64,000 bases of DNA from positions 8,592 through 72,591 of the forward strand of contig CAZXLH010000003.1 in assembly GCA_964641455.1 (NCBI GenBank), written 5' to 3'. Source of the DNA: an uncultured Eubacteriales bacterium (lineage in GTDB: Bacteria > Bacillota > Sulfobacillia > Fermentithermobacillales > Fermentithermobacillaceae). The notes beneath the pieces were generated by a model, which searched no databases, had not been told where the DNA came from, and saw nothing but the letters and a program-made list of their open reading frames with translations. Numbering within the stretch: position 1 is the first letter of the stretch; the number at the start of each line of letters is the position of its first letter. This document shows positions 1 through 64,000 of this stretch, one piece after another. The translations under genes were made by a program, and so were the position numbers.

Positions 1-253
1 TGGAATAATTGCGCTTTCCAGGTTCAATTGAAGCCAGGTTTACAAAATAAGGGGCATGGATAATGAGTGGCCCTATTTGGTGCTCGTGAAATAACTGCCT
101 CATCTTGGCAACATCACTTGCAACCAATTTTTTGGCTTTTCCGCCCCGAGGGCTGCGAGAGAATATCTGTACCGTCTCGCAACCCAACTCAATAGCGGCC
201 TGAGCCATTTTTCCCATTCCACCCTGTATTGAAAGGTGAACGCCAAATCTCAT
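1..253 (-). CDS. nfo: Endonuclease IV (deoxyribonuclease IV), 5' part; runs off the window edge
   Basis: Not in the ORF track. My translation from the ATG at 253 gives MRFGVHLSIQGG...VQIFSRSPRG...IIHAPYFVNLAS, which has the GxHxSI, QIF and HAPY motifs of EndoIV. The ATG lies just after the pnp stop. Confidence 0.9.
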   Translation of the reverse strand, partial: MRFGVHLSIQGGMGKMAQAAIELGCETVQIFSRSPRGGKAKKLVASDVAKMRQLFHEHQIGPLIIHAPYFVNLASIEPGKRNYS

Positions 254-257
254 TTGA

Positions 258-2411
258 CTACCTGTTCCTCTTGTTCTTTCTTGAGTTACTTCTGAACTTG
301 TTGTATTTGTTACGTCCTCTGTCGGACCGGTTACTTGAACCTTCGATACGGGTTGTAAGATTGATTCTTCCCAAATGATCGATTTCTGCTACTTTGACCA
401 GAAACTCATCGCCAATTTCGACTTTGTCTGCATTAACCTTACCCAAATCATTTGTGCGAACCAAACCGTCTTTACCCGGAAGAACCTCAACAAACACTCC
501 AAAAGGAGCAATCCTCGTGACTTTCCCCATGTAGGTGTTGCCGACTTCGACTTCCTCGGTAATCTTCTCTACAATCTGTTTTGCCCTTAACCCTGTTTCT
601 TCATCAGTTGATGCTATGAACACCCGGCCATCCTGCTCAATGTCGATCTTAACACCGGTTTCGTTGGTGATCTTGTTGATGGTCTTGCCGCCTGGGCCTA
701 TAACATCCCTTATCTTGTCAGGATCAATCTCCACAATAATGATTCTCGGAGCATAAGGCGACAGTTCTTCTCTGGGTTTGTCAATAGTCTGCAAGACTTT
801 CTGCAATATGAACATACGCGCTGCTTTCGCTTTCTTAAGCGCCGTTTGCAGAACCTCCCGGGTTACGCCCGATGTTTTAATATCCATTTGCAGGGCGGTA
901 ATTCCGTCTTCAGTTCCTGCAACTTTGAAATCCATATCACCCAAGGCATCTTCCATGCCTTGAATATCGGTAAGTATTACTTGCTTGTCGTCCCCTTTGA
1001 CAAGCCCCATGGCAATTCCCGCTACAGGCGATTTAATAGGAACTCCTGCGTCCATGAGAGACAAAGTGCTTCCACAAATTGAAGCCATGGAAGAAGAACC
1101 GTTAGATTCAAGCACTTCCGAAACAACCCTGATAGTATATGGGAACTCTTCTTCGCCGGGTATAACAGGCAAAAGAGCTCTCTCGGCAAGAGCACCGTGG
1201 CCAATCTCACGACGGCCCGGGCCTCTTAATGGCCGGGTCTCCCCTACCGAAAAAGGAGGGAAGTTGTAGTGGTGAATATAACGTTTGAACTCTTCCAAAC
1301 CGGTAGTATCCAGTTCTTGAATATCGCTGGTAGCTCCAAGTGTTGCTATACTGAGAACCTGGGTCTGGCCCCTGGTAAAAAGCCCTGATCCGTGAACACG
1401 GGGGATAATACCGGCTTCACAACTCACCGGCCTAATCTCATCAGGCCTTCTGAAGTCCGGCCTGACCTCTTCATTGAGTATCATGGCCCTGACTTCCCGC
1501 CTCAGAATATCATGAAATGCTTCGCCTATTTCATCTTCACGCTCAGGAAACTCCTCAGAAATCTGTTCAAATACTTCCTCGAGGACACCATCAATGGCTT
1601 CTTCTCTTTCGAGCTTATCCTTAATCCTGATAGCTTGCTGAAGTTTAGGGGTAGCGACTTCATCAACTCTGGCTGCTATGTCTTCAGCCGGAATAAAGAG
1701 CACAGGTTCCATCTTGGGTTTTCCGATTTCCTCTACTATCTGTTCCTGAACTGCCACTATCTGTTTTATTACTTCATGGCCTTTCATTATGGCATCTACA
1801 ATTACATCCTCAGAAACCTCATTGGCGCCTGCTTCCACCATCAATATAGCATCTTTGGTTCCGGCAACCGTAAGCGTAAGTTCGCTTTCCTCAGTTTGTT
1901 TTACAGTAGGATTCATAATGAACTCACCGTCGACGAGGCCTACCTCTACAGCTCCTACAGGCCCATTAAAAGGAATATCGCTTACTGACAACGCTGCCGA
2001 AGCACCGATCATGCCTGCAATTTCCGGGGAATAATCATGGTCTATTGCAAGAGGTATGATTACTATCTGTACATCATTGCGAAAACCTCTTGGAAAAAGT
2101 GGCCTAAGAGGCCTATCTGTCACCCTCGCTTGCAATATGGATTTCTCAGGCGGCCTGCCCTCGCGCCTTCCCCAGCTTCCGGGAATACGGCCTACTGCAT
2201 ACAGCCTTTCCTCAACGTCTACAGTGAGAGGGAAAAAATCTACACCTTCCCGTGGTTCCTTTGATGCAGTTGCAGTCACCAAAATGGTAGTGTCTCCGTG
2301 CTTGACGACTACCGATCCGTTGGCCTGCCTTGCTACTTTGCCAAATTCCAGTACTAAAGGCTTGCTGTTTACCTCCAATGAATATCGTTTAAACCCATCC
2401 AATAAATACAC
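258..2411 (-). CDS. pnp: Polyribonucleotide nucleotidyltransferase (PNPase)
   Basis: Two RNase PH domains ([31 protein letters not shown]) followed by KH (VIGPGGK) and S1 domains; downstream of rpsO. The true start may be the TTG at 2402. Confidence 0.98.
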
Positions 2412-2428
2412 TTCCTTTCACTTTCCCG

Positions 2429-2698
2429 CTAACCTCTCAAGCCAAGTCTCTGCACTATAGCCCTGTAACGCTCAGGAGACTCCCGATAGAGGTAATTTAA
2501 GAGTGCACGACGTTGTCCGACCATTTTCAAAAGGCCTCTTCGGCTATGATGATCCGTCTTGTGAACTTTCAAATGCTCTGTCAAATACGAAATTCTCTTT
2601 GTCAAAAGTGCAATTTGAACCTCTGGAGAGCCTGTGTCATTTTCGTGGCGTTTGAACTCATCAATAATGGCTTTTTTTGTGGCAGAATCAAATGTCAA
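2429..2698 (-). CDS. rpsO: 30S ribosomal protein S15
   Basis: [13 protein letters not shown]...[19 protein letters not shown] signature. Confidence 0.99.
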
Positions 2699-2726
2699 TT
2701 AGAACACCTCCAAGTTTTGTAGCTAC

Positions 2727-2776
2727 ACCTTGAACCCAGCACTGCGCCGGAGGTACACCGAGCCGAGTCTCAAGGT
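2727..2776 (-). promoter_or_regulatory. Ribosomal protein S15 autoregulatory leader (Bacillota type)
   Basis: The minus strand reads ACCTTGA-GA-CTCGGC-TCGG-TGTACCT-CCGG-CGCA-GT-GCTGGG-T-TCAAGGT. This forms nested stems just upstream of the rpsO RBS, matching the known S15 leader architecture. Confidence 0.7.
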
Positions 2777-3777
2777 AGATTAGCATAGAAAATTCTATCA
2801 TAGGCTTCTATGTGTGTAAATGAATTCCTGCCAGGGAATCCCATACCACACGTACCCAGAAACGATAAAGCAGTTTGTATATCTGTCTTTATCTGCTTTT
2901 TCAAAATCTCTTTACTCTCGAATTTCCGTTCTTCCCTAATATGCTTCATAAAGAACACTTGCATACGCTCACCGTACAGTTGTCCGCAAAACCCCGGGAC
3001 ATGCACTTCCAACCTGACATGTTCCCCGCCAAACGTAGGCCTCACCCCTACGTTTGCCACAGCAGGCTCAAGTTCTCGCCCACAGCCCCGGACCCATACT
3101 GCATAAACACCGTTCTTAGGCATTAGTTTGTCAGCAGGAAAAGATACATTTGACGTTGGCGTGCCCATTTGCCTGCCACGGCCATCGCCACGGACAATTG
3201 GCCCATAAACGCAATAGGGCCGTCCCAGAAGCCGGCCGGCCTCTTCTACGTCACCGGCTCCAAGCAGCTGCCTAATCCTTGTGCTTGAAACTACTTTACC
3301 GCCGACTTTATACGGCGGCACAACTTCTACTTCAAAACCCATTTCCTCGCCAAATTCCATAAGGCGCTCAGGGGTTCCCTGCCTTTTGTAACCAAAACCA
3401 AAGTTGAACCCACATACAACGAGATTTGCCTTGATTTGAGTTCTAAGGTAATTGCCGGCAAACTCCCTGGGAGACATTCTGGATACGTCTTTGGTAAAAG
3501 GTATTGCCCAGAAATAATCTACCCCAAGGCCCTCAAGAAGAGCCTTCTTCTCGTCCAAAGGCGTAATCAAGGTTGCATACCTGCTCTTAGACCTGGTCAG
3601 GCTCTTAGGGTGCGGATGGAACGTTACTGCAATGACCGGCAGGTTAACTTCCTCCTTGATTGCCAGAGCCTTCTTGAAAAGTTGCCTATGGCCGAGATGT
3701 ACTCCATCAAACGCACCGATGGCTGCAATTGTATTGTGTGATTGTAAATCGATCCATGGTCTGACTACGGTCTTCAA
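2770..3777 (-). CDS. ribF: Bifunctional riboflavin kinase/FAD synthetase
   Basis: GAFDGVHLGH, VSSTRIR, GDGRGRQMGTPTSN and NVGVRPT motifs. Confidence 0.97.
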   Translation of the reverse strand: MKTVVRPWIDLQSHNTIAAIGAFDGVHLGHRQLFKKALAIKEEVNLPVIAVTFHPHPKSLTRSKSRYATLITPLDEKKALLEGLGVDYFWAIPFTKDVSRMSPREFAGNYLRTQIKANLVVCGFNFGFGYKRQGTPERLMEFGEEMGFEVEVVPPYKVGGKVVSSTRIRQLLGAGDVEEAGRLLGRPYCVYGPIVRGDGRGRQMGTPTSNVSFPADKLMPKNGVYAVWVRGCGRELEPAVANVGVRPTFGGEHVRLEVHVPGFCGQLYGERMQVFFMKHIREERKFESKEILKKQIKTDIQTALSFLGTCGMGFPGRNSFTHIEAYDRIFYANLP

Positions 3778-3783
3778 TGGGCA

Positions 3784-4758
3784 TCACTCTTCCCGAATCA
3801 ATACTTTCTCATATTTGATTCTATACGATTTGTCTTCATCCATGGCAACAGAAAGTACACAAGCTATGTCTTGACGTTGGGCAGAACTGTCTGAATAAAC
3901 CCCGACCAATATATCTTTTTTGCCGCAATCATTTTTACGCGGGCGGTTTAGCCAAGCCTCAATACTTTCAGGTTCCTGAAAAGCGCTGGGATCAAGTGGC
4001 TTTCCATGTATTACGCAAGAAATTGCATCCGGCTTAAGCTCAAACAACGGAAAATCTGCAAAAACATTGTATGGGCTTAAAAGCACATCTTCCAATTGGA
4101 ATTTGAGCAGCCTGTTCTGCAAAGAAGACATAAGCAAAGCGTCTTTTAGCATGAATCTGCCTACCCTTGTCCGTAAGAGATATGAAACTGTAGCACCGCA
4201 ACCCAACTCTGCGCCCAAATCAGTAGCAAGAGTTCTAACATATGTGCCTCGCCCTACCCTAAGAGAGAAAACGCCTTTAGGGTAAGGCCCACGGCGCCAG
4301 TGCAAAAGGCGAAATTCATGAACATTCACCTTACGTTCAGGTGGCTTTACCGGTATACCCTGCCTGGCAAGCTTATGAAGCCTTTGCCCCTTGACTTGCA
4401 CTGCAGAATACGCAGGTGGAATTTGCCTGATGACACCTGTGTATTTGGGCAGCAAACTTACAACCTTGGACGCTTCTAAATGAGGACATGGCTTCTTTGA
4501 AATAATTCCTCCGTCTAAATCGCAGGTATCAGTGGAAATTCCAAATGTAAACTCAGCCAGATACTCCTTATCCTGATCCAGCAGGTATTCAGAAAGACGT
4601 GTATATGAACCTAACGCTACAGGTAACACGCCCTGGGCCATTGGATCCAAAGTACCCAGATGGCCCGCTCTTTTCTGGCTGAATATTCGCCTTACCTCAA
4701 GAACCACATCGTGAGAGGTAACGCCTTTAGGCTTCAAAACATTTAAGAATCCGTACAT
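3784..4758 (-). CDS. truB: tRNA pseudouridine(55) synthase
   Basis: GHLGTLDPMAQGVL, PPAYSA and GTYVRTLA motifs. Confidence 0.97.
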   Translation of the reverse strand: MYGFLNVLKPKGVTSHDVVLEVRRIFSQKRAGHLGTLDPMAQGVLPVALGSYTRLSEYLLDQDKEYLAEFTFGISTDTCDLDGGIISKKPCPHLEASKVVSLLPKYTGVIRQIPPAYSAVQVKGQRLHKLARQGIPVKPPERKVNVHEFRLLHWRRGPYPKGVFSLRVGRGTYVRTLATDLGAELGCGATVSYLLRTRVGRFMLKDALLMSSLQNRLLKFQLEDVLLSPYNVFADFPLFELKPDAISCVIHGKPLDPSAFQEPESIEAWLNRPRKNDCGKKDILVGVYSDSSAQRQDIACVLSVAMDEDKSYRIKYEKVLIREE

Positions 4759-5750
4759 ATTCCCAACTCATCTAAGACCCTAAATACCCGGGCTTTGACT
4801 TGTTCCAAAGTTCCCTCTAAAACTACGCCTGCAGCCCTTGGATGGCCACCGCCGCCCAAGGAAACAGCAACTTCCGATACATCCACCTTCGACCTGGACC
4901 TCAGGCTCACATGTATACCCGTTCTCTTTTTACTTTCCTTGAAACACACAGCAACTTCGACCCCTGCAATGGCACGGGGATAATTGATTATTGAGTCTGC
5001 ATCTTCATATACTGCCCCTACATCTTCCATCATCTTGGCCGTTACTTCTATTGAAGCAAGTTTTCCGCCTCTATGCACCCTTAACGTGTTAAGGGATTCC
5101 CGGATAAGCAATATTGACGAAAGGCTCCTGGTTTCATAGAGGTAGTCTGCCACTTGTGACGGGTTAACCCCTAAGTCGACTAGCGCAGCAGCAACGTGAA
5201 AACATCTTGGGCTGGTATTCTGATATCTGAAACTCCCTGTATCACTTACCAACGCCGCATACAGGCAGGTTGCAACATCACTGCCAATCTCTGCACCCAT
5301 AGCCTTGAGCAAAAAGAATACCAGCTCTCCGGTAGCAGCAGCATCAGGGTCCACTAAATTAACGTCACCGAATCCGGAATTGGACACATGATGATCAATA
5401 TTTATCCAGATTGTGTTTCCGGCAAACTGTAATGCGTTGCCGGCCCTCTCAGGATCAGTGCAATCCAAAAACACTGTAAGATCCGGGCCGATATCTTCCG
5501 GTTCCACAGTTGAAGTTGTTACATGTAGATGGCTTCCGGGCAAGAAGTCATAAGCGGCAGGATGAGGATCTTGAGAAAGCAGCAACACCTGCTTGTCAAG
5601 AGATGAAAGAACCAGGGCAAGCGCAAGGCCTGAACCTATGCAGTCGCCATCCGGTTTTTCGTGTTCCAAAATCAAGATCCTATTGCTCGCACCTATAACC
5701 GCCGCTATCTGCTTAAAAACTTGCTTATGAGGAATTACTCCCCTGACCAT
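4743..5750 (-). CDS. nrnA: DHH/DHHA1 phosphoesterase (nanoRNase/pAp phosphatase type)
   Basis: PDGDCIGS, IDHH, DTGSF and GGGHPRAAG motifs; usual position between rbfA and truB. Confidence 0.88.
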   Translation of the reverse strand: MVRGVIPHKQVFKQIAAVIGASNRILILEHEKPDGDCIGSGLALALVLSSLDKQVLLLSQDPHPAAYDFLPGSHLHVTTSTVEPEDIGPDLTVFLDCTDPERAGNALQFAGNTIWINIDHHVSNSGFGDVNLVDPDAAATGELVFFLLKAMGAEIGSDVATCLYAALVSDTGSFRYQNTSPRCFHVAAALVDLGVNPSQVADYLYETRSLSSILLIRESLNTLRVHRGGKLASIEVTAKMMEDVGAVYEDADSIINYPRAIAGVEVAVCFKESKKRTGIHVSLRSRSKVDVSEVAVSLGGGGHPRAAGVVLEGTLEQVKARVFRVLDELGICTDS

Positions 5751-5792
5751 CGCTTCCTGGCTCCTCTATTCTCATTCGGGCAATTCTCAGGA

Positions 5793-6158
5793 TTACTCCT
5801 CTTGCTTAGGCTCACTTTCAGACTTCTTTATCTCCGAAAGCAGTTTCGACACCCGCATGCTGTATTCGATACCTTCATCAAGAACAAACTGTAACTCGGG
5901 AGCATATCTTATACCTAATGCTTTTGAAATTTCGGACCTGATAAGGCCTTGTGCACTCTTGAAACCTTCCATGGTTCTTTTCTTGTCTTCGTCAGAACCC
6001 AATACGCTAACGTATATCTTGGCCAACGACAAATCTCTGTTAACTTCCACGTTGACAATACTGGCAAATCCTATTCGCGGATCTTTAAGCCGTCGTAACA
6101 TCAGCTCTGACACAATCTCACGAATTGATGCTGCAATCCTCTCTTGTCTTTGTGCCAC
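5793..6158 (-). CDS. rbfA: Ribosome-binding factor A
   Basis: LKDPRIG...DLSLAKIYVS...IRYAPELQFVLD. Start taken as the GTG at 6158; the ORF track extends to 6191. Confidence 0.95.
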   Translation of the reverse strand: MAQRQERIAASIREIVSELMLRRLKDPRIGFASIVNVEVNRDLSLAKIYVSVLGSDEDKKRTMEGFKSAQGLIRSEISKALGIRYAPELQFVLDEGIEYSMRVSKLLSEIKKSESEPKQEE

Positions 6159-6174
6159 GAGCACCACCCCACAG

Positions 6175-6462
6175 TCATGTAATAATGTCAATTTGGAAGT
6201 TCAAGACCAGGCCATCAATGTTGTTCTCAATCCATAAAACAGCCCTTTGCAGCACTTCCGTCACATGGCTTCCTTGGTTGGAAACGAAAGCCATGCCTAC
6301 AAGGGCTCTGCCCCAAGTATCATTAGCCCCTACTTCCGCACAGGACAAGCCGAACTTCTGCCGTAATCTCGTAATAAGGCTGCTCATAACCCGCCGCTTC
6401 TCTTTCAACGAGTGAACTCCAAAAAGCCTTATATCCACCAAGCACTGCCCTACTATCATCAT
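6175..6462 (-). CDS. ylxP: DUF503 / YlxP family protein
   Basis: SLKEKRRV..SL..RLRQKF..S.AEV motif; located between infB and rbfA. Confidence 0.88.
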   Translation of the reverse strand: MMIVGQCLVDIRLFGVHSLKEKRRVMSSLITRLRQKFGLSCAEVGANDTWGRALVGMAFVSNQGSHVTEVLQRAVLWIENNIDGLVLNFQIDIIT

Positions 6463-6516
6463 ACAACTCCATGTACCACATCATTTGCCTGACTTCCAAC
6501 AACCCTGAATCGGAAT

Positions 6517-8655
6517 TTAGGCCGGTTTTACCTCTTTCATAACAAACACTTCTATTACGTCTCCCGGTTTTATATCTTGATACCGTTCAAGCCCGATACC
6601 ACATTCATAACCCTGGGCGACCTCAGAAACATCATCCTTAAACCGCTTTAGAGAAGAAATTTTGCCCTCATATATGATTCTTCCGTCTCTCACAAGCCTG
6701 ACACCTGCGCCACGGGTCACCTTACCGCTCGTAACATAGCAACCTGCCACAGTGCCGACATTGGGTACGTGGAAAGTATCTCTGACCTCCACCCTTCCCA
6801 CCAAAACTTCCTTGAATTTAGGCTTAACCAGGCCTTTGAGCATGTTTTCGACATCTTCAATAAGTTCGTATATGATTCTGTAAGTTCTAATCTCAACGTT
6901 TTCGAACTCGGCTACACTTCTCGCATTAGCGTCAGGCCTTACGTTGAACCCAAGAATCTTTGCCCCGGATGCCTTGGCCAGCATTACGTCTGACTCAATT
7001 ACGGCGCCAACGCCGGAATGAAGAATTTCCATCCTCACTTCACCTTTTTTGATTTTGCCAAGGGCTTGTAAAATTGCTTCAAGAGATCCCTGGACGTCGC
7101 TTTTTATGATTAACTTGAGTTCGCGCATTTCTTCTTCCTCTTGCATCTTAAGAAAATCCTCAAGGCTCATTGTACTCACAGACATTTCTTGTTCGCGTCT
7201 TTCAAGTTTCCGCTTTTCTGTAACCTGTTTCGCGGTTTTTTCATCGTCCACGACAAGGAAAGTATCTCCCGCCTGGGCAAGTTGTTCAAGGCCAACCAGT
7301 TCAACAGGCGTTGAAGGCCCTGCTTTTTGCACTTGCTTACCTCTTCCGTCATACATGGCCCTAATGCGCCCCCAGGTAGTATCCGTTATAACTACGTGGC
7401 CTACCTCGAGAACTCCCGACCTGACAATGCCTGTAGCAACAGGCCCTCGCCCTTTGTCCATCTCAGACTCAATGATATAGCCTCTGGCCTTCCGCGTAGG
7501 ATCAGCCTTTAGTTCTTGCATCTCAGCCACAAGCGACACCATCTCGAGAAGTTCATCTATTCCCTGCCTTGTTTTCGCCGATACCTCAACAACAACAGTT
7601 TCTCCTCCCCATTCCTCAGGTACGAGCCCAATCTCAGTGAGCTGCTGTTTTACCCGATCTGGCTTGGCTCCAGGCTTATCAATCTTGTTGACAGCTACAA
7701 TAACGGGTACCTCTGCTGCCTTGGCATGGTTAGCAGCTTCAATTGTCTGGGGCATAACCCCATCATCAGCTGCAACTACAAGCACTGCAACATCAGTAAT
7801 CTTCGCACCTCTCGCCCTCATCTGGGTAAATGCCTCGTGGCCTGGGGTATCAAGGAAAATGAGTTTTCTGTCTTCATGCCGAACCAGGGAAGCTCCTATG
7901 TGCTGTGTAATTCCGCCTGCTTCTCTCGCAGTTACGTTTGTATCTCTTATGGCATCCAACAGAGATGTCTTACCATGATCAACGTGGCCCATAACAGTAA
8001 CAACAGGCGGCCTTGGCTCAGCCTTATCAGGATCGTCAGGCTTGCCCAATTCAAGAGCGATCTTCTCTTCTACGGTTTTTTCCGGTTGTTTTACAGTTAC
8101 CGCACAGCCAAGTTTCTCAGCCACTTTACAGGCTAATTCCTCAGGAACATTCTCATTGATGCTTACCAGAGCCCCAAAACCCATCAAGGTCCGCTGTACG
8201 GTGCTAACCGGCACACCGATCAACGTTGCCAATTCCCTTACCGGGGTATCTCCTTGGATAACCACACGCCTGGCTCCAATCACAAGCTTACTTGGCTTGC
8301 GATTGGATCTGGTTCTTGGTTTATGGCCTCCTCTGCCACCCTTTCGGGACGTTCTGCGGCCACGCCCTTTTCTATCCCGTCTCTCATTCCCTTGTGAATT
8401 ATTTTCATTGCGCGTACTACCGGTTTTTTCCTGAGGTTTGTCCCTCGTAACCGTAGTTCGTGCTGATTTCTGTCTGTTTTCGGAACGGCTCTTTGCGGCC
8501 GATAGCTTTCGTCTGACATCTTGGCATATGGCTTCATCCAAAGCCGCCATATGGTTCTTTATCTCAATTCCCATTTCGTTCAAATTGGCGATCAAAACCT
8601 TTGAATCCAGTCCAAGTTGCCTTGCAAGCTCATAAACACGGATGCGTTTTGCCAT
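6517..8655 (-). CDS. infB: Translation initiation factor IF-2
   Basis: RVYELA N-terminus, [20 protein letters not shown] and the C-terminal LKRFKDDV motif. Confidence 0.99.
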
Positions 8656-8669
8656 CCGAAATCACCTCC

Positions 8670-8957
8670 TCACTCCAAACTTCCCTCATACTCAAATATA
8701 GAGCGTTCTAACTCTGCTATCAAAGAAGAGGATGGTTCCACACCCAGGGCCTTGCCTAAGCGCTGCTTTTTCACCATTTGCCTGAAGCAGCGTTCGCTGG
8801 GGCAAACGTAAGCACCTCGGCCTGCCTTCTTACCTGTAGGGTCTAACTCCACCTTGCCGTCTAAAGTTCGGACAATTCTGATCATCTCTCGTTTCGGCTT
8901 TACCCTCTGACACCCCAGACAGGTTCTTTGAGGCAGTTTCTTGAGCACGGTTACCAC
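8670..8957 (-). CDS. ylxR: YlxR (DUF448) RNA-binding protein
   Basis: PQRTCLGC...GRGAYVC motif, directly after nusA. Confidence 0.93.
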   Translation of the reverse strand: MVTVLKKLPQRTCLGCQRVKPKREMIRIVRTLDGKVELDPTGKKAGRGAYVCPSERCFRQMVKKQRLGKALGVEPSSSLIAELERSIFEYEGSLE

Positions 8958-8987
8958 CCCTATTCAAGTTAAATTCAATTTTGAATT

Positions 8988-10004
8988 TTACATATTGCGC
9001 TCAGACCTAATATCAATCTTCCAACCGGTAAGCTTAGCTGCAAGCCTGGCGTTTTGCCCGTCACGCCCAATTGCCAAAGACAGTTGATTGTCAGGGACTA
9101 TTACCCTCGCTATTTTATCCGTGTGATTCGCCTCTACACGCAGTACTCTTGCAGGACTCAAAGCATTGCCCACAAATACCTGAGGGTCATCGTCCCACTC
9201 TATGATATCTATCCTTTCTCCGCGAAGCTCTTGGACAATTACCTGGACTCGCGAACCCCTGGGCCCTACGCAAGCTCCAAGAGCGTCAACTTCAGGAAGA
9301 TTAGCCTTTACAGCCACTTTTGATCTTGAGCCTGCTTCACGTGCCATACCCTTTATCTCAACAACTCCGTCTCTGATCTCGGGCACCTCCAGTTCAAGTA
9401 GCCTTTTCAACAACCCAGGATGGGTTCTTGAAAGCAAAATCTGCGGGCCCTTGGTAGTCTTTTTCACCTCAAGAACATAAGACTTGATCCTGTCTCGTTC
9501 ACGATATCTTTCGCCTCTGGGCTGTTCCTGAGACAAAATAAAACCTTCCGCTCTTCCCAAGTCAACAATAACCACGCCTCTGTCGACGCGAATTATCTGG
9601 CCTGTAACTACGTCTCCTTCCCGCTCGGAAAACTCGTCATAGATCATATCCCGTTCTATATCACGAAGTTTCTGCATTACTACCTGTTTTGCAGTCTGGG
9701 CAGCAATTCTGCCGAAACCTTGAGCAGGAATCTCTTCTTCTACGTAATCTCCCTCTTGGTACTTAGCGCTAATGTTTTTAGCTTCGCTAATTAAAATATC
9801 CCTTTGAGGGTCTCTTACATCAGATACAACTTGACGGCGGGAGAGGACCTTAATGTTCCCAGTCTCCCGGTCGAATTGTATTCTTACATTTTCAGTTGTG
9901 CCAGAATGCTTACGATAAGCTGACAAAAGAGCAGCTTCCATAGCCTCTATAAGATCGTCTTTTGAAATGCCTCGTTCTCGCTCGAGTTGATCCAAGGCAC
10001 TCAT
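8988..10004 (-). CDS. nusA: Transcription termination/antitermination factor NusA
   Basis: [24 protein letters not shown] and [23 protein letters not shown] motifs. Confidence 0.99.
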
Positions 10005-10042
10005 AATTTCCCCGTTAATTCCTCCCGCCCCCTTTCTAGCCG

Positions 10043-10531
10043 TTAAAACGGTTTTTCCCGGTAAACCAGTTGAACTTTACTTACCATCGCCCTGGGCAAC
10101 GCTATCTCTTCATTTTCGGCCCTGATAACTACCGTTTGTTCACCGGAGGAATCTCCGAGCCCTAGGAGAATCCCCTCAAAGGTTCGCTTACCGTTAACAG
10201 GCCCGTAGAGATTTACCCTGCAAAGCCTCCCGCTGAAGATCTGATACTCCTTGTCTCTCTTCAGTCTCCTTTCCAGCCCAGGTGAAGATACTTCAAGGTT
10301 GTAGCTGCCAGGGATAGGATCCAATTCATCAAGTATCGGGCCAACAGTTCTGTCTACCGCTACACAATCATCCAGAGTAACCCCGTCCGGTTCATATATA
10401 GTCACACGCAAAATTGTTCTTCCCTCTTCAGATGTAAACTCAACGTCCAGCAATTCAAGCCCCATATTTTCAATTATAGGTTCAAAAGTTTCAAACAGAT
10501 TGTCTAGTATTTGCTTACGGCTCACATTCAT
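10043..10531 (-). CDS. rimP: Ribosome maturation factor RimP
   Basis: YNLEVSSPGLERRL motif; first gene of the nusA-infB operon. Start taken at the ATG at 10531. Confidence 0.95.
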   Translation of the reverse strand: MNVSRKQILDNLFETFEPIIENMGLELLDVEFTSEEGRTILRVTIYEPDGVTLDDCVAVDRTVGPILDELDPIPGSYNLEVSSPGLERRLKRDKEYQIFSGRLCRVNLYGPVNGKRTFEGILLGLGDSSGEQTVVIRAENEEIALPRAMVSKVQLVYREKPF

Positions 10532-10550
10532 CACCCCGACAACATACAAA

Positions 10551-10578
10551 GAGTGGGTTTTTTGACCAAAACCCACTC
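10551..10578 (-). promoter_or_regulatory. rimP leader hairpin (GAGTGGG...CCCACTC followed by TTT)
   Basis: Inverted repeat GAGTGGGTTTT/AAAACCCACTC just upstream of rimP; a similar hairpin is typical of Bacillota rimP leaders. Confidence 0.6.
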
Positions 10579-10628
10579 CGACAGAATCTCCTCGATGTGT
10601 AAAGTACTTTTGATATTGTGCTTAATCC

Positions 10629-10658
10629 AGTATAGCATAGGCTTTATAACTCTCGCAA
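10629..10658 (-). promoter_or_regulatory. Putative sigmaA promoter of the rimP operon
   Basis: Minus strand TTGCGA-N18-TATACT with an extended TG. Confidence 0.45.
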
Positions 10659-10752
10659 ATGATTGGCTGCAACCGGTAACCTGCCTTTCGGATCAAGTAC
10701 AGACGGGTATTAACCTGCCAGGCCCAATTGGATTGAGCCTGGCTTTTGTACG

Positions 10753-11727
10753 TTATTTGGCAGGATTGGGCGGAGTAAGATACTTGGCAAGAAATGCATA
10801 AATTTCGGCTCTTGACTCCTTGGCCAATTTAGTATCTATCCTGTTAAACACATGTCCGCCTGGAGCATCGTCATAGATTTTGTACTCAAAATCTTTTCCA
10901 TATGCCTTTAGCGACTTAATAAGATGTTCGACCTCAAGCACATTTACGTCTTCGTCGTTGGTACTGGTATGAATGAGCAGCGGCGTTTGCAATTTTTCAG
11001 CATTCCAGGCAGGAGACCTTCGCCTATATTCTTGCACGTCTTCATAAGCGGTCTTGCCAATATGATAGTTTGCTGAAAACAATTGCCTGTAATCTTCAGT
11101 TTTGTATCCCATACGAGCCACTACGTCACTGACCGGCACTCCGGCATATCCGGCCTTGTAACTCTCAGGATGGTTAAACAAGTTCATGAGCGTGATCATT
11201 CCGCCATGGCTCCAACCCATAATACCTACTCTCTCCGGGTCTACCAAAGGCTCGTTCTCTACCATCCAGTTTCTTGCTTCCCAAACGTCTTCGTTTTCGA
11301 GCCCGCCATAGTCTATGAACTTGTAAAACTGCTCGCCGTACCCTGTGCTTCCTCGGTATTCAGGAGCGATAATAATATATCCCTGCTCCAAAAGTTCACG
11401 GATAACATTTGCTGATCCTGACTTAAAGTTGGAATGAACACCTCCATGGACAAACACTAATAGCGGGTATTTGCTCCCGGCTTTTGCATCGCAGGGAACA
11501 AAAGTATACGCCTGAATCTTAAGCGGATTGCCCCTGTCTTGAGGTGATTGAGCCAAAGGGTTCGCCGGCGGAGGCCCGGTAAATGTTACCTTGTCAATCT
11601 TGGCTATGTGGCCCAATTTCTGATACCACATTAGGTCATCAATTTGCTTCGACAAAGATTCATACATGTGATATATGCTCTGTTGCCGACGTTCAAACTC
11701 TTCAAGTTTCTTTAGAATTTGGTCCAT
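10753..11727 (-). CDS. S9-family (prolyl oligopeptidase-like) alpha/beta hydrolase
   Basis: HGGVH, YRGSTGYG, nucleophile GWSHGG, Asp in DEDV, His in GGHVF; no beta-propeller; short helical N-terminus. Confidence 0.85.
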   Translation of the reverse strand: MDQILKKLEEFERRQQSIYHMYESLSKQIDDLMWYQKLGHIAKIDKVTFTGPPPANPLAQSPQDRGNPLKIQAYTFVPCDAKAGSKYPLLVFVHGGVHSNFKSGSANVIRELLEQGYIIIAPEYRGSTGYGEQFYKFIDYGGLENEDVWEARNWMVENEPLVDPERVGIMGWSHGGMITLMNLFNHPESYKAGYAGVPVSDVVARMGYKTEDYRQLFSANYHIGKTAYEDVQEYRRRSPAWNAEKLQTPLLIHTSTNDEDVNVLEVEHLIKSLKAYGKDFEYKIYDDAPGGHVFNRIDTKLAKESRAEIYAFLAKYLTPPNPAK

Positions 11728-11833
11728 TCAAATCACTCCTTAGTCAAAACTACGTCGAACCCCATATACTAATTTCAACAAGCAATGCAAAATGCCTTTA
11801 ATGAATAATCAAAATAATTAAAACTCCCACATT

Positions 11834-13072
11834 CTAATTGCTGTGGTACTTTAAGGCTTTGATCCATAGATGAACCGCTAATCGTATGCTCGGGTCGTCT
11901 AAAGGAAAGTCTACTACTTGCTTGATTTTGCGAAGCCGGTAATCAACCGTATTGGGATGAACATAAAGATGCCCTGCAGCATCTTTACGTTTGCCTCCGT
12001 AATCAAGCATGGCTTCCAAAGTCTTCAGCAACTCGGTACCATTGAGTTTGTCATAAAGAGCAATTTTATGAACTACGCCTCTTCCGTAAGCACCTCTTGT
12101 TTTGCATTCAGGCATGCAAGCCACCAAGTCGTAAAGAGCCGCCTGGCCATAATCAATAAAAGGTTCGTCTTGAAGAACGTTTAACCCGGCAGCAAGTTCT
12201 ATTGATTCAGAAGCTTCTTGATAGCTCTTGCTTACAGAAGAAAGTTCTTCATAACAACACCCAATACCTATAAATACAGATAGTTTAGCCTGTTCCATGT
12301 GACGGCTCAAGCCAAGGGCAATCTGCTTTACCCGGCGGCAAGATTCACCAAACACTATGGCCACCGTTCGGCCGGCATAAATACCAACCATAGCTTCAAC
12401 TTTGTTTTGTGCAGCAAACTCTTCTGTATTTTGCCTCAACGTTTTAAGATTATGTGATAACCGGGCAGGTTTAGCTGCCAAAACCATGACGTTAAACGGC
12501 GGAACAAGGCTCCACCCGTGCAACCTTGCTTTGTATTCAATAAGGCCCAACTTGCTACCGCTTGAAGACAGAATTTCAGCAATAAGTAAGTCTACACTGT
12601 TAGTTTGCTCCAAAGAGAGGTGCTGAGCATCGCAGAGTTTATTCGAAAGCAACCTTGCCGTCTTGATAATGGCTGCTTCATCTTTGGTTGAGAGCGGAAC
12701 CCCGTCATCTTTTACCCACAAATACCCTAAAACTTTGCGCCCTAAACGTACAGCTAACGCTATTCTTGAATTAAAATCAATTTCGGGAATCGCCTCAACC
12801 CTTACCACTCCAGGCGATGAATTGATTAACTTGTATACCCCGTGTTTTCTCAAAACTTCAATAGTGTTCTCAGAAGCGCCTTTTCTCAAAAGGGTTTCCA
12901 TCCTAACTGCATCAACAGGAGATTCATGAGCAGAATACGCGATAAGCGTATTATCGATATTTTCCACAGTGATAGGCCTCCCTATCAACCGTGCCAATTC
13001 ATCTACCAGGGCCTGGATCTCCATTGGATTTTTTCTCCTGAAAATCTCAACACTCATATTTAAATCAATCAC
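11834..13072 (-). CDS. PucR/CdaR-family transcriptional regulator
   Basis: C-terminal LYVHPNTVDYRLRKI helix-turn-helix; N-terminal sensor region and GGDEF-like middle domain. Confidence 0.9.
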   Translation of the reverse strand: MIDLNMSVEIFRRKNPMEIQALVDELARLIGRPITVENIDNTLIAYSAHESPVDAVRMETLLRKGASENTIEVLRKHGVYKLINSSPGVVRVEAIPEIDFNSRIALAVRLGRKVLGYLWVKDDGVPLSTKDEAAIIKTARLLSNKLCDAQHLSLEQTNSVDLLIAEILSSSGSKLGLIEYKARLHGWSLVPPFNVMVLAAKPARLSHNLKTLRQNTEEFAAQNKVEAMVGIYAGRTVAIVFGESCRRVKQIALGLSRHMEQAKLSVFIGIGCCYEELSSVSKSYQEASESIELAAGLNVLQDEPFIDYGQAALYDLVACMPECKTRGAYGRGVVHKIALYDKLNGTELLKTLEAMLDYGGKRKDAAGHLYVHPNTVDYRLRKIKQVVDFPLDDPSIRLAVHLWIKALKYHSN

Positions 13073-13163
13073 GCTGTTTTGTGGTTGTTCTCATTTATTT
13101 TGTAATTCTTCAAGCAAAGTTGCGCATTTTCCTTCTTTGAGTGATATGTATAAGCAATATTAT

Positions 13164-13195
13164 TAAGGGCCCTGGATTATAATAAGGGCCCTTAT
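13164..13195. terminator. Putative intrinsic terminator after the M24 peptidase gene
   Basis: AAGGGCCCT-N11-AGGGCCCTT inverted repeat about 60 bp downstream of the stop, with AT-rich flanks. Confidence 0.45.
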
Positions 13196-13255
13196 CTTGA
13201 AACTTGCCTCAAACTGCTCAAGGGCAGGCGCAATATGGATAAGAACCAAAATAAA

Positions 13256-14386
13256 TTACTCGCCTAAGAGATTACGGGGATACTTGGTAAGGCTCTTAAT
13301 GCCTTCGGGTGTAAGCACCACGTCATCTTCAACCCTCACCCCTCCCTTTCCAGGGAGATAGATGCCCGGTTCTATGGTAAACGTGGATCCTACCGGCAGA
13401 GGGTTGTTATTTGATGCAACCACATAAGGCTCTTCATGTATTTCAAGCCCAAGCCCGTGCCCGGTCCTATGTATGAATTTATCTCCATAGCCATGGGCAG
13501 CAATCACGTCTCTGGCCAGAGCATCCACCTCGGCCCCGGTCATTCCGGGTTTTGCCTTGAGCCTGGCGTTTTGCTGAGCCTCTACCACAATTTGATATAC
13601 CCGCCTGAGTTCATCTGAAATCTCGCCAATGGCATAGGTTCTTGTAATATCAGACCAGTAACCGTTAACATTGGCACAAAGGTCCAGCCATGCCAAATCT
13701 CCCGGCTCAATAACCCGGGAGCCTGTGCCTGCATGAGGTATTGCAGTATCTGCCCCGGTTGCCAAAGACATTCCAACTGCCTGCGCTCCTTCCAGCTTCA
13801 ACTGCCTCTCGATCTCAAGCACTATTTCAGTAGCTCGTTTCCCCGGAGCCAGCAGCTTCTTAGCCAAATCCGCCCCCAAATCTGCGAGCCTTGCAGCTTC
13901 TTGCATGTTACTGAGTTCATCTTCATCCTTAACCATCCTGAGATCTTTCATGATTTCTCCTGCATCAACCCAGGAAAACTCATCCATGACACTCTTCATA
14001 AGCGAATACTCAAGCATTCTAAGGCTTCGATATTCCAAAGCCCATGTACCTGAGCGAGACTCAAGGGCTTCATTGAATGCTTTACGGGGGCCCTCTTCGT
14101 CGGTATACGAATGCACGGAAAAGTCAACCGGAACACCTTGATCTTTCAACTTACTTGATACCGATTCCCCTTTCTGCTTTTCCAGTTCAGGCATAACAAA
14201 ACAAGCTGTGCCCTCGCTTGTGACTATCAGCAAAGTCGGCCTTTCTGACAGCCCCATGGAAAGCCCGGTCATGTAGAACATGTTTGGCCCAGGCATAAAC
14301 ACTATACCTGATGCCCGGGAAGTTTTGATTGCTTTGGTGAGTTTGTCCCACCTGGCCTTAAGCATGTCAATTCTCCTTTCGTGCAA
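13256..14386 (-). CDS. Xaa-Pro dipeptidase/aminopeptidase (M24B)
   Basis: Creatinase N-domain plus D-L-C, SDITRT, HRTGHGLGLEIHE, TIEPGIY and RVEDD metal-site motifs. Confidence 0.93.
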   Translation of the reverse strand: MHERRIDMLKARWDKLTKAIKTSRASGIVFMPGPNMFYMTGLSMGLSERPTLLIVTSEGTACFVMPELEKQKGESVSSKLKDQGVPVDFSVHSYTDEEGPRKAFNEALESRSGTWALEYRSLRMLEYSLMKSVMDEFSWVDAGEIMKDLRMVKDEDELSNMQEAARLADLGADLAKKLLAPGKRATEIVLEIERQLKLEGAQAVGMSLATGADTAIPHAGTGSRVIEPGDLAWLDLCANVNGYWSDITRTYAIGEISDELRRVYQIVVEAQQNARLKAKPGMTGAEVDALARDVIAAHGYGDKFIHRTGHGLGLEIHEEPYVVASNNNPLPVGSTFTIEPGIYLPGKGGVRVEDDVVLTPEGIKSLTKYPRNLLGE

Positions 14387-14437
14387 GTGCTAAATCTACA
14401 CCTTGCACATTACTCACGACGGTAACTTCCAAAAGTC

Positions 14438-16096
14438 TTACCGATCTACTTTGCTGGGAAAGCCTGTTAGCACCCTGTTTTTGTACCCATCGCCAAGTTT
14501 GAGGAAATTCTCCATTGTTTTGAGGCTCACCCTTGGCAGAGAGAAGATCACTTCAGTGAAATCCTTGTCGCTTAAACCAAACTCATCCTGCAAATCAGCA
14601 AGCCGCTTCATACCGTAGTAGTAACAGGTGAAATATCCTGCCATAAGCTGCTGAGCCAATACCTGGCCCTCGGCTACTTTCCTTTCGAACCCCAGCTCCT
14701 GAATATAAAGATCCACAATCTCGTCAAAAGGACGTCCGAAGTACCGTAGCCATAAATCAGCCTTTATCCTAACAGATGTATGATGGCGCCTGTATGCCAC
14801 AAACAGGGGGTAGAACGGATCTTCCGGATACACAAACTCCATAAGCCTTTCAGATCTATGAGCGCTGCCTTCAGACGTAGGCACTCCTCTGGCGCCTGCT
14901 TTGACTGTTTCGGGTAAAGGATCAAGCACGGCTCTCACCCACTGCACATGGTGGCCGGGATAACATTCATGAATAGCGTTCATTTTTATCCAGCCGTCTG
15001 TTATGGCCTTGTAATTTGCTACGTTAAGAATCGTCTCTCCTTGAAGAGGCCTTCTTCTCGGGCAACCGCCTCCGTAACCTCCCCACGGGTAATGCTTGAC
15101 CAAAGTCTCAGGGGTGGGTACCACAATGACACTTTCCTCAGGCAACCTTACATAGTCCCGGGTCGCCTTTTGAGCTCTGTCAAGATACTCTCTCATTCTC
15201 ACAAACATTTCATCAGGAGTATCACACGGGCCTTGAAACTTGTTAAGAATATCTACTACGTCCGCTACGGTTTCAGCCTTTGGCACGCCTGCAGCATCGA
15301 TATTATTTGCAATTTCAAACATTTCAGCTCTTGTTTTGTCAATTTCTTCTTCGTGCCAATCCAAAAGTTCGTCCAATTCCACTCCAAACTGGTTTTGAAG
15401 AAGGTACCTGTAACGTTCTATTGAATCTTCCTGAGGCTCATCAACCTTCTTGCCATTTGAATCCTTGCGTTCAAAAATATGTTGTCTTATTTGGTTTTCC
15501 CAATTTTTTGCCTTAACCGCAGTCTGTTCGAGGTTATACTCAATTTGCTCCATAGTTCTTTCAGAGAGGCCATTGAACAGTTTACGAACCCGAGGCTTCA
15601 TTTTGTGAGCAACAAGCGCAAGGGTATCGCACACATCCTCCATTTGCCCAACTTCTTCAATTTCTGTCTCCGGAAGAAGCCCTTCAATACCTTCCCGAAG
15701 TTGGTCTGCCATGCCCAACCTCGTAAGAAGGATCTTTGCCCTTTCAGTGCTCTCTCTTGAGTCCTTCCGTGAATAATAGTCTATAGAACCTGATAGGCCG
15801 CTTATAAATGAACCGGGAGCTTCAAACATTCTCTTTAAGGCAGAAACCTGCCCTTTTAAGAACTCATCAAAGTGATTCTTTAAGAGTTCATAAACCGGAT
15901 CCGGAGCCGGTAAGTTTGAAGCTTCATCTAAAAGAGCCTCAATCTCCTTTAGGGCTTGTTTCTTATCCTCTTCATGAGGCACATACAAATCTATTTCATA
16001 TTCCCGAATGTTCTTGAACTCGTCAAGCACGATAGCACACCTGGCGTCAAAATCCCTGTAACGTTCAACAAGCAAATTTCCTTCATTTACTTCCAT
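14438..16096 (-). CDS. DUF885-family protein, paralog 1 (putative metallopeptidase)
   Basis: AIHECYPGHHVQ motif, downstream EGSAH, and Y.TCYYYG; all-helical; no signal peptide. Confidence 0.75.
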   Translation of the reverse strand: MEVNEGNLLVERYRDFDARCAIVLDEFKNIREYEIDLYVPHEEDKKQALKEIEALLDEASNLPAPDPVYELLKNHFDEFLKGQVSALKRMFEAPGSFISGLSGSIDYYSRKDSRESTERAKILLTRLGMADQLREGIEGLLPETEIEEVGQMEDVCDTLALVAHKMKPRVRKLFNGLSERTMEQIEYNLEQTAVKAKNWENQIRQHIFERKDSNGKKVDEPQEDSIERYRYLLQNQFGVELDELLDWHEEEIDKTRAEMFEIANNIDAAGVPKAETVADVVDILNKFQGPCDTPDEMFVRMREYLDRAQKATRDYVRLPEESVIVVPTPETLVKHYPWGGYGGGCPRRRPLQGETILNVANYKAITDGWIKMNAIHECYPGHHVQWVRAVLDPLPETVKAGARGVPTSEGSAHRSERLMEFVYPEDPFYPLFVAYRRHHTSVRIKADLWLRYFGRPFDEIVDLYIQELGFERKVAEGQVLAQQLMAGYFTCYYYGMKRLADLQDEFGLSDKDFTEVIFSLPRVSLKTMENFLKLGDGYKNRVLTGFPSKVDR

Positions 16097-16240
16097 AAAC
16101 CAATACCTCCTCTGATAAATCGATTTCCAACTCTAAAAAAGCAACGCTATCAGGTTGAAAACAGTCAGGCTTGAAGTCAGGTTGTCTGATATATAAACCA
16201 GTCTTCTACGTACACCGAAAGATTTCCTTCTTAACCGTGT

Positions 16241-17434
16241 TTATCTGCGTCTTGGTTTGGATAACCTGCTTAACTTGAGAGGTTCTAAGTCAAGAACAGG
16301 TGTTTCACCGACCAGCATCTGAGATACAAGCACTCCGGTTATAGGAGCCAATCCTATTCCATCCCCTTCATGCCCTGCGGCAATATAAAGGCCCGGAACA
16401 GTATCTACATCTGAAATAATGGGCAAATGATCAGGGGTATAGGGCCTCAAACCTGCATAAGCCCTAATGACTCTTACATTCTCGATGCAAGGAAAAAACC
16501 TAAGGGCGCGTCGTGCCATAAGTTCAACCACCCGCATATTGCATGATGAATCGAAACCGGCAAATTCCCGGCTTGAGCCTATGAGAAAGTTGCCATGATG
16601 GGTTGGTTCAAAAACCATGGCTACCCCATATTTCTCCATGTCAGGTTCTACATCACGCCTGCCTGTTTGGCCGAATTTAGCCATTAAGTATCCAAACTCC
16701 TGCATCTTGCGGGAACCAACTTTGAAACTTTTCTCAGCAACAAGGATATGCCCTTTTCTGGGAATGATAGGCACATCTACACCACAGGTACGTGCGATCG
16801 AAGGGGTCCAAACGCCTGAAGCTAATACAACTTTGGGCGCCAAAATTTTCCCCTCACTTGTGTCTGCCCCCAGGATTCGGCCTTTGGCATCTTGAAGCAA
16901 ACAGCCTACCCGGGTAAAAGTTTTAATAAGAGCGCCCTTTCTCTTAGCTGCATCTACATACGCATAGGCCAAAGCCATTGGATTTAAGGATGAATCTGAG
17001 GCACATTCAAGAAGCCCAATAATATCTTGAGCAACCATTGGTTCATATTGATGAACGTCACAAGATCCTATGTACCGTACAGGAACTCCTGAACCCTTTA
17101 AGAGATTAGCCCATTCCAAAGCCATTTGAGCCTGGAGCCGGTTTTCCACTGCCAATGTACTCCCAGGCTGCCTGTATTCAAAATCAAATGAAAGTTCGTC
17201 TTGAAGCGTTGTATAAAGGCGCTGGCTTTCATAGGCCATTTTTGCATCGAATCCCGGCTGTTTGTCTATAACAAGCACATTCCCATCACACGCTGACGAA
17301 GTACCTGAAGCAACATCACCCTGTTCCACAGCAATAACTTTCATTCCGGCTTTGGAAAGATAATATGTTATAGACGCTCCGATGGCCCCACAGCCTACTA
17401 CCAATACATCACAAGTATCAACCATTTTCTTCAC
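16241..17434 (-). CDS. FAD-dependent amino-acid dehydrogenase catalytic subunit (DAO family), module 1
   Basis: GCGAIG dinucleotide fold, ASGTSSACDG, AGLRPYTPD and GHEGDGIGLAP motifs. Confidence 0.88.
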   Translation of the reverse strand: MKKMVDTCDVLVVGCGAIGASITYYLSKAGMKVIAVEQGDVASGTSSACDGNVLVIDKQPGFDAKMAYESQRLYTTLQDELSFDFEYRQPGSTLAVENRLQAQMALEWANLLKGSGVPVRYIGSCDVHQYEPMVAQDIIGLLECASDSSLNPMALAYAYVDAAKRKGALIKTFTRVGCLLQDAKGRILGADTSEGKILAPKVVLASGVWTPSIARTCGVDVPIIPRKGHILVAEKSFKVGSRKMQEFGYLMAKFGQTGRRDVEPDMEKYGVAMVFEPTHHGNFLIGSSREFAGFDSSCNMRVVELMARRALRFFPCIENVRVIRAYAGLRPYTPDHLPIISDVDTVPGLYIAAGHEGDGIGLAPITGVLVSQMLVGETPVLDLEPLKLSRLSKPRRR

Positions 17435-17690
17435 CGGCTAATAACCCAAAAGTCACAGGCAATATAGGGGGTCGTGCCCTGGCAGGCTCTATATCATCCA
17501 CTGGCTTATGCAATTCTCTTGCCAAAACATACATTAGCAAGTGCTCGCATGATCTGCCCTGGCACAAACCCATCCCTGCTCTGGTGCGCCTTTTAATACC
17601 GTTAATATCCGAAGCACCGCCGGCAATTGCCTTCTTTATCTCACCGAGGGTTACTTCCTCGCAACGGCAAACGATGACGCTGTCATCCAA
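17418..17690 (-). CDS. BFD-like [2Fe-2S] subunit, module 1
   Basis: CRCEEV...RAGMGLCQGRSC. Confidence 0.9.
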   Translation of the reverse strand: MDDSVIVCRCEEVTLGEIKKAIAGGASDINGIKRRTRAGMGLCQGRSCEHLLMYVLARELHKPVDDIEPARARPPILPVTFGLLAGEENG

Positions 17691-18861
17691 TCAAATTGCT
17701 CCTTTCGTTTTGAGTGTAGGATTTGTGTTCCTGCAGCTGTCGCCACTCATTGGCTATGGCTTGTTTGGCTCTTTGCTTGCTATACCCAAAGGGGCCTGCC
17801 CTAAGCCGGTTTAGCCTTTGCCAAGCAGTTTCCATTCGGCTGCTTACAGTTTGATGTGCCGCAGGATTAAACCTCCTGGCAATAGCCAGCCCGGCCACCC
17901 GGCCTTCTTCCATAGCTACTCCCGCTTCCTCAACACCTGCTAAATCGCCTGCAATGTAAATACCCCTAACACCGGTCTCCATTTCTTCATCATGTAAGGG
18001 GACCCATCCACCCAAATCAGGAACATACGAGAGAGTACATCCGGCTAAAGCCGCCAGGTTGGCATAGGGCCTTAACCCTGCCGCTATACAGACAGTATCT
18101 ACATCTACAATTGTCTTCGTATCTTCAATTACCTCGAAATCTGCATCTACTTCAGCAATTTCCGCACCACAAACCTGGTTCTCGCCTAATGCTCTTGTGA
18201 TAGTATGGCCTGTGAGCACCGGAACACCTGACCTTCTGGCTTTGGCCGCATGCACCGCATATCCTCCTATGCTCGGAGCCGCCTCTACTATACAAGAAAC
18301 CTCTGCTCCTGCCTGCATCAACTGGTAAGCGACTATAAGCCCAACATTGCCTGAACCAACAATTAAGAACCGCTTCCCTGGAAGCACTCTTTGTACATTG
18401 ACAAATGTTTGGGTTGCCCCTGCACCCATGACCCCGGGCAAGGTCCATCCCGGAAACATAACTGATTTTTCCGATGCACCTACTGCAAACACAAGGGTAC
18501 GGGCTAATACTACGTCCTTGCAGGGAGACGAACTGCCTGAAAACCTCGATTCGTGCACACCTCTAATGATTTCAACCACATTGCCGCTGTGCACTGCGTA
18601 TACTTCTGAATCCAGCCAAAACCTAACTCCAAGATCCAGGGCTTCGGCATAAAGCTGTTGTGCAATCAAAGTACCCCTCACACCCGCTTTGTGTTCCGTG
18701 GCACCGAAAAATCTGTGTATTTGCTTTGTTAGCTGGCCTCCGGGCACAAGGTTCGAATCGACTACAATCACACTCAAATCATACCTCGCAGCCTCGATGG
18801 CGGCAGTAAGCCCTGCAGGCCCGGCACCTACCACACATACGTCAACTTGTTGCCGACTCAT
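17683..18861 (-). CDS. NAD(P)/FAD-dependent oxidoreductase subunit, module 1
   Basis: GAGPAG, FPGWTLPGVMGAG, GSGNVG and GIYIAGD motifs. Start taken at the ATG at 18861. Confidence 0.88.
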   Translation of the reverse strand: MSRQQVDVCVVGAGPAGLTAAIEAARYDLSVIVVDSNLVPGGQLTKQIHRFFGATEHKAGVRGTLIAQQLYAEALDLGVRFWLDSEVYAVHSGNVVEIIRGVHESRFSGSSSPCKDVVLARTLVFAVGASEKSVMFPGWTLPGVMGAGATQTFVNVQRVLPGKRFLIVGSGNVGLIVAYQLMQAGAEVSCIVEAAPSIGGYAVHAAKARRSGVPVLTGHTITRALGENQVCGAEIAEVDADFEVIEDTKTIVDVDTVCIAAGLRPYANLAALAGCTLSYVPDLGGWVPLHDEEMETGVRGIYIAGDLAGVEEAGVAMEEGRVAGLAIARRFNPAAHQTVSSRMETAWQRLNRLRAGPFGYSKQRAKQAIANEWRQLQEHKSYTQNERSNLIG

Positions 18862-19168
18862 CACCAAAGCCTCCTGTTCCGTATTGGGTTTCAATTACCA
18901 TACCGCTTGTAACAGGAGTAACACATGTTTTTACATTCGGAACGCCGTTTACAGTCATAATACAATCGCTACACTGCCCAATTCCGCAAAATACTCCGCG
19001 CGGTTGGTGCCTTTTCGGAGTGTATCTGTGAATTCTGATTCCTGCGGCCATCAAGGCTGCAGCAATTGTTTCTCCGTCCCGGGCCAAAATTCTTCTTCCG
19101 TCAACAGTAATTTCCACTGGTTTAGCAGGTGGGAGCTTTCCAAGAACAGGGTGTGAAACCACTCTCAC
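18842..19168 (-). CDS. [2Fe-2S] (Fer2_4) subunit, module 1
   Basis: GETIAAAL...FCGIGQCSDC...C. Start taken at the GTG at 19168. Confidence 0.88.
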   Translation of the reverse strand: MRVVSHPVLGKLPPAKPVEITVDGRRILARDGETIAAALMAAGIRIHRYTPKRHQPRGVFCGIGQCSDCIMTVNGVPNVKTCVTPVTSGMVIETQYGTGGFGDESATS

Positions 19169-19223
19169 GTTTCTGCCTCCTTGCAAGGTAAAACCCTATG
19201 CAAATGCAAAAGCCGAACCGATA

Positions 19224-20228
19224 TCAAAGCAAAAATCCATTTTTTAAAGGATCCCTTGAATCAACCACAAAGTTGTGTATTCCGGTAACAAAAGCGCTTC
19301 CGGTTATCTCACATACAATGCCTGATACCCCTCCGACACAGGCTTCACCTACGATAGCGGCTGATAACCTGGTACCGATAATGCTTTCATTTATAAACAC
19401 TTCACCTACACCAATTTCGCCTCTTGCATACATAGATGCCAATACTGCACAAGTCCCCGTACCACACGGGGATCTGTCTATTGCATCGTGGGTAATCAAA
19501 ACCGCGTTTTTGCCATGGGTTTCAGGTGAAGACGGGCCTGCCTTAAAACATACATGAGTAACCCCTTCAATAAATGGCTTTTCAGGATGTACTACTTTGA
19601 ATTCTGCATTGATGGCTTGTCTTATCATTTTGCCTGCTCTGATTATGTCCAAAGATGATTCAGGGCTGACTTTCAAGCCAAGATCTTCAGCATCAACGAT
19701 AGCAAAGAAATTCCCGCCGTAAGCAATGTCGAACCTTATATTGCCGAGCCCCGATACGTATACATTCTTGTCGCCGGCATATAAAAAAGACGGTGCGTTA
19801 GTCAAAGTTACCGACTGAGTAACACCGTCTTTTACCAGGGCTCTTACATCAACCAGGCCTGCAGGAGTCTCGAGAGTAACAAGTGTAACAGGTTCGGAAA
19901 CACCAATTACCTTTGATTCAATAAGGGCAGTGCAAAAGCCAATTGTATCGTGGCCACACATAGGGAGGTAGCCACCTGCCTCAAGATAGATAACTCCCAC
20001 ATCTGCATCTGGATGGCACGGCTCTGTAAGTATAGCGCCTGACATCACACTATGCCCTCTTGGCTCTTGCATAAGCATAGTGCGAATGTGATCCATGTTC
20101 TCACGAAAATACAGCATCTTTTCAGATACTGTATTTCCCTGTATTGGGCCTATTCCTCCAATGATCGTCCTGGTAGGTTCGCCACAAGTATGCGTATCTA
20201 TACACATTACCGTTCTTTCGAATCTCAT
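19224..20228 (-). CDS. Proline racemase family enzyme, most likely 4-hydroxyproline 2-epimerase
   Basis: Both catalytic Cys are present (MCGH, DRSPCGTG). The HSVMSGA segment has Ser where clostridial proline racemase PrdF has Phe, resembling Bacillus-type Hyp epimerases. Confidence 0.85.
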   Translation of the reverse strand: MRFERTVMCIDTHTCGEPTRTIIGGIGPIQGNTVSEKMLYFRENMDHIRTMLMQEPRGHSVMSGAILTEPCHPDADVGVIYLEAGGYLPMCGHDTIGFCTALIESKVIGVSEPVTLVTLETPAGLVDVRALVKDGVTQSVTLTNAPSFLYAGDKNVYVSGLGNIRFDIAYGGNFFAIVDAEDLGLKVSPESSLDIIRAGKMIRQAINAEFKVVHPEKPFIEGVTHVCFKAGPSSPETHGKNAVLITHDAIDRSPCGTGTCAVLASMYARGEIGVGEVFINESIIGTRLSAAIVGEACVGGVSGIVCEITGSAFVTGIHNFVVDSRDPLKNGFLL

Positions 20229-20255
20229 TGAGCGACCTCCTGCGAATCCGGAACA

Positions 20256-20975
20256 CTAGTTGCTACTGCCGCTTTTTGCCTTCCCTAAAGCATCTCTTAC
20301 AATATCTAAATGCTCATGCATCTTGTTACCTGCAGACACTGCGTCTCCGTCATGCAAAGCTTGCAAGATAACTTCGAATTGCTCAACGGTTCGCTCGAAA
20401 GTATAAGGCAACGTCCTTAAGAATCTCTCAGCGTCTTTGTTGACTCTCCGAATCAAGACACTTACCAGCTCTGTCAATACTGCATTTTGACAGGCTCCGG
20501 CCAGAGTCAAATGAAAATCCAGCTCTTTTTCGAAAAACAGATCCATATCATCATCCATAACATCTTTCATTGATTCCAAAAGTTGCTCAAGTTTTGCAAT
20601 AACCTCATCAGTTGCCCTTTCAGCGGCAAGCCCGGCAGTGGTTACCTCAATCAGCCTTCTGGCCTCCATCAATTCAAAAGCAGGCGCCTGCTTCAGGGCC
20701 AACCTCCAATTCTGAGAGTTAATCAACGCCATGGCATCTTGGGACAAAAACCGGCCAACACCGGGCCTGGATTCAACAAGGCCCATATACTCCAGAGAAT
20801 GCAACGCTTCTCTTACTGACGAACGGCCCACTCCAAACCCTTCGCAAAGTTCCTTTTCCGTAGGCAGTTTCTCCCCCGGTTTGAGTACCCCGTTTTCAAT
20901 CATGTCGCGAATTCTGTCTGTAATCATCTCAGTGATTTTACTTGGCTTCCGTAAACGTCCTATATTACCTAGCAA
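20256..20975 (-). CDS. GntR/FadR-family transcriptional regulator
   Basis: LPTEKELCEGFGVGRSSVREAL winged HTH plus FCD domain. Confidence 0.93.
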   Translation of the reverse strand: MLGNIGRLRKPSKITEMITDRIRDMIENGVLKPGEKLPTEKELCEGFGVGRSSVREALHSLEYMGLVESRPGVGRFLSQDAMALINSQNWRLALKQAPAFELMEARRLIEVTTAGLAAERATDEVIAKLEQLLESMKDVMDDDMDLFFEKELDFHLTLAGACQNAVLTELVSVLIRRVNKDAERFLRTLPYTFERTVEQFEVILQALHDGDAVSAGNKMHEHLDIVRDALGKAKSGSSN

Positions 20976-21113
20976 ATTGCATCTCCCCCTCGTAAAGAAC
21001 CCTAATAAATCTTCCAGGGATTATCAGGCTGTCATACATCCTGATAATCATTCTATACCTATTAGGATTCCCCTGCAGAAAATCAACCTTTCGGGGAAGA
21101 TGAACCAGAGCCT

Positions 21114-22760
21114 CTATCTCACCGGGCCGGCAAATTGTGTTTGAAACCGAACCTTGTCCTCATCTGACAGTTCAAGAAACCTCTCAAAGTTGGCAAGGCT
21201 CAATCTGCCTACAGAGAAAAGAATCTCGGTAAACTCTTTGTCTCCATACTTAAACTTTGCCTGTAAATCTCCAATCTTCTTCATTCCATAATAATAGCAA
21301 GTCATATATCCAGGATTAAGTTCCTGGTAAAGCACCTGGCCCCTTGCAGATGTCCTATCAAACCCCAGTTCTTGCATATAAAGCTTAACTGCGTCATCCA
21401 CCGGTTTGCCAAAGTAATGAAGCCACAAATCAGCCTTAATCCTGACAGCGGTATGGTGCCGCCTTAGACGGACAAATAAAGGGAAAAACCGGTCAGGGAA
21501 AATATGTTCCATGAGTTTCTCTGATCGGTGAGCCGTGCCTTCCATTAAGGGAATATACCGCGAACCGATTTTCACCGTCTCAGGCAAAGGATCCATGGTG
21601 GTTCTGACAAACTGCACGTGATGCCCTGGATAACATTCGTGTATAGCCATCATCTTGAGCCAACCGTCTGTAACAGCCTTGTAATTGGTCTCATTCAGAA
21701 ATACCTCTCCAACAAGAGGCCTGCGTCTGAAACACCCTCCCCCGTACCCGCCCCATGGGTACGAATCTCTTGTTTGCTCAGGGGTAGGGCTTACAACACA
21801 GTGCTCTTCAGGCAATTTCACATAACCGTCTAACGTAGCTTTCTTTGCCGTTTCTACATAGCCTTTCATTCTGGAGAACATCTCTTCTACAGTGTCGCAA
21901 GGGCCGGCATGCTCATCTAATATTGCAAATACATCCGCCAATGATTTGACGGGCCTTACACCTAAATCCCTTGCTGTGTCCAACAGCTGCTCGCGTGTGG
22001 ATGCCATTTCCCTTTCGTGCCAATCCAACAGTTCTTCCAAACTCACACCAAGTTCGTTTTCGAGAATTCGCCTGTACCTTTCAGGGTTTACAGGCTTAGT
22101 TACGGAATCGGAGCCATGTTCAGCAGGGGTTTTGCTTTCGGCTGCATAAAGAGCTTCTTTCTCCCATGCTGCAGCCCTGGATACAATCTCATCAAGTTTG
22201 ACAGCAAGATCAGCTTGGGCCCTTGAATCAAGCTCATGATAGTACTTAGGAATATTGGTTTTTACGTTACAAGCTATAACCCGTAAAATTTTACATGCCC
22301 TTGCTACCTCTTGTATTTTGTCACTTTGAGAATCCGGGAATAACGCCTTAACCCCCTCCCACAGAGCGTCTGTCTGTGAAAGCCGGGCAGAAAGTACAGC
22401 CAAACGTTCTTGAGCAGGCCTGGAATCCTGGCGGGAATTGAAATCCAAAACCCATGTTTGCCCGCTCATAAAACGAGCCAAATGCTGAAAATTGGTCTCT
22501 ACGGCTGAAATCCGCCCTGTCAGGAATTCTATGAAATGAGATCTTAGAAGAGAAAATACAGGGTCAGGTTCAGGAAGTTTCTTGGCTTCTTCAAGCAGCG
22601 ATTCAAAAGCAGCCTTCATCTCCTCTTTCAAAGCAATGGAAGGTATTAAAGTGTGGGTTTCGTAATCACGGCTTGATGAATACTTATATACAGCCTGAGC
22701 GCACTTGGCGTCAAATTCGCAATAGATTTGCCTGACTGTATCGTTGTTTGGCTTAGTCAT
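21114..22760 (-). CDS. DUF885-family protein, paralog 2
   Basis: AIHECYPGHHVQ, EGTAHRSE and GYMTCYYYG motifs; visibly homologous to 14438..16096. Start taken at the ATG at 22760. Confidence 0.75.
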   Translation of the reverse strand: MTKPNNDTVRQIYCEFDAKCAQAVYKYSSSRDYETHTLIPSIALKEEMKAAFESLLEEAKKLPEPDPVFSLLRSHFIEFLTGRISAVETNFQHLARFMSGQTWVLDFNSRQDSRPAQERLAVLSARLSQTDALWEGVKALFPDSQSDKIQEVARACKILRVIACNVKTNIPKYYHELDSRAQADLAVKLDEIVSRAAAWEKEALYAAESKTPAEHGSDSVTKPVNPERYRRILENELGVSLEELLDWHEREMASTREQLLDTARDLGVRPVKSLADVFAILDEHAGPCDTVEEMFSRMKGYVETAKKATLDGYVKLPEEHCVVSPTPEQTRDSYPWGGYGGGCFRRRPLVGEVFLNETNYKAVTDGWLKMMAIHECYPGHHVQFVRTTMDPLPETVKIGSRYIPLMEGTAHRSEKLMEHIFPDRFFPLFVRLRRHHTAVRIKADLWLHYFGKPVDDAVKLYMQELGFDRTSARGQVLYQELNPGYMTCYYYGMKKIGDLQAKFKYGDKEFTEILFSVGRLSLANFERFLELSDEDKVRFQTQFAGPVR

Positions 22761-22908
22761 GAGGCCACCTCCAAAAAATGTATAGGTAAAATTACAACCG
22801 ATAATGTGGTGACCAGAGACGCAGGTTGTTGTGCCTGCGTCTCTATAGCAAATAATTTGGCCGAAGCAAAATCGCCGGTGGCTCACTTACTTCCGGCCGG
22901 GCCATACT

Positions 22909-24057
22909 CTAAACAACTGCCGGTTCTACCCGCAAGTCTCCTCTTTCAAAACGGGCAAGGTCTAAATCACTTATATCAATAGAAACCTCTTTGCCTAATA
23001 TCATCTCAGAAAGTAGTTGTCCGACTATAGGCGCTAACATAAACCCGTGGCCGCTGAACCCGACCGCCTGGTAATACCCGTCGATGCCCGGAACAGTCCC
23101 AAGTATGGGATGGGCATCAGGTGTAATAGTGTATAAGCCGGACCATTGCCTGATAACCCTAACGCCTTCAAGTGCCGGAACAAGTTTACACATGATGTCA
23201 GACATTCTTGCAAGGAACTGCCATGAATGGCCTATGTCATATCCTCTTGGCTCGTTTGGATCTCCAATTCCCATGACCAGGGATCCGTGAGGTGTCTGCT
23301 GACAGTAAATCCCAAGGGAAAAAGACATGAGCATAGGGTCAAACACATGGCCCACAGGTTCAGTAACCAAGATTTGGTGGCGCTCGGTATACAGAGGGAG
23401 TTTTACACCAACCATGGAAGCAACAGGAGCCGCCCAAGGCCCTGCAGCGTTTACCACAATTGAAGTAGATATGTCGCCTTTATTGGTCTTCACTTTGGTT
23501 ATTTTGCCATTTGATTTCTCAATCCCTGTAACCTCTGTAAAGCAGTTGACTTCGCCGCCGAGGCGCTCAAAAGCTTTTAAGTAAGCTCTTGTTGTGTGAA
23601 ACGGGTTGGCGTGGCCATCCCGGGCATTAAAGGTTGCCCCTAACATTCCTTCTGTATTGAGCGCAGGTACGATTTGTTTGGCATCTTCCGGAGTACATAC
23701 TTGTGCATTTACGCCCAACTTGTGTTGCACTTCAACGTTTTCCTTAAATTGCTCCCATTCTTTCTCACTATATGCCATCATCAGGTAACCTTTTTGTACA
23801 AACTCAATATCATAATCATATTGAAGTTCTTCCTGGAGACCCTCAAAAATGTCAATTGCAGCTTTGCATATTCTGATATTTCCTTCAGAGCCCCACTGCT
23901 CTCTAACCCCTGCACCGCATCGCCCGGTGGAACCGCTTGCGAAAGTATCCTTTTCACACAATACGACGTTCTTCATACCATGCTTCATAAGATTGTAGGC
24001 TATTGAAGCGCCGTTCACTCCTCCACCCACTACTACTGCGTCTGCTGAAGTTTTCAT
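22909..24057 (-). CDS. FAD-dependent dehydrogenase catalytic subunit (L-proline dehydrogenase beta / sarcosine oxidase beta-like), module 2
   Basis: GGGVNG, GSTGRCGAGVR, WSGLYTITPD and GFSGHGFMLAP motifs. Confidence 0.88.
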   Translation of the reverse strand: MKTSADAVVVGGGVNGASIAYNLMKHGMKNVVLCEKDTFASGSTGRCGAGVREQWGSEGNIRICKAAIDIFEGLQEELQYDYDIEFVQKGYLMMAYSEKEWEQFKENVEVQHKLGVNAQVCTPEDAKQIVPALNTEGMLGATFNARDGHANPFHTTRAYLKAFERLGGEVNCFTEVTGIEKSNGKITKVKTNKGDISTSIVVNAAGPWAAPVASMVGVKLPLYTERHQILVTEPVGHVFDPMLMSFSLGIYCQQTPHGSLVMGIGDPNEPRGYDIGHSWQFLARMSDIMCKLVPALEGVRVIRQWSGLYTITPDAHPILGTVPGIDGYYQAVGFSGHGFMLAPIVGQLLSEMILGKEVSIDISDLDLARFERGDLRVEPAVV

Positions 24058-24383
24058 TGGCCGGCCACCTCCTCTTGACACTTACAATCAGCACCATCTT
24101 CATCATCTTCTGAAATGATGGCCAACTCACCCATTTTTATAGGTTTAACAGGGGGCCTGTAACGAGACTGAAGGATTTCAGAAACCGGTTTTCCGAGATA
24201 CCTGGCAATCTCCCCTGCCACCAGCAACCTACAAGTTCTTCCTTGGCATGGCCCCATACCGGCTCTGGTTATGCGTTTGACTTCGTCTAAGGTGGTTGCG
24301 CCTTCTCTAATGGCTTTTCGTACCTCTCCCAATGTCACGTCTTCGCACCGGCAAACAATAATGTCGTTTTCAGCCTTAGCCAT
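24054..24383 (-). CDS. BFD-like [2Fe-2S] subunit, module 2
   Basis: CRCEDV...RAGMGPCQGRTC. Confidence 0.9.
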   Translation of the reverse strand: MAKAENDIIVCRCEDVTLGEVRKAIREGATTLDEVKRITRAGMGPCQGRTCRLLVAGEIARYLGKPVSEILQSRYRPPVKPIKMGELAIISEDDEDGADCKCQEEVAGQ

Positions 24384-24386
24384 GGC

Positions 24387-24896
24387 TCACCCCACCCTTT
24401 CAACAAGTTCAAAGTTTCTTACCGTCATAGACAATTGCTTTGGGGCTCGTACCCAAACAACAGGCGTTCCTTGAGGCTTCTTGCCGGGAAGCACTCTGTG
24501 AACCAACCCTTCCCCTACTTTTTCACCTGCCCTATCCAATAAAGACACTTTATCTCCTTTATCGGGCATGGGAGCGAACTCAAAGGGAATTGCTACCAAG
24601 CATTCAGTATCGCTAAAAGTTTCATCGACAACAAAAATCGCCAACCCCGGGCAAGCAGCTACACACACCCCGCAACCGGTACATTTGCTCCAATCTACCT
24701 CGGGAATATCATTTATTGATTCAAACTGCCGAATAGCACCAAACTTGCAACTATAATGGCATGGGTCGCACGGAATCTCCTGAAAGCATTCAACTACAAC
24801 AAAAGGCCCTTTTTCTCTCCGGGATTTCGGCGGCGTTCTGCTTTCAATTTGCTCTTTTGACGGAACACCGGTGGTCAAAAGAATATCGCTTTTCAC
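24387..24896 (-). CDS. 2x[4Fe-4S] ferredoxin-like subunit, module 2
   Basis: CFQEIPCDPCHYSC and CTGCGVCVAACP motifs. Confidence 0.9.
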   Translation of the reverse strand: MKSDILLTTGVPSKEQIESRTPPKSRREKGPFVVVECFQEIPCDPCHYSCKFGAIRQFESINDIPEVDWSKCTGCGVCVAACPGLAIFVVDETFSDTECLVAIPFEFAPMPDKGDKVSLLDRAGEKVGEGLVHRVLPGKKPQGTPVVWVRAPKQLSMTVRNFELVERVG

Positions 24897-26008
24897 ACGC
24901 TCACCCTCTTTCCCAATTGCTCTCTCAAAACAGCCAACCCTTCCACAATTGGTTTACTGGTCGGGCCCGCTCTCAATTGCTCCAATTCCTCTAAAGACGC
25001 TTTGTGTTTTTGTGAAAATTCGTTTGCAGAAACCTTGCCAAGGCTGTTGGCAACTGCCAACCCTGCAAGCCGCCCTTCTGCCATGGCAGTAGAAGCTTCT
25101 TCTATGCTGGCAACGTCCCCGGCCACATAGATGCCCTCTACCGTTGTTTCCATGTTCTCGTCGTAAAGAGGAACAAAACCGCCAAGGGCTGATACATAAG
25201 TCATTTCAGCTCCTGCCTGCCACAAGAACTCACACAAAGGCGTAAGGCCTGTAGCCAAGCATACAACATCTACTTTCAGGTCTTTTTCAGTGCCCGGGAT
25301 TCCCTGCCACTTGTCATCAAGCTGCCAGATAATCGCACCTTCCACAGAGTGCTTCCCATACGCTTCTTTAATGCTGTGCCTTGTAAGTATGGGAATGCCA
25401 AGCCGCCGGATTTTCGAGGCATGTACCGCATAACCGCCTATTGCCGGCAGAGCTTCAACGAGCGCTGTCACCTTCACACCGGCTTGCACAAGCTGGTAAC
25501 TTACAATCAGGCCGATATTTCCGGACCCTATCATCAATACAGAGTCGCCTGGCTTAACCCCATGAACATTCATGAGGGTCTGCACAGCGCCTGCCCCATA
25601 AACCCCCGGCAAATCGTTGCCCGGGAAAAGAAGCATTTTTTCAGATGCTCCTGTAGCTATCAAGAGTTTGGTGGCTTTGAGTTTCTCAATTCCGTGGGGA
25701 GTCTCAAGAAGCAGTACACCATCATCCTTGTAATACCCTAAAACTTCGGTAGATTTCATAAAGCAAATGTTTTGATTTTGCCCTATATCGTCAGCGAGAT
25801 TATTTGAAATTACAATTCCACGAGTCCCTGCGCTTTTTTCGTGCCACCCAAAGAACTTATGGGTCTGTTTTACCAGCTGCCCACCGATCCCATCGTCCCT
25901 ATCAATAAGGGTGACCTTAACTCCGTAAGAGGCAGCTTCAAGAGCAGCACAGACACCTGCAGGACCCGCTCCTACAATTGCAAGCTCTGTAGTCTTCAAC
26001 AAAGTCAC
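24893..26008 (-). CDS. NAD(P)/FAD-dependent oxidoreductase subunit, module 2
   Basis: GAGPAG, FPGNDLPGVYGAG and GIYVAGD motifs; paralog of 17683..18861. Confidence 0.88.
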   Translation of the reverse strand: MTLLKTTELAIVGAGPAGVCAALEAASYGVKVTLIDRDDGIGGQLVKQTHKFFGWHEKSAGTRGIVISNNLADDIGQNQNICFMKSTEVLGYYKDDGVLLLETPHGIEKLKATKLLIATGASEKMLLFPGNDLPGVYGAGAVQTLMNVHGVKPGDSVLMIGSGNIGLIVSYQLVQAGVKVTALVEALPAIGGYAVHASKIRRLGIPILTRHSIKEAYGKHSVEGAIIWQLDDKWQGIPGTEKDLKVDVVCLATGLTPLCEFLWQAGAEMTYVSALGGFVPLYDENMETTVEGIYVAGDVASIEEASTAMAEGRLAGLAVANSLGKVSANEFSQKHKASLEELEQLRAGPTSKPIVEGLAVLREQLGKRVSV

Positions 26009-26337
26009 TCCTTACTTACCAGGTCAGGCCCAACACCTTTTTGCATCTCAACGTGCATGCCTGCCCTTAGTTTTTCGGTGCACGCCCTAACATTAGGAAC
26101 CCCGTCAACAACCACCAAACACGAAGAACAATTGCCTATTGCACAAAAAAAGCCGCGCGCACGGCCCTCTTTCATGCTCTCATGAAGCACCTTGATGCCT
26201 GAAGCATGAAGAGCGCTTGCTATCGGCTCGCCTTCGTACCCCCAAAGTTCCTTTCCTTCCCAATAGAACTTAACTTTCTTCCTCTCGGTGAAGTCCAGTA
26301 TTGGGTGTTCTCTGATTCTGATTTCCGAAGATTCCAA
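26005..26337 (-). CDS. [2Fe-2S] (Fer2_4) subunit, module 2
   Basis: GEPIASAL...FFCAIGNCSSC...C. Confidence 0.88.
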   Translation of the reverse strand: MESSEIRIREHPILDFTERKKVKFYWEGKELWGYEGEPIASALHASGIKVLHESMKEGRARGFFCAIGNCSSCLVVVDGVPNVRACTEKLRAGMHVEMQKGVGPDLVSKE

Positions 26338-26551
26338 AGATTAATGCCCCCCTCCTGTGAACAATTATTGCTTGTAAGGATATTGCCAAGCCCGGGAAGC
26401 GCCCTGTCAATACAATTGCATCCCGAATCGAACGCCTCCCGGGCCGAAAGCCTATTAATCTGCATTTACGAATCCATGATTCAAGTTCTGCCAAACTTTG
26501 CTTACTCAGGCCACTGTATTGATTAAGTTTTCTCACAAACGCCTGCACAGG

Positions 26552-28411
26552 CTATCCGAGATCATAACCTGCTTCTTCAAGAGTCTTGGCTGCATATTCC
26601 AGCCCGAGTTCCTCCAATTTCTTCTTGGTTGGAATACCGTCTGAAGTCCACCCTCGCTTGGCGTAGTAATCATCGAGCATAATGTCTATTTTTTGCCTGG
26701 GTATGAATTTGCCTTTGGCAGGCCCTGATGGGACAGGTTCTTCCATAAACCTGGCAGGAGGATAATCCCATGGCCTTCCAAAACCTTTGTTTTCCCTCGC
26801 GGTCAAAGCCCGGGTCAGATTCCACACTCTTTCGGCAACCAAAATAAGATCTTGCCATCCGTAAGGAAGCCCTGTAATCAACGGAAAGATTTCGCCATAG
26901 TGCTGTTCTTCAAATCCGATTTCCACCCACTGCAGCCTGCAAGTGCCTAACAAGTCAAATACAGGCCTTATGTGCTGAAGTTCAATGGTTTTGTCGGCTT
27001 TACCTTCGGTTGTGTCACGGCCTTCAGCCACATCAAAGGTAACTGCCCACGAACGATTGTGGTGGGCGCCTATATCGCATGTAATGTAAGAAAGCATCAT
27101 CGCCGGAGCCCATCTTGCTTCGTATCCTGTCCATTCAAGCCCCTTTACTTGAATCGCAAACCTGTCAGAATCTCCGCCAATCTCGTCAGCCGCAGCCCGA
27201 ACTCCCTTTGCCAAAAGATCGCCTATACCTTCACGATGCGCCATCTTCTCAAGAAGATAAACTACTGATTCAAGGTCGCCCCAGGCCAGTTTTCGCCCTA
27301 CCTGTTCTTCGGTAAGAAGCCCTTTTTCAAAGCACTCTATGGCAAAGGCAGCCAGGTTTCCGCCTGAAATCGTGTCTAATCCAAGTTCATCGGCAACCCA
27401 GTTGGCGTAAGCAACTTCTTCGATTGTGTCTATGGCCACATTGCCTCCGAGCATTGCAATTGTTTCGTACTCAGGGCCCTCCACCAAAATTTCCCCTAAT
27501 TTGGTGCATGCCTTCGAGTATTTTCCACAAGGCGTTGGACAAGCAAAACATCCCTTGTCAGTCTGCAAAATTCGATCTTTAAGTGCCTGGCCATTGATCC
27601 CTTTGTGGCCCTCGAAATAGTTTGTAGAGAAGTTCTTTGTGGGAAAAACTCCGGCAGTGTTAGCCCAGTCAACCACTTCAGCAGTGCCATACGGGGTCCA
27701 TGTCTTGAATCCTGGCTTATGAAAACACACCTTATACATTTCCCTCGATTTTTCAAAAGCCTTCTTGGTGTCTGTAATCGGAATGGTATGTGAGCCGCGC
27801 ACCGCCACAGCCTTCACTTTCTTCCATCCCAGTACGGCGCCAATGCCTGTTCTCCCTGCCTGCCTGCCGTAATCATGCGATACACATGCAAATTTTACAA
27901 GGTTTTCGCCTGCAGGGCCGATCAGGGCAATCTGGAAGTCTTCACCCAACTTGTCTTTGAGCATTTTTTCTGCCGTGATACACCCAACGCCCCACACGTC
28001 TGACGCATCTTCAAAAGTGACTTTGTCATCATCTATCACTACTATTGTTGGCTTATCTGATTTACCTCTTATAATAAGGGCGTCATATCCTGCAAACTTA
28101 ATTTCAGGGGCAAAATGCCCGCCCATGTTTGAGTCACCGTAACCGTTTGTGGCAGGAGACTTACAGCCCATATGCACCTTGCCTGAAGCAGGCAAATGTA
28201 CACCGCCTAACGGGCCGGGCGCCATTACTACAACGTTTTCTGCTGAAAACGGCTCGGCACCTGCGGGAACCATGTCCCAAAGAAGTTTGGCAACAAACCC
28301 ACGTCCGCCAATATATTCTTTTATCAGTTTCTCATCAGTCGGAATTTGCCTTGATGTTTTTGAAGATAAATCAATCTCCAAAAGTTTACCCATATAGCCA
28401 CCATATGTCAT
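26552..28411 (-). CDS. aor: Aldehyde:ferredoxin oxidoreductase (tungsten AOR family)
   Basis: KSPATNG..DSNMGG, AGRTGIGAVLG.KKVKA, EGPEYET, C..CP..C and GLDTISGG motifs. Confidence 0.93.
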   Translation of the reverse strand: MTYGGYMGKLLEIDLSSKTSRQIPTDEKLIKEYIGGRGFVAKLLWDMVPAGAEPFSAENVVVMAPGPLGGVHLPASGKVHMGCKSPATNGYGDSNMGGHFAPEIKFAGYDALIIRGKSDKPTIVVIDDDKVTFEDASDVWGVGCITAEKMLKDKLGEDFQIALIGPAGENLVKFACVSHDYGRQAGRTGIGAVLGWKKVKAVAVRGSHTIPITDTKKAFEKSREMYKVCFHKPGFKTWTPYGTAEVVDWANTAGVFPTKNFSTNYFEGHKGINGQALKDRILQTDKGCFACPTPCGKYSKACTKLGEILVEGPEYETIAMLGGNVAIDTIEEVAYANWVADELGLDTISGGNLAAFAIECFEKGLLTEEQVGRKLAWGDLESVVYLLEKMAHREGIGDLLAKGVRAAADEIGGDSDRFAIQVKGLEWTGYEARWAPAMMLSYITCDIGAHHNRSWAVTFDVAEGRDTTEGKADKTIELQHIRPVFDLLGTCRLQWVEIGFEEQHYGEIFPLITGLPYGWQDLILVAERVWNLTRALTARENKGFGRPWDYPPARFMEEPVPSGPAKGKFIPRQKIDIMLDDYYAKRGWTSDGIPTKKKLEELGLEYAAKTLEEAGYDLG

Positions 28412-28812
28412 ACCCTGTGCACCTCCCCTGATTCATCTGCCAGGGCTTCTCTTGGGCAATACTTCACGCATTCGCCGCAGCTGATACATTTGAATGCAAC
28501 ATTCTTTTCTTTGATAAAGCGTATGACCTGCTCAGGGCACGCATCTACGCAAACCTCGCATCCTATACATTCCGCTTCATCAACAAAGAGAACCCCCTCT
28601 GAGTTTTCTTTGATTGCGCCTGTAGGACAAACATCTTTGCATACTCCGCATTCAGTACACACTTGCAGTTCATAAGTACCCGGGCTGGGGAAATGCTGAA
28701 TAACATTGATGGTTCCATACCTGGGGTTATTCAGGCCGTGATTTGCAAGTGAGCAAACCAGGAGACACGCTTTGCAGCCTGAACACAATTTGGACACTGT
28801 TTTTAGTTTCAC
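28408..28812 (-). CDS. Multi-[4Fe-4S] ferredoxin partner of AOR
   Basis: Four CxxCxxC-type motifs; GGAGG RBS in front of the GTG at 28812; overlaps the aor start. Confidence 0.9.
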   Translation of the reverse strand: MKLKTVSKLCSGCKACLLVCSLANHGLNNPRYGTINVIQHFPSPGTYELQVCTECGVCKDVCPTGAIKENSEGVLFVDEAECIGCEVCVDACPEQVIRFIKEKNVAFKCISCGECVKYCPREALADESGEVHRV

Positions 28813-29187
28813 GAGACCCTCCTCCAAACCTTAAGAAATTTGTGACCCTCTATACTTGGCTACTCACGGCATGAATGCGCTCATGCCCGAACCAAACATA
28901 ACCACGGGCTCGAAAACGGTGCTTCGAGCCACCTAGCCTAATAACAGTTACATTAATGGAAATGCCTGAAAAGTATGCCTTATCACAATTCGTCATATTT
29001 TCGCGGAAGTCCTGCTTGGGTCCTATTTCAATCTATGTCAGTTTGGATTAAATCTTAGATGTCAGAGTGTTGGTTAACTTTGTTTTACAACTTATCTCAA
29101 AACTCTCGGGCACATATTGCGATATTGTGTCCCACTATTTTAATAACAGATCTTTTAGCAGTTTGACATCAGCTCATCAGACAAAAA

Positions 29188-29210
29188 TGATTGTGACAAT
29201 GTCACAATCA
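29188..29210. terminator. Perfect 23-bp palindrome, probable bidirectional terminator after hypD
   Basis: TGATTGTGAC-AAT-GTCACAATCA, followed by T-runs on both strands, 32 bp after the hypD stop. Confidence 0.55.
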
Positions 29211-29241
29211 TTTTCATTCTTAACTTCTTTTGCTTGTGTTT

Positions 29242-31602
29242 CTAAAAAGTTGTATGCTCAGTTCTGGCTATTATCTCATCTTGAAGAGCTTTGGTCAGAT
29301 CGCAGAAATAATCACTGTACCCTGCAACTCTTACTATTAGATCTCTGTACTCCTCAGGGTTTGCCTGGGCATCGCGCAAAGTATCAGCGCTTACCACATT
29401 AAACTGGATATGGTGGGCTCCCATACGGAAATATGCCCTCACCAGATGAGCCAAATTATCTATACCTTCTTGCCCCTCAAGAAGTTGGGGGCTAAATTTC
29501 TGGTTTAACAGGGTGCCGCCTGTTCTTACATGGTCCATCTTGGAACAAGACCTAAGAACGGCTGTAGGCCCGTTCCTGTCTGCACCTTGCACAGGTGAAA
29601 TACCCTCTGACAAAGGCTGCCCTGCAAACCTGCCATCAGGAGTTGCCCCTATTACTGAGCCGAAATATACATGGCATGTAGTAGGTAACATGTTAATTCT
29701 ATAAGTTGCCCCGGTTGGGCTCTTTCGTCCGTTAACTTCATTATGGAAAATATCAAAAACCTGCTGCATAATTTGATCGGCATAATCATTATCATTGCCA
29801 TATTTGGGAGTGCGGTTTAACAAGAGCCGGCGCAATGGTTCTAAGCCTTCAAAATTGCACCTAAGTGCTTCCAGCAACCTGTCCATAGAAACCGTTGCTT
29901 GGTCATATACATGATACTTAACAGCTGACAAACTATCAGTAATGCTTCCTATGCCTACTCCCTGGATATAACGGGTATTGTACCGTGCTCCTCCGGCGTT
30001 GTAGTCTTTTCCGTTCTCAATGCAATCACTTACTGTCACTGAAAGAAAGGGGCTTGGCATATACCTGGCATAGAGTTTCTCTATAACATGATTGCCTCTG
30101 ATTTTAATCTCTGTAAAATACTTCACCTGCTTTTTAAAAGCCTCTATCAGCCGATCAAAACTCTTGAAACTGTTTGCATCTCCGGTTTCAAGCCCCAGTT
30201 TCTTGCCTGTCCTGGGATCAACCCCATTGTTCAGCGTTATTTCGAGTATCTTGGTTAGGTTGAAGTACCCTGTAAGAATATACGCTTCCTTGCCGAATGC
30301 TCCCGTCTCAACACACCCGCTTGTACCGCCTGAGCGAGCATCTTCTATGGTTTTTCCTTGCATAAGCATTTCCTGTATTACGGTATCAGCGTTAAATATA
30401 GAAGGCTGGCCCCAACCTTCCCTTACAATCTCCAATGCCCGCTTCAAAAACTTATCGGGACTCTTCTGGCTAAGCTGTATATTTGAGCTTGGCTGCAAAA
30501 GCCGCATTTCATCTATAACATCAAGAATCAGATAGGTTACATCATTTACCCCATCCTGGCCATCCTTTGTAAGGCCGCCGTTATTTATATTGGCAAAATC
30601 CGTATAGGTTCCGCTTTCTTGCAAAGTGATACCTACCTTAGGCGGCGCAGGTTGGTTATTAAACTTGACCCAGAAACACTGAAGCAGTTCTCGTGCGTCT
30701 TCCCGGGATAAAGTGCTTGCTTCAATTTCTTTTTTGTAAAAAGGATAAAGGTGCTGATCTAATCTTCCGGGGTTAAAAGAATCCCAAGTGTTAAGCTCTG
30801 TTATTACGCCTATGTGAACAAACCAATACATTTGGAGAGCCTCATGAAACGTCTGTGGAGCATGAGCAGGAACATGTTTGCATACCTGCGCTATCTTCAA
30901 AAGTTCTTGCCTGCGCTTCTCATCTTTTGCTTTTTTCGAAAGTTCAAGGGCTTTTTCTGCATGGCGCTCACCGTATCGAATTATGGCGTCACAACAAATC
31001 TTCATAGCCCTTAGTTGGTCATGTTTTTCGTAGGCTTCAGGATCATTGAGAAAATCCAGGTTGCTTATGGCCTCTTCTATATCTTTCTTAAAATCCAAGA
31101 AACCCTTTTGATATATCTTGCCGTCTGCTACCGTGTGGCCAGGGGCCCGCTGCTCCATGAACTCAGTAAATATTCCCGCCTCATAACAATCTTTCCATTC
31201 ATCAGTCATTTCCCGGAATATTTTATGGCGAATGGATCGTTTTTTCCAAAATGGAATTATTTCAGTTTGCTGAACTTTTCTGGCCTCAGCGCCCACTTTG
31301 AAAAAGGTTTTTTCCCGGTCATTAATAACATCGAAATCTTCCATGGTGTGACAACAAAGTTCAGGGTAAGTCGGGGTAGCCTTGGGAGCCGGGCCTCGTT
31401 CTCCGACTATCAGTTCATCTTCACCAATGTATATCTCCTTTTGCTCCATCAACGCCTTAAACGTAAGAGCCCGCAATACAGGCACAGGCACTTTACCCTC
31501 GTACTTCTTGTAAGCCTGTGTAACCAGTTGCGCTCTTTCTATAGAAAGAGCCGGCTGTGCCTCAAGGCTTCTGGTCCTAAGCCTTAATACTCTCTCCCTC
31601 AT
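29242..31602 (-). CDS. hypD: trans-4-hydroxy-L-proline dehydratase (glycyl radical enzyme)
   Basis: Long segments match my recollection of C. difficile HypD: TEFMEQRAPGHT, FNNQPAPPKVGITL.ES.TYTDFANIN, GGTSGCVETG (catalytic Cys), MLPTTCH and RVAGYS (glycyl radical loop). Confidence 0.93.
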   Translation of the reverse strand: MRERVLRLRTRSLEAQPALSIERAQLVTQAYKKYEGKVPVPVLRALTFKALMEQKEIYIGEDELIVGERGPAPKATPTYPELCCHTMEDFDVINDREKTFFKVGAEARKVQQTEIIPFWKKRSIRHKIFREMTDEWKDCYEAGIFTEFMEQRAPGHTVADGKIYQKGFLDFKKDIEEAISNLDFLNDPEAYEKHDQLRAMKICCDAIIRYGERHAEKALELSKKAKDEKRRQELLKIAQVCKHVPAHAPQTFHEALQMYWFVHIGVITELNTWDSFNPGRLDQHLYPFYKKEIEASTLSREDARELLQCFWVKFNNQPAPPKVGITLQESGTYTDFANINNGGLTKDGQDGVNDVTYLILDVIDEMRLLQPSSNIQLSQKSPDKFLKRALEIVREGWGQPSIFNADTVIQEMLMQGKTIEDARSGGTSGCVETGAFGKEAYILTGYFNLTKILEITLNNGVDPRTGKKLGLETGDANSFKSFDRLIEAFKKQVKYFTEIKIRGNHVIEKLYARYMPSPFLSVTVSDCIENGKDYNAGGARYNTRYIQGVGIGSITDSLSAVKYHVYDQATVSMDRLLEALRCNFEGLEPLRRLLLNRTPKYGNDNDYADQIMQQVFDIFHNEVNGRKSPTGATYRINMLPTTCHVYFGSVIGATPDGRFAGQPLSEGISPVQGADRNGPTAVLRSCSKMDHVRTGGTLLNQKFSPQLLEGQEGIDNLAHLVRAYFRMGAHHIQFNVVSADTLRDAQANPEEYRDLIVRVAGYSDYFCDLTKALQDEIIARTEHTTF

Positions 31603-31605
31603 GAC

Positions 31606-32688
31606 TCATCCTCCTATTTTCACAGTAAGCCCGAATTCTTCAAGTTGCTTTTTTACCTTTGACATATCCTCAGTATCAGGCTGAGAAACATCTTTCAGGC
31701 AATAGGCCTTGCCCAGCCTTGTGTACTTATCTGAACCTATATTGTGATACGGCAAAATATTGATTTGCCTGATGTTAAGTTTCGAAAGAAACTTCCCTGT
31801 ATCCCTAATGTTTTGCTCACCATCGTTCATTCCCGGAATTATGGGCATCCGGGCTATTATTAATTGATGAATTTGAGACAACCTGGACAGGTTATCCAAT
31901 ACCAGTTCATTAGAAACGCCTGTGTATTTTGCATGCTTGCCCGGGTCCATGATTTTTACATCATAAAGAAATATGTCTGCCAAAGACGCCACCTGCTCAA
32001 CTACTTTAAACGGGGCATATCCGGAAGTATCGACAGCTGTGTTTATGCCTTCATCCTTGCACCGTAAAAGAAGATCACATAGAAATTGAGGCTGCATAAG
32101 AGGTTCTCCGCCTGAAAAAGTAACGCCGCCTCCTGACTGTTCATAAAATATTCGATCTTTGAGTATCTCGTTTATGACCCAGTCAGAAGTGACCTTCTTA
32201 CCGGCCATTTCTCTTGCCGCTGCCGGGCAAATTTCTGCACACTTCCCGCACACTGTACATTTTTGCCTGTCTGTCACAATTGGGCTTACAGCGCCGGGTC
32301 TATCTTCTGCACCACGCGTATCCTTCGTGTCTGTTGCATGGACTGCGTCCCCTGATTTTGTTTCGCCTACTGTATCTATAGTGATTACTCTGGCTGCATT
32401 AGCCGCTTTATCTGCTGTTTCGTCTGCTATTTGTGTATCAGATTGTTTGTTATCTGTAGATAATGTGAAAACCGGTTCCAAAGCCCTGTTAGGACATACC
32501 GGTATACACATACCGCAACCCAAACATCTCGAGTCAAAAATTACCAATTCCTGTTCTAAACACTGGCCTTCAGGGTTATGGCACCACTTACACCTTAGCG
32601 GGCACCCCTTAAAAAACACAGTAGTCCTTATACCAGGGCCATCATGCACAGAGAATTTCTGGATATTGAATATGGTTCCCTTGTTCAT
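31606..32688 (-). CDS. Glycyl-radical activating enzyme for HypD (radical SAM with ferredoxin-like insert)
   Basis: HDGPGIRTTVFFKGCPLRCKWCHNPE, two [4Fe-4S] insert motifs, GGVTFSGGEPL; abuts hypD. Start taken at the ATG at 32688. Confidence 0.93.
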   Translation of the reverse strand: MNKGTIFNIQKFSVHDGPGIRTTVFFKGCPLRCKWCHNPEGQCLEQELVIFDSRCLGCGMCIPVCPNRALEPVFTLSTDNKQSDTQIADETADKAANAARVITIDTVGETKSGDAVHATDTKDTRGAEDRPGAVSPIVTDRQKCTVCGKCAEICPAAAREMAGKKVTSDWVINEILKDRIFYEQSGGGVTFSGGEPLMQPQFLCDLLLRCKDEGINTAVDTSGYAPFKVVEQVASLADIFLYDVKIMDPGKHAKYTGVSNELVLDNLSRLSQIHQLIIARMPIIPGMNDGEQNIRDTGKFLSKLNIRQINILPYHNIGSDKYTRLGKAYCLKDVSQPDTEDMSKVKKQLEEFGLTVKIGG

Positions 32689-32805
32689 CACACCGCCCCA
32701 CAGCCTAATTTGTTTGTCTGGTAGCATGTTGTCTGACATTTATCATTATATTACATTCTACAAAGTTATTAATTTTCCCTCTCTATCAAACACTAAACTC
32801 CTCAG

Positions 32806-32834
32806 ATTATACAATTAGGCCAATATCAAGACAA
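32806..32834 (-). promoter_or_regulatory. sigmaA promoter of the activase-hypD operon
   Basis: Minus strand TTGTCT-N17-TATAAT with an extended TG. Confidence 0.7.
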
Positions 32835-32841
32835 ACAACGT

Positions 32842-32867
32842 GAGGGCGTCTTAACAAGGACGCCCTC
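32842..32867 (-). terminator. Hairpin ending the DUF6754 cassette
   Basis: GAGGGCGTC-N8-GACGCCCTC, about 120 bp after the 32988 stop, followed by a T-rich stretch on the minus strand. Confidence 0.55.
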
Positions 32868-32987
32868 CAATTGTACACATCGTTGCCCTAACTGCTTCAA
32901 ACTCTCCAAAACCGCTGCCGGAAACAAACGGGCACCATTTCCTAACAGGCCCGTATGGAACCTATCTGCAAACGTGATTAGATACCG

Positions 32988-33605
32988 CTACTTCACTATT
33001 TCTAACCAGTCAACGATAAGGAATTGCATCCTTGCAAGAAACAAAGATACACGGGCCATAACAGTTGTTCCAAACGCAGCGCCAAAAGCTATCATCATAG
33101 TGTACCTGCCTATCCAGGAACCATATTTAAGCGGGCCTTTTGGTTCGATCGTAAACAAAAAGAACGATAACGTACATATCACGCCTACCAGAAGAAGCGA
33201 AGCATTTATGGCCTCGGCACCGGTTGGGTTTGAAAGAGGCTTTATGGTAGCAATTACCTGGTCGATCAGCATGGGCTTCCACGTCTTGGTCAATACAACC
33301 CCTGCGCCTACACCGACAGTAAACGATATAGGGTATCTTGATAACCACTGAAGGCGCTTGCTAAACCTTGTATACATCAAAAGCCCCAAAATAATCGGAA
33401 CTATATAGTTCCACTTGCCCTTTTCAAGAATGTCTATCATTACCGCAGGCTTTATTCTGTTGCCGAACGTCATTGCAACAGCATACCCGGCTGTGGTACC
33501 CACAAAGATAGTTTCGGCAAAATAGTAAACTTCGCTCTCTTTGAAGATAATGCTGTAAAGAGCAAGGGTTAAAAACGCAGCAATCCAGTTTCCGATGTTA
33601 GCCAT
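32988..33605 (-). CDS. Uncharacterised polytopic membrane protein (DUF6754 cassette gene 4)
   Basis: About 6 hydrophobic segments, a G...GY motif and a C-terminal FGAAFG..VMAR motif; overlaps gene 3. Confidence 0.8.
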   Translation of the reverse strand: MANIGNWIAAFLTLALYSIIFKESEVYYFAETIFVGTTAGYAVAMTFGNRIKPAVMIDILEKGKWNYIVPIILGLLMYTRFSKRLQWLSRYPISFTVGVGAGVVLTKTWKPMLIDQVIATIKPLSNPTGAEAINASLLLVGVICTLSFFLFTIEPKGPLKYGSWIGRYTMMIAFGAAFGTTVMARVSLFLARMQFLIVDWLEIVK

Positions 33606-34440
33606 TACCTCTTGCCTCCTTTCTTTTGGAGAGGAAGTACTGAACGTTGCCGACTATCACAAAAAGTACAATTAGCAAGTGAGTTAGGCTCTGAGCATCC
33701 ATACCTACAGTGGCAGTACCGGGTGTATTGATCAATTGTTCATATTCGGCGGCCCCTTTCATGCCTGCGAGCATGCCGGTAAGCTGGCCTGATTGAAACA
33801 AAGGCATGCTTTCAGGGATACTCACAGCAAAACACGCCCCGGTAACCGGAACTCCCAATGGAACCCCAATCATCTTTACGTAAACTGAAAGCCCCTCGCC
33901 GAGTGACCCAATTGAGGCAGCCAAAGCTACATCCTTCAGAGATTTCACTTCTTGCATAAGCGGCATGGCTTCTAGCCGTTTTCCATAAAAGTCAACTCCG
34001 TTTGCCGCATTGATGATATCAACACCCATGGCTTCAAAAAACACGTTGCCCGAACCCTTGTAACCCAAATTAACCCAATCTTCACCGTATTTCTTATCAG
34101 GGAAGTCAGGCAATACAACATCCATAGCCCTTTCAAGCAAACTCCCTGACTCTGCTGTAATCCCTGCAGAAAGCACCTTGATATCCCTGGAAAAACAATG
34201 TCTGATTAAGGCAATCGCTGCAGGTTCCATTTCAGCCAAGGAAGATGCATAATAGTCAAAACCGATATAGACCGTTTTTCCGGATGGAATTGTATCGACG
34301 AAATCATATAGCACTTGGGTTTCCTTGCTAATTGGAATGGGCAGCCCGATAGGAGAAATAATGGCATATGCTACACACATAATAATCAAAATATATAGAA
34401 CATAATCCATCCGCCTGTCATTGGTTCCAGCCGTGTTCAT
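33598..34440 (-). CDS. Uncharacterised membrane protein with a soluble alpha/beta domain (cassette gene 3)
   Basis: N-terminal TM helix, soluble domain (DWVNLGY), LAGMKGAAEYE, and a C-terminal MDAQS..HL TM helix. Confidence 0.8.
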   Translation of the reverse strand: MNTAGTNDRRMDYVLYILIIMCVAYAIISPIGLPIPISKETQVLYDFVDTIPSGKTVYIGFDYYASSLAEMEPAAIALIRHCFSRDIKVLSAGITAESGSLLERAMDVVLPDFPDKKYGEDWVNLGYKGSGNVFFEAMGVDIINAANGVDFYGKRLEAMPLMQEVKSLKDVALAASIGSLGEGLSVYVKMIGVPLGVPVTGACFAVSIPESMPLFQSGQLTGMLAGMKGAAEYEQLINTPGTATVGMDAQSLTHLLIVLFVIVGNVQYFLSKRKEARGNG

Positions 34441-34459
34441 AACCTTTACCTCCCTTTGC

Positions 34460-35072
34460 TTAATCGGCGCCCAAATGCCTGCGCTCTATCCCTAGCATGA
34501 TTCTAAAAGCCTGGGATACAGCACCTATGGAAGCACCCAAAATTATGCCCCTCATGCCTGCGGTATTGGGAACATCCAAGATCCATCCGGAAATCTTGGG
34601 AATGGTTTTTGATATGGTTGCACCTATCGGCGCTTGCCCTAACATGACTATGACACCTGCAACAAGCAGCAAAGTAGCTTCGAAGTTTTTTGCACGGAAC
34701 GCTCTGTAAGAAGCGGAACCAATGTAAAACACCAATATCGAATACATTGTTCCATCCAACGGCACAATTACATTATTATAGATATAGCCAAGCCCCGGCC
34801 CTTGATGGCCTCCGAAAAGCCCTACACCTAAGGTTACATAGACGGAAAAGAAGGATACTCCTCCAATACCGGCCGCGTTTCAAGGAAATATTTTTGGTAT
34901 GGATACGCGTGAGGTTAATTACACCTAACATACATCCGACTGCACTTACTATAAGGAACCAATTATCCAAAGTAGACTTGACGGTAACGGCTACGGGAAT
35001 TGTAAAGTAATATGCCATGGCATAAATTATGCCGGCACAAAAGGTTATGGCTAACGGTAATTCACGTCTCAA
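34460..35072 (-). pseudogene. Membrane protein split by a frameshift near 34841-34852 (cassette gene 2)
   Basis: ORFs 34776..35072 and 34460..34765 join into one coherent membrane protein if the frame shifts at CTTTTCCGTC: ...WRSILLF / VYVTLGVGLFGGHQGPGLGYIYNNVIVPLDGTMYSIL... Confidence 0.75.
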
Positions 35073-35089
35073 GAGTACTCCTCCTTTCG

Positions 35090-35866
35090 TCAGATTTTAA
35101 GCACATTGACCAAAGTTTCGCTTCCGGTAAACATAAATATCGCACCTATAGCCGTTATCACAATCATTGCCACTTTCACAAAATCAGCCACAATCAAGCT
35201 TCCTATCAGTACAGGCTCCTCTGAGATATAAGCCGAAGCAGCATAAATTTCTTCGCCAATAAGACAATAGTCACACGCCGCCACGAAAAACGGGATTTGA
35301 TGCGTGTTCGCCGTACCGGCGATTTGTATTGCTCCAATCTCATAGCCTGTTTGAGCAAAAATGAGAGATTCTGCCCAAAAAGCACCTATGGCAATATTGG
35401 TGGCCACTCTTTCCCTGCGCATGATCCCTGTTACGCCTGTCGCATAACCGAACTGGTTATCGGTAAGAAATCGTACATCATCAGGATTAAAAGCATCCGG
35501 TTTGTTCTCAGTAAGATAAGCGTTCTTGATTATTTCCTCAGATAAGGTATGCACCAAAACCTTGTTGTTGCTCATGATAAGCGGAACATCATTTCTGGCA
35601 CATTTCCTGGCGACATAGTCCAAAATAGCCATTGAGGCCATAGTCTGAGCCTCATTAACATCGCTGATTCCCGGGGAAAAGTGCACAGGCCTACCCATCT
35701 CCGTTGCCCGGCCAATGGCCTCATCCAGGGCATCCAAACCACTCACTCGCCTGATAGACGGCAGTTTCCGGCCCTTTCTGGCACGGCCGATATAAAATAC
35801 GAGGGATATACAGAAAATCAACTGAGTCACAAAAGCCATGGTTTGTCCCTTAGCAATCAACGCCAC
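35090..35866 (-). CDS. DUF6754-domain membrane protein (cassette gene 1)
   Basis: IRRVSGLDALDEAIGRATEMGRPVHF, QIPFFVAACDYCLIGEEIYAASAY; strong GGAGG RBS. Confidence 0.75.
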   Translation of the reverse strand: MALIAKGQTMAFVTQLIFCISLVFYIGRARKGRKLPSIRRVSGLDALDEAIGRATEMGRPVHFSPGISDVNEAQTMASMAILDYVARKCARNDVPLIMSNNKVLVHTLSEEIIKNAYLTENKPDAFNPDDVRFLTDNQFGYATGVTGIMRRERVATNIAIGAFWAESLIFAQTGYEIGAIQIAGTANTHQIPFFVAACDYCLIGEEIYAASAYISEEPVLIGSLIVADFVKVAMIVITAIGAIFMFTGSETLVNVLKI

Positions 35867-36425
35867 TATAATCCTCCTCTCACATTAATTAACAAGGCAA
35901 CCGCTTGCTATCCACGACACTTCTCAGCACAATCTGTACACAGACAAGTCACGGAGATATATTTGAAACCAATAAGACTGCACGGTAAATAAAGCAAACA
36001 GAAACTTGTAAGCGATTCCCCCCTTTCGATTTGCTTAAGCGGATCACACCGACGCAAAACCAAGGGCCTGAGATTGTGGTATGTTTATCGCTGCAGGTGG
36101 TTGTAGCATAATAGGAATGACTGTTTTTACCATTCTGCGGAGCTATATAACATTCCTGCCAGGACTTAATAAATATTCAGCTTAGTTTGAAGATATTTGC
36201 CTGATCAGAAAATGTTACAATATGGTTGGCCTGACGTATCATATATAGGCCTGCTCTGTGCATCAACATGTTGCAACCAGGTTCACCATGTTTGCAGAAG
36301 CAGCCACTAAGCCCGAACCTGAAACGCAACAAGGTTCAAGGGGAGGAATCACCGTGAAATTAAGATACATGTCTCTACAGCAAGAAGGGGTAAATCCCAT
36401 AACGGATTTTGGCCGGAAAAGGATA

Positions 36426-38066
36426 GTGTCAAAACGCCCCTTGCAAATTGCTGTAGTTTCTTTTCTGTTTGTTTTGTGCTTTTTCTTATTCCCCCGTGTC
36501 GCCTTTGGAGCCTTTAGATACTATATTCCAAAGCAGCAAGATCAACTTACCGTTAATGAAGACAGTTCTGTTGGATTAATACGGTATTTTGAGTTTGCAG
36601 TAGACCAAAGTTCTACTGATTCAGGCACCGAGATTTGGATAGGGCTTCCCACTTCAAGAACTCAGGTATCGTCGGTAACTGATGATAAGGGGAATAACGT
36701 TACTTTTAAAACCCAAATATCAGGCGGTGATTACACCCTGATTTTGACCGGGTTTGACGCCATAGAACCGGGAAAGGCTAAAGGGTTTACAGTTGAAGCG
36801 GTTATCCCAGAGTTCTTGTTTCCGGATTCTGAAAATGAAGGGTACGCCACAATGAAGTATATACCCGGGTGGTGGTCATCTCAAGTTAAAGTGCAAGATA
36901 TTGCAGTAATCTTACCGGGTGGCGTGGAAAAAGACGAGATAAAAACGGGAACCGGCGAATGGGACGGAATCGCCCAAACCGAGTCAGGGGCTTATGTGGT
37001 TACATGGCGCTTTGAAAACCTGGGAGCAGGCGAAAAAGTATCCGTCAACATTGGGATTCCCGATACGTACGTGACACTGCCGGTGAAGGAAGAACCTGTA
37101 CCGGTAATTCCTCCCGAGCCACTTCCTTCTCACCGGGTACCCGGCATTGGGCATTCAGGTAATTTTGGCGCCATCTTTGGCTTATTTGCAGTAGCTGTCA
37201 TTGTGATTGTGGCAATAGGCATAGCCACCGGAATGAAAGAAGATTACTCACCGCCCCGGGTAAGCATGGAAGGGATAGGCGTCAACGAAACCCTGTCTCC
37301 TGTTGAAGTTTCCATACTTTTGAGGCAACCGCCTGAGAAAACCATGACACTGCTTTTGTTCTCACTTATTAAGAAAGGAATAGTAAGAGCATATTCAACT
37401 GAACCCTTAAGACTGTCTGTTCATTACGAAAGGGACTTATCAGAAGTTGAAGAACTCTTCTTGAAAGCCATTGACAGAAATACAGGAGAACTTGATCAAA
37501 CAAAACTCACTTACGTTTTCAGATTCATGGCTGCTTCTGTAAATGAGAAAATGAAGCCTTACTGCCGAAAAGACACAGAAGCTTTCTACCGCGGGCACAT
37601 AGCGAATCTTTGGGCTGAGGTTAGGGCGGCAAACACACCCGAGTTGAAACTTGAGTCTTTTGACAAGAATCTTCTGTGGCTCATTCAAGACGAAATTAAA
37701 CTTAAGGAATCTGAAAGCATTTTTGATTCCGAACAGAAAAAAGCAGCCTGGTGGCCCAATTGGTGGCTCATGGGCTTTCCTTACGGAAGAGGATATTTCG
37801 GCATTCACTGGTGGCCTATGGCAATGTATCACTCGTTTACAGGCATCTCAAGCGGCATAATACATGGCAACGAAGAAAAGTACAGGAAAATTACTGAGTC
37901 AGTGTTTACCCCGGCCAGGCCTGTGCCTGCCAGGAGCATTTTCGGCGGCAAAAGCGGCGGAACAAGCCATCACGGAGGATTTACCCCTCCCAGTTGTGCA
38001 TGTGCTTGCGCCTGTGTTTCCTGTGCCTGTGCATGTGCTTGTGCAGGCGGTGGGGGATGCACTTAG
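36426..38066 (+). CDS. Signal-peptide, single-pass membrane protein (DUF2207-like) with a C-terminal Cys-Ala repeat tail
   Basis: Start taken at the GTG at 36426 after GGAAAAGG. Order of regions: hydrophobic signal ending VAFG-A, beta-rich ectodomain, Pro-rich linker, TM helix FGAIFGLFAVAVIVIVAIGI, cytoplasmic domain, and tail SCACACACVSCACACACAGGGGCT. Confidence 0.85.
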   Translation: MSKRPLQIAVVSFLFVLCFFLFPRVAFGAFRYYIPKQQDQLTVNEDSSVGLIRYFEFAVDQSSTDSGTEIWIGLPTSRTQVSSVTDDKGNNVTFKTQISGGDYTLILTGFDAIEPGKAKGFTVEAVIPEFLFPDSENEGYATMKYIPGWWSSQVKVQDIAVILPGGVEKDEIKTGTGEWDGIAQTESGAYVVTWRFENLGAGEKVSVNIGIPDTYVTLPVKEEPVPVIPPEPLPSHRVPGIGHSGNFGAIFGLFAVAVIVIVAIGIATGMKEDYSPPRVSMEGIGVNETLSPVEVSILLRQPPEKTMTLLLFSLIKKGIVRAYSTEPLRLSVHYERDLSEVEELFLKAIDRNTGELDQTKLTYVFRFMAASVNEKMKPYCRKDTEAFYRGHIANLWAEVRAANTPELKLESFDKNLLWLIQDEIKLKESESIFDSEQKKAAWWPNWWLMGFPYGRGYFGIHWWPMAMYHSFTGISSGIIHGNEEKYRKITESVFTPARPVPARSIFGGKSGGTSHHGGFTPPSCACACACVSCACACACAGGGGCT

Positions 38067-38082
38067 TTATAGTTATCAGGTC

Positions 38083-38397
38083 ATGCCCATAGATACGAAA
38101 CTACTGGATGGGGGAATTATCATTACCGACCAACTTAATTCAATGTGGCTGCTCATAACATATAATATCTTTGCCTGTGCATTGATGGGCTATGATAAGT
38201 ACCAAGCCTTCCGCCGGCGGCGGCGAATACCGGAAAAGACGCTCTTTGCTGTAGCCCTTACCGGCGGCAGCTTGGGGATCTTAGCCGGCATGTTTTTCTT
38301 CCGCCACAAAACCAGACACTTGAGTTTTAAGTTGGGAATACCGGCAATTCTGGTGCTACAAGTATGGTTACTGTGGTATTGCCGGACCGGACACTAA
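38083..38397 (+). CDS. DUF1294-family small membrane protein
   Basis: MGYDKYQA....RIPEKTL......GGSLG....FRHKTRH..F motif; ATG 17 bp after the previous stop. Confidence 0.85.
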   Translation: MPIDTKLLDGGIIITDQLNSMWLLITYNIFACALMGYDKYQAFRRRRRIPEKTLFAVALTGGSLGILAGMFFFRHKTRHLSFKLGIPAILVLQVWLLWYCRTGH

Positions 38398-38520
38398 GGA
38401 TGGGCCTGGTTTTCCGTTTGCCAACCGCGTACCAGGTCCAAAAGTCGAGATATGAAAGCAATGGTAATGATCCAATTCAACCTTTTACCCCATACCGCAT
38501 TTCGCCGGTTACCTGCAGAC

Positions 38521-39987
38521 TTACCTGTAGATGCTGGCTCCGGGCCTGCGTTCCAGGGGACAACCTCCGCCACATAGGTCGAGTTCCTCGCATGAGATAC
38601 ATTCCTCAGGAAGCACAGGGAAATCAGGGTGTGTGACAACCCCCGGAATTCTCCGTTTTCTCAACGCCTGAGCCAATCGATGATTCCAAATATCCGGAAA
38701 CTGATCTGTAAGCGCATTGCCTATAGATTTGTAATATGACTGGCACGGCATCACGTTGGCGTCAGGTTCAATGGCCATAACAGTGCTTGCGGCCGAACAC
38801 GTCTTAACACCCAGGGCAAGATCCACCGGGTTCAATTCCTTGTAACAAGTCGGCGTATACCATATAAACGGGAAATCTTCATCTGCCGATACCTTAATCA
38901 CTTCGTCTAAAAGATCCTTTAGCTCCTCAGGTTCAAGCCCTTCATGTGACACTCCGCGGCCTGAACGTATCAAAGCATTGAGGCCGAATTTTTTCACGCC
39001 AAGGGTTTTTATGAATCTTATTGTCTCAATAACCGAATCTTTATTATCCCTGGTTATGGTGGTATTAGTGGTTGTGTATATCCTTGACGCTGCATTCCTT
39101 ATGCCGTCTACCGTTTCAGCCCATGCACCCTCCACCCCTACCATCTTGTCGTGAACCTCAGGGCTGAGTGATTCAAGTGTGACCTGGGCAAAATCCAACC
39201 CGGCTTCGGCCAATTCCGCAACTCTTGGCCCGGTAAGAAGCCTGCCATTGGTGATAAGGCCGGTAATAAGGCCGCTGTCTTCAGCATGTTGCACCAAAAC
39301 ATCAATACCATCTCTTAACAGCGGTTCCCCGCCTGTAAATACTACTGTAGGAACTCCCCAATCAGATAACCTGTCGATAATTTGCTTCCACGAGTTTATG
39401 GAAATCTCCCGTGTACTGTGAGGCCCGCCTGCATAGCAATGGCTGCAATTGTTCTGGCACCTATAGGTGAGAATCAGATCGCATCTGTATGGAGCGGAAA
39501 GTTCAACTGACAACGGATCTATGCGCCTTACTTCGAATTCCGAAAACGGGCACATGCCTCCTTCAGCAACAGCAATCACCGAACCCCAGAGCCTTTCCCA
39601 ATCAGGTGCAGCCCGGCTCTCTTCCACCTTAAACTTGCGCCTTATTCTCCTTATCACCCTGGGAGCGAGCGCCGTGCCAACCTCCCGCGGATTGGAAATA
39701 TCAATTGAGTTCAAACTTACATCAGGGGTTTTACCCAAGATTCTGGCTAGCAGGCCCGGGGAAGCCGCTGCGCCTGTGCCTACTCCAAATCCTTCTCCGG
39801 ATTCTTCCCGCCCGCTCCCGGCAATGGCCAGCCTTTCGTATTCATCAAAGAAAGCCTCAAAATAAGCCCTGGCTATATTATCAAGAAACAAAGCAGCCTG
39901 AGCATTAATTATCAGAACTCCGGTTTTGTCAGCCTCTCTTCGCAAGTGGAGTTTCAAATCACCTATCCGGATCTTTAGCATAAACAC
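38521..39987 (-). CDS. Radical SAM/SPASM-domain protein with a PqqD/RRE-like N-terminal domain
   Basis: CQNNCSHC, FTGGEPLLR, ITNG, and SPASM Cys motifs CSAA...IEPDANVMPC and CISCEELDLCGGGCP; about 150-aa N-terminal extension with three beta strands then helices. Confidence 0.9.
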   Translation of the reverse strand: MFMLKIRIGDLKLHLRREADKTGVLIINAQAALFLDNIARAYFEAFFDEYERLAIAGSGREESGEGFGVGTGAAASPGLLARILGKTPDVSLNSIDISNPREVGTALAPRVIRRIRRKFKVEESRAAPDWERLWGSVIAVAEGGMCPFSEFEVRRIDPLSVELSAPYRCDLILTYRCQNNCSHCYAGGPHSTREISINSWKQIIDRLSDWGVPTVVFTGGEPLLRDGIDVLVQHAEDSGLITGLITNGRLLTGPRVAELAEAGLDFAQVTLESLSPEVHDKMVGVEGAWAETVDGIRNAASRIYTTTNTTITRDNKDSVIETIRFIKTLGVKKFGLNALIRSGRGVSHEGLEPEELKDLLDEVIKVSADEDFPFIWYTPTCYKELNPVDLALGVKTCSAASTVMAIEPDANVMPCQSYYKSIGNALTDQFPDIWNHRLAQALRKRRIPGVVTHPDFPVLPEECISCEELDLCGGGCPLERRPGASIYR

Positions 39988-40023
39988 CGCACCCTTTCTT
40001 TATGGCAATGCGCCCGGGCTCGC

Positions 40024-40102
40024 TGAAACACCGGGGACGGTCCTAAATGTTTCATCCTAAAACATCAGGGACGAAACATCAGGGACGGTCCTAAACGTTT
40101 CA
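40024..40102. repeat. Two (plus a partial) 31-bp elements with terminal inverted repeats, REP-like
   Basis: TGAAACA-CCGGGGACGGTCCTAAA-TGTTTCA at 40024-40054, a partial AAACATCAGGGAC, then GAAACAT-CAGGGACGGTCCTAA-ACGTTTCA. Confidence 0.7.
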
Positions 40103-40293
40103 ATCTCATTCCGCGTCTTTACCTGTGCAATTCATTCCAACGTCCGACTACTATTCTACTATGAAACATTAGACATTGGGGAAGGTCGATGGACAATGAT
40201 TTCGTTACCTTATACTCTTAATAGCCCCCTAATATGCCAACGCCAGGCTTGCCTGAGAGCCAGCCTGCAAAACGAGGCTCAACCAGGGCTCCT

Positions 40294-40688
40294 TGGTACA
40301 GGTGGCGTACCACCCACCAGTGATTGTGCCTCGGACGGTGCTGAATGGTACACGTGATGTACCACTCACCAGGTGATTGTGCCTCGGACGGTGCTGAATG
40401 GTACACATGGCGTACCACTCGGCAGGTGATTGTGCCTCGGACAGTGCTGAATGGTACACGTGGCGTACCACTCACCAGGTGATTGTGCCTCGGACGGTGC
40501 TGAATGGTACACGTGATGTACCACTCACCAGGTGATTGTGCCTCGGACGGTGCTGAATGGTACACGTAGCGTACCACTCGGCAGGTGATTGTGCCTCGAA
40601 CAGTGCTGAATGGTACACGTGGCGTACCACTCGGCAGGTGATTGTGCCTCGAACAGTGCTGAATGGTACACATGGCGTACCACTCGGC
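40294..40688. repeat. 53-bp tandem repeat array, 7 full units plus a partial unit, each with a palindrome
   Basis: Units start at 40294 (52 bp), 40346, 40399, 40452, 40505, 40558, 40611 and 40664 (partial). Consensus TGGTACACGTGGCGTACCACTC(ACC/GGC)AGGTGATTGTGCCTCGGAC(G/A)GTGCTGAA. Confidence 0.97.
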
Positions 40689-40729
40689 CTATGATTTTGC
40701 AGTTAACTAAGCCTAGTCAGGCGGGAACA

Positions 40730-41003
40730 ACATAGGCCGTAAGGGCATGAGCCAGAGTGGCACAAAGAACACGAGGCGGCATTTGAGCTAGCTCAAAACG
40801 AAGCAAAGCGGCGCTTCCATCGTTGCCCTAAATGCACCAGATGGGTGTGCGAAAACGACTGGAACGAACAGACAGCCCTTTGCACTGAGTCCGCTCCCAG
40901 GGAGGCCGTAGAAGTTGCCGCTGCCAGGGCTCCAAAAATGGTCGACGACATACAAGACAAACCAGGGTTGACTCCTGATACCTCGAAAGCCTCATTTACC
41001 TGA
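40730..41003 (+). pseudogene. Remnant of a zinc-ribbon domain protein gene
   Basis: The frame from 40755 reads EWHKEHEAAFELAQNEAKRRFHRCPKCTRWVCENDWNEQTALCTESAP...*, with no in-frame start. The upstream GMS codons are one base out of frame. Confidence 0.6.
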
Positions 41004-41178
41004 CGGCAGCAAACGATAAAACCCAAGAAATAATTTTACTTTAGCACCAAAAACATTATAATTAATTGCAGTTGATTCAGATAAGGCTTTGTGGCCCACT
41101 GCATCATTGATGACCAAAGTGCCGGTAAAGCCAGGAATGGCCTTTTAGCCATAGTTGGCACTGAAAGCGGGGCTCGGC

Positions 41179-42264
41179 ATGGCTGATACCATCCTACAGC
41201 TAATTCATATTGAAAAGAGTTTTGCCAATTCAAAGGTTCTTAACGGCATTGACCTTAGGGTCCGCAAAGGCGAGTTCCTTACCCTATTGGGCCCTTCAGG
41301 TTGCGGCAAAACAACCACGCTGCGCATAATTGCAGGCCTGGAGACACCTGACAGAGGACGCGTCCTAATTGAAGGCAAAGATGTAACCTACGAAGAACCG
41401 AACAAACGAAATGTTAACATGGTATTCCAGAATTACGCCCTGTTTCCGCACATGAATGTAGAACAAAACATCGGATACAGCCTACGGCTACGACGAGTTG
41501 ATAAGGCAAGCATCAGAAAAACCGTTCAAGATGCACTGGAACTTGTACAACTTGAGGACTTTGAAAAACGGATGCCAAATGAACTGTCAGGCGGCCAGCA
41601 ACAACGTGTAGCTATTGCAAGGGCAATCGTCAACCAGCCTGCGCTTTTGCTGTTAGACGAACCTCTTGGTGCTCTGGACCTTCAGTTACGGCGCCAAATG
41701 CAAACAGAACTCAAACGACTGCAAAAAAGATTAGGCGTTACCTTTGTATACATTACCCACGATCAAGAAGAAGCCTTGAACATGTCAGATCGCATTGCAG
41801 TCATGCGCAATGGCAAGTTTGAGCAAATCGATACACCGTCAGAAGTATATGATCGGCCCAAAACAAGTTATGTAGCCAGATTTGTCGGTTCTGCCAACAT
41901 CCTCAGAGGCAAAGCCTCCAACGTGAATAATCAACTGGTTGAGTTTCAGAATGAAAATGGAACCACGCTGGTCTCTACACAAGGGGCACACATTGCATCC
42001 GGGCAGACTGTTACCATTGCTGTACGCGGTGAAATAATAGAATTGGCTCCGGACGTTCCCATGCATTCTGCGGGCCTTCGGGCCATAGTAAAAGAAAAGC
42101 GCTTTGCAGGAGGGGTACTCCAGGTCATAGTAGCCCTGGCTGACGGCAGCGAACTGGTTTCCAAGTACCATGGTATCGATCTTCCCTTTGCTCCTGGCGA
42201 TCGGGTTATTGCAACCTGGCAACCGGACGATGCAGTTCTTGTTGATCTGGAGGATACAGCATGA
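41179..42264 (+). CDS. potA: Spermidine/putrescine ABC transporter ATPase
   Basis: GPSGCGKT, LSGGQQQRVA, LLLDEPLGALD motifs and a TOBE tail. Start taken at the ATG at 41179. Confidence 0.9.
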   Translation: MADTILQLIHIEKSFANSKVLNGIDLRVRKGEFLTLLGPSGCGKTTTLRIIAGLETPDRGRVLIEGKDVTYEEPNKRNVNMVFQNYALFPHMNVEQNIGYSLRLRRVDKASIRKTVQDALELVQLEDFEKRMPNELSGGQQQRVAIARAIVNQPALLLLDEPLGALDLQLRRQMQTELKRLQKRLGVTFVYITHDQEEALNMSDRIAVMRNGKFEQIDTPSEVYDRPKTSYVARFVGSANILRGKASNVNNQLVEFQNENGTTLVSTQGAHIASGQTVTIAVRGEIIELAPDVPMHSAGLRAIVKEKRFAGGVLQVIVALADGSELVSKYHGIDLPFAPGDRVIATWQPDDAVLVDLEDTA

Positions 42265-43178
42265 AACAATCTTCTACCATTCCCGTGATCTCCGGGAAAC
42301 CCAGGCCAAAGATCAATGCCAAAACCAATAAGAAGGTAGATGCGGCGTTTTTGACCGTAATGCCCCTTTATGTTTTTACACTGCTTTTCGTAGCAGGCCC
42401 GTTAGTTTACATGGTTATACTCAGTTTTTTGAAGCGGGCTGAAATATGGGGGATTGTACACGAGTTCACCTTGGATAACTACGCCAATATTTTGGAACCT
42501 ATTTATTTGAAAACCTTCTGGGAATCTCTCAAACTGGCCGGGCTTACCACTTTGTTGGTCGCTTTAACCGGCTATCCCTTTGGTTATTTCATGGCGAAAC
42601 TGACAGCAAAGTGGAAGCAACGGGTTATGTTATTGCTCATGATTCCTTTTTGGACCAGTTCCCTTATACGCCTGTACGGTTGGATCATCATTTTTCGGGC
42701 TAACGGTACCCTGGACCGGTTGCTCATGGGGCTTAAGATCACCGGTGCCCCTCTCAAGTTACTATACACCTACGCTGCTGTAGCCGTTGGCATGGTCTAC
42801 GCTCTGGTTCCGTTCATGATCTTTTCTGTCTACTCAAGCGCCGAAAAACTGGACTGGCAGTTAGTCGAAGCGGCACGGGATCTTGGCGCTACCCGCTTTC
42901 AGGCCTTTTGGACCATATCATTCCGGCTGACTCTGCCAGGGCTTCTGTCCGGTGTTGTTCTTACGTTCATTCCGTCAATGGGCTTGTTTTTCATCGCAGA
43001 CATTCTAGGCGGCAATAAGGTTGTGCTTATAGGCAATCTAATACACGAACAACTCATGAAGGCACGCAACTGGCCCTTTGCAGCTGCTCTCTCGGTTGTG
43101 CTCATGATCCTTACAAGCCTAATGATTGGCTTGTACCGAAAAATCTCCGGGGTAAAGGAGTTGGAAGGCCTGTTATGA
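42261..43178 (+). CDS. potB: Spermidine/putrescine ABC permease
   Basis: IPFWTSSLIRLYGW, EAARDLGA and NWPFAAALS motifs. Confidence 0.9.
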   Translation: MKQSSTIPVISGKPRPKINAKTNKKVDAAFLTVMPLYVFTLLFVAGPLVYMVILSFLKRAEIWGIVHEFTLDNYANILEPIYLKTFWESLKLAGLTTLLVALTGYPFGYFMAKLTAKWKQRVMLLLMIPFWTSSLIRLYGWIIIFRANGTLDRLLMGLKITGAPLKLLYTYAAVAVGMVYALVPFMIFSVYSSAEKLDWQLVEAARDLGATRFQAFWTISFRLTLPGLLSGVVLTFIPSMGLFFIADILGGNKVVLIGNLIHEQLMKARNWPFAAALSVVLMILTSLMIGLYRKISGVKELEGLL

Positions 43179-43245
43179 ATAACCTGAAAAGTATTTCCGG
43201 AATACCCTGGTTTCCAAAACCAGCTGCCTTGACGGAGGGGCCGGT

Positions 43246-44088
43246 ATGAAGAACCGGACAAAGATCCCCAACATCTATCTTGGCTTGATACTCGTCATAA
43301 TGTATATACCTATTTTGCTGGTAATCATATACTCCTTCAATCAAAGCAAGATCAGTTCGGTATGGGGTGGATTTTCCCTGAAATGGTATGAGGAGTTATT
43401 CAGGGATAAGGACTTGCTTGAGGCTATGGTAAACAGCCTTGTTCTGGCGGCCATAAGCAGCATTTTGGCTGCCATAATCGGAACTTTGGCAGCAATAGGT
43501 ATGCCAAAGGCTAAACTGATCAGCAAGAGTGTTATCGAATATATTTCCACGTTGCCAATCATGATCCCAGAGATTGTCCTGGGCATGGTTTTCCTGGTAT
43601 TTTTCTCACTGCTCAGATTGCCCTTTGGCATGATTACTCTTACCATCGCCCATACATCGTTTTGCATTCCCTATGTTTATATGCTGGTAAAAGCAAGGTT
43701 AGTGGGTATTGACAAAAGTTATGCAGAAGCCGCTAAAGATCTTGGAGCCAATGAATGGAACGTATTTTTCGATATTACACTGCCGCTCATCCTGCCGGCC
43801 ATTGTCTCAGGCATGCTTCTTTCTTTTGCCATGAGCCTGGATGATGTTGTCATTAGTGTTTTCGTAACCGGCGTACATACGAATACACTTCCACTGAAAA
43901 TATACACCCAGCTCAAAACCGGGGTAACACCCAAAATCAACGCACTGTGTACAATCATGTTCGGGGCAACTTTGCTTGTGCTGTTGCTGGCCTCATGGGC
44001 CAGCAAACAAACTTCAAAAAGAACCAACAGGAGGGGAAAACATGAAGAGAGTCCTGAGAACCGCTTTGGTATTGGCGTTGTTCGGTAG
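43246..44088 (+). CDS. potC: Spermidine/putrescine ABC permease
   Basis: YIPIL..IIYSFN, PEIVLG, EAAKDLGA and SLDDVVIS motifs. Confidence 0.9.
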   Translation: MKNRTKIPNIYLGLILVIMYIPILLVIIYSFNQSKISSVWGGFSLKWYEELFRDKDLLEAMVNSLVLAAISSILAAIIGTLAAIGMPKAKLISKSVIEYISTLPIMIPEIVLGMVFLVFFSLLRLPFGMITLTIAHTSFCIPYVYMLVKARLVGIDKSYAEAAKDLGANEWNVFFDITLPLILPAIVSGMLLSFAMSLDDVVISVFVTGVHTNTLPLKIYTQLKTGVTPKINALCTIMFGATLLVLLLASWASKQTSKRTNRRGKHEESPENRFGIGVVR

Positions 44089-45103
44089 CATCTTTGCCGG
44101 CTGCAATCCTGAAAGTGCCAAGGGCAAAGAAACTAAGTTGAACCTGTTTACCTGGGAAGGAATGTTCCCCCAGGACGTGCTCGATGGATTCACCGCTGAA
44201 ACAGGTATCGCAATCAACTACAGCAACTTCGACTACAACGAAACTATGCTTGCTAAACTTGAAGCAGCCAAAGGCGGGGATTATGACCTGGTTATCGCTG
44301 ACGACTACATTCTCCAAACAGTCATCGACCGTGGCCTGGCGCAAAAACTTGATCGCTCAAAGATTCCGAACTTTGAACATATTAACCCTGTATACCAAGG
44401 ACAGTTCTATGATCCTGACGATGAATACACAGCGCCCTACGGTGCCGGCGTCCAGACCATCGTTTATGACCCCAACGAGGTTCAAATCGAGATCACCGGA
44501 TACGCTGATCTTTGGAACGAATCTCTTAAAGATAATCTGGGAACTATCGCAAATTACCGTGTCATTATCGGCATGGCACTTAAAGTCCTAGGCGAGAGTT
44601 ATAATACTGAAGATTTGGACACTATCAAGGCTGCAGGCGAAAAACTGCTTGAAATTGCACCAAATATCCGCATAATCAAAGACGACAATCTTCAGGATGA
44701 TCTTCTGTCAGGGGAAATCGGGGTTGCAGTGATGTACACATCCCAGGTAACAACAGCAGTGCTGGCCAATCCTGATTTGAAGATTGTTTTCCCTGAAGAA
44801 GGAATCGGATTTGGTATCATGGCCAACTTCATTCCGTCCAATGCGCCTAACCCGGATGCAGCCCATAAGTTCATTGATTTCATCTTGCAGCCTGAAATAT
44901 CTGCCCGGTGTTTTGAATACCTGGGATACTACTGCACCAACAAAGCGGCAGAAGACCTAATAAATCCGGATTTCAAAGATATGCTTACACTGCCTTCTGA
45001 CCTGAGCGGCGATATGGAAATGATTCAAACCGTCGGAGCTGAAGCCGAAGAGATGCACGCAAAAATGTGGACCGAATTCAAAGTTGCCTGCGGGCAATCA
45101 TAA
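44042..45103 (+). CDS. potD: Spermidine/putrescine-binding lipoprotein
   Basis: Lipobox FAGC, LNLFTWEG and the PEEG motif. Start taken at the ATG at 44042. Confidence 0.88.
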   Translation: MKRVLRTALVLALFGSIFAGCNPESAKGKETKLNLFTWEGMFPQDVLDGFTAETGIAINYSNFDYNETMLAKLEAAKGGDYDLVIADDYILQTVIDRGLAQKLDRSKIPNFEHINPVYQGQFYDPDDEYTAPYGAGVQTIVYDPNEVQIEITGYADLWNESLKDNLGTIANYRVIIGMALKVLGESYNTEDLDTIKAAGEKLLEIAPNIRIIKDDNLQDDLLSGEIGVAVMYTSQVTTAVLANPDLKIVFPEEGIGFGIMANFIPSNAPNPDAAHKFIDFILQPEISARCFEYLGYYCTNKAAEDLINPDFKDMLTLPSDLSGDMEMIQTVGAEAEEMHAKMWTEFKVACGQS

Positions 45104-45105
45104 TC

Positions 45106-45145
45106 AAGCTCGCGGCCCTGAGCATATGCTCGGGGCCGCGAGCTT
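45106..45145 (+). terminator. 18-bp hairpin after potD
   Basis: AAGCTCGCGGCCCTGAGC-ATAT-GCTCGGGGCCGCGAGCTT starts 3 bp after the stop; there is no clear U-tract. Confidence 0.6.
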
Positions 45146-45202
45146 GCAAAAGCATATCCATGCAGGGATTGCTTAACAAATAGCAAACCGCAACATTAGG
45201 AC

Positions 45203-45231
45203 TTGTGAACTAAAAGAACCCATGCTAAAAT
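45203..45231 (+). promoter_or_regulatory. sigmaA promoter of tRNA-Leu
   Basis: TTGTGA-N17-TAAAAT with an extended TG, 12 bp before the tRNA. Confidence 0.65.
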
Positions 45232-45242
45232 TAGATGTCAGT

Positions 45243-45330
45243 GCCGGGGTGATGGAATTGGCAGTCATGCGCGACTCAAAATCGCGTGGGGTAACCCCCC
45301 GTGCGGGTTCGACTCCCGCCCTCGGCACCA
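45243..45330 (+). tRNA. tRNA-Leu (anticodon CAA)
   Basis: Acceptor stem GCCGGGG/CCTCGGC-A-CCA, anticodon loop CT-CAA-AA, long variable arm, T-arm GGTTCGACTCC. Confidence 0.96.
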
Positions 45331-45501
45331 TTGTTTTGCAGGGAAATATCAATGGCGGCAATCATGCATAGTACGCAACAAAGTGCGGATTGCCGCTATT
45401 TTGCCGTTAACTTTCTTTTATGCTTACTTCTTATGTGACCGGGGTGGTTCACTCTGTTTGTTCTTGGATTCTTTCACGGTTACTTCCGTTGAAACCACGT
45501 A

Positions 45502-45530
45502 AAGAAGCACCCTTTCGGGTGCTTCTTCTT
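45502..45530. terminator. Intrinsic terminator between the convergent tRNA and S15 hydrolase genes
   Basis: AAGAAGCACCC-TTTC-GGGTGCTTCTT (GAAA tetraloop on the minus strand) with T-rich tails. Confidence 0.8.
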
Positions 45531-45618
45531 AATGCTCCACATGTTAATGCTCCACATGCTTCCTTAGGTGTTATGCCAGATACTTCTGCCAGATACTCCC
45601 CTTCCGAAACATTGCCCT

Positions 45619-47775
45619 TCAGATTTTCCCGTAAAGAATAGGCAGTTTAACACACGACGGGTAATCCTCGCCGTGATAAATCTGCTGCGTAGCAATCACC
45701 GGTTTGGGATCAGTGAAAGGATCAATACCGGTATTCGTGTTCGGGAAACAAATCATATAGTCTGCCGAACTAATATCCACCCGGATTTTGTGGCCAGGCT
45801 CAAATACATAACCTGCAAAATGCAAATAAATATGGTATTTTTCAACCTTACCAGGGGTCAGCAGTGACGACGGCTCCTCCGGCCAGTTGCGAAACTCGGC
45901 GCGGATACAGTTCTTGGAAACCTGTCTGGCAACACCTTCTTCATCTACATCAGAAACGCAAACAAAGAAGTCAGTATCTACTGCACTGGAAGAAGCATAA
46001 AACTCGGCAGAAAGGTTACCTGCCACTGCCACAGGTTCAGCAAGCACCGGAGAATCATATACAAGGCAATCCTGCCTGGAATGAAGCTCATTAAGAACTG
46101 TGGGTTCAAATGAACCTTCGCTACTGCCGGTGTTTTCCGGATCGTAAACATAAGAATCGAATCTGTGTCCTTTAGCAGGAGTTGTCACAAGGCAGCCATC
46201 GCCATGCATTGAATTTGCCTTTCCACCGCTATGGAAATACAGTTCAGTAACTATAGTTTCAGTGGGACTCCAATCATCGGAATAATACCACTTATTCTCC
46301 CCTTTGCCACCAACGTAATAAGTCGCGCGAGGTTTCTTATCTTCTCCGTTGGGAATATTTTTCAGGTAGCGATCAAACCACCGAATGGTTCTGGTATCGA
46401 AATCGTAATCTATGGCATTATCACCGTACTCGATGCTCCTGCAATCACGGAATGCATTAAGTTGATGAGGCCACGGCCCAATAATAATCCGGCGGCCGGG
46501 AGTGTCATAAGCCGTAAGGAACCGCCAGGTCTCCTGTACGCCCATTGCATCACCATCGTGCCATCCAGAGATAATCAACATAGGAATCTTGACATTCTTG
46601 CCATGGAGAGTATTGTCGCACTGCTTCCAAAAATCATCGTAGTGGTAATGGCTGCCCCAAATTTCCCATATGCGAGAACGCTTGCCAATAGTCTTAATGG
46701 GTATATCCTTAAGAGGGCGTATCTTGACAGCCTCTTCAGGAACAACTGTAACGCCGCCAAATACATCGTAGTTCACCCGGTTTGATACCGATTGTCCAAG
46801 CCCCCAGCACAGCGCAGGCCAAGAGCAAACTGCACCGCCCCGGCGTACTGTATCCATAAAAAACGGCGAGCCCACATTAACCTCGCTGATTGCAGTTTTC
46901 AAGTTAGGGTGCCCGCTGGTAGCCGCGGCTGTGGTAGTGTAGCCTAGGTAGCTGGCTCCCCACATGCCAATATTGCCATCTGACCATTCCTGAGAAACGA
47001 TCCAATCGAACAAATCGTAGGCATCGTTCCGCTCGTAGTAGAAAGGCACCAGTTCGCCATCTGAATCCGAACGGCCGCGCACATCCTGGATCACAAACGC
47101 ATACCCACGGTTAACCCAATGAGTACATCGGTACATATCCCGTGATTTACCATAGCAAGTACGGACTACAATAGCCGGAAACTTCTGCCCTGGCTTGCCG
47201 CCTTCAGGCAAGAATACTTCTGTAGCAAGTTTGACACCGTCGCGGGTAGGCACCATTTGGTTGCCCAGCGGGCGAATACCGTACTCGGCCTTGGAAAGCA
47301 TAGGGTCCTGATATTTTGTAAGCGGTGTTACAGCTTCATAACCCTCCAAAATCAGCATCTCGCTGGAAATCCGCCCGGGCATGATAAAAGCAATTACCTT
47401 ACCATCTAAAGTAACTACGTCCATCACCGGCGGTTCGCCTCGTTGTGCCCAAAGCTGAGATGTAGTTTGCTTGCCGTCAACAGGCCCGGTAAACGTTAAA
47501 TAGCGGTTATAGCGCTTTCCGTTAGTAAGGGTCACCTTCTCTCCTTCCCACGCGGCATTGGCATAATCTGCAAGGTTCTCATATAGTTCTGCAAAATCGA
47601 ACAGCGACTCTTTCATGTGCTTTTCAAATGGAATATATTTAAGCTGTACCCTTGTCTGAGGGTCAACAGCAGCCCACTGCAACTCTTTTGAATCGAATGC
47701 AACTTTTCCTTCGTATACACCGGAACGGTAGTGAAAAAACGTTTTTCCTATAAGGTTATGATCCATTGAACTCAA
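45619..47775 (-). CDS. CocE/NonD (peptidase S15) hydrolase with an extra N-terminal domain
   Basis: RTCYGK, QDVRGRSDSDG, nucleophile GASYLG, GWHD and GPWPH motifs; no signal peptide. Confidence 0.88.
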   Translation of the reverse strand: MSSMDHNLIGKTFFHYRSGVYEGKVAFDSKELQWAAVDPQTRVQLKYIPFEKHMKESLFDFAELYENLADYANAAWEGEKVTLTNGKRYNRYLTFTGPVDGKQTTSQLWAQRGEPPVMDVVTLDGKVIAFIMPGRISSEMLILEGYEAVTPLTKYQDPMLSKAEYGIRPLGNQMVPTRDGVKLATEVFLPEGGKPGQKFPAIVVRTCYGKSRDMYRCTHWVNRGYAFVIQDVRGRSDSDGELVPFYYERNDAYDLFDWIVSQEWSDGNIGMWGASYLGYTTTAAATSGHPNLKTAISEVNVGSPFFMDTVRRGGAVCSWPALCWGLGQSVSNRVNYDVFGGVTVVPEEAVKIRPLKDIPIKTIGKRSRIWEIWGSHYHYDDFWKQCDNTLHGKNVKIPMLIISGWHDGDAMGVQETWRFLTAYDTPGRRIIIGPWPHQLNAFRDCRSIEYGDNAIDYDFDTRTIRWFDRYLKNIPNGEDKKPRATYYVGGKGENKWYYSDDWSPTETIVTELYFHSGGKANSMHGDGCLVTTPAKGHRFDSYVYDPENTGSSEGSFEPTVLNELHSRQDCLVYDSPVLAEPVAVAGNLSAEFYASSSAVDTDFFVCVSDVDEEGVARQVSKNCIRAEFRNWPEEPSSLLTPGKVEKYHIYLHFAGYVFEPGHKIRVDISSADYMICFPNTNTGIDPFTDPKPVIATQQIYHGEDYPSCVKLPILYGKI

Positions 47776-47782
47776 CTACCTC

Positions 47783-48745
47783 CTATTGCGACAGCTTTTC
47801 ATGGTTCCAACATCGAATGGTATGTCCGTTGCCTAAATCAGTTATAGGCGGGCTGCAATCGTAGCATTTTTGCGTAGCATAGTTGCACCGATCAGCAAAA
47901 CGGCAAGCATCCTCTGGATCTATGGGAGAAGTAATCTCACCTCGTAGCAGTATGCGGCCGGCCTCTTTGTCCAAACTCGGCACCGGAATAGCCGATAGCA
48001 GCGCCTGGGTATAGGGGTGGCGAGGGTTGGCAAACAATTCCCGAACCGGAGCCTTTTCCACCATTTGCCCTAAATACATAACCAGAATATTGTTTGAAAT
48101 GTGCTTAACCACTGACAGGTCATGGGTAATGAACATGTACGTATAGCCAAACTTCTGCTGCAAACGCTTGAGCAAATTGAGAATTTGCGCTTGAATTGAC
48201 ACGTCCAATGCCGACACCGGTTCGTCACAAACAATGAATTCCGGATCCAGCGCTAACGCACGAGCTATTCCAATTCGCTGGCGGCGTCCACCGTCAAGCT
48301 CATGAGGATAAGAGTTGACCAGACGGTCTGCCAGCCCCACAAGTTCCATAAGCTCATATACCCGGTTTTCAAGGCCCGTGTTGTCGGAATACACTTTGTG
48401 AATGATTAGGGGCTCTGCAATCGTATCGTACACCGTCTTGCGTGGGTTCAGCGAAGAAAACGGATCTTGGAAAATGATCTGGACTCGTTTGCGATACTCT
48501 TTCAACTCATTGCCTTCAAGGTTAAGTATGTTTTCCCCATCGAAAAACACTTCTCCGTCTGTAGCATCGGTTAATCTGACCATAACCCTGCCCATAGTGC
48601 TTTTTCCACATCCGGATTCACCAACAACGCCAAGGGTTTCACCTTTGTCAATCGTAAAATTCACACCGTCCACCGCATGGAGCAGGCCGCCAGGGGTTTC
48701 GAAATACTTCGTAAGGTTTCTTACCTCTATGTAGTGTTCAGACAT
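47783..48745 (-). CDS. Oligopeptide ABC transporter ATPase (OppF-like)
   Basis: GESGCGKST, ELDGGRRQRIG and HPYTQALLSAIP motifs. Confidence 0.92.
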   Translation of the reverse strand: MSEHYIEVRNLTKYFETPGGLLHAVDGVNFTIDKGETLGVVGESGCGKSTMGRVMVRLTDATDGEVFFDGENILNLEGNELKEYRKRVQIIFQDPFSSLNPRKTVYDTIAEPLIIHKVYSDNTGLENRVYELMELVGLADRLVNSYPHELDGGRRQRIGIARALALDPEFIVCDEPVSALDVSIQAQILNLLKRLQQKFGYTYMFITHDLSVVKHISNNILVMYLGQMVEKAPVRELFANPRHPYTQALLSAIPVPSLDKEAGRILLRGEITSPIDPEDACRFADRCNYATQKCYDCSPPITDLGNGHTIRCWNHEKLSQ

Positions 48746-49778
48746 TATGATACCCCTTCCCTCTTGGCAATTCGGTGGTTCTTAGCTTGTTTTCATAAAT
48801 CAAACAGCGCACACGATGCTCCTGGCCAGGCAGCGTGGTAATTGCCGGGACAATTTCACCGCATACGGGTTCGGCATATTTGCACCTGGGATGAAAAGGA
48901 CAACCTGTAGGTAAATTAGTAGGCTCAGGCATAAGCCCTTCAATTTGCGCCAAAAACTCTACCTCCTCATCAATGTTCGGAATCGATCCAAACAATCCTA
49001 CTGTGTAAGGATGAGAAGGGTTTAGATAGATATCTTCCAAGGTTCCACTCTCAATAATCTGGCCTGCATACATAATAGCGACCTTGTCACAAATCTCAGA
49101 TACAATACCTAAATCATGGGTAATCATAATCATCGAGGTGCCCAGCCGGTCGCGGAGTTCCTTCATCATGTCCAACACCTGTGCTTGAATAGTCACATCC
49201 AATGCAGTGGTAGGCTCGTCTGCAATCAGCAAACTTGGGTTACATGCCAGGGCAATGGCAATAACCACCCGTTGCTTCATACCACCTGAAAACTGATGTG
49301 GATACTCATATGCACGGTCTGCAGGAATCCGTACCAGTTCCAACATTTCAATTGCCTTATCAGTAGCTTCGCTATATGAAAGAACCTGATGGTTAGCGAT
49401 AACCTCTGCTATCTGGTCCACCACTGTCAGCACAGGATTAAGCGCAGTCATAGGATCCTGAAATATCATCGAAATCTCGCTTCCCCGGTACTTGCGGTAC
49501 TCCTCTTCGGTCAAAGTAAGGAGATCAATGCCATTGTAGACGATCTTGCCTTGCACTATTTTTCCCGGCGGGCTATCTATGAGCCCCATTACAGAGAGAG
49601 CAGTTGTAGTCTTACCGGCCCCTGTCTCTCCGACCAACCCCAAAGTCTCCTTGCGATTTAGCGAAAGGTTCAGATGATTAATTGCCTCTACTATTCCGTC
49701 ACTGGTATGAAACTCAATAACCAGACCTTGAATGTCCAGAAGTTTTTCGTCATTTGATGTCTGCTCATTCACTGGCAA
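48738..49778 (-). CDS. Oligopeptide ABC transporter ATPase (OppD-like)
   Basis: [21 protein letters not shown] and [10 protein letters not shown] motifs. Confidence 0.92.
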
Positions 49779-49787
49779 ATCCCTCCC

Positions 49788-50687
49788 TTAATCTTTCATC
49801 CTCGGATCTAAAGCATCCCGAAGACCGTCGCCCACTAATGTCAAGGCTATAACGGTGATTACAATGGCAATACCGGGAAACGCGGTAATGTGCCATGAAT
49901 CCCGAATAAATTCCCTTCCGCTTGAAAGCATGGCACCCCATTCGGGATCGGGAGGTTGAACACCGAGGCCTATGAAGCTCAGGCCACTGATTGTCATAAT
50001 ACCGCCTGGAATGCTCATCACAAAACTAGAGATAATAGGGCTGATAGCGTTAGGCAGAATATGATGCCATATGATCCGCAAATCGCTTGCACCCTGCACC
50101 CGAACTGCATCAACATACTCAAGATCCTTGATTTTTAGTACCTGAGCCCGCGTAAGCCTAGCCTTACCGGGTATGAAACCAATGGCAATTGCAATAGTAA
50201 GATTCAACACCGTCGGCGGCATAATACTAACTAATGTAATCATCAGCAGCATAGGCGGAATGGCCATTAGAATATCCAGTCCACGCATAATCCAGGTATC
50301 TACTTTACCTCCGTAATAACCGGCTAAGGCTCCAAGAATCATGCCAATGACGCTTCCGAAAAAAACCGAAGTAATCCCGACAAACAGCGAGGTCCTTCCC
50401 CCCCAAATTATACGGGCAAACATATCACGGCCCAGCTCATCTGTGCCCAACAATGTACCTTCAGTAGGAAATTTACTCCGTTCGCCAATGTTAACGCTAA
50501 TTACATCCTCCTCGTAATCAAAAAACAATGGCGCGCTTAGACAAGTCACAACAATTATTGCCAACATAACCATGCCAATAACTGCAGTCGTGTTTTTTCG
50601 TAGGCGCATCCAGGCGTCGGCCCACAGGCTACGCTTTTTAACCTGTCTGGTTGTAGTCTTAGTCAAAGAAGTATTGATCTGCATCAT
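49788..50687 (-). CDS. Oligopeptide ABC permease (OppC-like)
   Basis: LGTDELGRD and PPDPEWGAML motifs. Confidence 0.92.
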   Translation of the reverse strand: MMQINTSLTKTTTRQVKKRSLWADAWMRLRKNTTAVIGMVMLAIIVVTCLSAPLFFDYEEDVISVNIGERSKFPTEGTLLGTDELGRDMFARIIWGGRTSLFVGITSVFFGSVIGMILGALAGYYGGKVDTWIMRGLDILMAIPPMLLMITLVSIMPPTVLNLTIAIAIGFIPGKARLTRAQVLKIKDLEYVDAVRVQGASDLRIIWHHILPNAISPIISSFVMSIPGGIMTISGLSFIGLGVQPPDPEWGAMLSSGREFIRDSWHITAFPGIAIVITVIALTLVGDGLRDALDPRMKD

Positions 50688-50688
50688 C

Positions 50689-51651
50689 CTACGCCTGAAC
50701 CTCCTTCTGTTTTCTTGCCTTTGGCTTCACATACATGGATTTGATCCTGGGATCAACGGCTGCATAGGCAAGGTCTGTAAGAAGGTTGGCCAGAGCAATA
50801 ATAACCGCAGCAATAATAACGCTTGCCATGATAGTAGGAATATCTTTCTGGCGAAGAGCGTCTACCATCATTTTACCTAAGCCATTGATGCCAAAAACCG
50901 TTTCAATAATTACCGACCCGCCTACACACCGGCCAATTGCCATGCCAATGGAAGTAACTATAGGCAGCAAGGCATTCTTTAACGCGTGCTTATGCAGAAT
51001 CCGGCCATAGGCGATTCCTTTGGCGCGAGCGGTGCGAATATAGTCCTGCCGTATCACATCCAGCATGGAAGCGCGCACCAGCCGGGAATTTGTGGTCCAT
51101 CCAGCAACAGAAAGGCAGATGAGCGGCATGATACAAGCCTTAGCGCTCTCGAGCCCGTTTGACGGCAGCCAACGCAGTTTTACCGAAAACAAAAGGATCA
51201 ACATTAGTCCCAGCCAAAAGCCAGGCATAGCAGCCAAAAGCAGAGTGACAACCCGCATCACGTTATCGAAAACAGAGTTTTGTTTTACCGCCAACAAGAT
51301 ACCCAAAGGAATTGCTATTATAAAGATCAAGAATATGGACCCAAACGAAAGCAACAGGGTATTTGGCAGGCGAATCTTTATCATTTCCGACACTGGCTGC
51401 TTGGTAGTGTAAGAAGTACCAAAGTCACCTTTAAGCACGTTACCCATGTATCGTAAGTACTGAACGATCATAGGGTCGTTGAGCCCCAGCTGTTCCCGCA
51501 TCATTTCCAGCTCCTCCGGCTTGGCACCTACACCAAGAATCATCTGTGCAGGATCGCCTGGGCTTAAGGAGAGCAGGACGAATACCAAAAGAGTGACCCC
51601 AATAAGAATAGGAATTATTTGCAGCAACCGATTTACAATGTACTTGCTCAT
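50689..51651 (-). CDS. Oligopeptide ABC permease (OppB-like)
   Basis: PGDPA, GDFGTSY and DYIRTARAKG motifs. Confidence 0.92.
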   Translation of the reverse strand: MSKYIVNRLLQIIPILIGVTLLVFVLLSLSPGDPAQMILGVGAKPEELEMMREQLGLNDPMIVQYLRYMGNVLKGDFGTSYTTKQPVSEMIKIRLPNTLLLSFGSIFLIFIIAIPLGILLAVKQNSVFDNVMRVVTLLLAAMPGFWLGLMLILLFSVKLRWLPSNGLESAKACIMPLICLSVAGWTTNSRLVRASMLDVIRQDYIRTARAKGIAYGRILHKHALKNALLPIVTSIGMAIGRCVGGSVIIETVFGINGLGKMMVDALRQKDIPTIMASVIIAAVIIALANLLTDLAYAAVDPRIKSMYVKPKARKQKEVQA

Positions 51652-51679
51652 GGTCTCTCCCCTATTTCGTTCTTCGTCG

Positions 51680-51719
51680 GTGAATGGGCTGTCACAAGTA
51701 CTTGTAACAGCCCGTCCAC
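51680..51719. other. Intercistronic stem-loop between the binding-protein and permease genes
   Basis: GTGAATGGGCTGTCACAAG / TTGTAACAGCCCGTCCAC inverted repeat; such hairpins commonly stabilise binding-protein mRNA. Confidence 0.55.
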
Positions 51720-51746
51720 TACAAACAAAGAAATATCTCTACAGCA

Positions 51747-53261
51747 TTACTCAAAATAAGCATTGCGGAAGGAATAGATTGAACTTGAGTAAATTCGTAC
51801 TCCCTGCAAGGCTTTATCACAAGCAAAGATTGCCTGCCTGCTAAAGGTGGGTATGATAGGCATTTCTGAAGCTGCGATATCCTGACACTCCCGTGCAGCC
51901 TCTATCAAAGCCTCCTCGTCAGCAGCAGCCTTGGCAATGTTGAACAACTCATCACAACGTGGGTTCTCGAAGAAAGAGATGTTTCTCGAACCGAAACTGC
52001 CTGTCCAATAGTTTTCAAGCGCAACCAAAGGATCACCGGTAGTATTGTTCCAAGAGCCACACAACATCTGATACTCACCGTTAGCCATACCTTCCAGGAA
52101 CACGCCAAATTCCAGGTTGGTAATTGACATATCGACACCAATGCTCTTAAGCACAGCTTGGTATGCTTCCATAATGGAGGTATGCCCGCCATAAACCCAA
52201 GCCTCAAACGTCAGAGGATTAGATTCATTGTAACCTTCAGCTTCCAAAAGTTGCTTTGCCTTTTCCAGGTTGTACTCGGGTACATTGGGCGACGAATAGT
52301 AAGTATTGAACATTGGAGGAGTCATACTGTCAATAACGCTGGCGCCGCCTTGAATAGTGGCGAGGCTTTCCTTGTCGCAGGCATAAGCCATTGCCAATCG
52401 AATATTCTTGTTATCGAAAGGTGCTTTTTTGTTATTCATAGATATGAACGAAGTGTTAGTAGTTGTCTTGGTTATCACATTTAGATTATCGTTTTGCTCG
52501 GCTCGTTCCATATCCTGATAGTCTATAGCAGCAAACTGCGCCTCTCCGGTTTCAACAGAGATATAACGGTTGGCAGCTTCTTCAATAACCTTGAAAGTGA
52601 TATTCTTAATCTTCGGTTTTTCAAACGGATAATCTTCCCATGCTGTAAGTTCAAGTTTGTCACCGGGAATGAAGTTCTTGACCACATAAGGGCCGGTACC
52701 AACCGGTTCGTTGGCATAAGCCTCTCCGGCACTTTCACAGTAAGACTTGTTGTAAACGTGAGCATTAGCCATCAGGTTCCTAATTGTACCGCTGTTTGGC
52801 TCTTTAAGTTTGATAGTGACTTCCTTATCACCGGTAACCTCAACTGAATCCACATTGCTCATGTATGAAGCACATTTGGGGATATCGTGCAAACGCTCTA
52901 TAGAAAATACAATGTCTTCCATCTCCAGGGGTTCACCATTATGGAACATGAAACCGTCTCCAACAGTGAACTTGAAGGTTAGATCATCAACCTGTTCCCA
53001 GGAATCGGCAACCGCAGCCTCATAGTTAAAGTCTTCGTCTACAGCAATAATGTAATCATAGATATGACTCGTGGCAATAGAAACGTTAGTAAAGTTGGCA
53101 ACTGCAGCATCCAGGGTGTTACCAATAGCGGAAATAGCTACAAATATACTATTGCGGCCGGAAGTATCCGGGCCCTCTCCTTGAGACGTTGAAGGAGTGC
53201 AACCCACCAGACTTGCTACCATGCAGACAGTCAAAACAAGCACAACAACTCTTCTTTTCAT
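51747..53261 (-). CDS. Oligopeptide-binding lipoprotein (SBP family 5)
   Basis: Lipobox LVGC after MKRR at 53261; GTGPY motif. Confidence 0.9.
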   Translation of the reverse strand: MKRRVVVLVLTVCMVASLVGCTPSTSQGEGPDTSGRNSIFVAISAIGNTLDAAVANFTNVSIATSHIYDYIIAVDEDFNYEAAVADSWEQVDDLTFKFTVGDGFMFHNGEPLEMEDIVFSIERLHDIPKCASYMSNVDSVEVTGDKEVTIKLKEPNSGTIRNLMANAHVYNKSYCESAGEAYANEPVGTGPYVVKNFIPGDKLELTAWEDYPFEKPKIKNITFKVIEEAANRYISVETGEAQFAAIDYQDMERAEQNDNLNVITKTTTNTSFISMNNKKAPFDNKNIRLAMAYACDKESLATIQGGASVIDSMTPPMFNTYYSSPNVPEYNLEKAKQLLEAEGYNESNPLTFEAWVYGGHTSIMEAYQAVLKSIGVDMSITNLEFGVFLEGMANGEYQMLCGSWNNTTGDPLVALENYWTGSFGSRNISFFENPRCDELFNIAKAAADEEALIEAARECQDIAASEMPIIPTFSRQAIFACDKALQGVRIYSSSIYSFRNAYFE

Positions 53262-53420
53262 TTTGCTATGTGTACTGCCATTCTTCAATGCGGCAGTACC
53301 CCTCCTTTCTTGATTTGAACCGGTATCAAAGCCAACACCTGTCAACGAGACAAACGGAAATTTTCCCCCACCCTGTTACCACACAATCATGAGCGTCAAC
53401 AGGGCAGGGCAACAAACCAA

Positions 53421-54575
53421 TTACTTGCAAACCTCGCTCAACACACGCATCCAATTACCACCGATAATTTTGATAATATCGTCATCCCTGTAACCACGTG
53501 ATACCAGGCCTGCGGTAAGATTACCAAGGTCGCGGTAATCCTTGATTCCGTGGATGTACTCAATTGAGGGGCCATCCCCTGGCTTAAAGCCAATAGTCGG
53601 CGCCACATGTTCCTTAAAAGCCAGTGCCATCCATTTGGTTTGGGGCATTGGCCAGTCAGTTCCGATGCCGACATGATTAACGCCAATCAAATTCACCACA
53701 TAGTCAATGTGATCAAGCACATGCTCAATTGTGCTATTATTGGGATCCTCTGCAATAAACCACGGCATTGCGAATATCCCCACTACTCCGCCGGTACCGG
53801 CAATCGCTTTGAGTTCCTCATCGGACTTACAACGGTTGTGTAAATAAACCTTTTCACCGCCTGTATGAGATGCAATTACCGGGGCTTTAGAATGCTTGCA
53901 AGCATCCATGGTAGTCTGATAGCCGCAGTGGCCGGTATCCACAATAATCCCTAGCTCATTACACTTGGCTACGAACTTAATTCCGAACCTGGAAAGCCCG
54001 GCATCATTCGGCTCCATGCAACCTGCACCTACCAAATTGTGATTGTTATAGGTAAGTTGCTGAACCCGCAGGCCAAAATCGTATGCCATTTCCAAGAGTC
54101 CAAGATCCGTTCCGTAACCCAAAGTCTCCTGGCTTGTAACAATACCTGCCTTAAGGCCGTTTCTGTGAGCATACTCCACTTCTTCGGCATTGCGCGCCTT
54201 AATGAGCCATGGTTTGAAGTCAAACTCGCACTGTATATGTACCATGCTCTTAAACAAAGAATTCTTGTCAATAATACTCAACTGACGGCAACCGGCGGTG
54301 ATCCCACTTTCATACCAACACTGCTTGTACAAATCACTGAGCCTGCCCTTGGTAAACCATTGCCTGATTAACCTCTGTGCATAGGCCACCTGCGCCACCA
54401 CATCATAGGGATGTGCTTCTCGGGCAAGGGCTTGTAGTTCTTCCTCCAGTTCCTCTGGAAGTGCATAGGTACCGATTGGTCCCTGGAACAACATGTCTAT
54501 CACTATGTTTTCTTCATGCAATTTCTTTGCGTGCTGCTGTTGCTGTTCCGTGAGCCCAAAATCATATGGAACCAT
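53421..54575 (-). CDS. Membrane dipeptidase family (M19) protein
   Basis: QLTYNNHN, VDTGH, IASH, RCKSDE and HVGIGTD motifs. Confidence 0.85.
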   Translation of the reverse strand: MVPYDFGLTEQQQQHAKKLHEENIVIDMLFQGPIGTYALPEELEEELQALAREAHPYDVVAQVAYAQRLIRQWFTKGRLSDLYKQCWYESGITAGCRQLSIIDKNSLFKSMVHIQCEFDFKPWLIKARNAEEVEYAHRNGLKAGIVTSQETLGYGTDLGLLEMAYDFGLRVQQLTYNNHNLVGAGCMEPNDAGLSRFGIKFVAKCNELGIIVDTGHCGYQTTMDACKHSKAPVIASHTGGEKVYLHNRCKSDEELKAIAGTGGVVGIFAMPWFIAEDPNNSTIEHVLDHIDYVVNLIGVNHVGIGTDWPMPQTKWMALAFKEHVAPTIGFKPGDGPSIEYIHGIKDYRDLGNLTAGLVSRGYRDDDIIKIIGGNWMRVLSEVCK

Positions 54576-54592
54576 GGAAATACCTCCTTTGC

Positions 54593-55537
54593 CTATTCCA
54601 GGGTTTCGGCTACAAAGTTAGCTGCAATCAGATCTTCAAGTGCCTGTCCCAACGCCTCGAAAATTGTGATATCGCTATCACTTATCCTGCCAGGTAGCAT
54701 ACCGGACAAAACCTGCCCAGCCTCACCAAGAATGTGCTCCTCGGTAATGGAACCATCCTGCACAGCGAGCAAGTAGTCACCTGCCTCCACCACAACAGCA
54801 GGCTTCCAATCCACAAACAACCGGCCGGCTTTAACCAAATCAGAAGAAAGTTCTCGAGCATCCGGCGAGCAGGCCCCTACCGCATTGATATGAGTTCCAG
54901 GTTTTACATCTTTGCCAGAAAGGATAGACTCCTGAGAAGGAGTCAGAGTACATATGATATCCGCATCCTTTGTGGCTTCACTTACACTGGAGCAAACGCG
55001 TATGGGCAAGCCGGTTTTTTGGCCCATTTCTTCTGCATAAAGCAAAGCAGCCTCTGAAGAAATATCCCATACAGTGACATCATTGAGGTTTCGCACCAGA
55101 CTAATGGCTTCCAGATGCCGCCTGCCCTGAAGCCCGGCACCTAAAATAGCCAATCTGGAAGCATCCTGGCGAGATAACGCCTTAGTGGCTGCAGCTGAAA
55201 CTGCAGCAGTGCGGATCCCAGTGACAGACTCTGCGTCCACAATTGCCTTAATGCTGCCTGTTTCGGCATCGAACACAAGTATCTGCCCTTGATGAGATGG
55301 AAGCCCTTTCTTGTAGTTTTCCGGAAACACTGCAAGGATCTTTATTCCGGCTACCTTTTCAGAAGCTATATAGGCAGGCATCATACCCAACACATTCCTA
55401 TCATACAACGGAAAAACCGGCCTGATAATCTGTTTTCCATCTCCATTGGAAAGTGCTATCAGTGCATCCTTCATTAGTCCGATACAACGCTCCATATCCA
55501 GAGCTTGTTCCACCTGTGCCTTATTGATTATTTTCAT
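54593..55537 (-). CDS. Ornithine cyclodeaminase/mu-crystallin family protein
   Basis: MPA..., TGIRTAAVS, GAGLQG, HINAVG and G.ALED motifs. Confidence 0.9.
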   Translation of the reverse strand: MKIINKAQVEQALDMERCIGLMKDALIALSNGDGKQIIRPVFPLYDRNVLGMMPAYIASEKVAGIKILAVFPENYKKGLPSHQGQILVFDAETGSIKAIVDAESVTGIRTAAVSAAATKALSRQDASRLAILGAGLQGRRHLEAISLVRNLNDVTVWDISSEAALLYAEEMGQKTGLPIRVCSSVSEATKDADIICTLTPSQESILSGKDVKPGTHINAVGACSPDARELSSDLVKAGRLFVDWKPAVVVEAGDYLLAVQDGSITEEHILGEAGQVLSGMLPGRISDSDITIFEALGQALEDLIAANFVAETLE

Positions 55538-55573
55538 AGACCGTCTTCCTTTTTTGATTATGTAGTGGCTATT

Positions 55574-56953
55574 TCATTTCACCGGTTTGAGTTTGGCGGT
55601 GAAGTGACGAAGCACTTTCGGCTGCCAGACGATCTCATACCCCTTTACCTGATCAGCCCGTTTCTGAATGTTACTCAGCGCCTTAGCCACTAAGTCAAGA
55701 TGCGCCTGGGTGTATACTCTACGCGGCAGGCAAAGGCGAGTAAATTCCATTTCACTTTCCAGTTGCTCACCGGTTACCGGATCGGGATCCAACATGAAAG
55801 AACCGATATCGCAACCACGGATGCCGGCCTCCAGATAAAGTTCGGCTGCCAATGCATGTCCGGGGAACTGATAATACGGAATATGAGGCAAGAGCTTCTT
55901 GGCATCAATAAACACAGCGTGTCCGCCTACAGGATACTGAAACGGTACTCCGGCTTCCCGAAGCAGATCGCCTAAATATTCCACTTGCCCAATTCGATAG
56001 CGCAAGAAATCAACATCTATGCCTTCATAGAGGCCAATAGCCAAAGCTTCCAGGTCGCGTCCGGCCAGGCCTCCGTAGGTAACAAAACCTTCATATGGAA
56101 CCGTATAGCTTTGCACCTCGCGGAAAAGTTCTTCATCATCTTTTACGCCGATAAGCCCACCCATGTTAACAATGCCGTCTTTCTTTGCCGACATTGTAAA
56201 AGCAGTGGCATAGCTAAACGCCTCACGCGTAATGTCATCAATAGACTTATCTTCGTAACCAGGTTCCCGCGTCATAATAAAATAAGCATTTTCTGCAAAC
56301 CGTGCAGCATCAATCACCATAGGAATCCCATGCTTGTCGGCAACCTTGGCAGTCTCTTTGATATTTTCCATTGATACAGGCTGCCCGCCTGCAGTATTGT
56401 TAGTTATGGTCATAATAATAGCGCCGACCTTATCAGCGCCCACTTTGCTGATAAATGCCTCTAAGGCCTCAACATCCATGTTGCCCTTAAACGGAGCATA
56501 ATTGCTTGTATCACGGGCTTCTGCCACTACAATATCCTTGGGAATCGCCTTGCACAGCCCCACATGGCCTCGCGTGGTATCAAAGTGCATATTCGAAACA
56601 GAATACTGGCCCTCGCTGAGAAGGCAGGGCAACAACACCTTCTCTGCCGCACGCCCCTGATGTACAGGCTGAGCAAAACGATAGCCGAAAATGTCTTTGA
56701 CCGCATCCATAAGCCTGTAATAGCCTCGAGCGCCTGCATAGCTCTCATCGCCTTGTAGAATACCGGCCCACTGAGTGTCACTCATGGCGCCGGTACCACT
56801 GTCGGTAAGCATGTCTATGTACACGTAATCGCTTTTTAAGGAAAACAAATTGTAATGAGCTTCCTCTAGATACTTTTCACGTTCCTCCCGAGTGGTAAGA
56901 GTCAGTGGCTCTACCATTTTAATCTTAAACGGTTCCGCAACATATTCTGCCAT
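55574..56953 (-). CDS. tnaA: Tryptophanase-like PLP beta-eliminating lyase
   Basis: DMLTDSG, HQGRAAE, FDTTR, SAKKD (PLP Lys) and LRHFTA. D in FDTTR, I in DIGS and H in RHF indicate tryptophanase rather than tyrosine phenol-lyase. Confidence 0.78.
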
Positions 56954-57134
56954 ATTCTCTTCCTCCTGCTATATGCGCAATATTCCTATATTGTGAACAA
57001 CATATCAAATAGGCTTGTGTCTGTATATTGACTTTAAGTTGTCTTTAATATAAGGTAGCGCAGATAGGCACGTGACTTAAAATAAACTGAAAACACTTCA
57101 GGCAACCGGAATATCTAAGCAAAGGAGCAACACC

Positions 57135-58460
57135 ATGAAATTTAAACTAGGAGTAGTCGGACATAGGGACACCCTGGAAATGGTCTCTAAAATAATTGAC
57201 GAATACTTCGATGATATAGAAATGTACCCTGAAGAATTTGGAAACGACGATATCATTACTGATGCAGTTGAGCGAATTGCACGGCTACAGACCGTTTGCG
57301 ACGGAATCCTTTATTCCCGCCGAGATCCTTACCTGCTGGTCTCGGGACGGCTACATCATACCGTACCGGTGCGCTACGTTGAAATAGACAGTTCCCACCT
57401 GCTTATCAGCCTGTTGGAAGCTAACATTCGCTATGGGATTAGGCCTATTAACATCAGCATTGATGCTATTGACCGTGCCACAGCAGTTAAAGCTTTTCAG
57501 AGTGTAGGCATTCCCGAAGAGCGGCTAACCATCAATGTGGTCAGCACCAATTTAGGGCAAAGCGAGCTAGTCAACACTACCCTGGCCCAACATCTCAAAC
57601 ATTATCAAAAAGGCGCCCAACTGTGCATCACCAACATAACAGACGTTTACCGTTCCCTGCTGGAATTAAATGTGCCTGTAACGGTCATCAATCCAACAAC
57701 TGAATCCTTTGTTCATGAGATCCGCAACCTAATGCTCCGCTATCGTCTCAAAAGCCAGCATTCCAGCCCATTGGCTATTTTACATATCTATCTACGGTAT
57801 AAGGAAAAATATCGGTTTTACGGCGATATACCCATCAGAGAAATAGACGAGTTAAGCAATGCCGCTAAACTCATGGCCGTTTTTGCGGAAAAACTGGAAG
57901 GCGCCATGTTCACTATAAGCAGATGGGAATATCTGATTTTCTGCAGTCAGTTCGTGCTGCACAACACTACAAATCAATTTATGGAAATCGGCTTAATGGA
58001 AAGTATTAACCGGGATACGGTTTTTGACGTTGCAATGGGCATTGGCTGCGGACAAACGGTCAAGGAAGCGCAGTCCAATGCAATAATCGCCGCTAACCAT
58101 TCTGTTGCCCAGCGAGGCACTAACATGGTAATCGCACTTTCTCCTGAACGCCTTGTCGGCCCTATTAGCCCCAGAAGCAGGCATTTTTCCGACGATAGCC
58201 TTACCGAAACCCAGCTTGAAGAAATCGCAGGAGCAACCGGGCTGAGCATCAGTACCCTTAACCAACTTTATCAGGCAACCCTTGCCCGAAATTCAAATTT
58301 GTTTACTTCGGCCGAACTGGCTGAAATTCTTGATGTGACTACCCGAACAGTTAACCGCTATGTGGAACGGCTTATCGATAACCGGTACGCTGAAATTGCC
58401 GGAAAAAACCTGACAAAACCCAAAGGGCGGCCTGCACGGGTGATCCGCCTGTTATTCTAG
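57135..58460 (+). CDS. Putative transcriptional regulator (sensor, GGDEF-like middle, C-terminal HTH)
   Basis: GIGCGQT..EA..NA..A middle motif and C-terminal ELAEILDVTTRTVNRYV...GRP; divergent from the lyase operon. Confidence 0.75.
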   Translation: MKFKLGVVGHRDTLEMVSKIIDEYFDDIEMYPEEFGNDDIITDAVERIARLQTVCDGILYSRRDPYLLVSGRLHHTVPVRYVEIDSSHLLISLLEANIRYGIRPINISIDAIDRATAVKAFQSVGIPEERLTINVVSTNLGQSELVNTTLAQHLKHYQKGAQLCITNITDVYRSLLELNVPVTVINPTTESFVHEIRNLMLRYRLKSQHSSPLAILHIYLRYKEKYRFYGDIPIREIDELSNAAKLMAVFAEKLEGAMFTISRWEYLIFCSQFVLHNTTNQFMEIGLMESINRDTVFDVAMGIGCGQTVKEAQSNAIIAANHSVAQRGTNMVIALSPERLVGPISPRSRHFSDDSLTETQLEEIAGATGLSISTLNQLYQATLARNSNLFTSAELAEILDVTTRTVNRYVERLIDNRYAEIAGKNLTKPKGRPARVIRLLF

Positions 58461-58748
58461 TCAACCGGCTAACACACAGGTAACGCGAAACGGTATCGAC
58501 CCAAACTCGATATGGTGGATATAGCCTGGCTATGTAGGCGAAGCAGCATTTTTCGGCAGCAAACTTACTTTCGCAAAACGCCATATAGCCAAGTCAGGCA
58601 ACATCTCAAAACAACATGCTATTTCCGTCACTGCAAAACCTACGTATCCATCTTTGAACCCGCTACTATAGAAGATGTTATTGCCACAGTCGCAAAACCT
58701 ACGCATTCGTCTCTAAATCCATAGCTCATCCGCCTACCCAACTGCTGC

Positions 58749-59771
58749 CTACAAGTTGCATGTGATATCTTGTGCAAAAAGAGAGGCAAGCCCGCCTGTA
58801 TGAATATAGCAGGCACCTTCGTCAGAAGGTATAATGCCCTTTTTAATCAAATCAAGGAAACCGCCAAAAGACTTGCTTGTATATACATCTTCCAGCAAAA
58901 TCGCTTCTGTCTGAGCCAATGTAAAAAGCGCCTGCCTGGACTGCTCGGTGGGAACAGCATAACCTTCGCCTAAGTACTCATCGTAAATAGTCGTTACCTT
59001 ATCAGGCGAAACCTGTGGCTGGAGCCCTTGCACTGACTTAGTTATGCCAGCGGCTCCTTCAATAAGGCCGCTCATGAGTTTTTCAAGAACCGGTTTTGGA
59101 TACTCTACACTGATTACATGCACATGGAAAGGGTGTCCGAGGAGGGCAGCCCCCAACACAAAACCGCTGGCAGTGCCTCCCATGGCCCCAACTATCCCGA
59201 CATGCTTGATGTTTAAATCCTTAGCTTTGATTTGGGCATATAACTCGAAAGCCGCGTTCACATACCCAAGAGCCCCTAAAGAAGTAGATGCTCCGTTATG
59301 AATAATATAGGGGTTTCGCCCTTCCCGCCGCATTTTATCTGCCAGTTTCTCCATTTCACAGGTTCTGGTATGCTCATCTGTTTTACCCACAAAAACAGAC
59401 TCAGCTCCAAAAACACAATTCAAGAGCATATTCCCCTCAAGTTTTTGTGGCCGGTCATCATTATGAACCAGCAGACAATCGAGCCCAAGTTTACAGCAAG
59501 CCCCTGCCGTAAGTGAACACAAATTGGACTGCAACCCACCTGCGGTCAAAATAATATCTGCGCCGCTTTTCACAGCATCCCCTAAAAGAAACTCCAGGCT
59601 GCGTGTCTTGTTGCCACCTTGCCCTAATCCGGAAAGATCATCTCTTTTGATATAAAACTGCTTATGCTTTAGCTGTTCTCCCAGCCTATCTAACTTTTGT
59701 AAAGGCGTGGGCCATATTCCAAGGTTAACCCTTGGAAGCCGGTCAAGGCACCACCGGTGATTCATCCCCAT
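58749..59771 (-). CDS. D-cysteine desulfhydrase/ACC deaminase family PLP enzyme
   Basis: IKRDD, GGNK (PLP Lys), VYT.K and HTGG; the Thr residues point to the D-Cys desulfhydrase side of the family. Confidence 0.85.
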   Translation of the reverse strand: MGMNHRWCLDRLPRVNLGIWPTPLQKLDRLGEQLKHKQFYIKRDDLSGLGQGGNKTRSLEFLLGDAVKSGADIILTAGGLQSNLCSLTAGACCKLGLDCLLVHNDDRPQKLEGNMLLNCVFGAESVFVGKTDEHTRTCEMEKLADKMRREGRNPYIIHNGASTSLGALGYVNAAFELYAQIKAKDLNIKHVGIVGAMGGTASGFVLGAALLGHPFHVHVISVEYPKPVLEKLMSGLIEGAAGITKSVQGLQPQVSPDKVTTIYDEYLGEGYAVPTEQSRQALFTLAQTEAILLEDVYTSKSFGGFLDLIKKGIIPSDEGACYIHTGGLASLFAQDITCNL

Positions 59772-59840
59772 TTTCTACACTCCCAATCTCGGGACTCGGT
59801 TCGTCTCTTACCCTGATCTTCCCAATTACATAAGTGCTAA

Positions 59841-61370
59841 TCACAAGAGTGTGTTAACAACCTGGCTCGCTGCATTCGCCACTTCCCCTGAGATAATCAG
59901 TAACCTCGCCTTTTCTATGTCGTCATACATTTCCCTGTCATCATAAAGCGCGGGTACTTCATCTCGCAGCAAATTATAAGCAGCCAGCCCGGCCGGAGAT
60001 AGTCGCTCTGCCCCCAGGAATTCAATTGCCTGACACGCTGCAAGATACTCAATTGCCAATATATAAGAAACGTTTGACGCTATATCCCGGGCTTTTCTGG
60101 CGGCACTCGTTGACATGCTCACGTGGTCTTCTTGATCAGCTGATGTCGGAATAGTATCTACACTGGCAGGATGAGCTAAGGTTTTGCACTCTGAAGCAAT
60201 CGATGCGGCTGTGTACTGCATAATCATGAACCCTGAGTTTAGCCCACCGTCGCGGGCCAGAAAAGAAGGAAGCCCGCTCTTATTATGGTCCATAAGCCTC
60301 GCCGTACGCCTTTCAGACATGTTGCCAAAAGAACACAAGGCAATGCCTAAATAATCTGCTGCAACCGATAAAGGTTGTCCGTGAAAATTGCCGCCGGAAA
60401 TAACCCTTCCGTCAGGAAGAACCAGAGGGTTATCAGTAGCAGAGCCTGACTCGATTTCAATTACTGAACTCACATGATCAAGAGCTTGCCGGACTGCTCC
60501 ATGAACCTGCGGAATGCAACGTAACGCATATGCATCTTGTACCCTAACCTCTCCTGAAGCTGTAGCCAGTTGGGAATCTTTGAGCAACGCCCTCAGGTTT
60601 TGTCCCACTTGCCCGGCACCTGTATGAGGCCGAAGCGACATTATGGATTCATCGTAAGCGTCACGAACGACTCTTAATGCCTGCCCGGTAAGGCTTGCTA
60701 TTATGTCTGCCGCCACGGCCAATGTATATCCCCTGTGTATGGCCAAGGCAAGAACTGCGGCAGTCATCTGCACTCCGTTGGTCAGCGCCAGGCCTTCCTT
60801 AGCTTCCAGCTCAACCGGGGCGATTCCGGCGCGTTCTAATGCCTCTTGCCCGGAAAGCAACTCGCCCTCGTAGAAAGCATAGCCTTTTCCCAAAAGCACT
60901 AAGGATATGTGGGAAAGAGGAGCAAGGTCGCCGCTGGCTCCTACTGAACCTTTCTGGGGAACGTAAGGGATAATATTTTTATTCAGAAGGCCACAAAGGG
61001 TTCTTACGACTTCCGGCCTAACTCCGGACATCCCTCTGGCAAGCGCATTGGCCCGCAAAAACATTGCGGCCCTTACCTCGGGTTCTGAAAATATTTGCCC
61101 CACGCCCACTGCATGACTCAACACCAAATTGGTTTGCAGTTTTCTAATGTTCTCAACTGAAATTGCAACATCTGCAAACTTGCCGAAACCGGTGTTTACA
61201 CCGTATACCCTTGCATCCTGAGATACAATGTTATCGATTATCTCGCGGGAAGCGCACATTTTCTCCCATGCGCCGGATGCAATTTCAACTGCTTCTTTGT
61301 CCAAAGCTACCCTGGCTATTTCCTGGATTGTCTTTGGAGTTCCATCTACTGCAACCGTCATAACGACCAT
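59841..61370 (-). CDS. hutH: Histidine ammonia-lyase
   Basis: YGVNTGFG, LVLSHA (His-specific SH), GSVGASGD (MIO), QDAYALRC and QEDHVSM motifs. Confidence 0.95.
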   Translation of the reverse strand: MVVMTVAVDGTPKTIQEIARVALDKEAVEIASGAWEKMCASREIIDNIVSQDARVYGVNTGFGKFADVAISVENIRKLQTNLVLSHAVGVGQIFSEPEVRAAMFLRANALARGMSGVRPEVVRTLCGLLNKNIIPYVPQKGSVGASGDLAPLSHISLVLLGKGYAFYEGELLSGQEALERAGIAPVELEAKEGLALTNGVQMTAAVLALAIHRGYTLAVAADIIASLTGQALRVVRDAYDESIMSLRPHTGAGQVGQNLRALLKDSQLATASGEVRVQDAYALRCIPQVHGAVRQALDHVSSVIEIESGSATDNPLVLPDGRVISGGNFHGQPLSVAADYLGIALCSFGNMSERRTARLMDHNKSGLPSFLARDGGLNSGFMIMQYTAASIASECKTLAHPASVDTIPTSADQEDHVSMSTSAARKARDIASNVSYILAIEYLAACQAIEFLGAERLSPAGLAAYNLLRDEVPALYDDREMYDDIEKARLLIISGEVANAASQVVNTLL

Positions 61371-61412
61371 GCTCCTTTGATATCAAGTTCAATGAAAATT
61401 ACAGAAATCAGC

Positions 61413-63065
61413 CTATTTCAGCATAGGGATTTTTACGCCTCTTTGCTTGGCAGTGTCTATAGCTCTTTGGTATCCTGCATCAACGTGCCGCATTACTCCT
61501 GTACCGGGATCGGTGGTTAAGACTCTCTTTAGTTTCTCTTCGGCCCGATCTGTACCATCTGCAACTACTACCATACCTGCGTGAATCGAGTACCCAATCC
61601 CTACACCACCGCCATGGTGGACAGATATCCAGCTGGCACCGGCTGCAGTATTAACGAGGGCATTGAGAATCGGCCAGTCAGCAATAGCGTCTGAGCCGTC
61701 TCGCATAGATTCAGTCTCACGGTTTGGTGAAGCTACACTTCCGCTGTCAAGATGATCTCTGCCAATAACAATAGGAGCCTTGACTTCGCCTTTTCGAACC
61801 AGTTCATTGAACAATAGTCCGGCTTTGGCTCGTTCTCCGTAACTTAACCAGCATATTCTCGAAGGCAACCCCTGGAACTGTACTTTTTCCCGAGCCATCT
61901 TAAGCCATCTGATCATAGTCTTGTTTTCAGGAAACGCTTCTATAAGGGCTTCATCTGTGCGGTAAATATCAGCCGGATCTCCTGACAACGCAACCCACCT
62001 GAAAGGCCCATTGCCTTCGCAAAACATCGGGCGAATGAAAGCAGGCACAAAACCGGGGAAATTGAAGGCGTCTTTTAGCCCTGCAGAAAAGGCCTGTTGC
62101 CTGATGTTGTTACCATAGTCAAATACAATAGACCCTTTCTTCTGCCAATCAAGCATAGCCTGAACATGAGTAACCACGCTCTCAGTAGACCTGCGGATAT
62201 ACTCATCAGGATCTTCCTTGCGAAGAGCCTCAGCTTCCTCTATGGCCAAACCTGCCGGTACGTATCCTCCAAGCAGGTCATGGGCAGACGTTTGGTCTGT
62301 AACCAAGTCCGGTACAATACCGCGTTTTACAAGCTCAGGGTGAACCTCGGCTGCATTGCCTAAAACGGCTATAGACTTGGGTTCGCCTTTTTCCAAGGCT
62401 TCTTTGGCAACCTTGAGCGCATGGTCGAGATTGTCAGCTTGCATATCGCAATACCCTTTTTCCAGGCGGCGTTGAATCCTCCACGGATCAACCTCTACAA
62501 CAAGCGCAACTCCTTCGTTCATGGTAACAGCCAAAGGCTGTGCGCCACCCATGCCGCCCAGCCCGGCGGTAACGACTAACTTGCCTTTCAGACTGCCGCC
62601 AAAATGCTTTCGTGCAGCTTCTGCAATAGTTTCATATGTTCCTTGGAGAATTCCCTGTGCACCAATGTATATCCAGCTGCCTGCAGTCATCTGGCCATAC
62701 ATTGTAAGCCCTTTTCTCTCAAACTCTCTGAATTGCTCCCAGGTTGCCCAGGCAGGAACAAGCAGTGCGTTGGCAATAAGAACTCGTGGAGCCTGGGCGT
62801 GGGTCTTAAAAACACCTACCGGCTTACCGGACTGCACAAGAAGGGTCTCGTCTGGCTCAAGTTCCTTAAGGCTCTCGACAATTGCATCAAAAGCTTCCCA
62901 ACTTCGAGCAGCTTTTCCGGTTCCACCATAGACTATAAGTTCATCAGGCTTTTCTGCCACTTCAGGATCGAGATTATTCATAATCATTCTCATAGCTGCT
63001 TCTTGTTCCCAGCCCTTACAGGACAATTCAGAACCTCTGGGCGCTCTTACTGTACGTTTTGCCAT
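61413..63065 (-). CDS. hutU: Urocanate hydratase
   Basis: [29 protein letters not shown] and HHGGGVGIG motifs. Confidence 0.98.
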
Positions 63066-63126
63066 GTTTTTCTATCCTCCCGTTAATTATTGAACACCTA
63101 AAACTCCTTCTCTAACTTAAATCATA

Positions 63127-63828
63127 CTACTTTTTGGAATCCCGGATTTCCTCTAAATAGCGATACACTGTGTGCTTAGACGTATTGATAAGCCTTGCCA
63201 CTTCTTCAACTGTGCCTTTTACCAAAAATAACCCCTTTTCTTCAAGCGAAGAAACCAATCTAAGACGTTCTTCCCGGGTAAGCTCAGCAGGCGGCTTTTC
63301 GAGCCGCTCTTCAGCTTCTTCAAGCAAAGACCGGACAAGTGTCGAAACGTTATCAGGAAATTCCTCAAACCCAAATTGCACTGAGGAATTTGGATCCATA
63401 GTCACAAGAAGATCATTTAATGCCAGTTGCCCGGCGCGAAAATCGGTTAAATCAAGGTTAAGACAAAAACACCCAATTAGCTTACCCTTAGAGTCGCGGA
63501 TAAATATTGTAGATGATTTGAGTTCACGCCCATCACGGGTTTCAGCACGATAGCCAATAAGGTCCGGTACTTCTTCTCCATACAACCTAAGAGTTTTCAG
63601 CACCAAAGTAGTAAGTGGAGCCCCAATATCCCGGTGTGTAACGTCTCCCGCAACGTAGATAACAGAGTGATCAAGATCGGTGAAATCATGGATAACCACT
63701 TCACACGAATTGCCAAACATCTTTGCTACCCCATCTGCTACAGGCTTTAATACCTGAAAGATATGGTTTGAACACTTGTCTACACTTTCAGAGTCATTGT
63801 GTACAGATACCCCATCTCGTTGAGACAC
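63127..63828 (-). CDS. YheO-like PAS domain/HTH transcriptional regulator
   Basis: CEVVIHD, DGRELKSSTIFIRD, GLFLVKG.VE.VA..I..SK.TVY.YL. Start taken at the GTG at 63828. Confidence 0.88.
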   Translation of the reverse strand: MSQRDGVSVHNDSESVDKCSNHIFQVLKPVADGVAKMFGNSCEVVIHDFTDLDHSVIYVAGDVTHRDIGAPLTTLVLKTLRLYGEEVPDLIGYRAETRDGRELKSSTIFIRDSKGKLIGCFCLNLDLTDFRAGQLALNDLLVTMDPNSSVQFGFEEFPDNVSTLVRSLLEEAEERLEKPPAELTREERLRLVSSLEEKGLFLVKGTVEEVARLINTSKHTVYRYLEEIRDSKK

Positions 63829-63888
63829 AAGATCTTCCCCCCTTTCAAAAGCGAAAGCCTCTTTTGCTGAGCCCTTCAGCATTAGAAA

Positions 63889-63957
63889 CTACATACGTGA
63901 TTAAAGACTCGATACGTGATTAAAAGCTACATACGTGACTAGTGACTACATACGTAA
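63889..63957. repeat. Four imperfect 19-bp-period direct repeats (CTACATACGTGA core)
   Basis: Cores start at 63889, 63908, 63927 and 63946. Confidence 0.8.
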
Positions 63958-64000
63958 CCGGATAGCATTTTGCAATGCCGTAATATTGGAAACTTCGAAT

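Follow-up and report, generated by a model that had tools for sequence, protein, structure and literature searches.

The predicted epimerase operon and its surroundings

The window, a 64,000-nucleotide stretch of one contig from an uncultured Eubacteriales bacterium, carries on its minus strand a block of genes that begins with a GntR/FCD-family regulator (20256..20975; PF00392, 2.5e-21, and PF07729, 2.1e-26). The regulator gene lies 27 nt 5′ of the gene for a two-Cys enzyme of the proline racemase superfamily (19224..20228; PF05544 Pro_racemase, 3.9e-117), a predicted 4-hydroxyproline 2-epimerase, and a GntR gene also stands ahead of the epimerase gene in four other loci (L065, L068, L042, and L115). 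Four dehydrogenase genes follow, here called module 1: the gamma subunit, a 2Fe-2S protein (Fer2_4; 18842..19186; PF13510, 3.5e-32); the alpha subunit, a Pyr_redox_2 flavoprotein (17683..18861; 2.1e-33); the delta subunit, a BFD-like 2Fe-2S protein (17418..17690; PF04324 Fer2_BFD/SO_alpha_A3, 3e-15); and the beta subunit, a DAO-family flavoprotein (16241..17434; PF01266, 3e-58). All five open reading frames are present on the minus strand with strong family matches, bearing out a preliminary description in which a racemase heads a four-gene dehydrogenase module, and they are tightly packed, with gaps of 37 nt or overlaps. The alpha frame as listed runs to a TTG at 18894; an ATG at 18861, with a GGAGG 9 nt upstream, is the more likely start.

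Downstream of the beta gene lies DUF885 paralogue a (14438..16096, minus strand; PF05960, 7.3e-29), in the slot that a DapA-type deaminase occupies in relatives, and the conserved block ends with an M24 Xaa-Pro dipeptidase (13256..14386, minus strand; PF00557, 9e-60), which is PepQ-like, its top NCBIfam match being PepQ (225 bits, under the PepQ cut-off). An HExxH motif was looked for in DUF885 paralogue a and is absent; the protein is probably a peptidase partner of the M24 enzyme. In L065 and L146, too, DUF885 is conserved 3′ of the DAO gene, and a DUF885-M24 pair stands 5′ of the epimerase gene in L070. About 45 nt 5′ of the GntR gene, a palindromic promoter-like site on the minus strand (TTATCA-16-GATAAT; 21020..21047), recognized by consensus scan only, is possibly the operon promoter or an operator; it is a weak candidate, since promoter-like sites in this region are no commoner than in shuffled sequence.

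Elsewhere, the window contains an upstream module 2 of the L-proline dehydrogenase type, an OCD-family gene (54593-55537), and, 9 kb from the epimerase operon, the radical hydroxyproline dehydratase HypD (NF043068, 1451 bits; cut-off, 1100), so that both the radical and the epimerase strategy are encoded here, as had been proposed.

Assignment of the epimerase and of module 1

Both catalytic cysteines of the epimerase are present, C91 (MCGH) and C255 (DRSPCGTG), aligned to C130 and C300 of Trypanosoma cruzi ProR (TcPRAC), and its specificity sites 1, 4, and 5 are Ser63, His225, and Ile245. The preliminary description had rightly placed a Ser where PrdF has Phe: Ser63 aligns to the Phe of proline racemases (TcPRAC F102, TlProR F62, and AsProR) and of 11 racemase-type homologs of the phylum. 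His225 aligns to L221 of TlProR and to the His of Pseudomonas aeruginosa LhpA, whose three sites are Val, His, and Cys. According to Watanabe 2015 (PMC4364671), a site-1 Phe is confined to proline racemases, HypE having Ser or Val there, and a site-4 His is specific to HypE. At the three sites, 205 of 268 aligned homologs have Ser, His, and either an aliphatic residue or Phe, among them every epimerase that adjoins an ortholog of the module-1 DAO subunit. The 11 racemase-type homologs carry the signature Phe, Leu, Phe, and the one checked (L048) adjoins PrdA, PrdB, and PrdD. Stickland-type PrdF is recognized by this signature together with PrdA/PrdB linkage, a combination displayed by L048, our control locus, and lacking in the window enzyme; moreover, PrdA was not found by tblastn of the genome, which has a single PF05544 gene.

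Site 5 differs from the Cys or Tyr of characterized HypE, a rule drawn from proteobacterial enzymes only; across the Ser/His clade this site is Ile, Val, Phe, or Leu. By overall similarity the window enzyme sits closer to the solved proline racemases, which it matches at 319 bits, than to HypE of P. aeruginosa, at 145 bits. It scores under both NCBIfam equivalog cut-offs (393 versus 556 bits for ProR and 352 versus 376 bits for HypE, NF010578); for NF052296 and NF010577 the shortfall is large. No assayed member of the Ser/His clade was found in the literature searched, and the Bacillus cereus cluster-4 protein was insoluble (Zhao 2014, PMC4113996). The residue signature supports a predicted hydroxyproline epimerase, not a PrdF-like enzyme.

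The beta subunit of module 1 is 29% identical to P. aeruginosa LhpB (153 bits), compared to only 74 bits for the module-2 DAO, whereas 1Y56_B matches it at 85 bits and the module-2 DAO at 311 bits; a tree splits the module-1 and L-proline dehydrogenase beta types at 100 SH-aLRT. Its top solved-structure match is glycine oxidase (122 bits). The gamma subunit is 32% identical to LhpF, and its cysteine ligands (Cys67/72/75/88) are 100% conserved in 66 homologs, as are those of the delta subunit (Cys8/10/43/48) in 77. The alpha subunit, with two dinucleotide folds (GAGPAG and GSGNVG), is locally similar to LhpE; delta matches a stretch of LhpE, into which the equivalent domain is fused in Pseudomonas. 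Module 1 thus has the parts of an LhpBEF-type enzyme—an LhpB-homologous DAO beta subunit, a 2Fe-2S gamma subunit, and a two-fold alpha subunit with a BFD-like cluster, here encoded by a separate gene—which supports its prediction as an LhpBEF-type D-hydroxyproline dehydrogenase. As predictions from sequence, the first two steps of the route, epimerase and D-hydroxyproline dehydrogenase, are well supported.

Descent of the operon and its missing steps

Ser/His epimerase genes adjoin a DAO-subunit ortholog in 75 of 80 genome loci. A five-gene module with an extra 4Fe-4S subunit was found in many anaerobic phyla, in the order epimerase, Fer2, PNR, Fer4, BFD, DAO, DHDPS, AOR (hosts include Thermotogota, Bipolaricaulota, Ignavibacteriales, Spirochaetota, Halanaerobiales, and others, with the gut genus Sellimonas among them). 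A DapA-type deaminase gene usually comes next, and in many loci also one for an aldehyde:ferredoxin oxidoreductase (AOR), the latter present in 22 of the 37 anaerobe-type loci with at least 3 kb beyond the DAO gene, compared to 0 of 65 Bacillales-type loci. In the Bacillales type, DHDPS (42/53) and aldehyde dehydrogenase (41/53) are common, and B. cereus-type clusters with the same kinds of genes have been tied to growth on hydroxyproline (Zhao 2014, PMC4113996). No description of the anaerobe-type operon was found in the literature searched. The earlier view of the epimerase route as mostly aerobic has to be given up, seeing how many anaerobic phyla have orthologous operons.

The window's DAO subunit branches inside the five-gene anaerobe clade (99 SH-aLRT), not with the Bacillales type. 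The tree thus indicates that the window lineage descends from a five-gene, anaerobe-type operon and, because the DAO is nested there, that the 4Fe-4S subunit, deaminase, and AOR have been lost. We found three copies of this truncated form (window, L065, and L146), all with intact reading frames. Comparison of the window with L065, in which synonymous sites are saturated, gives the epimerase and each of the four subunits a dN/dS of 0.07-0.14, which indicates that these genes are under purifying selection and still in use. COX1 and cytochrome bd were searched for in the 97%-complete genome and not found; this lack of terminal oxidase matches is accompanied by HypD and two AORs, and the host is a strictly anaerobic, peptide-fermenting bacterium.

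That no DapA-like or NAD-dependent aldehyde dehydrogenase gene lies nearby, as first noted, holds for the window's entire contig (C3): PF00701 matches in the genome occur only on contigs C38 and C10 and PF00171 matches only on C12 and C21. The DHDPS genes on C38 and C10 both lie outside the clade of 62 pathway-linked members (99 SH-aLRT, long branches), the genome's second DHDPS has no conserved counterpart in the sister genome, and a pathway-type deaminase was found neither in this genome nor in the one sister genome searched. A KGSADH-type gene was likewise not found in the genome, whose sole strong aldehyde dehydrogenase is P5C dehydrogenase. The suggestion that an AOR may replace the aldehyde dehydrogenase is supported by the AOR counts in relatives, though the module-1-linked AORs there are not of the type in the window, which is FOR-like (1B25, 460 bits) and travels with a module-2-type dehydrogenase in L054 and L065. 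Of the two AORs in the genome, the copy on contig C1 groups with some module-1-linked AORs. The real gap is the deaminase, a role that nothing found fills.

Proposed hydroxyproline breakdown without oxygen

Hydroxyproline is among the commonest amino acids of animal protein. We think it rather probable that the operon, from GntR through epimerase, gamma, alpha, delta, beta, and DUF885 to the M24 prolidase, encodes the first two epimerase-route steps of hydroxyproline breakdown without oxygen. GntR would control the operon, and the peptidases would free trans-4-hydroxy-L-proline from Xaa-Hyp peptides; the two-Cys enzyme would invert C2 to give cis-4-hydroxy-D-proline, which the DAO-type beta subunit would oxidize to Δ1-pyrroline-4-hydroxy-2-carboxylate. 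The pair of 2Fe-2S proteins would relay electrons to the alpha flavoprotein with its two Rossmann folds, from which they would reach NAD(P)+ or ferredoxin as a soluble acceptor instead of a respiratory chain. Beyond this point, the guess we favor is that 2-oxoglutarate semialdehyde is made by an unlinked or non-orthologous enzyme and then oxidized to 2-oxoglutarate by one of the two AORs. Counting against this operon-based reading, the route has no obvious productive end without a deaminase, and the need for a second route is questionable, since the L isomer is already dealt with by HypD, also encoded in this window. It is quite unlikely that this lineage handles the imino acid by chemistry without a DapA-type deaminase, for instance, through the DUF885 paralogue in the deaminase slot acting on the cyclic imine or by passing the ring-opened 2-oxo acid to a 2-oxoacid:ferredoxin oxidoreductase; if true, this would be a third, undescribed anaerobic hydroxyproline route beside HypD and HplG.

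Given that HypD is so close by, the epimerase might mainly serve it, turning environmental cis-4-hydroxy-D-proline, and perhaps D-proline, into L forms for HypD and the module-2 L-proline dehydrogenase; module 1 would then drain off or scavenge D-imino acids on the side and would not open a complete pathway to 2-oxoglutarate. Ser/His epimerases directly adjoin HypD and an activase in three genomes (G283, G082, and G133; loci L039, L042, and L050) that have no ortholog of the module-1 DAO (best, 29-34% identity), and, with no carbon pathway required further on, such a role would be compatible with the loss of the deaminase. We nevertheless regard this as unlikely: the epimerase is packed with module 1 under its own GntR, apart from the HypD unit, and the four dehydrogenase genes must do something that matters, because all four are under purifying selection. 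A proline racemase paired with a D-proline dehydrogenase, converting D-proline to Δ1-pyrroline-2-carboxylate that is then reduced to L-proline by an OCD-family reductase or used as the ring-opened 2-oxo acid, would suit the overall closeness to solved proline racemases, the bifunctionality of the archaeal relative TlProR, and the OCD-family genes in the operon of sister locus L065 and in the window. This pairing is decidedly unlikely in view of Ser at site 1 and His at site 4, where every Prd-type homolog has Phe and Leu; F62S and L221H shift the preference of TlProR to hydroxyproline (PMC4364671), orthologs of both genes sit in clusters with the deaminase and aldehyde oxidizer typical of hydroxyproline, and the L065 OCD has no ortholog in this genome (25-27% identity).

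That the remaining genes are a decaying, nonworking remnant would accord with the loss of three components on the tree and with a search of the genome that found no replacement for them. It is nonetheless very improbable, as the frames are intact in three independent copies, the catalytic and cluster-binding residues are all kept, and the low dN/dS has accrued since the split from L065, when the operon was already truncated. Hardly more credible is a module 1 that oxidizes another amine, such as the substrates of its distant relatives: glycine (in HCN synthase), sarcosine, opines, and L-proline. The subunit set is indeed common to HcnABC, opine dehydrogenase, and archaeal L-proline dehydrogenase (PMC4575208), and glycine oxidase heads the solved matches of the beta subunit, but the ortholog family is nearly always found beside a Ser/His epimerase, and the L-proline dehydrogenase type, of which module 2 is the window's example, forms a clade of its own.

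In the published account of Huang et al. 2018 (PMC6219649), hydroxyproline use by anaerobes goes through the radical enzyme HypD, and the route by epimerase and D-hydroxyproline dehydrogenase “occurs only in aerobes,” on the ground that its dehydrogenase may need O2. Judged by gene content, the anaerobic orthologous operons, with their ferredoxin-like subunit and often a ferredoxin-linked AOR, contradict this view. If active, they would change estimates of hydroxyproline consumers in guts, digesters, and sediments and would assign a natural substrate to several uncharacterized AOR clades. The window adds a puzzle of its own, a selected, truncated operon beside HypD without a recognizable finishing enzyme.

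Among known systems, P. aeruginosa LhpA and LhpB/LhpE/LhpF are described, in the accounts of Watanabe 2012 given in PMC4575208 and PMC6219649, as a 4-hydroxyproline 2-epimerase and a heterododecameric D-hydroxyproline dehydrogenase. There, as in the window, a GntR gene comes first, next the gene for a two-Cys epimerase whose site 4 is His, and then those for a DAO beta subunit, a gamma subunit of the 2Fe-2S kind, and an alpha subunit with two Rossmann folds. The differences are that identity is only 29-34%, that in the window a fourth gene of its own encodes the BFD-like domain, that sites 1 and 5 are Ser and Ile (Val and Cys in LhpA), and that the host lacks a terminal oxidase, with neither an LhpC-type deaminase nor an LhpG-type dehydrogenase found in its genome. 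The Thermococcales proline cluster (TlProR; PMC4364671; PDB 1Y56 and 6J7C) also sets an enzyme of this superfamily beside a multisubunit flavin/Fe-S imino-acid dehydrogenase in an anaerobe, with α4β4 and αβγδ L-proline dehydrogenases (PMC4364671), the latter sharing the four-subunit architecture. However, sites 1, 4, and 5 of TlProR are Phe, Leu, and Trp, and the archaeal beta type is that of module 2, not of module 1. Clusters of the B. cereus type (PRS cluster 4; Zhao 2014, eLife, PMC4113996), such as those of Priestia megaterium pBMV_2 (L064) and the B. cereus group (L140), have the signature Ser, His, Val, an epimerase with 52% identity, a beta subunit with 47-49% identity, and BFD-like and Fer2 domains as separate proteins, and they too lack the 4Fe-4S subunit, but their hosts are aerobic, and the cluster includes genes for a DHDPS deaminase and an NAD(P) aldehyde dehydrogenase. 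Compared to the anaerobe-type operon, the window lacks the 4Fe-4S subunit, DHDPS, and an adjacent AOR and has DUF885 and M24 genes instead; yet it is in these operons that the closest relatives of every module-1 gene (beta, 57-62%), the same gene order, and likewise anaerobic hosts are found.

The operon at 16241-20228 and its predicted epimerase

Between about 6.5 and 35 kb, every gene of the window lies on the minus strand, and 16241-20228 comprises five ORFs in this orientation that overlap or are separated by intergenic gaps of no more than 37 nt. The first encodes a Pro_racemase protein of 334 aa (family match 3.9e-117), and the other four, all with strong family matches, encode a Fer2_4 2Fe-2S protein (114 aa), a Pyr_redox_2 flavoprotein (the alpha subunit), a BFD-like 2Fe-2S protein (90 aa), and a DAO-family flavoprotein (the beta subunit, 397 aa); we refer to these four as module 1. 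Their cofactor motifs are intact, with four cysteines in each small Fe-S protein (invariant in 66 and 77 homologues, respectively) and GxGxxG motifs present twice in alpha and once in beta. The start of alpha is probably ATG 18861, which has GGAGG ahead of it, and not TTG 18894. A GntR/FCD regulator gene ends 27 nt upstream of the epimerase gene, and module 1 is followed by genes for a DUF885 protein and an M24 Xaa-Pro dipeptidase. The two-Cys racemase (Ser63) and four-gene dehydrogenase of the preliminary description are thereby confirmed: this is a real operon made of ordinary parts, noteworthy for its host, its coexistence with the radical hydroxyproline dehydratase HypD, and the conserved loss of its downstream half.

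Both catalytic cysteines of the proline racemase superfamily (PRS) protein are present (C91 and C255). Three ligand sites discriminate proline racemases from HypE (Watanabe et al. 2015, PMC4364671): HypE enzymes have Ser or Val at site 1, where Phe is confined to proline racemases, His at site 4, and Cys or Tyr at site 5, which is Phe in ProR. At these positions, the window protein carries Ser63, His225, and Ile245. We aligned 268 PRS sequences, namely, the best 120 database matches, all PRS genes of the fetched loci (L039-L057 and L065-L144), and the annotated LhpA of P. aeruginosa. The pattern Ser, Cys, His, Ile/Val/Phe/Leu, Cys occurs in 205 of them (the Ser/His set, after sites 1 and 4), among which are all copies adjoining a module-1 DAO orthologue; the corresponding residues of LhpA are Val, Cys, His, Cys, Cys. 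Eleven of the 268 read Phe, Cys, Leu, Phe, Cys, and the single one inspected for neighbours (L048) adjoins PrdA, PrdB, and PrdD. Because the window gene is the only PF05544 gene of its genome, and a search of that genome found no PrdA, it is not PrdF; with Ser63/His225 against the Phe/Leu of the Phe-type copies, this upholds the earlier view that the racemase is not PrdF-like. In overall similarity, the protein scores higher against solved proline racemases (319 bits) than against P. aeruginosa HypE (145 bits), and it lies under both NCBIfam equivalog cut-offs. Our literature search found no enzymatically assayed member of the Ser/His clade, and the B. cereus branch (cluster 4 of Zhao et al. 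2014, PMC4113996) was assigned solely on growth and transcription data, the protein itself being insoluble.

Distribution of the module and losses in the window's lineage

A beta-subunit scan of one genome per species yielded 80 loci and a metagenome scan 80 further loci, each of which was profiled by tblastn with the window proteins and reference neighbours. Two operon types were found. The Bacillales type is without a 4Fe-4S subunit and, in the 53 genome loci with sufficient flank, is accompanied by a gene of the DapA-type deaminase family (DHDPS) in 42, by an aldehyde dehydrogenase in 41, and by an aldehyde:ferredoxin oxidoreductase (AOR) in none. The anaerobe type, with the order epimerase, Fer2, PNR, Fer4, BFD, DAO, is found in Thermotogota, Bipolaricaulota, Ignavibacteriales, Spirochaetota, Halanaerobiales, Cloacimonadota, an Actinomycetota MAG, Defluviitaleaceae, and Sellimonas. 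Counting only loci with at least 3 kb past the DAO gene, DHDPS, AOR, and aldehyde dehydrogenase accompany it in 12, 7, and 2 of 15 genome loci and in 17, 15, and 4 of 22 metagenome loci. The module-1-linked AORs represent no fewer than two or three distinct clades, which suggests repeated recruitment. The literature search found no paper that pairs a hydroxyproline epimerase with an AOR. Anaerobe-type operons in so many anaerobic phyla contradict both the published hypothesis that the epimerase route is confined to aerobes (Huang et al. 2018, PMC6219649) and its characterization as mostly aerobic in the preliminary description. Gut Lachnospiraceae (L101 and L111, Sellimonas intestinalis and S. 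catena, as well as L190, L193, L194, and L199) also carry the five-gene anaerobe-type module, accompanied by the epimerase and by genes for DHDPS and an NAD-type aldehyde dehydrogenase; this is relevant to the published dismissal of the route as unimportant in the gut.

Locus L065, from a sister Bacillota MAG of an anaerobic membrane bioreactor, encodes a beta subunit 77% identical to that of the window and is syntenic with it from module 2, the upstream L-proline-dehydrogenase-type module, to an S9 peptidase. Both beta subunits nest inside the clade of five-gene operons (99 SH-aLRT), and a 5-kb metagenome contig (L146) carries PNR, BFD, DAO, DUF885, and M24 in the same order as the window. 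From this nesting and the gene content of the three loci, we infer that the window's lineage has lost the 4Fe-4S subunit, the deaminase, and the AOR. The L065 operon is otherwise syntenic but carries an additional OCD-family gene (L065:14316-15284) between those for M24 and PucR, which shares 46% identity with the OCD gene adjoining a 3-Hyp dehydratase in genome G082. One island in G082 (L042) combines an OCD-family gene, a Cys/Thr PRS gene of the 3-Hyp dehydratase type, an ABC transporter, and GntR with a Ser/His epimerase, HypD activase, HypD, and both aconitase-X subunits, a gene set that equips this anaerobe for several hydroxyproline isomers.

Downstream steps and the two AORs

The usual downstream enzymes, noted as absent from the neighbourhood, were not recognized elsewhere in the genome either (97% complete, 176 contigs), where both DHDPS genes lie outside the 62-member pathway-linked clade and the one strong aldehyde dehydrogenase is a P5C dehydrogenase (TIGR01236, 777 bits). 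The genome also holds two AORs, two OCD-family genes, and one proC, and searches of it found no Ldh_2 family member (Ldh_2-type Pyr2C reductase), COX1, or cytochrome bd. Apart from a housekeeping dapA, the sister genome has one DHDPS, which is divergent and unrelated, and the searches of the two genomes yielded no conserved gene as a candidate for the next step. The DapA-like gene on contig C10 is an improbable candidate for the missing deaminase, since it falls outside the pathway-linked clade and has no conserved counterpart in the sister genome; its neighbours, an IclR-type regulator and a class-V aminotransferase, suggest a different role. An OCD-family reductase was rejected as a conserved next step, the L065 operon gene having no orthologue in the window's genome (25-27% identity).

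The C10 cluster (L007:7936-11461; DHDPS-family gene, IclR/BhcR-like regulator, class-V aminotransferase) resembles the end of the animal-type hydroxyproline route, with its HOGA1-like aldolase and AGXT-like transaminase, and might serve module 2 and an AOR rather than module 1. The same contig encodes a 1054-aa B12-dependent ribonucleotide reductase with an internal intein N-terminal splicing region (L007:3533-6697). DUF885 has four paralogues in the genome, about 48% mutually identical (window 14438-16096 and 21114-22886, contigs C10 and C87), two of which directly follow the two dehydrogenase modules. An HExxH motif is absent from both window copies examined, the copy at 14438-16096 has no useful solved homologue (26 bits), and no function for DUF885 was found in the literature search. 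Further genes for peptide use are found downstream, at 45619-56953, namely, those for a PepX-type X-Pro dipeptidyl peptidase, an Opp-type ABC transporter, and an M19 dipeptidase, alongside an OCD/mu-crystallin gene (54593-55537), a beta-eliminating lyase, and then hutH and hutU.

The proposal that an AOR replaces the aldehyde dehydrogenase fits the anaerobe-type loci, where AOR genes are frequent, better than it fits the window's own AOR (26552-28411). This protein is most similar to P. furiosus FOR (460 bits) and clusters with an AOR of genome G120 (L054) whose gene lies behind those for a module-2-type dehydrogenase and a ferredoxin, which rules it out as an orthologue of the module-1-linked AORs. 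Given its FOR likeness and this grouping, its natural partner looks like module 2 with HypD, and its substrate glutamate semialdehyde, rather than module 1. The second AOR of the genome, on contig C1, is placed with the AORs encoded after module 1 and DHDPS in Bipolaricaulota and Defluviitaleaceae (99 SH-aLRT, although the tree has just 13 sequences); its neighbours are unrelated genes and uninformative. Either AOR could oxidize 2-oxoglutarate semialdehyde. A five-gene L-proline-dehydrogenase-type module, a ferredoxin, and a FOR-like AOR form a unit conserved in the window (22909-28827), L054, and L065, which suggests that proline is converted via glutamate semialdehyde to glutamate and that ferredoxin accepts the electrons. 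In G120, 2.5 kb separate this unit from a true proline-racemase-type PRS gene (Phe, Leu, Phe).

Proposed function and relation to known dehydrogenases

In the best-supported reading, which we infer in all four steps, peptidases would free Hyp from peptides, the epimerase would produce cis-4-hydroxy-D-proline, the four-subunit flavin/Fe-S complex would oxidize this to 4-hydroxy-pyrroline-2-carboxylate, and the electrons would pass to a soluble acceptor. Its main rival, that the epimerase chiefly supplies HypD, draws on three genomes in which Ser/His epimerases adjoin HypD and any module-1 orthologue is absent. The site signature and the neighbourhoods weaken the notion of a proline racemase paired with a D-proline dehydrogenase, and selection data weaken that of a remnant operon: comparison of the window with L065 gives dN/dS values of 0.07-0.14 for the epimerase and each of the four subunits (synonymous sites being saturated), similar to those of neighbouring genes, and the remaining operon genes are not decaying.

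The dehydrogenase assumed in the four-step reading is one of two paralogous modules in the window. Against the beta subunit of P. horikoshii L-proline dehydrogenase (1Y56_B), the module-2 DAO subunit (22909-24081) scores 311 bits, whereas the module-1 DAO subunit scores only 85 bits and has glycine oxidase as its best solved match. Against P. aeruginosa LhpB (taken from the annotated record), module 1 scores 153 bits (29% identity) and module 2 scores 74 bits, and a tree built from 89 beta subunits places LhpB as sister to the entire module-1 family, with the module-2 type outside both. The Pseudomonas cluster runs GntR, epimerase, LhpB, 2Fe-2S protein, FAD/NAD(P) oxidoreductase; the four module-1 genes of the window correspond to these three subunits, except that the BFD-like domain has a gene of its own, as it also does on Priestia megaterium pBMV_2.

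Follow-up and report, generated by a model that had tools for sequence, protein, structure and literature searches.

A tungsten aldehyde:ferredoxin oxidoreductase beside HypD and an L-proline dehydrogenase module: a candidate ferredoxin-linked route from collagen-type peptides to glutamate

In the two-step oxidative route, proline is converted to pyrroline-5-carboxylate (P5C)/glutamate-5-semialdehyde and then to glutamate by proline dehydrogenase and an NAD-dependent P5C dehydrogenase (P5CDH), either fused as PutA or together with a separate PruA/RocA. The locus examined here appears to follow the same logic, but its second enzyme is a tungstopterin aldehyde:ferredoxin oxidoreductase (AOR) with a polyferredoxin, outside the ALDH superfamily, and its electrons should accordingly go to ferredoxin or an Fe-S chain, not to NAD+. 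Its first enzyme is likewise an archaeal-type multi-subunit flavo/Fe-S complex and not the TIM-barrel PRODH of PutA. The same HypD and activase are known from Clostridioides difficile, where HypD and ProC serve Stickland proline reduction; however, the window (the whole 64-kb stretch of DNA analysed) lacks proC and prd, and its HypD is flanked by enzymes that make and, probably, oxidise P5C. An oxidative fate of the HypD product is not a new idea, since few hypD genes were found to have a neighbouring proC and oxidation to glutamate was already suggested (Huang et al., 2018). A tungsten, ferredoxin-linked version of P5C oxidation after HypD was not found in the searchable literature.

Several further systems share parts of this arrangement. 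The formaldehyde ferredoxin oxidoreductase (FOR) of P. furiosus (1B25, 1B4N) has its catalytic Glu308, Tyr416 and His437 and its cluster cysteines conserved in the window AOR, and shares Arg481 and Arg492 with it. FOR has its lowest Km for glutaric dialdehyde and was crystallised with glutarate, a C5 dicarboxylate; both the preferred C5 dialdehyde and the bound glutarate are close in shape to glutamate-5-semialdehyde. FOR forms a homotetramer and has no Fe-S subunit, whereas the window AOR is of a type with a WorS-like partner. That type is represented by AorABC of Aromatoleum aromaticum and WorABCSL of Acetomicrobium mobile, in which the gene for a four-[4Fe-4S] polyferredoxin immediately precedes that for the catalytic subunit, as in the window; the MoaD/ThiS-like gene that follows the AOR in relatives of the window enzyme also resembles aorD and aorE. 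In contrast to these systems, the Pyr_redox_2 protein of the window matches the proline dehydrogenase (ProDH) alpha subunit and SoxA rather than AorC, and neither an AorC-type FAD subunit nor a BfuABC module is present in the window. AorABC and WorABCSL are broad-range detoxifiers, whereas the enzyme described here sits inside a dedicated amino-acid pathway.

Two hydroxyproline and proline systems are also relevant. The Thermococcus litoralis/T. profundus cluster combines alpha-beta-gamma-delta and alpha4-beta4 L-proline dehydrogenases with ProR-like enzymes and a Pyr2C reductase. Two dehydrogenase modules, a Cys-Cys ProR/HypE-like gene, an OCD/mu-crystallin gene and the alpha-gamma-delta-beta order are common to that cluster and the window neighbourhood. 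The window differs in its bacterial host, in an alpha subunit made of two ORFs, in the addition of HypD and the AOR, and in a second module that lacks a gamma subunit and is distant from the L-ProDH beta subunit. The aerobic LhpA-G pathway comprises an epimerase, a D-Hyp dehydrogenase, a Pyr4H2C deaminase and a 2-oxoglutarate semialdehyde dehydrogenase, and shares with the window a gene of epimerase type and a DAO/Fe-S dehydrogenase of several subunits (module 2). The aldehyde-oxidising enzyme of the window could in principle accept 2-oxoglutarate semialdehyde; unlike LhpA-G, however, the window has no DHDPS-family deaminase and no ALDH, and its AOR is tied to module 1 instead of module 2.

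The DNA derives from an uncultured fermenting bacterium of anaerobic digesters. ORF and profile scans of the window gave the minus-strand order activase, HypD, polyferredoxin, AOR and five-gene dehydrogenase module, and coordinates and domain matches agree with the preliminary description of this gene order on one strand. The core features are as follows.

31606..32739, minus strand: HypD-activating glycyl-radical activase (radical SAM enzyme); likely true start the ATG at 32688
29242..31602, minus strand: trans-4-hydroxy-L-proline dehydratase HypD, a glycyl radical enzyme (NF043068; Hyp to P5C and water)
29184..29214, no strand assigned: perfect palindrome AATGATTGTGACATTGTCACAATCATT in the 414-nt hypD-worS spacer
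28408..28827, minus strand: WorS/AorA-type polyferredoxin with four [4Fe-4S] clusters (four CxxCxxCxxxC motifs), AOR electron-transfer subunit
26552..28411, minus strand: WorL, catalytic subunit of a tungstopterin AOR (AFOR_N and AFOR_C domains)
22909-26337, minus strand: five-gene module (Fer2_4, Pyr_redox_2, Fer4, BFD/SO_alpha_A3 and DAO by domain scans), consisting of the next five genes
26005..26337, minus strand: 2Fe-2S Fer2_4 protein (PF13510, E = 1e-28), N-terminal part of the proline dehydrogenase alpha subunit as a separate ORF
24893..26008, minus strand: FAD/NAD(P)-binding Pyr_redox_2 protein (PF07992), main part of the alpha subunit
24387..24896, minus strand: 4Fe-4S protein (Fer4 family matches) in the gamma-subunit (pdhF) position
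24054..24383, minus strand: BFD-like 2Fe-2S/SO_alpha_A3 protein (PF17806 and PF04324) in the delta-subunit (pdhX) position
22909..24081, minus strand: DAO-family flavoprotein (1Y56_B match), catalytic beta subunit of L-proline dehydrogenase (Pro to P5C)

HypD scored 1451 bits against NF043068 (cut-off 1100) and aligned without gaps to C. difficile HypD (6VXC; 1191 bits), and the 12 catalytic and substrate-binding positions examined are all kept (Gly761, Cys430, Glu432, His156, Asp274, Asp335, Ser330, Phe336, Tyr446, Thr641, Arg152 and Lys322), by which criteria it is an authentic HypD. The activase reported earlier is present, although the end coordinate given for it, 32688, is an internal ATG that yields the usual N-terminus, and the ORF itself reaches 32739. 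Its best NCBIfam model was the T4HPD activase NF043069 at 408.5 bits, below the cut-off of 425 because of an insertion of about 60 residues between the two accessory Fe-S motifs; against TIGR02494 it scored 367.7 bits (cut-off 174).

Subunit matches mark the five-gene module as a bacterial version of the archaeal alpha-beta-gamma-delta L-proline dehydrogenase. The beta subunit gave 311 bits to P. horikoshii PH1364 (1Y56_B) and 158 bits to sarcosine oxidase beta; its homologues are 382 aa long, and the true start therefore probably lies about eight codons downstream. For the Pyr_redox_2 protein, the best PDB match was the alpha subunit PH1363 (1Y56_A), with SoxA next, and AorC was absent among its PDB matches at E <= 1e-10. 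The Fer2_4 protein matches the N-terminal region of soxA and is always the first module gene in related loci. Furthermore, the alpha-gamma-delta-beta gene order is the pdhA-F-X-B order of T. profundus, as cited in PMC4364671.

The small Fe-S protein beside the AOR gene, previously called a ferredoxin, is indeed there, but its full-length PDB matches (WorS 9MQX_E, the WOR5 Fe-S subunit 6X6U_B and AorA 8C0Z_C) identify it as the AOR's own WorS/AorA-type subunit. Its likely start is a GTG at 28812, giving 134 aa; its stop and the AOR start overlap by 4 nt, and tblastn found it in nearly every AOR-centred locus of at least 45% identity that covers the position upstream of the AOR. The catalytic subunit was found to be closest, among solved structures, to P. 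furiosus FOR 1B25 (460 bits, 39% identity), by a small margin over P. furiosus AOR (395 bits, 37% identity). It keeps the catalytic Glu316, Tyr430 and His451 and the Fe-S cysteines Cys288/291/295/491. Its Arg482 and Arg492 are common to FOR and absent from P. furiosus AOR, and are found in 48-49 of the 54 aligned sequences. We propose that this AOR acts as a glutamate-5-semialdehyde (P5C):ferredoxin oxidoreductase.

The earlier statement that proC, a PutA/RocA-type P5CDH and proline reductase genes are missing from the window was confirmed. Pfam or NCBIfam scans, which took in all ORFs of at least 150 aa not buried in a longer opposite-strand gene and left out the 177-aa ORF 37864-38397, gave no proC, P5CDH or prd in the window. 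A tblastn of the window in any frame with two ProC, two P5CDH and one generic ALDH query, all drawn from related loci, returned nothing better than E = 0.3. In addition, every unannotated gap in the window is too small for a prd operon.

Comparison with related loci supports the proposed P5C oxidation. Outside the window, the polyferredoxin-AOR pair lies next to the five-gene module in 11 loci (L001, L005, L006, L028, L083 and L167-L172), with AOR identities of 58-88%; both gene orders occur, several of these loci are stand-alone seven- or eight-gene operons, and the module-linked AORs group together in a rough NJ tree. Neither an ALDH nor proC is present in the window or in these 11 loci. Extra genes of the group include a prolidase (L167), an X-Pro dipeptidyl peptidase (L168), and a prolyl-tRNA synthetase with an arginase (L171). 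Conservation of the neighbourhood, which the preliminary description had asked to be checked, thus extends to the AOR and the dehydrogenase; adjacency of HypD and the AOR was seen only in the closest relative, L001. The conserved partner of the AOR is the proline dehydrogenase module, not HypD. In a sister lineage (L165) the hypD-module-prolidase backbone lacks the AOR, and in four DAO-centred look-ups no AOR was found next to the DAO gene. Conversely, the HypD-centred loci L113, L124 and L150 contain the module, then a 543-aa ALDH, then activase-hypD, and their beta subunits are orthologues at 51% identity. The L124 ALDH passes the L-glutamate gamma-semialdehyde dehydrogenase equivalog TIGR01236 (783 bits, cut-off 613.6), and in L084 a second P5CDH type lies directly 3' of hypD (NF002852, 814 bits, cut-off 648). 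An oxidative HypD/ProDH-to-glutamate locus therefore exists, and the polyferredoxin-AOR pair fills the slot between module and activase-hypD that P5CDH holds in L113, L124 and L150. This positional replacement, like the gene identities, catalytic residues and conserved linkage, is a direct observation; it looks like a non-orthologous replacement of P5CDH by a tungsten AOR. Located where related loci have an NAD-dependent dehydrogenase, the AOR probably makes glutamate and reduced ferredoxin instead.

With moderate confidence, we read the locus as encoding an anaerobic pathway that turns collagen-type peptides into glutamate and is coupled to ferredoxin. An M24 prolidase and an S15 X-Pro dipeptidyl peptidase would free Hyp and Pro; HypD would dehydrate trans-4-Hyp to P5C, and the alpha(split)-gamma-delta-beta flavo/Fe-S complex would oxidise L-Pro to the same product. 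P5C would open spontaneously to glutamate-5-semialdehyde, which the heteromeric tungstopterin WorL-type AOR with its WorS-type polyferredoxin would oxidise to glutamate, in the role held elsewhere by RocA/PruA or the PutA C-terminal domain. The polyferredoxin would hand the electrons on, either to ferredoxin or to a partner complex. What the AOR acts on, which way the flux runs and what accepts the electrons are the points that we infer here. The route from Hyp and Pro to glutamate and reduced ferredoxin was first proposed from the window alone, and comparative genomics supports it through the module identity, the P5CDH slot and the 11 loci, with the correction that the AOR is tied to the dehydrogenase and not to HypD.

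The remaining neighbours on the same strand fit around this core as follows.

32988..35866, minus strand: membrane-protein cluster immediately before the activase gene (DUF6754, two small ORFs, 280-aa and 205-aa ORFs)
21114..22886, minus strand: DUF885 protein (PF05960), paralogue a, directly after the beta-subunit gene
20256..20975, minus strand: GntR/FCD transcription regulator (PF00392 and PF07729), candidate locus regulator
19224..20228, minus strand: proline racemase/4-hydroxyproline epimerase family enzyme (PF05544), Cys-Cys type
16241..19186, minus strand: second flavo/Fe-S dehydrogenase module (module 2), consisting of the next four genes
18842-19186, minus strand: module 2 Fer2_4
17683-18894, minus strand: module 2 Pyr_redox_2
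17418-17690, minus strand: module 2 BFD-like
16241-17434, minus strand: module 2 DAO
14438..16096, minus strand: DUF885 protein (PF05960), paralogue b
13256..14386, minus strand: M24 Xaa-Pro dipeptidase (prolidase; PF00557 and PF01321, PepQ model)

The prolidase is predicted to free Pro and Hyp from peptides, and such M24 genes also occur with HypD or the module in L165, L166, L167 and 13 HypD-centred loci. GntR/FCD homologues (35-38% identity) are the first gene of the module-AOR operon in L168, L169 and L170. The membrane-protein cluster, with PF20539 as its sole domain match and hydrophobic segments, is present in L001 and precedes the module-AOR operon in L172; a role in uptake is speculative. 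DUF885 paralogue a has neither an HExxH motif nor transmembrane segments. The racemase/epimerase scored 393 bits against the ProR model (cut-off 556) and 352 against HypE (cut-off 376); its Cys91 (MCGH) and Cys255 (DRSPCGTG) rule out a 3-Hyp dehydratase, following the classification in PMC4364671. Module 2 has a DAO protein distant from L-ProDH beta (85 bits) and turns up again in L121 together with HypD and a ProR-like gene; it may be a dehydrogenase of D-proline or D-hydroxyproline.

The main alternative, though unlikely, is that the AOR oxidises another aldehyde arising from DAO-type dehydrogenases, chiefly formaldehyde from oxidative demethylation of an N-methyl amino acid such as sarcosine or N-methylproline, or else 2-oxoglutarate semialdehyde from the epimerase/D-Hyp dehydrogenase route. 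The closest solved relative of the AOR bears the name of a formaldehyde oxidoreductase, yet a review describes the affinity of FOR for formaldehyde as poor. In L006 the genes after the module and AOR encode an MttB-family methyltransferase and a betaine-type (BCCT) transporter, an arrangement that also fits conversion of proline betaine via proline to glutamate. In Desulfobacula-type loci the polyferredoxin-AOR pair has MttB genes on one side and one DAO gene on the other, with a DUF1638-hydantoinase fusion, and other related AORs adjoin a class-III aminotransferase; the wider clade thus seems to handle other aldehydes, possibly formaldehyde. The window, however, has no MttB, corrinoid or BCCT genes by profile scans and its context is wholly one of Pro, Hyp and peptides, while its beta subunit is far nearer to L-ProDH than to sarcosine oxidase and has orthologues paired with verified P5CDH. 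For 2-oxoglutarate semialdehyde, the Cys-Cys epimerase and the resemblance of module 2 to three-subunit D-Hyp dehydrogenases are suggestive, but no DHDPS-family Pyr4H2C deaminase was found in the window and the AOR partner is module 1.

We consider it quite improbable that HypD works as in C. difficile; in that case a ProC from another part of the genome would turn P5C into proline, either to dispose of electrons or to supply proline, and the AOR would stand apart from Hyp metabolism. As a widespread housekeeping gene, proC could sit outside the 64 kb; it lies directly 3' of hypD in 5 of 80 related loci, and HypD-AOR adjacency is rare. Furthermore, hypD and the polyferredoxin-AOR pair are 414 nt apart, and this spacer carries the perfect palindrome AATGATTGTGACATTGTCACAATCATT, present once in the window (chance expectation 0.24 matches) and kept in L001; the palindrome may serve as an AT-rich terminator hairpin or as an operator. 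A single hypD-worSL transcript is therefore not assured: the hypD transcript may end in the spacer and co-transcription with worS is doubtful; the only RNA run examined gave a trivial match. Against ProC-type reduction, hypD is repeatedly beside a proline dehydrogenase running the opposite way, from Pro to P5C (the window, L001, L165, L113, L124 and L150), with P5CDH also present in three of these six loci, and the window has no prd genes. The lineage is described as fermentative, yet Stickland reduction is compatible with that.

Little credence is given to the AOR being a broad-range aldehyde scavenger or reduced-ferredoxin source, linked to the module by shared electron wiring or co-regulation. 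Detoxification is often proposed for bacterial AOR/WOR enzymes, and the same AOR clade occurs in varied contexts, including a complete Fermentithermobacillus genome in which module and polyferredoxin-AOR pair are both present but unlinked. The linkage is nevertheless kept in 11 loci and two gene orders, AOR linkage and P5CDH are mutually exclusive in the loci seen, and the product of the adjacent enzyme is an aldehyde. Reversal of the AOR, with reduced ferredoxin driving glutamate to the semialdehyde for proline synthesis in place of ProB and ProA, is highly improbable: acid reduction by AORs is possible only at very low rates, below 0.3% of the forward reaction, the neighbours (peptidases, HypD, dehydrogenase) are all catabolic, and the equivalent position is held by P5CDH elsewhere.

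DTU015/Fermentithermobacillaceae have been described as peptide and amino-acid fermenters without respiration. If oxidation of glutamate-5-semialdehyde by the tungsten AOR is the true function, the low potential of the aldehyde/acid couple would be saved as reduced ferredoxin, which would suit a purely fermentative bacterium.

The genes discussed here all lie on the minus strand, and the layout given in the preliminary description, in which a HypD activase and hypD are followed on one strand by a ferredoxin gene, an aldehyde:ferredoxin oxidoreductase (AOR) gene and a five-gene dehydrogenase, was confirmed. The features of the neighbourhood, read 5' to 3' along that strand, are as follows.

35866-32988, minus: membrane-protein cluster with a DUF6754 member, 5' of the activase gene
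32739-31606, minus: HypD activase
31602-29242, minus: HypD
28827-28408, minus: WorS-type polyferredoxin (worS), its stop overlapping the AOR start
28411-26552, minus: AOR (AFOR_N and AFOR_C)
26337-22909, minus: module 1, five closely packed genes (Fer2_4, Pyr_redox_2, Fer4, BFD/SO_alpha_A3 and DAO)
21114-22886, minus: first DUF885 paralogue, directly 3' of the module 1 DAO gene
between the first DUF885 gene and the next gene, minus: GntR/FCD regulator
20228-19224, minus: proline-racemase-family gene
19186-16241, minus: module 2, four genes including an easily overlooked Fer2_4 ORF
14438-16096, minus: second DUF885 paralogue, directly 3' of module 2
14386-13256, minus: M24 prolidase

Farther out, the window carries an S15 X-Pro dipeptidyl peptidase, an Opp-type peptide transporter, an M19 dipeptidase, an OCD/mu-crystallin protein and histidine-utilisation genes. 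The overall picture is of an amino-acid fermenter that degrades proline-rich peptides. The group in which AOR relatives place the organism (DTU015 / Fermentithermobacillaceae, uncultured Bacillota) is described as fermentative and without respiration, and the DNA runs in which its sequence was found come from anaerobic digesters, sludge and landfills.

The hypD product passes the equivalog model NF043068 (1451 bits, cut-off 1100) and aligns without gaps to C. difficile HypD (6VXC, 1191 bits). All 12 catalytic or substrate-binding residues compared with 6VXC are kept, covering the glycyl radical loop, the Cys-x-Glu loop, His160, Asp278, Asp339, Ser334, Phe340, Tyr450 and Thr645, whose roles were assigned in a structural study (PMC7077986). 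On this sequence evidence the protein is judged a genuine HypD, with hydroxyproline (Hyp) dehydration as its predicted activity. The activase gene stops 3 nt before hypD, and its best model is the T4HPD activase, against which it scores 408.5 bits; an insertion of about 60 residues keeps this slightly below the cut-off of 425. This insertion is acidic and of low complexity, and lies at about residues 90-150, between two accessory Fe-S motifs; the activase of the related locus L165 is even longer, at 465 aa.

The second source of pyrroline-5-carboxylate (P5C) is predicted to be module 1. Its DAO protein matches the beta subunit of P. horikoshii L-proline dehydrogenase (1Y56_B) with 311 bits, compared with 158 for the sarcosine oxidase beta subunit SoxB, and its Pyr_redox_2 protein matches the alpha subunit of the same complex. 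The genes run alpha (split into Fer2_4 and Pyr_redox_2), gamma (Fer4), delta (BFD-like) and beta (DAO). The archaeal dye-linked L-proline dehydrogenase of the alpha-beta-gamma-delta type has the same four subunit types, encoded in the same alpha-gamma-delta-beta order (PMC4364671), and differs in that alpha is two ORFs in the window. Orthologous modules are paired with a P5C dehydrogenase (P5CDH) of the ALDH type in three related loci (L113, L124 and L150), which confirms by gene context that the module is of the proline-dehydrogenase kind; L-proline-specific dehydrogenation is its predicted activity.

The remaining redox and isomerase genes are less readily placed. The module 2 DAO protein matches no specific model, and its substrate can only be guessed to be D-proline or D-hydroxyproline; module 2 occurs again with HypD and a ProR-like gene in the metagenome locus L121, which has a 50% identical DAO. 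The proline-racemase-family protein carries a Cys-Cys pair, as found in racemases and epimerases, and reaches the cut-off of neither the ProR nor the HypE model. A role as a 3-hydroxyproline dehydratase was ruled out by the Cys-Cys type.

In the AOR, both PF02730 (AFOR_N) and PF01314 (AFOR_C) are present, and Cys288/291/295/491, the [4Fe-4S] ligands, together with the catalytic Glu316, Tyr430 and His451, align with residues of formaldehyde ferredoxin oxidoreductase (FOR). The top PDB match is P. furiosus FOR (460 bits), and two arginines are common to FOR and the window AOR and missing in P. furiosus AOR; with identities of 39% to FOR and 37% to P. furiosus AOR, FOR appears only narrowly to be the nearest solved relative. 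In a rough neighbour-joining tree, the AORs linked to the proline dehydrogenase module fall together. No tungstate transporter was identified within the 64-kb window.

The gene preceding the AOR gene had been described as a ferredoxin; the Fe-S protein is real, and it is of the WorS/AorA subunit type rather than a free ferredoxin. It contains four CxxCxxCxxxC motifs, corresponding to four [4Fe-4S] clusters, its full-length PDB matches are WorS (9MQX_E), the WOR5 Fe-S subunit (6X6U_B) and AorA (8C0Z_C), and in tblastn searches it was present in nearly all AOR-centred loci in which AOR identity was at least 45% and the upstream position was spanned. By these similarities the polyferredoxin is an AOR subunit and no free carrier. 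The pair thus named WorSL differs from the FOR of P. furiosus and T. litoralis, which is described in a review as a homotetramer without an Fe-S partner subunit, whereas the window AOR gene is overlapped by that of a WorS-type partner. It resembles the heteromeric WorSL/AorAB enzymes in having a polyferredoxin gene with four [4Fe-4S] clusters immediately upstream of the catalytic subunit gene, but neither the AorC-type FAD subunit nor the BfuABC bifurcating module of those types is found in the window. The downstream Pyr_redox_2 protein was considered as an AorC-type subunit and rejected, its best PDB matches being proline dehydrogenase alpha and SoxA, with AorC absent from the matches. Furthermore, a small MoaD/ThiS-like protein with a Gly-Gly end follows the AOR in L081 (11898-12152), L083 (11917-12153), L168 (11859-12092) and L169 (11931-12173), an 85-aa ORF occupies that position in L170 (9845-10102), and aorD/aorE likewise follow the AOR in Aromatoleum; unlike in these relatives, no such gene stands 3' of the window AOR.

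No gene of a conventional route onward from P5C was found beside these enzymes. Pfam and NCBIfam scans of the window gave no match to ProC, Aldedh or proline reductase among ORFs of at least 150 aa, leaving aside those buried within a longer opposite-strand gene and a 177-aa ORF (37864-38397), and a six-frame tblastn search of the window with ProC and two P5CDH sequences from related loci gave a best E value of 0.3. The absence of proC, P5CDH and proline reductase, as stated in the preliminary description, is therefore borne out for these 64 kb. The window accordingly differs from the C. difficile-type HypD-ProC-Prd route, which has proC beside hypD as well as proline reductase. It also differs from the aerobic LhpA-G pathway, whose Pyr4H2C deaminase (DHDPS family) and 2-oxoglutarate semialdehyde dehydrogenase have no Pfam or NCBIfam match in the window.

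The fate of P5C in relatives was approached through 80 metagenome loci centred on HypD (HypD identity 65-73%). Among these, proC directly follows hypD in five, and an M24 peptidase is present in 13. In L113, L124 and L150 the five-gene module, with a 51% identical beta subunit, comes first, then a 543-aa ALDH, the activase and HypD. The L124 ALDH passes TIGR01236, the model for L-glutamate gamma-semialdehyde dehydrogenase (783 bits, cut-off 613.6), and those beside the module in L113 and L150 are its cluster mates; in L084, a P5CDH of a different type directly follows hypD (814 bits, cut-off 648). The three-locus arrangement therefore indicates that an oxidative locus leading from HypD and proline dehydrogenase through P5C to glutamate exists in relatives. 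In the window, the position of P5CDH, between the module and hypD, is held by the polyferredoxin-AOR pair. This apparent filling of the P5CDH slot is the strongest single argument for the earlier proposal that P5C, in equilibrium with glutamate-5-semialdehyde, is fed to the AOR.

A second comparison covered 80 genome loci around AOR relatives, with further look-ups. The polyferredoxin-AOR pair directly adjoins the module in L001, L005, L006, L028, L083 and L167-L172 (AOR identity 58-88%), and neither an ALDH gene nor proC was found in any of these loci. Two orders occur, with the AOR first in the window, L001 and L167, and the module first in the others. In L168-L170 the genes stand alone as compact operons that begin with a GntR/FCD regulator. 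L167 also has a prolidase nearby, L168 an X-Pro dipeptidyl peptidase, and L171 prolyl-tRNA synthetase and arginase. In the last of these, two tandem DAO genes stand within the module-AOR operon (5261-7572), flanked by the arginase and prolyl-tRNA synthetase genes. Conservation of the whole hypD-aor-dehydrogenase neighbourhood was thus upheld in part: the AOR-module linkage recurs in 11 loci, and among the module-AOR loci compared hypD adjoins the AOR in L001 only. The closely related locus L165 (beta subunit 84% identical) shares the window's chromosomal backbone of radical SAM/SPASM enzyme, 600-aa ORF, activase, hypD, module, prolidase and rimP-nusA-infB. Missing from it are the polyferredoxin-AOR pair, the DUF885 genes, the regulator, the epimerase and module 2, so that the pair behaves like a cassette. 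The complete Fermentithermobacillus genome has both module and pair, at unlinked sites. Four look-ups centred on the DAO protein (Fermentithermobacillus, L165, L166 and Clostridium sp. 'deep sea') each showed the module with neither an AOR nor a P5CDH next to it, and the linkage is therefore to be read as frequent, not universal.

Spacers of 414 nt (hypD-worS) and 214 nt (AOR-module) interrupt the cluster, and cotranscription of hypD and the AOR gene is doubtful. The first spacer contains a perfect 27-nt palindrome (29184-29214), unique within the window and kept in L001, which could be a terminator hairpin or an operator/regulator site; as a shared operator it was discounted, its single copy in the window providing no evidence of a regulon. 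A promoter and terminator scan of the window gave counts at background level and no clear operon boundaries, and an Rfam scan of the entire window yielded one tRNA and no riboswitch, the Moco/Wco motif included. In one metatranscriptome run, 8% of the AOR's sequence words were found, and the match to 13100-33000 consisted of one 196-nt chimeric contig, which carries no weight as a sign of expression.

Several less well characterised genes accompany the cluster. Within the membrane cluster (32988-35866, minus), which comprises the DUF6754 gene, two small ORFs and ORFs of 280 and 205 aa, only the DUF6754 member has a family match. The same cluster occurs in L001 and, at 38-50% identity, ahead of the module-AOR operon of L172 (1055-3938); it may be an uncharacterised proline/hydroxyproline uptake system. 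Each DUF885 paralogue (21114-22886 and 14438-16096) directly follows a DAO-type module, has neither HExxH nor transmembrane segments, and is missing from the simpler L165. At 36258-39987, a 602-aa ORF without family match and a radical SAM/SPASM enzyme keep their synteny with the hypD locus in L165, and the 602-aa ORF is also kept in L001. The OCD/mu-crystallin protein (54593-55537), whose gene adjoins the M19 dipeptidase and the Opp-type transporter, scores below the cut-offs of the ornithine cyclodeaminase and Pyr2C/Pip2C reductase models and could connect L-proline with the metabolism of ornithine or D-proline.

From the gene identities, conserved residues and linkages, we infer the following pathway. 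Peptidases would release Hyp and proline, which HypD and the flavo/Fe-S complex, respectively, would convert to P5C, while the epimerase may channel D- or cis-isomers into these two routes. P5C would equilibrate with glutamate-5-semialdehyde, the putative tungstopterin subunit would oxidise this aldehyde to glutamate, and the electrons would leave through the polyferredoxin. The AOR is thus proposed to work like a P5CDH without being one of the ALDH superfamily. That it oxidises glutamate-5-semialdehyde in place of P5CDH is considered probable, and this functional assignment is held with only moderate confidence because all of its support is gene context.

Oxidation of formaldehyde by the window AOR, as perhaps occurs in methylamine contexts of its clade, is a less likely reading and the main rival, prompted by more distant members of the clade in loci of the Desulfobacula type (L008, L017 and similar). 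Here the polyferredoxin-AOR pair stands among MttB methyltransferases, a single DAO, a DUF1638-hydantoinase fusion and a sigma-54 regulator, and in L006 (8250-11328) an MttB-family gene and a BCCT transporter follow the module-AOR operon. These contexts suggest that quaternary amines or N-methyl amino acids are degraded anaerobically there, with the AOR taking the released aldehyde, perhaps formaldehyde. Such a role is less likely in the window because methyltransferase and betaine-transport genes are absent from it, its beta subunit belongs to the proline-dehydrogenase type, and beta-subunit orthologues pair with P5CDH. Less likely again is 2-oxoglutarate semialdehyde as the substrate, supplied by the epimerase and a D-Hyp dehydrogenase, since the deaminase is missing from the window and the AOR is linked to module 1, not module 2. 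Symbiobacterium-type loci provide a further context: in L054 (7063-11934) and L049, the AOR gene overlaps at its stop with that of a class-III (omega) aminotransferase; a sodium:solute symporter comes next, and CoA-transferase and thiolase genes lie upstream. This looks like another route from amine through semialdehyde to acid. As these partners of the AOR clade all make aldehydes from amines, the clade as a whole appears to supply the aldehyde-oxidising step of anaerobic amine catabolism.

The aldehyde/acid couple is low enough in potential to reduce ferredoxin. Electrons from proline oxidation are at a much higher potential, and a fermenter without a respiratory chain disposes of them with difficulty, which raises the possibility that AOR and dehydrogenase are electrically coupled. 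WorSL and the proline dehydrogenase would then form one complex, in which the WorS Fe-S wire docks on the dehydrogenase, as it does on AorC or BfuABC in known enzymes, and AOR electrons help to drive proline electrons onto NAD+ at the alpha-subunit flavin by flavin-based electron confurcation. This extension is speculative and considered quite unlikely. If true, it would allow proline to be converted to glutamate with NAD+ as sole acceptor and no respiratory chain, and would explain why the AOR and module genes stay together in both orders.

The pathway logic of the proposal is identical to that of PutA, or of separate proline dehydrogenase and P5CDH enzymes. Huang et al. (2018) observed that proC seldom stands beside hypD, and suggested that in some species P5C might go to glutamate via a nearby dehydrogenase. 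What is proposed as new is the replacement of P5CDH by a heteromeric tungsten AOR, repeatedly coupled to an archaeal-type proline dehydrogenase in Bacillota. A paper connecting an aldehyde ferredoxin oxidoreductase with HypD, with proline dehydrogenase or with P5C was not found in the searchable literature. For FOR-related enzymes, substrates have only been guessed at in review, as glutaric or other C4-C6 semialdehydes. As a corollary, the physiological substrate of Thermococcales FOR could be glutamate-5-semialdehyde from their own proline dehydrogenases; literature on P5CDH in Pyrococcus offered no useful statement.

If the assignment is true, a FOR-related tungsten AOR would gain the concrete physiological substrate and pathway that enzymes of this kind have lacked since they were first described. 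The enzyme would constitute a ferredoxin-reducing alternative to P5CDH, changing how much energy the fermentation of proline and hydroxyproline yields and making this fermentation depend on tungsten. It would also help to explain the fate of P5C in most HypD-carrying anaerobes, left open in 2018, and would bear on how collagen and gelatin are degraded in digesters, sediments and guts. In addition, the recurrent association of this AOR clade with a DAO-type amine dehydrogenase or an omega-aminotransferase suggests a general anaerobic strategy in which amines are converted through aldehydes to acids.

Follow-up and report, generated by a model that had tools for sequence, protein, structure and literature searches.

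ABC importers with membrane-tethered or fused receptors, such as Opp/Dpp, couple an extracytoplasmic receptor and a path through the membrane to an ATPase in the cytoplasm. ECF importers of group II place many S components on a shared energizing module, and TRAP and TTT transporters accomplish multi-subunit uptake without an ABC ATPase and are often multiplied in copy number. The GlmL/MutL and Or-4 proteins (PF13941, NF040745, NF040744) are accessory proteins of B12-dependent glutamate mutase and ornithine aminomutase. The Pfam family DUF6754 (PF20539), in comparison, is listed in bacteria and archaea with no function assigned, and its entry represents one subunit of the four considered here. 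A search of the accessible literature for DUF6754 or PF20539 found no paper that mentions either. To our knowledge, no uptake route feeding trans-4-hydroxy-L-proline dehydratase (HypD) has been described so far.

The four-gene cassette and its interrupted second gene

The window, which is the whole 64,000-nucleotide stretch of DNA that was analysed, contains four genes (g1 to g4) in the order g1-g2-g3-g4 (Table 1). The genes are co-directional and tightly packed, with 17 nt between g1 and g2, 19 nt between g2 and g3, and an 8-nt overlap of g3 and g4. The protein encoded by g1 is a full-length member of DUF6754 (E value, 1.6e-96; 322.8 bits versus a cut-off of 27; profile positions 7 to 254 of 257). 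No family was found for g2, g3, or g4 in Pfam or NCBIfam. The earlier note had described four tightly packed membrane genes; the packing and the coordinates were confirmed, on the minus strand, but gene 2 is broken into two open reading frames (ORFs). A hairpin and a separate promoter had been proposed to divide the cassette from the hypD operon, and a terminator-like hairpin and a promoter-like site were found there. No Rfam element or riboswitch was found near the window cassette, and conservation of its upstream region with G016 was limited to the ribosome-binding site.

Table 1. Features of the cassette and its surroundings in the window
Feature	Coordinates	Strand	Description
g1 (DUF6754 subunit)	35090..35866	-	258 aa; TM helix, conserved Rossmann-like domain, TM helix
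g2 N-terminal part	34776..35072	-	native frame to ~34847, then out-of-frame residues and stop
g2 frameshift site	34841..34854	-	5 nt missing between 34847 and 34846 compared with orthologues
g2 C-terminal part	34460..34846	-	shifted frame (three-frame translation); listed ORF starts at GTG 34765
g3	33598..34440	-	280 aa; variable Rossmann-like domain between an N-terminal TM helix and a long C-terminal one
g4 (polytopic membrane subunit)	32988..33605	-	205 aa; no family
Terminator-like hairpin, interval between g4 and HypD activase gene	32842..32867	-	9-bp stem, 7 G-C pairs, weak T tract
Promoter-like site for HypD activase/HypD operon	32806..32834	-	TTGTCT-17-TATAAT, 10/12 matches
Glycyl-radical activase	31606-32739	-	radical-SAM (Pfam); directly upstream of HypD
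Trans-4-hydroxy-L-proline dehydratase HypD	29242-31602	-	NF043068, 1451 bits versus cut-off of 1100
Pot-like ABC system	41155-45103		5-10 kb upstream
Opp ABC importer with PepX	45619-53345		5-10 kb upstream

The 5-nt deletion at 34847/34846 splits g2 into ORFs 35072-34776 and 34765-34460, leaving the window copy without four intact frames. Aligned at the DNA level to its G016 and G028 orthologues, the site reads CCTTCTTT-----TCCGTC. The C-terminal part is recognizably g2, in that a phmmer search with it recovered g2 from all other cassettes. Each of the 16 other copies in this genome has an intact g2 (ORFs of 202 to 221 aa), and the deletion is missing from all orthologues (13 of 13 examined were intact). 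Because the deletion has no counterpart in the orthologues, the window copy is probably inactive, and the inactivation was probably recent.

It is possible, but doubtful, that the frameshift is tolerated or stems from misassembly and that the window cassette functions alongside the HypD pathway in this organism. The genome is a draft assembly of 176 contigs, and apart from this change g1, g3, g4, and the two g2 halves are free of defects, with 84 to 92% identity to the G016 orthologue. However, the change is a deletion of 5 nt in non-repetitive sequence rather than a homopolymer slip, and the uniformly intact g2 genes of the other copies and the orthologues also argue against an error. Furthermore, same-genus relatives have the arrangement u602-HypDAE-HypD without a cassette and with no remnants of a lost one between u602 and HypDAE, for which loss there or gain here are both possible.

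Cassette copies, catabolic neighbours, and the link to HypD

The window cassette is one of 17 cassettes with identical gene order in this 2.5-Mb genome. Cassettes were found in all 36 of the 36 genomes of the order (1 to 18 each), with 4 to 18 copies per genome in the bacterial family. The g3 family has 5,624 representatives, which are distributed over numerous bacterial phyla, most of them uncultured, as well as some archaea. Across phyla, an unbroken g1-g2-g3-g4 run was present in 33 of 80 loci, a figure that rests on crude gene calls, many of the remaining loci being short or mis-called, and no locus showed a different order. In diderm phyla the quartet is flanked on one side by gcvT-H-PA-PB/LplA and on the other by TonB-dependent receptors.

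Genes for hydrolases are frequent neighbours of the cassettes in this genome. They comprise Amidohydro_3 (four), M24 (two), M20 (two), S9/DPP-IV (three), M81, creatininase, and one hydrolase of the beta-lactamase family, which are often less than 100 nt away on the same strand and accompanied by GntR/UTRA, RpiR, or PucR regulators. Of the 59 genes of these peptidase and amidohydrolase families, 14 are located within 3 kb of a cassette, where only 3.1% of the genes of the genome are found, an enrichment of about 12-fold (odds ratio, 11.6; p = 1e-9, which is optimistic because the families were picked after having been seen). A survey of DUF6754 neighbourhoods for amino acid catabolism had been suggested in the earlier note; across phyla, heterogeneous immediate neighbours were found, housekeeping genes among them. 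Signal peptides were looked for in 17 neighbouring hydrolases, of which 9 are encoded in this genome and 8 in relatives; none has one, and therefore their substrates must be imported. In other genera, DPP-IV, S9, S10-like, M20, and C69 peptidases are encoded beside cassettes related to the window type (59 to 75% identity).

One cassette in this genome is located 29 nt after a riboswitch-controlled thiD-thiM-thiE-HAD operon. The TPP riboswitch was considered as proof of transport and rejected. The thi arrangement is not conserved in relatives, a 68%-identical orthologue in G018 is away from thi genes, and the g1 of this cassette lacks the N-terminal TM helix. With the arrangement unconserved and g1 defective, the juxtaposition is recent and counts for little as evidence.

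The HypD encoded in the window scores above the NF043068 cut-off and has an adjacent activase gene. A cassette adjoins HypD in 5 of 21 HypD-bearing genomes, and two non-orthologous cassette types are involved, one in G000 and G016 and the other in G027-29. The window type adjoins HypD here and in G016, and its orthologues in G028 and G029 (88% identity) are not near HypD. The G027-29 type, from a third genus, is 52 to 66% identical to the cassette of this genome that precedes prolidase and DPP-IV. The suggested link to the catabolism of proline (Pro) and hydroxyproline (Hyp) peptides recurs, with HypD and with peptidases and for two cassette types, but the link to HypD is facultative, being missing in 16 of the 21 HypD genomes. 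The further statement that the Pro/Hyp cluster has no conventional transporter is true inside the cluster but not of its surroundings, in which the Pot-like and Opp ABC systems are found. A putative conventional ABC importer upstream of HypD in genus g6 was discarded; the genes are Tad-pilus-like (with a MinD/ParA-type ATPase) and leucyl-tRNA synthetase.

Subunit architecture and a candidate shared ATPase

The AF2 models of g1 (pLDDT 92.8) and g3 (pLDDT 93.5) have the common layout that had been noticed from the sequence, a TM helix, an alpha/beta domain of 5 to 6 strands, and a second TM helix. The late motifs IGEEIYAASAY and LAGMKGAAEY each fall in the helix preceding the C-terminal TM helix and are family-conserved. 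Only architecture is shared, as g1 and g3 were rejected as sequence paralogues (no BLASTP match; hhalign probability, 12.8%), and so were g2 and g4 (hhalign probability, 0.9%). Positive charge is present at both termini of g3. The net charge of +4.1 just after TM1 of g1 places its soluble domain inside the cell, and under the positive-inside rule the g3 domain is predicted to be extracytoplasmic. Conservation among paralogues is highest in the inner domain of g1 (48% identity), which has several invariant acidic residues, and lowest in the outer domain of g3 (31 to 33%).

Searches of the cassette genes for ATPase, substrate-binding protein (SBP), and permease signatures in Pfam, NCBIfam, PDB sequence profiles, and Foldseek gave nothing specific, and the comparison with known transporter folds (Foldseek and PDB profiles) gave no similarity to a transporter or binding protein. 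The absence of an ATPase holds for the cassette itself but is misleading, as a GlmL-like ATPase and a barrel-sandwich partner co-occur with the cassettes and are operonic with them elsewhere. This genome encodes four such modules versus 17 cassettes. The four long ATPases (596 to 631 aa) are each encoded beside a partner gene and match PF13941 with 331 to 415 bits. One of the partner genes carries an in-frame stop. In this genome the modules abut no cassette, the nearest being about 12 kb off. The 596-aa copy (C9), which was the sole long copy scanned against NCBIfam, scored below the cut-offs for GlmL (236.3 versus 475), Or-4 (219.1 versus 600), and TIGR01319 (175.8 versus 204). Neighbours of the long copies are the barrel-sandwich partners, an FtsX-type ABC system, and an S58 peptidase; no mutase-like genes were seen among these partly annotated neighbours. 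The long ATPases are probably misannotated where they are called 'GlmL/methylaspartate mutase accessory protein'. A short GlmL-like copy of 461 aa adjoins genes for 749-aa and 122-aa proteins, which are putatively aminomutase-like, and it looks like a genuine mutase helper.

Among 251 genomes of the phylum, the partner protein and DUF6754 were both present in 17, one alone was present in 1 and 2, and neither was present in 231 (p = 3e-23, a statistic that ignores phylogeny). MutL or the partner was within 10 kb of the quartet in 16 of 38 full-length cross-phylum loci, and no motor was seen within reach in 61 of 80 loci. Operons of the form MutL-partner-g1-g4 or g1-g4-MutL-partner were found, single-copy genomes included, and in other phyla one motor sometimes precedes two or three cassettes. 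A search of the literature on GlmL/ASKHA proteins with transporters found nothing relevant.

We give about an even chance to the interpretation that the four genes encode one copy of an inner-membrane complex that is widespread but unstudied and, most likely, is an undescribed nutrient importer with a shared ATPase motor. Unlike gene order, copy number, folds, gene context, co-occurrence with the ATPase module, and the frameshift, which are shown by the data, the membrane topology, transport, its direction, the substrate, and the coupling to the ATPase are all features that we infer. The variable Rossmann-like domain of g3 outside the cell would bind substrate as a tethered receptor, g2 and g4, both polytopic, would form the translocation path, and the conserved inner domain of g1 would dock the shared motor, which would consist of the GlmL-like actin-fold ATPase and the barrel-sandwich partner encoded elsewhere in four modules. 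Each of the multiplied cassettes might then handle a different peptide, amide, or amino acid derivative, and the window copy probably imported peptides containing Hyp or Pro, or else free Hyp, to supply the neighbouring HypD pathway.

The earlier note had suggested a multi-subunit importer or sensor, of which the importer is the better supported, from gene context. Kinase, HTH, GGDEF, MCP, and other output domains were found neither in the cassette nor among the roughly 45 neighbours with annotation around the 17 cassettes; all regulators seen there were of the one-component type. This result also counts against the rather unlikely possibility that the quartet is a membrane machine other than an importer, driven by the actin-fold ATPase and serving envelope mechanotransmission, MacB/FtsEX/Lol-like export or extraction, or signalling, with incidental catabolic neighbours. 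Rossmann-like domains on opposite sides of the membrane, the missing transporter-like fold, the heterogeneous neighbours across phyla, and a thiamine-operon juxtaposition that is a recent accident would be consistent with such a machine. However, it leaves unexplained why small genomes have 4 to 18 diverged copies beside cytoplasmic hydrolases and one-component regulators, and the outer domain is the fastest-diverging part. It is improbable that the quartet is a stand-alone secondary transporter driven by an ion gradient, with the ATPase module a regulator, an assembly factor, or unrelated, because although the surplus of cassettes over non-adjacent modules, the many cross-phylum loci without a motor within reach, and the invariant acidic residues of g1 might suggest this, the presence of partner and DUF6754 is near-perfectly matched (3 discordant genomes), joint operons exist even in single-copy genomes, and the cytoplasmic domain of g1 is the best conserved, as expected of a common docking surface.

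A broader form of the importer interpretation can be put forward tentatively. The quartet, the long GlmL-like ATPase, and its partner may constitute a new class of primary active, receptor-domain-dependent importer unrelated to ABC, ECF, TRAP, and PTS systems. Cassettes specific for different substrates, up to 18 of them sharing 3 to 4 motors, might have arisen by radiation in Fermentithermobacillaceae-like Bacillota and be the dominant uptake route there for peptides and amino acid derivatives, including Hyp/Pro peptides for HypD. If the quartet is an importer, then it would be a transport system without a relative among known classes, which would be powered by an ATPase of the actin/sugar-kinase fold rather than by a P-loop ATPase or an ion gradient and would supply a missing part of the anaerobic metabolism of hydroxyproline and collagen peptides. 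For experiments, this genome is a good starting point, with 17 diverged copies and with prolidase, DPP-IV, HypD, amidohydrolase, and creatininase neighbours that suggest substrates.

Comparison with described systems

Like TRAP and TTT systems, the proposed importer would have multiple subunits, no ABC ATPase, and an expanded number of copies, but the cassette had no Pfam or NCBIfam match to DctP/Q/M or TctA/B/C and has a different subunit architecture. The long ATPases resemble GlmL/MutL and Or-4 in their match to PF13941; they differ in that the 596-aa copy is far under the equivalog cut-offs and the barrel-sandwich partner co-occurs with DUF6754.

The proposed logic of the quartet is like that of ABC importers of the Opp/Dpp kind, which are also encoded in this genome, as is the placement beside regulators and cytoplasmic catabolic enzymes. 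However, no ABC ATPase (Walker A/B, signature motif; PF00005) was matched in the cassette genes in Pfam or NCBIfam, in a search that readily picked up the true ABC genes within the window. Pfam and PDB profiles gave no match to BPD_transp_1 or another ABC-type membrane domain in g2 or g4. SBP structures aligned to g3, a single Rossmann-like domain rather than a two-lobed protein, at TM scores of only 0.17 to 0.18. The candidate motor also differs in having an actin/sugar-kinase fold and not a P-loop.

The ratio of 17 cassettes to four motor modules encoded elsewhere is reminiscent of the ECF group II arrangement, a likeness that is itself inferred. The cassette subunits had no family match to EcfT, EcfA/A', or S components, and each quartet module differs from ECF systems in its four subunits and in the large soluble domains that it has at either face of the membrane.

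The window cassette and its surroundings

The four tightly packed membrane genes described by the earlier note at 32988-35866 were borne out on the minus strand, with gaps of 17 nt (g1-g2) and 19 nt (g2-g3) and an 8-nt overlap of g3 and g4. Genes g1, g3, and g4 are open reading frames, but g2 is broken by a frameshift: alignment with the orthologues of two relatives (G016 and G028) revealed 5 nt missing between 34847 and 34846. The gene was unbroken in all 16 other copies in the same genome and in all 13 close orthologues examined. From its sequence, the window cassette is likely to be now inactivated; it is possible, if somewhat doubtful, that the frameshift is an assembly artefact. Genes g2, g3, and g4 had no family match in Pfam or NCBIfam. 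The hairpin and separate promoter previously noted before the HypD operon were both present.

Features of the window and of related loci (G000, the same genome; G015, a relative)
Feature	Location	Strand	Description
g1	35866-35090	minus	258 aa; full-length DUF6754 protein, E 1.6e-96
g2	start 35072	minus	initial frame stops at 34776; remainder in another frame to 34460
g3	34440-33598	minus	280 aa
g4	33605-32988	minus	205 aa
Terminator-like hairpin	32867-32842		between cassette and HypD operon, in front of HypD activase gene
Promoter-like site	32834-32806		in front of HypD activase gene
Pro/Hyp cluster genes	14438-26337		two paralogous DAO, 2Fe-2S (Fer2_4), and Pyr_redox_2 sets; two DUF885 genes
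u602	36258-38066	plus	602-aa membrane protein, no family
Radical-SAM/SPASM protein	38521-39987	minus	488 aa; convergent with u602
Pot-like ABC system	41155-45103		upstream, beyond Pro/Hyp cluster
Opp operon	45619-53345	minus	upstream, beyond Pro/Hyp cluster; SBP_bac_5, two permeases, two ATPases, then S15 X-Pro dipeptidyl-peptidase (PepX)
Tandem cassettes (L012)	G000:C8, 4936-11302		two complete cassettes; ApbE gene upstream
thi operon and cassette (L015)	G000:C18, 2738-9086	minus	TPP riboswitch (63 bits) and 12-bp terminator control thiD-thiM-thiE-HAD
Second TPP riboswitch	G000:C1:81725-81833		then 186-aa and 277-aa genes
Fourth long ATPase	G000:C16:39178-41073		S58 (DmpA-like) peptidase just upstream
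Its partner gene (L033)	G000:C16:37851-39170		downstream of ATPase; bears TAG
ATPase-partner locus (L190)	G015:C6, 2955-11229		ATPase and partner ~2 kb upstream of HypD activase gene

The adjoining glycyl-radical enzyme is a true HypD, the trans-4-hydroxy-L-proline dehydratase (1451 bits for NF043068, whose cut-off is 1100). Downstream are genes for a ferredoxin, AOR, and the duplicated DAO/2Fe-2S/flavoprotein sets and DUF885 proteins, which resemble proline/opine-dehydrogenase-type modules, as well as proline-racemase-family, GntR, PucR, M24 prolidase-like, and S9 peptidase genes. The claim that this cluster contains no conventional transporter needs qualification: the Pot-like and Opp/PepX systems lie outside the cluster but upstream of it, and conventional transporters are therefore close by.

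On the other side of the cassette, the C-terminal tail of u602, GGFTPPSCACACACVSCACACACAGGGGCT, is identical in the G016 orthologue, the remainder being only ~71% identical. The pair of u602 and the radical-SAM/SPASM protein is syntenic beside HypD in G005, G006, G008, and G016; the two may represent a maturase and the Cys-rich protein on which it acts.

Of the 36 genomes that represent the order, 21 carry HypD, and a cassette abuts its operon in 5 of those 21. In the window's genome and G016 a window-type cassette is co-directional with HypD and the entire block is syntenic. In G027, G028, and G029 two cassettes lie by HypD; the nearer one, divergent from the activase gene, shares 52-66% identity across all four subunits with C17, a copy that precedes prolidase and DPP-IV genes in the window's genome. 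Thus, proline/hydroxyproline (Pro/Hyp) catabolism is linked, in separate contexts, to cassettes of two types that are not orthologous. Cassettes related to the window type (59-75% identity) adjoin S10-like, DPP-IV, S9, M20, and C69 peptidases. However, the link to HypD is not strict. Same-genus genomes carry rSAM-u602-HypDAE-HypD with no cassette or cassette remnant at that locus, 88%-identical orthologues in G028 and G029 sit elsewhere, and the terminator-like hairpin parts the window cassette from the operon. An ABC importer supposed upstream of HypD in another genus proved to be a Tad-like locus and LeuRS. In the L190 locus no cassette lies between the genes for a long GlmL-like ATPase and its partner and the activase gene.

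Architecture and distribution of the quartet

AlphaFold2 (AF2) models built from alignments of 59-67 sequences (pLDDT 92.8 for g1, 93.5 for g3) confirmed the proposed common layout of a transmembrane (TM) helix, a 5-6-strand parallel alpha/beta domain, and a second TM helix, with the conserved late motif in a short helix before the latter. Sequence comparison supported neither homology of g1 and g3 nor a relationship between g2 and g4. No subunit matched PDB sequence profiles, and Foldseek against the PDB returned only generic Rossmann-like matches, the best being MoCo-carrier, DprA, and LOG-like proteins for g1 (TMt <=0.55, E 0.02) and TtuA for g3 (E 5.7e-4, TM 0.28). The net charge after the first g1 helix is +4.1 across the family, and the positive-inside rule across families would place the g1 domain in the cytoplasm. 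By the same rule both g3 termini are predicted to be cytoplasmic, so the g3 domain would face outward. Among paralogues in the genome, conservation is highest in the g1 domain (48% identity) and lowest in the outer g3 domain (31-33%).

PF20539 matches occur at 20 places in the 2.54-Mb genome, and phmmer searches with all four proteins found 17 cassettes, every one ordered g1-g2-g3-g4. Copies of g3 number 1-18 per genome in all 36 genomes of the order and 4-18 within the family; the relatives compared are metagenome-assembled genomes (MAGs) named Candidatus Fermentithermobacillaceae or Bacillota. A g3 profile search of 1.84 billion proteins gave 5,624 cluster representatives, and the quartet occurs outside the phylum in WOR-3, Stahlbacteria, Eisenbacteria, Zixibacteria, Cloacimonadota, Ignavibacteria, Armatimonadota, Bathyarchaeota, and others. 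A literature search found no mention of DUF6754 or PF20539. The L012 cassettes are 85-94% identical to each other, which points to a recent duplication.

A candidate motor ATPase

The genome has five genes for GlmL-like (MutL-like) actin-fold ATPases (PF13941). A short one (461 aa) adjoins probable aminomutase genes; the other four are long (596-631 aa), each next to a gene for a barrel-sandwich-hybrid partner, and one of these partner genes contains an in-frame TAG. The 596-aa copy, the sole long one scanned, fell under the GlmL, Or-4, and TIGR01319 cut-offs. Among 251 genomes of the phylum, partner and DUF6754 were both present in 17 and both absent from 231 (Fisher p 3e-23, without phylogenetic correction). 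One genome had the partner only. Two had DUF6754 only, one being a 78%-complete genome and the other showing just a weak partial hit.

ATPase or partner genes lay <10 kb from the cassette in 16 of 38 cross-phylum loci with full flanks. Among all 80 loci, the motor directly abutted the cassette in 11, and some loci have a single motor and then 2-3 cassettes. Several diderm phyla have the set flanked by gcvT-H-PA-PB/LplA on one side and genes for TonB-dependent receptors on the other. A recurrent block in L114, L126, L131, L146, and L175 (Eisenbacteria, Aegiribacteria, Fermentibacteraceae, and unclassified MAGs) runs gcvT-gcvH-gcvPA-gcvPB-LplA, MutL-like ATPase, partner, g1-g4, a ~250-aa gene, and a ~900-aa TonB-dependent receptor-like gene (CarboxypepD_reg and Plug).

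Catabolic neighbors and a possible role in uptake

Genes beside seven cassette copies of the genome
Copy	Neighbors
C5	two Amidohydro_3 genes (41 nt upstream, 212 nt downstream); GntR/UTRA
C12	GntR/UTRA upstream; M24 62 nt downstream, then OCD/mu-crystallin gene, M20
C17	M24 prolidase-like gene, then DPP-IV
C29a	M81/MlrC 78 nt downstream; Amidohydro_3
C29b	S9, beta-lactamase-family hydrolase, Amidohydro_3
C50	RpiR regulator; creatininase 13 nt upstream
C72	M20 18 nt downstream; PucR

Fourteen of the 59 genes in the neighbor hydrolase families lie <3 kb from a cassette, whereas the share for the genome's genes as a whole is 3.1%. The odds ratio is 11.6 and p is 1e-9, a value that is optimistic because the families were picked after being seen. 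None of 17 adjacent hydrolases checked (9 from this genome, 8 from relatives) has a signal peptide. A TPP-riboswitch operon considered as a lead was rejected as a recent, nonconserved juxtaposition: in L015 the cassette starts only 29 nt after the thi operon, its g1 is truncated, with no N-terminal TM helix, and relatives do not share the arrangement. The gene pair behind the second riboswitch, found after this riboswitch in most of the family's genomes, is probably a conventional thiamine transporter or kinase pair.

We infer transport, its direction, its substrate, and ATPase coupling. The reading that we favor, at about even confidence, is that the cassettes are a family of substrate-specific uptake modules. 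In such modules g3 would be the outward-facing receptor, g2 and g4 would form the membrane path, and g1 would be the inward-facing coupling domain for an actin-fold ATPase and partner that the cassettes share. The window copy would probably have formerly served Hyp/Pro peptides or Hyp. The multisubunit importer or sensor proposed earlier is thus retained as an importer, with the sensor only part of an unlikely alternative, a non-transport membrane machine or sensor. A stand-alone secondary transporter is slightly more improbable still. As for conventional uptake, the Opp-PepX operon ~10 kb from the cassette is a conventional operon for uptake and cleavage of proline peptides. Opp-type systems number ~5 in the genome, compared with 17 cassettes.
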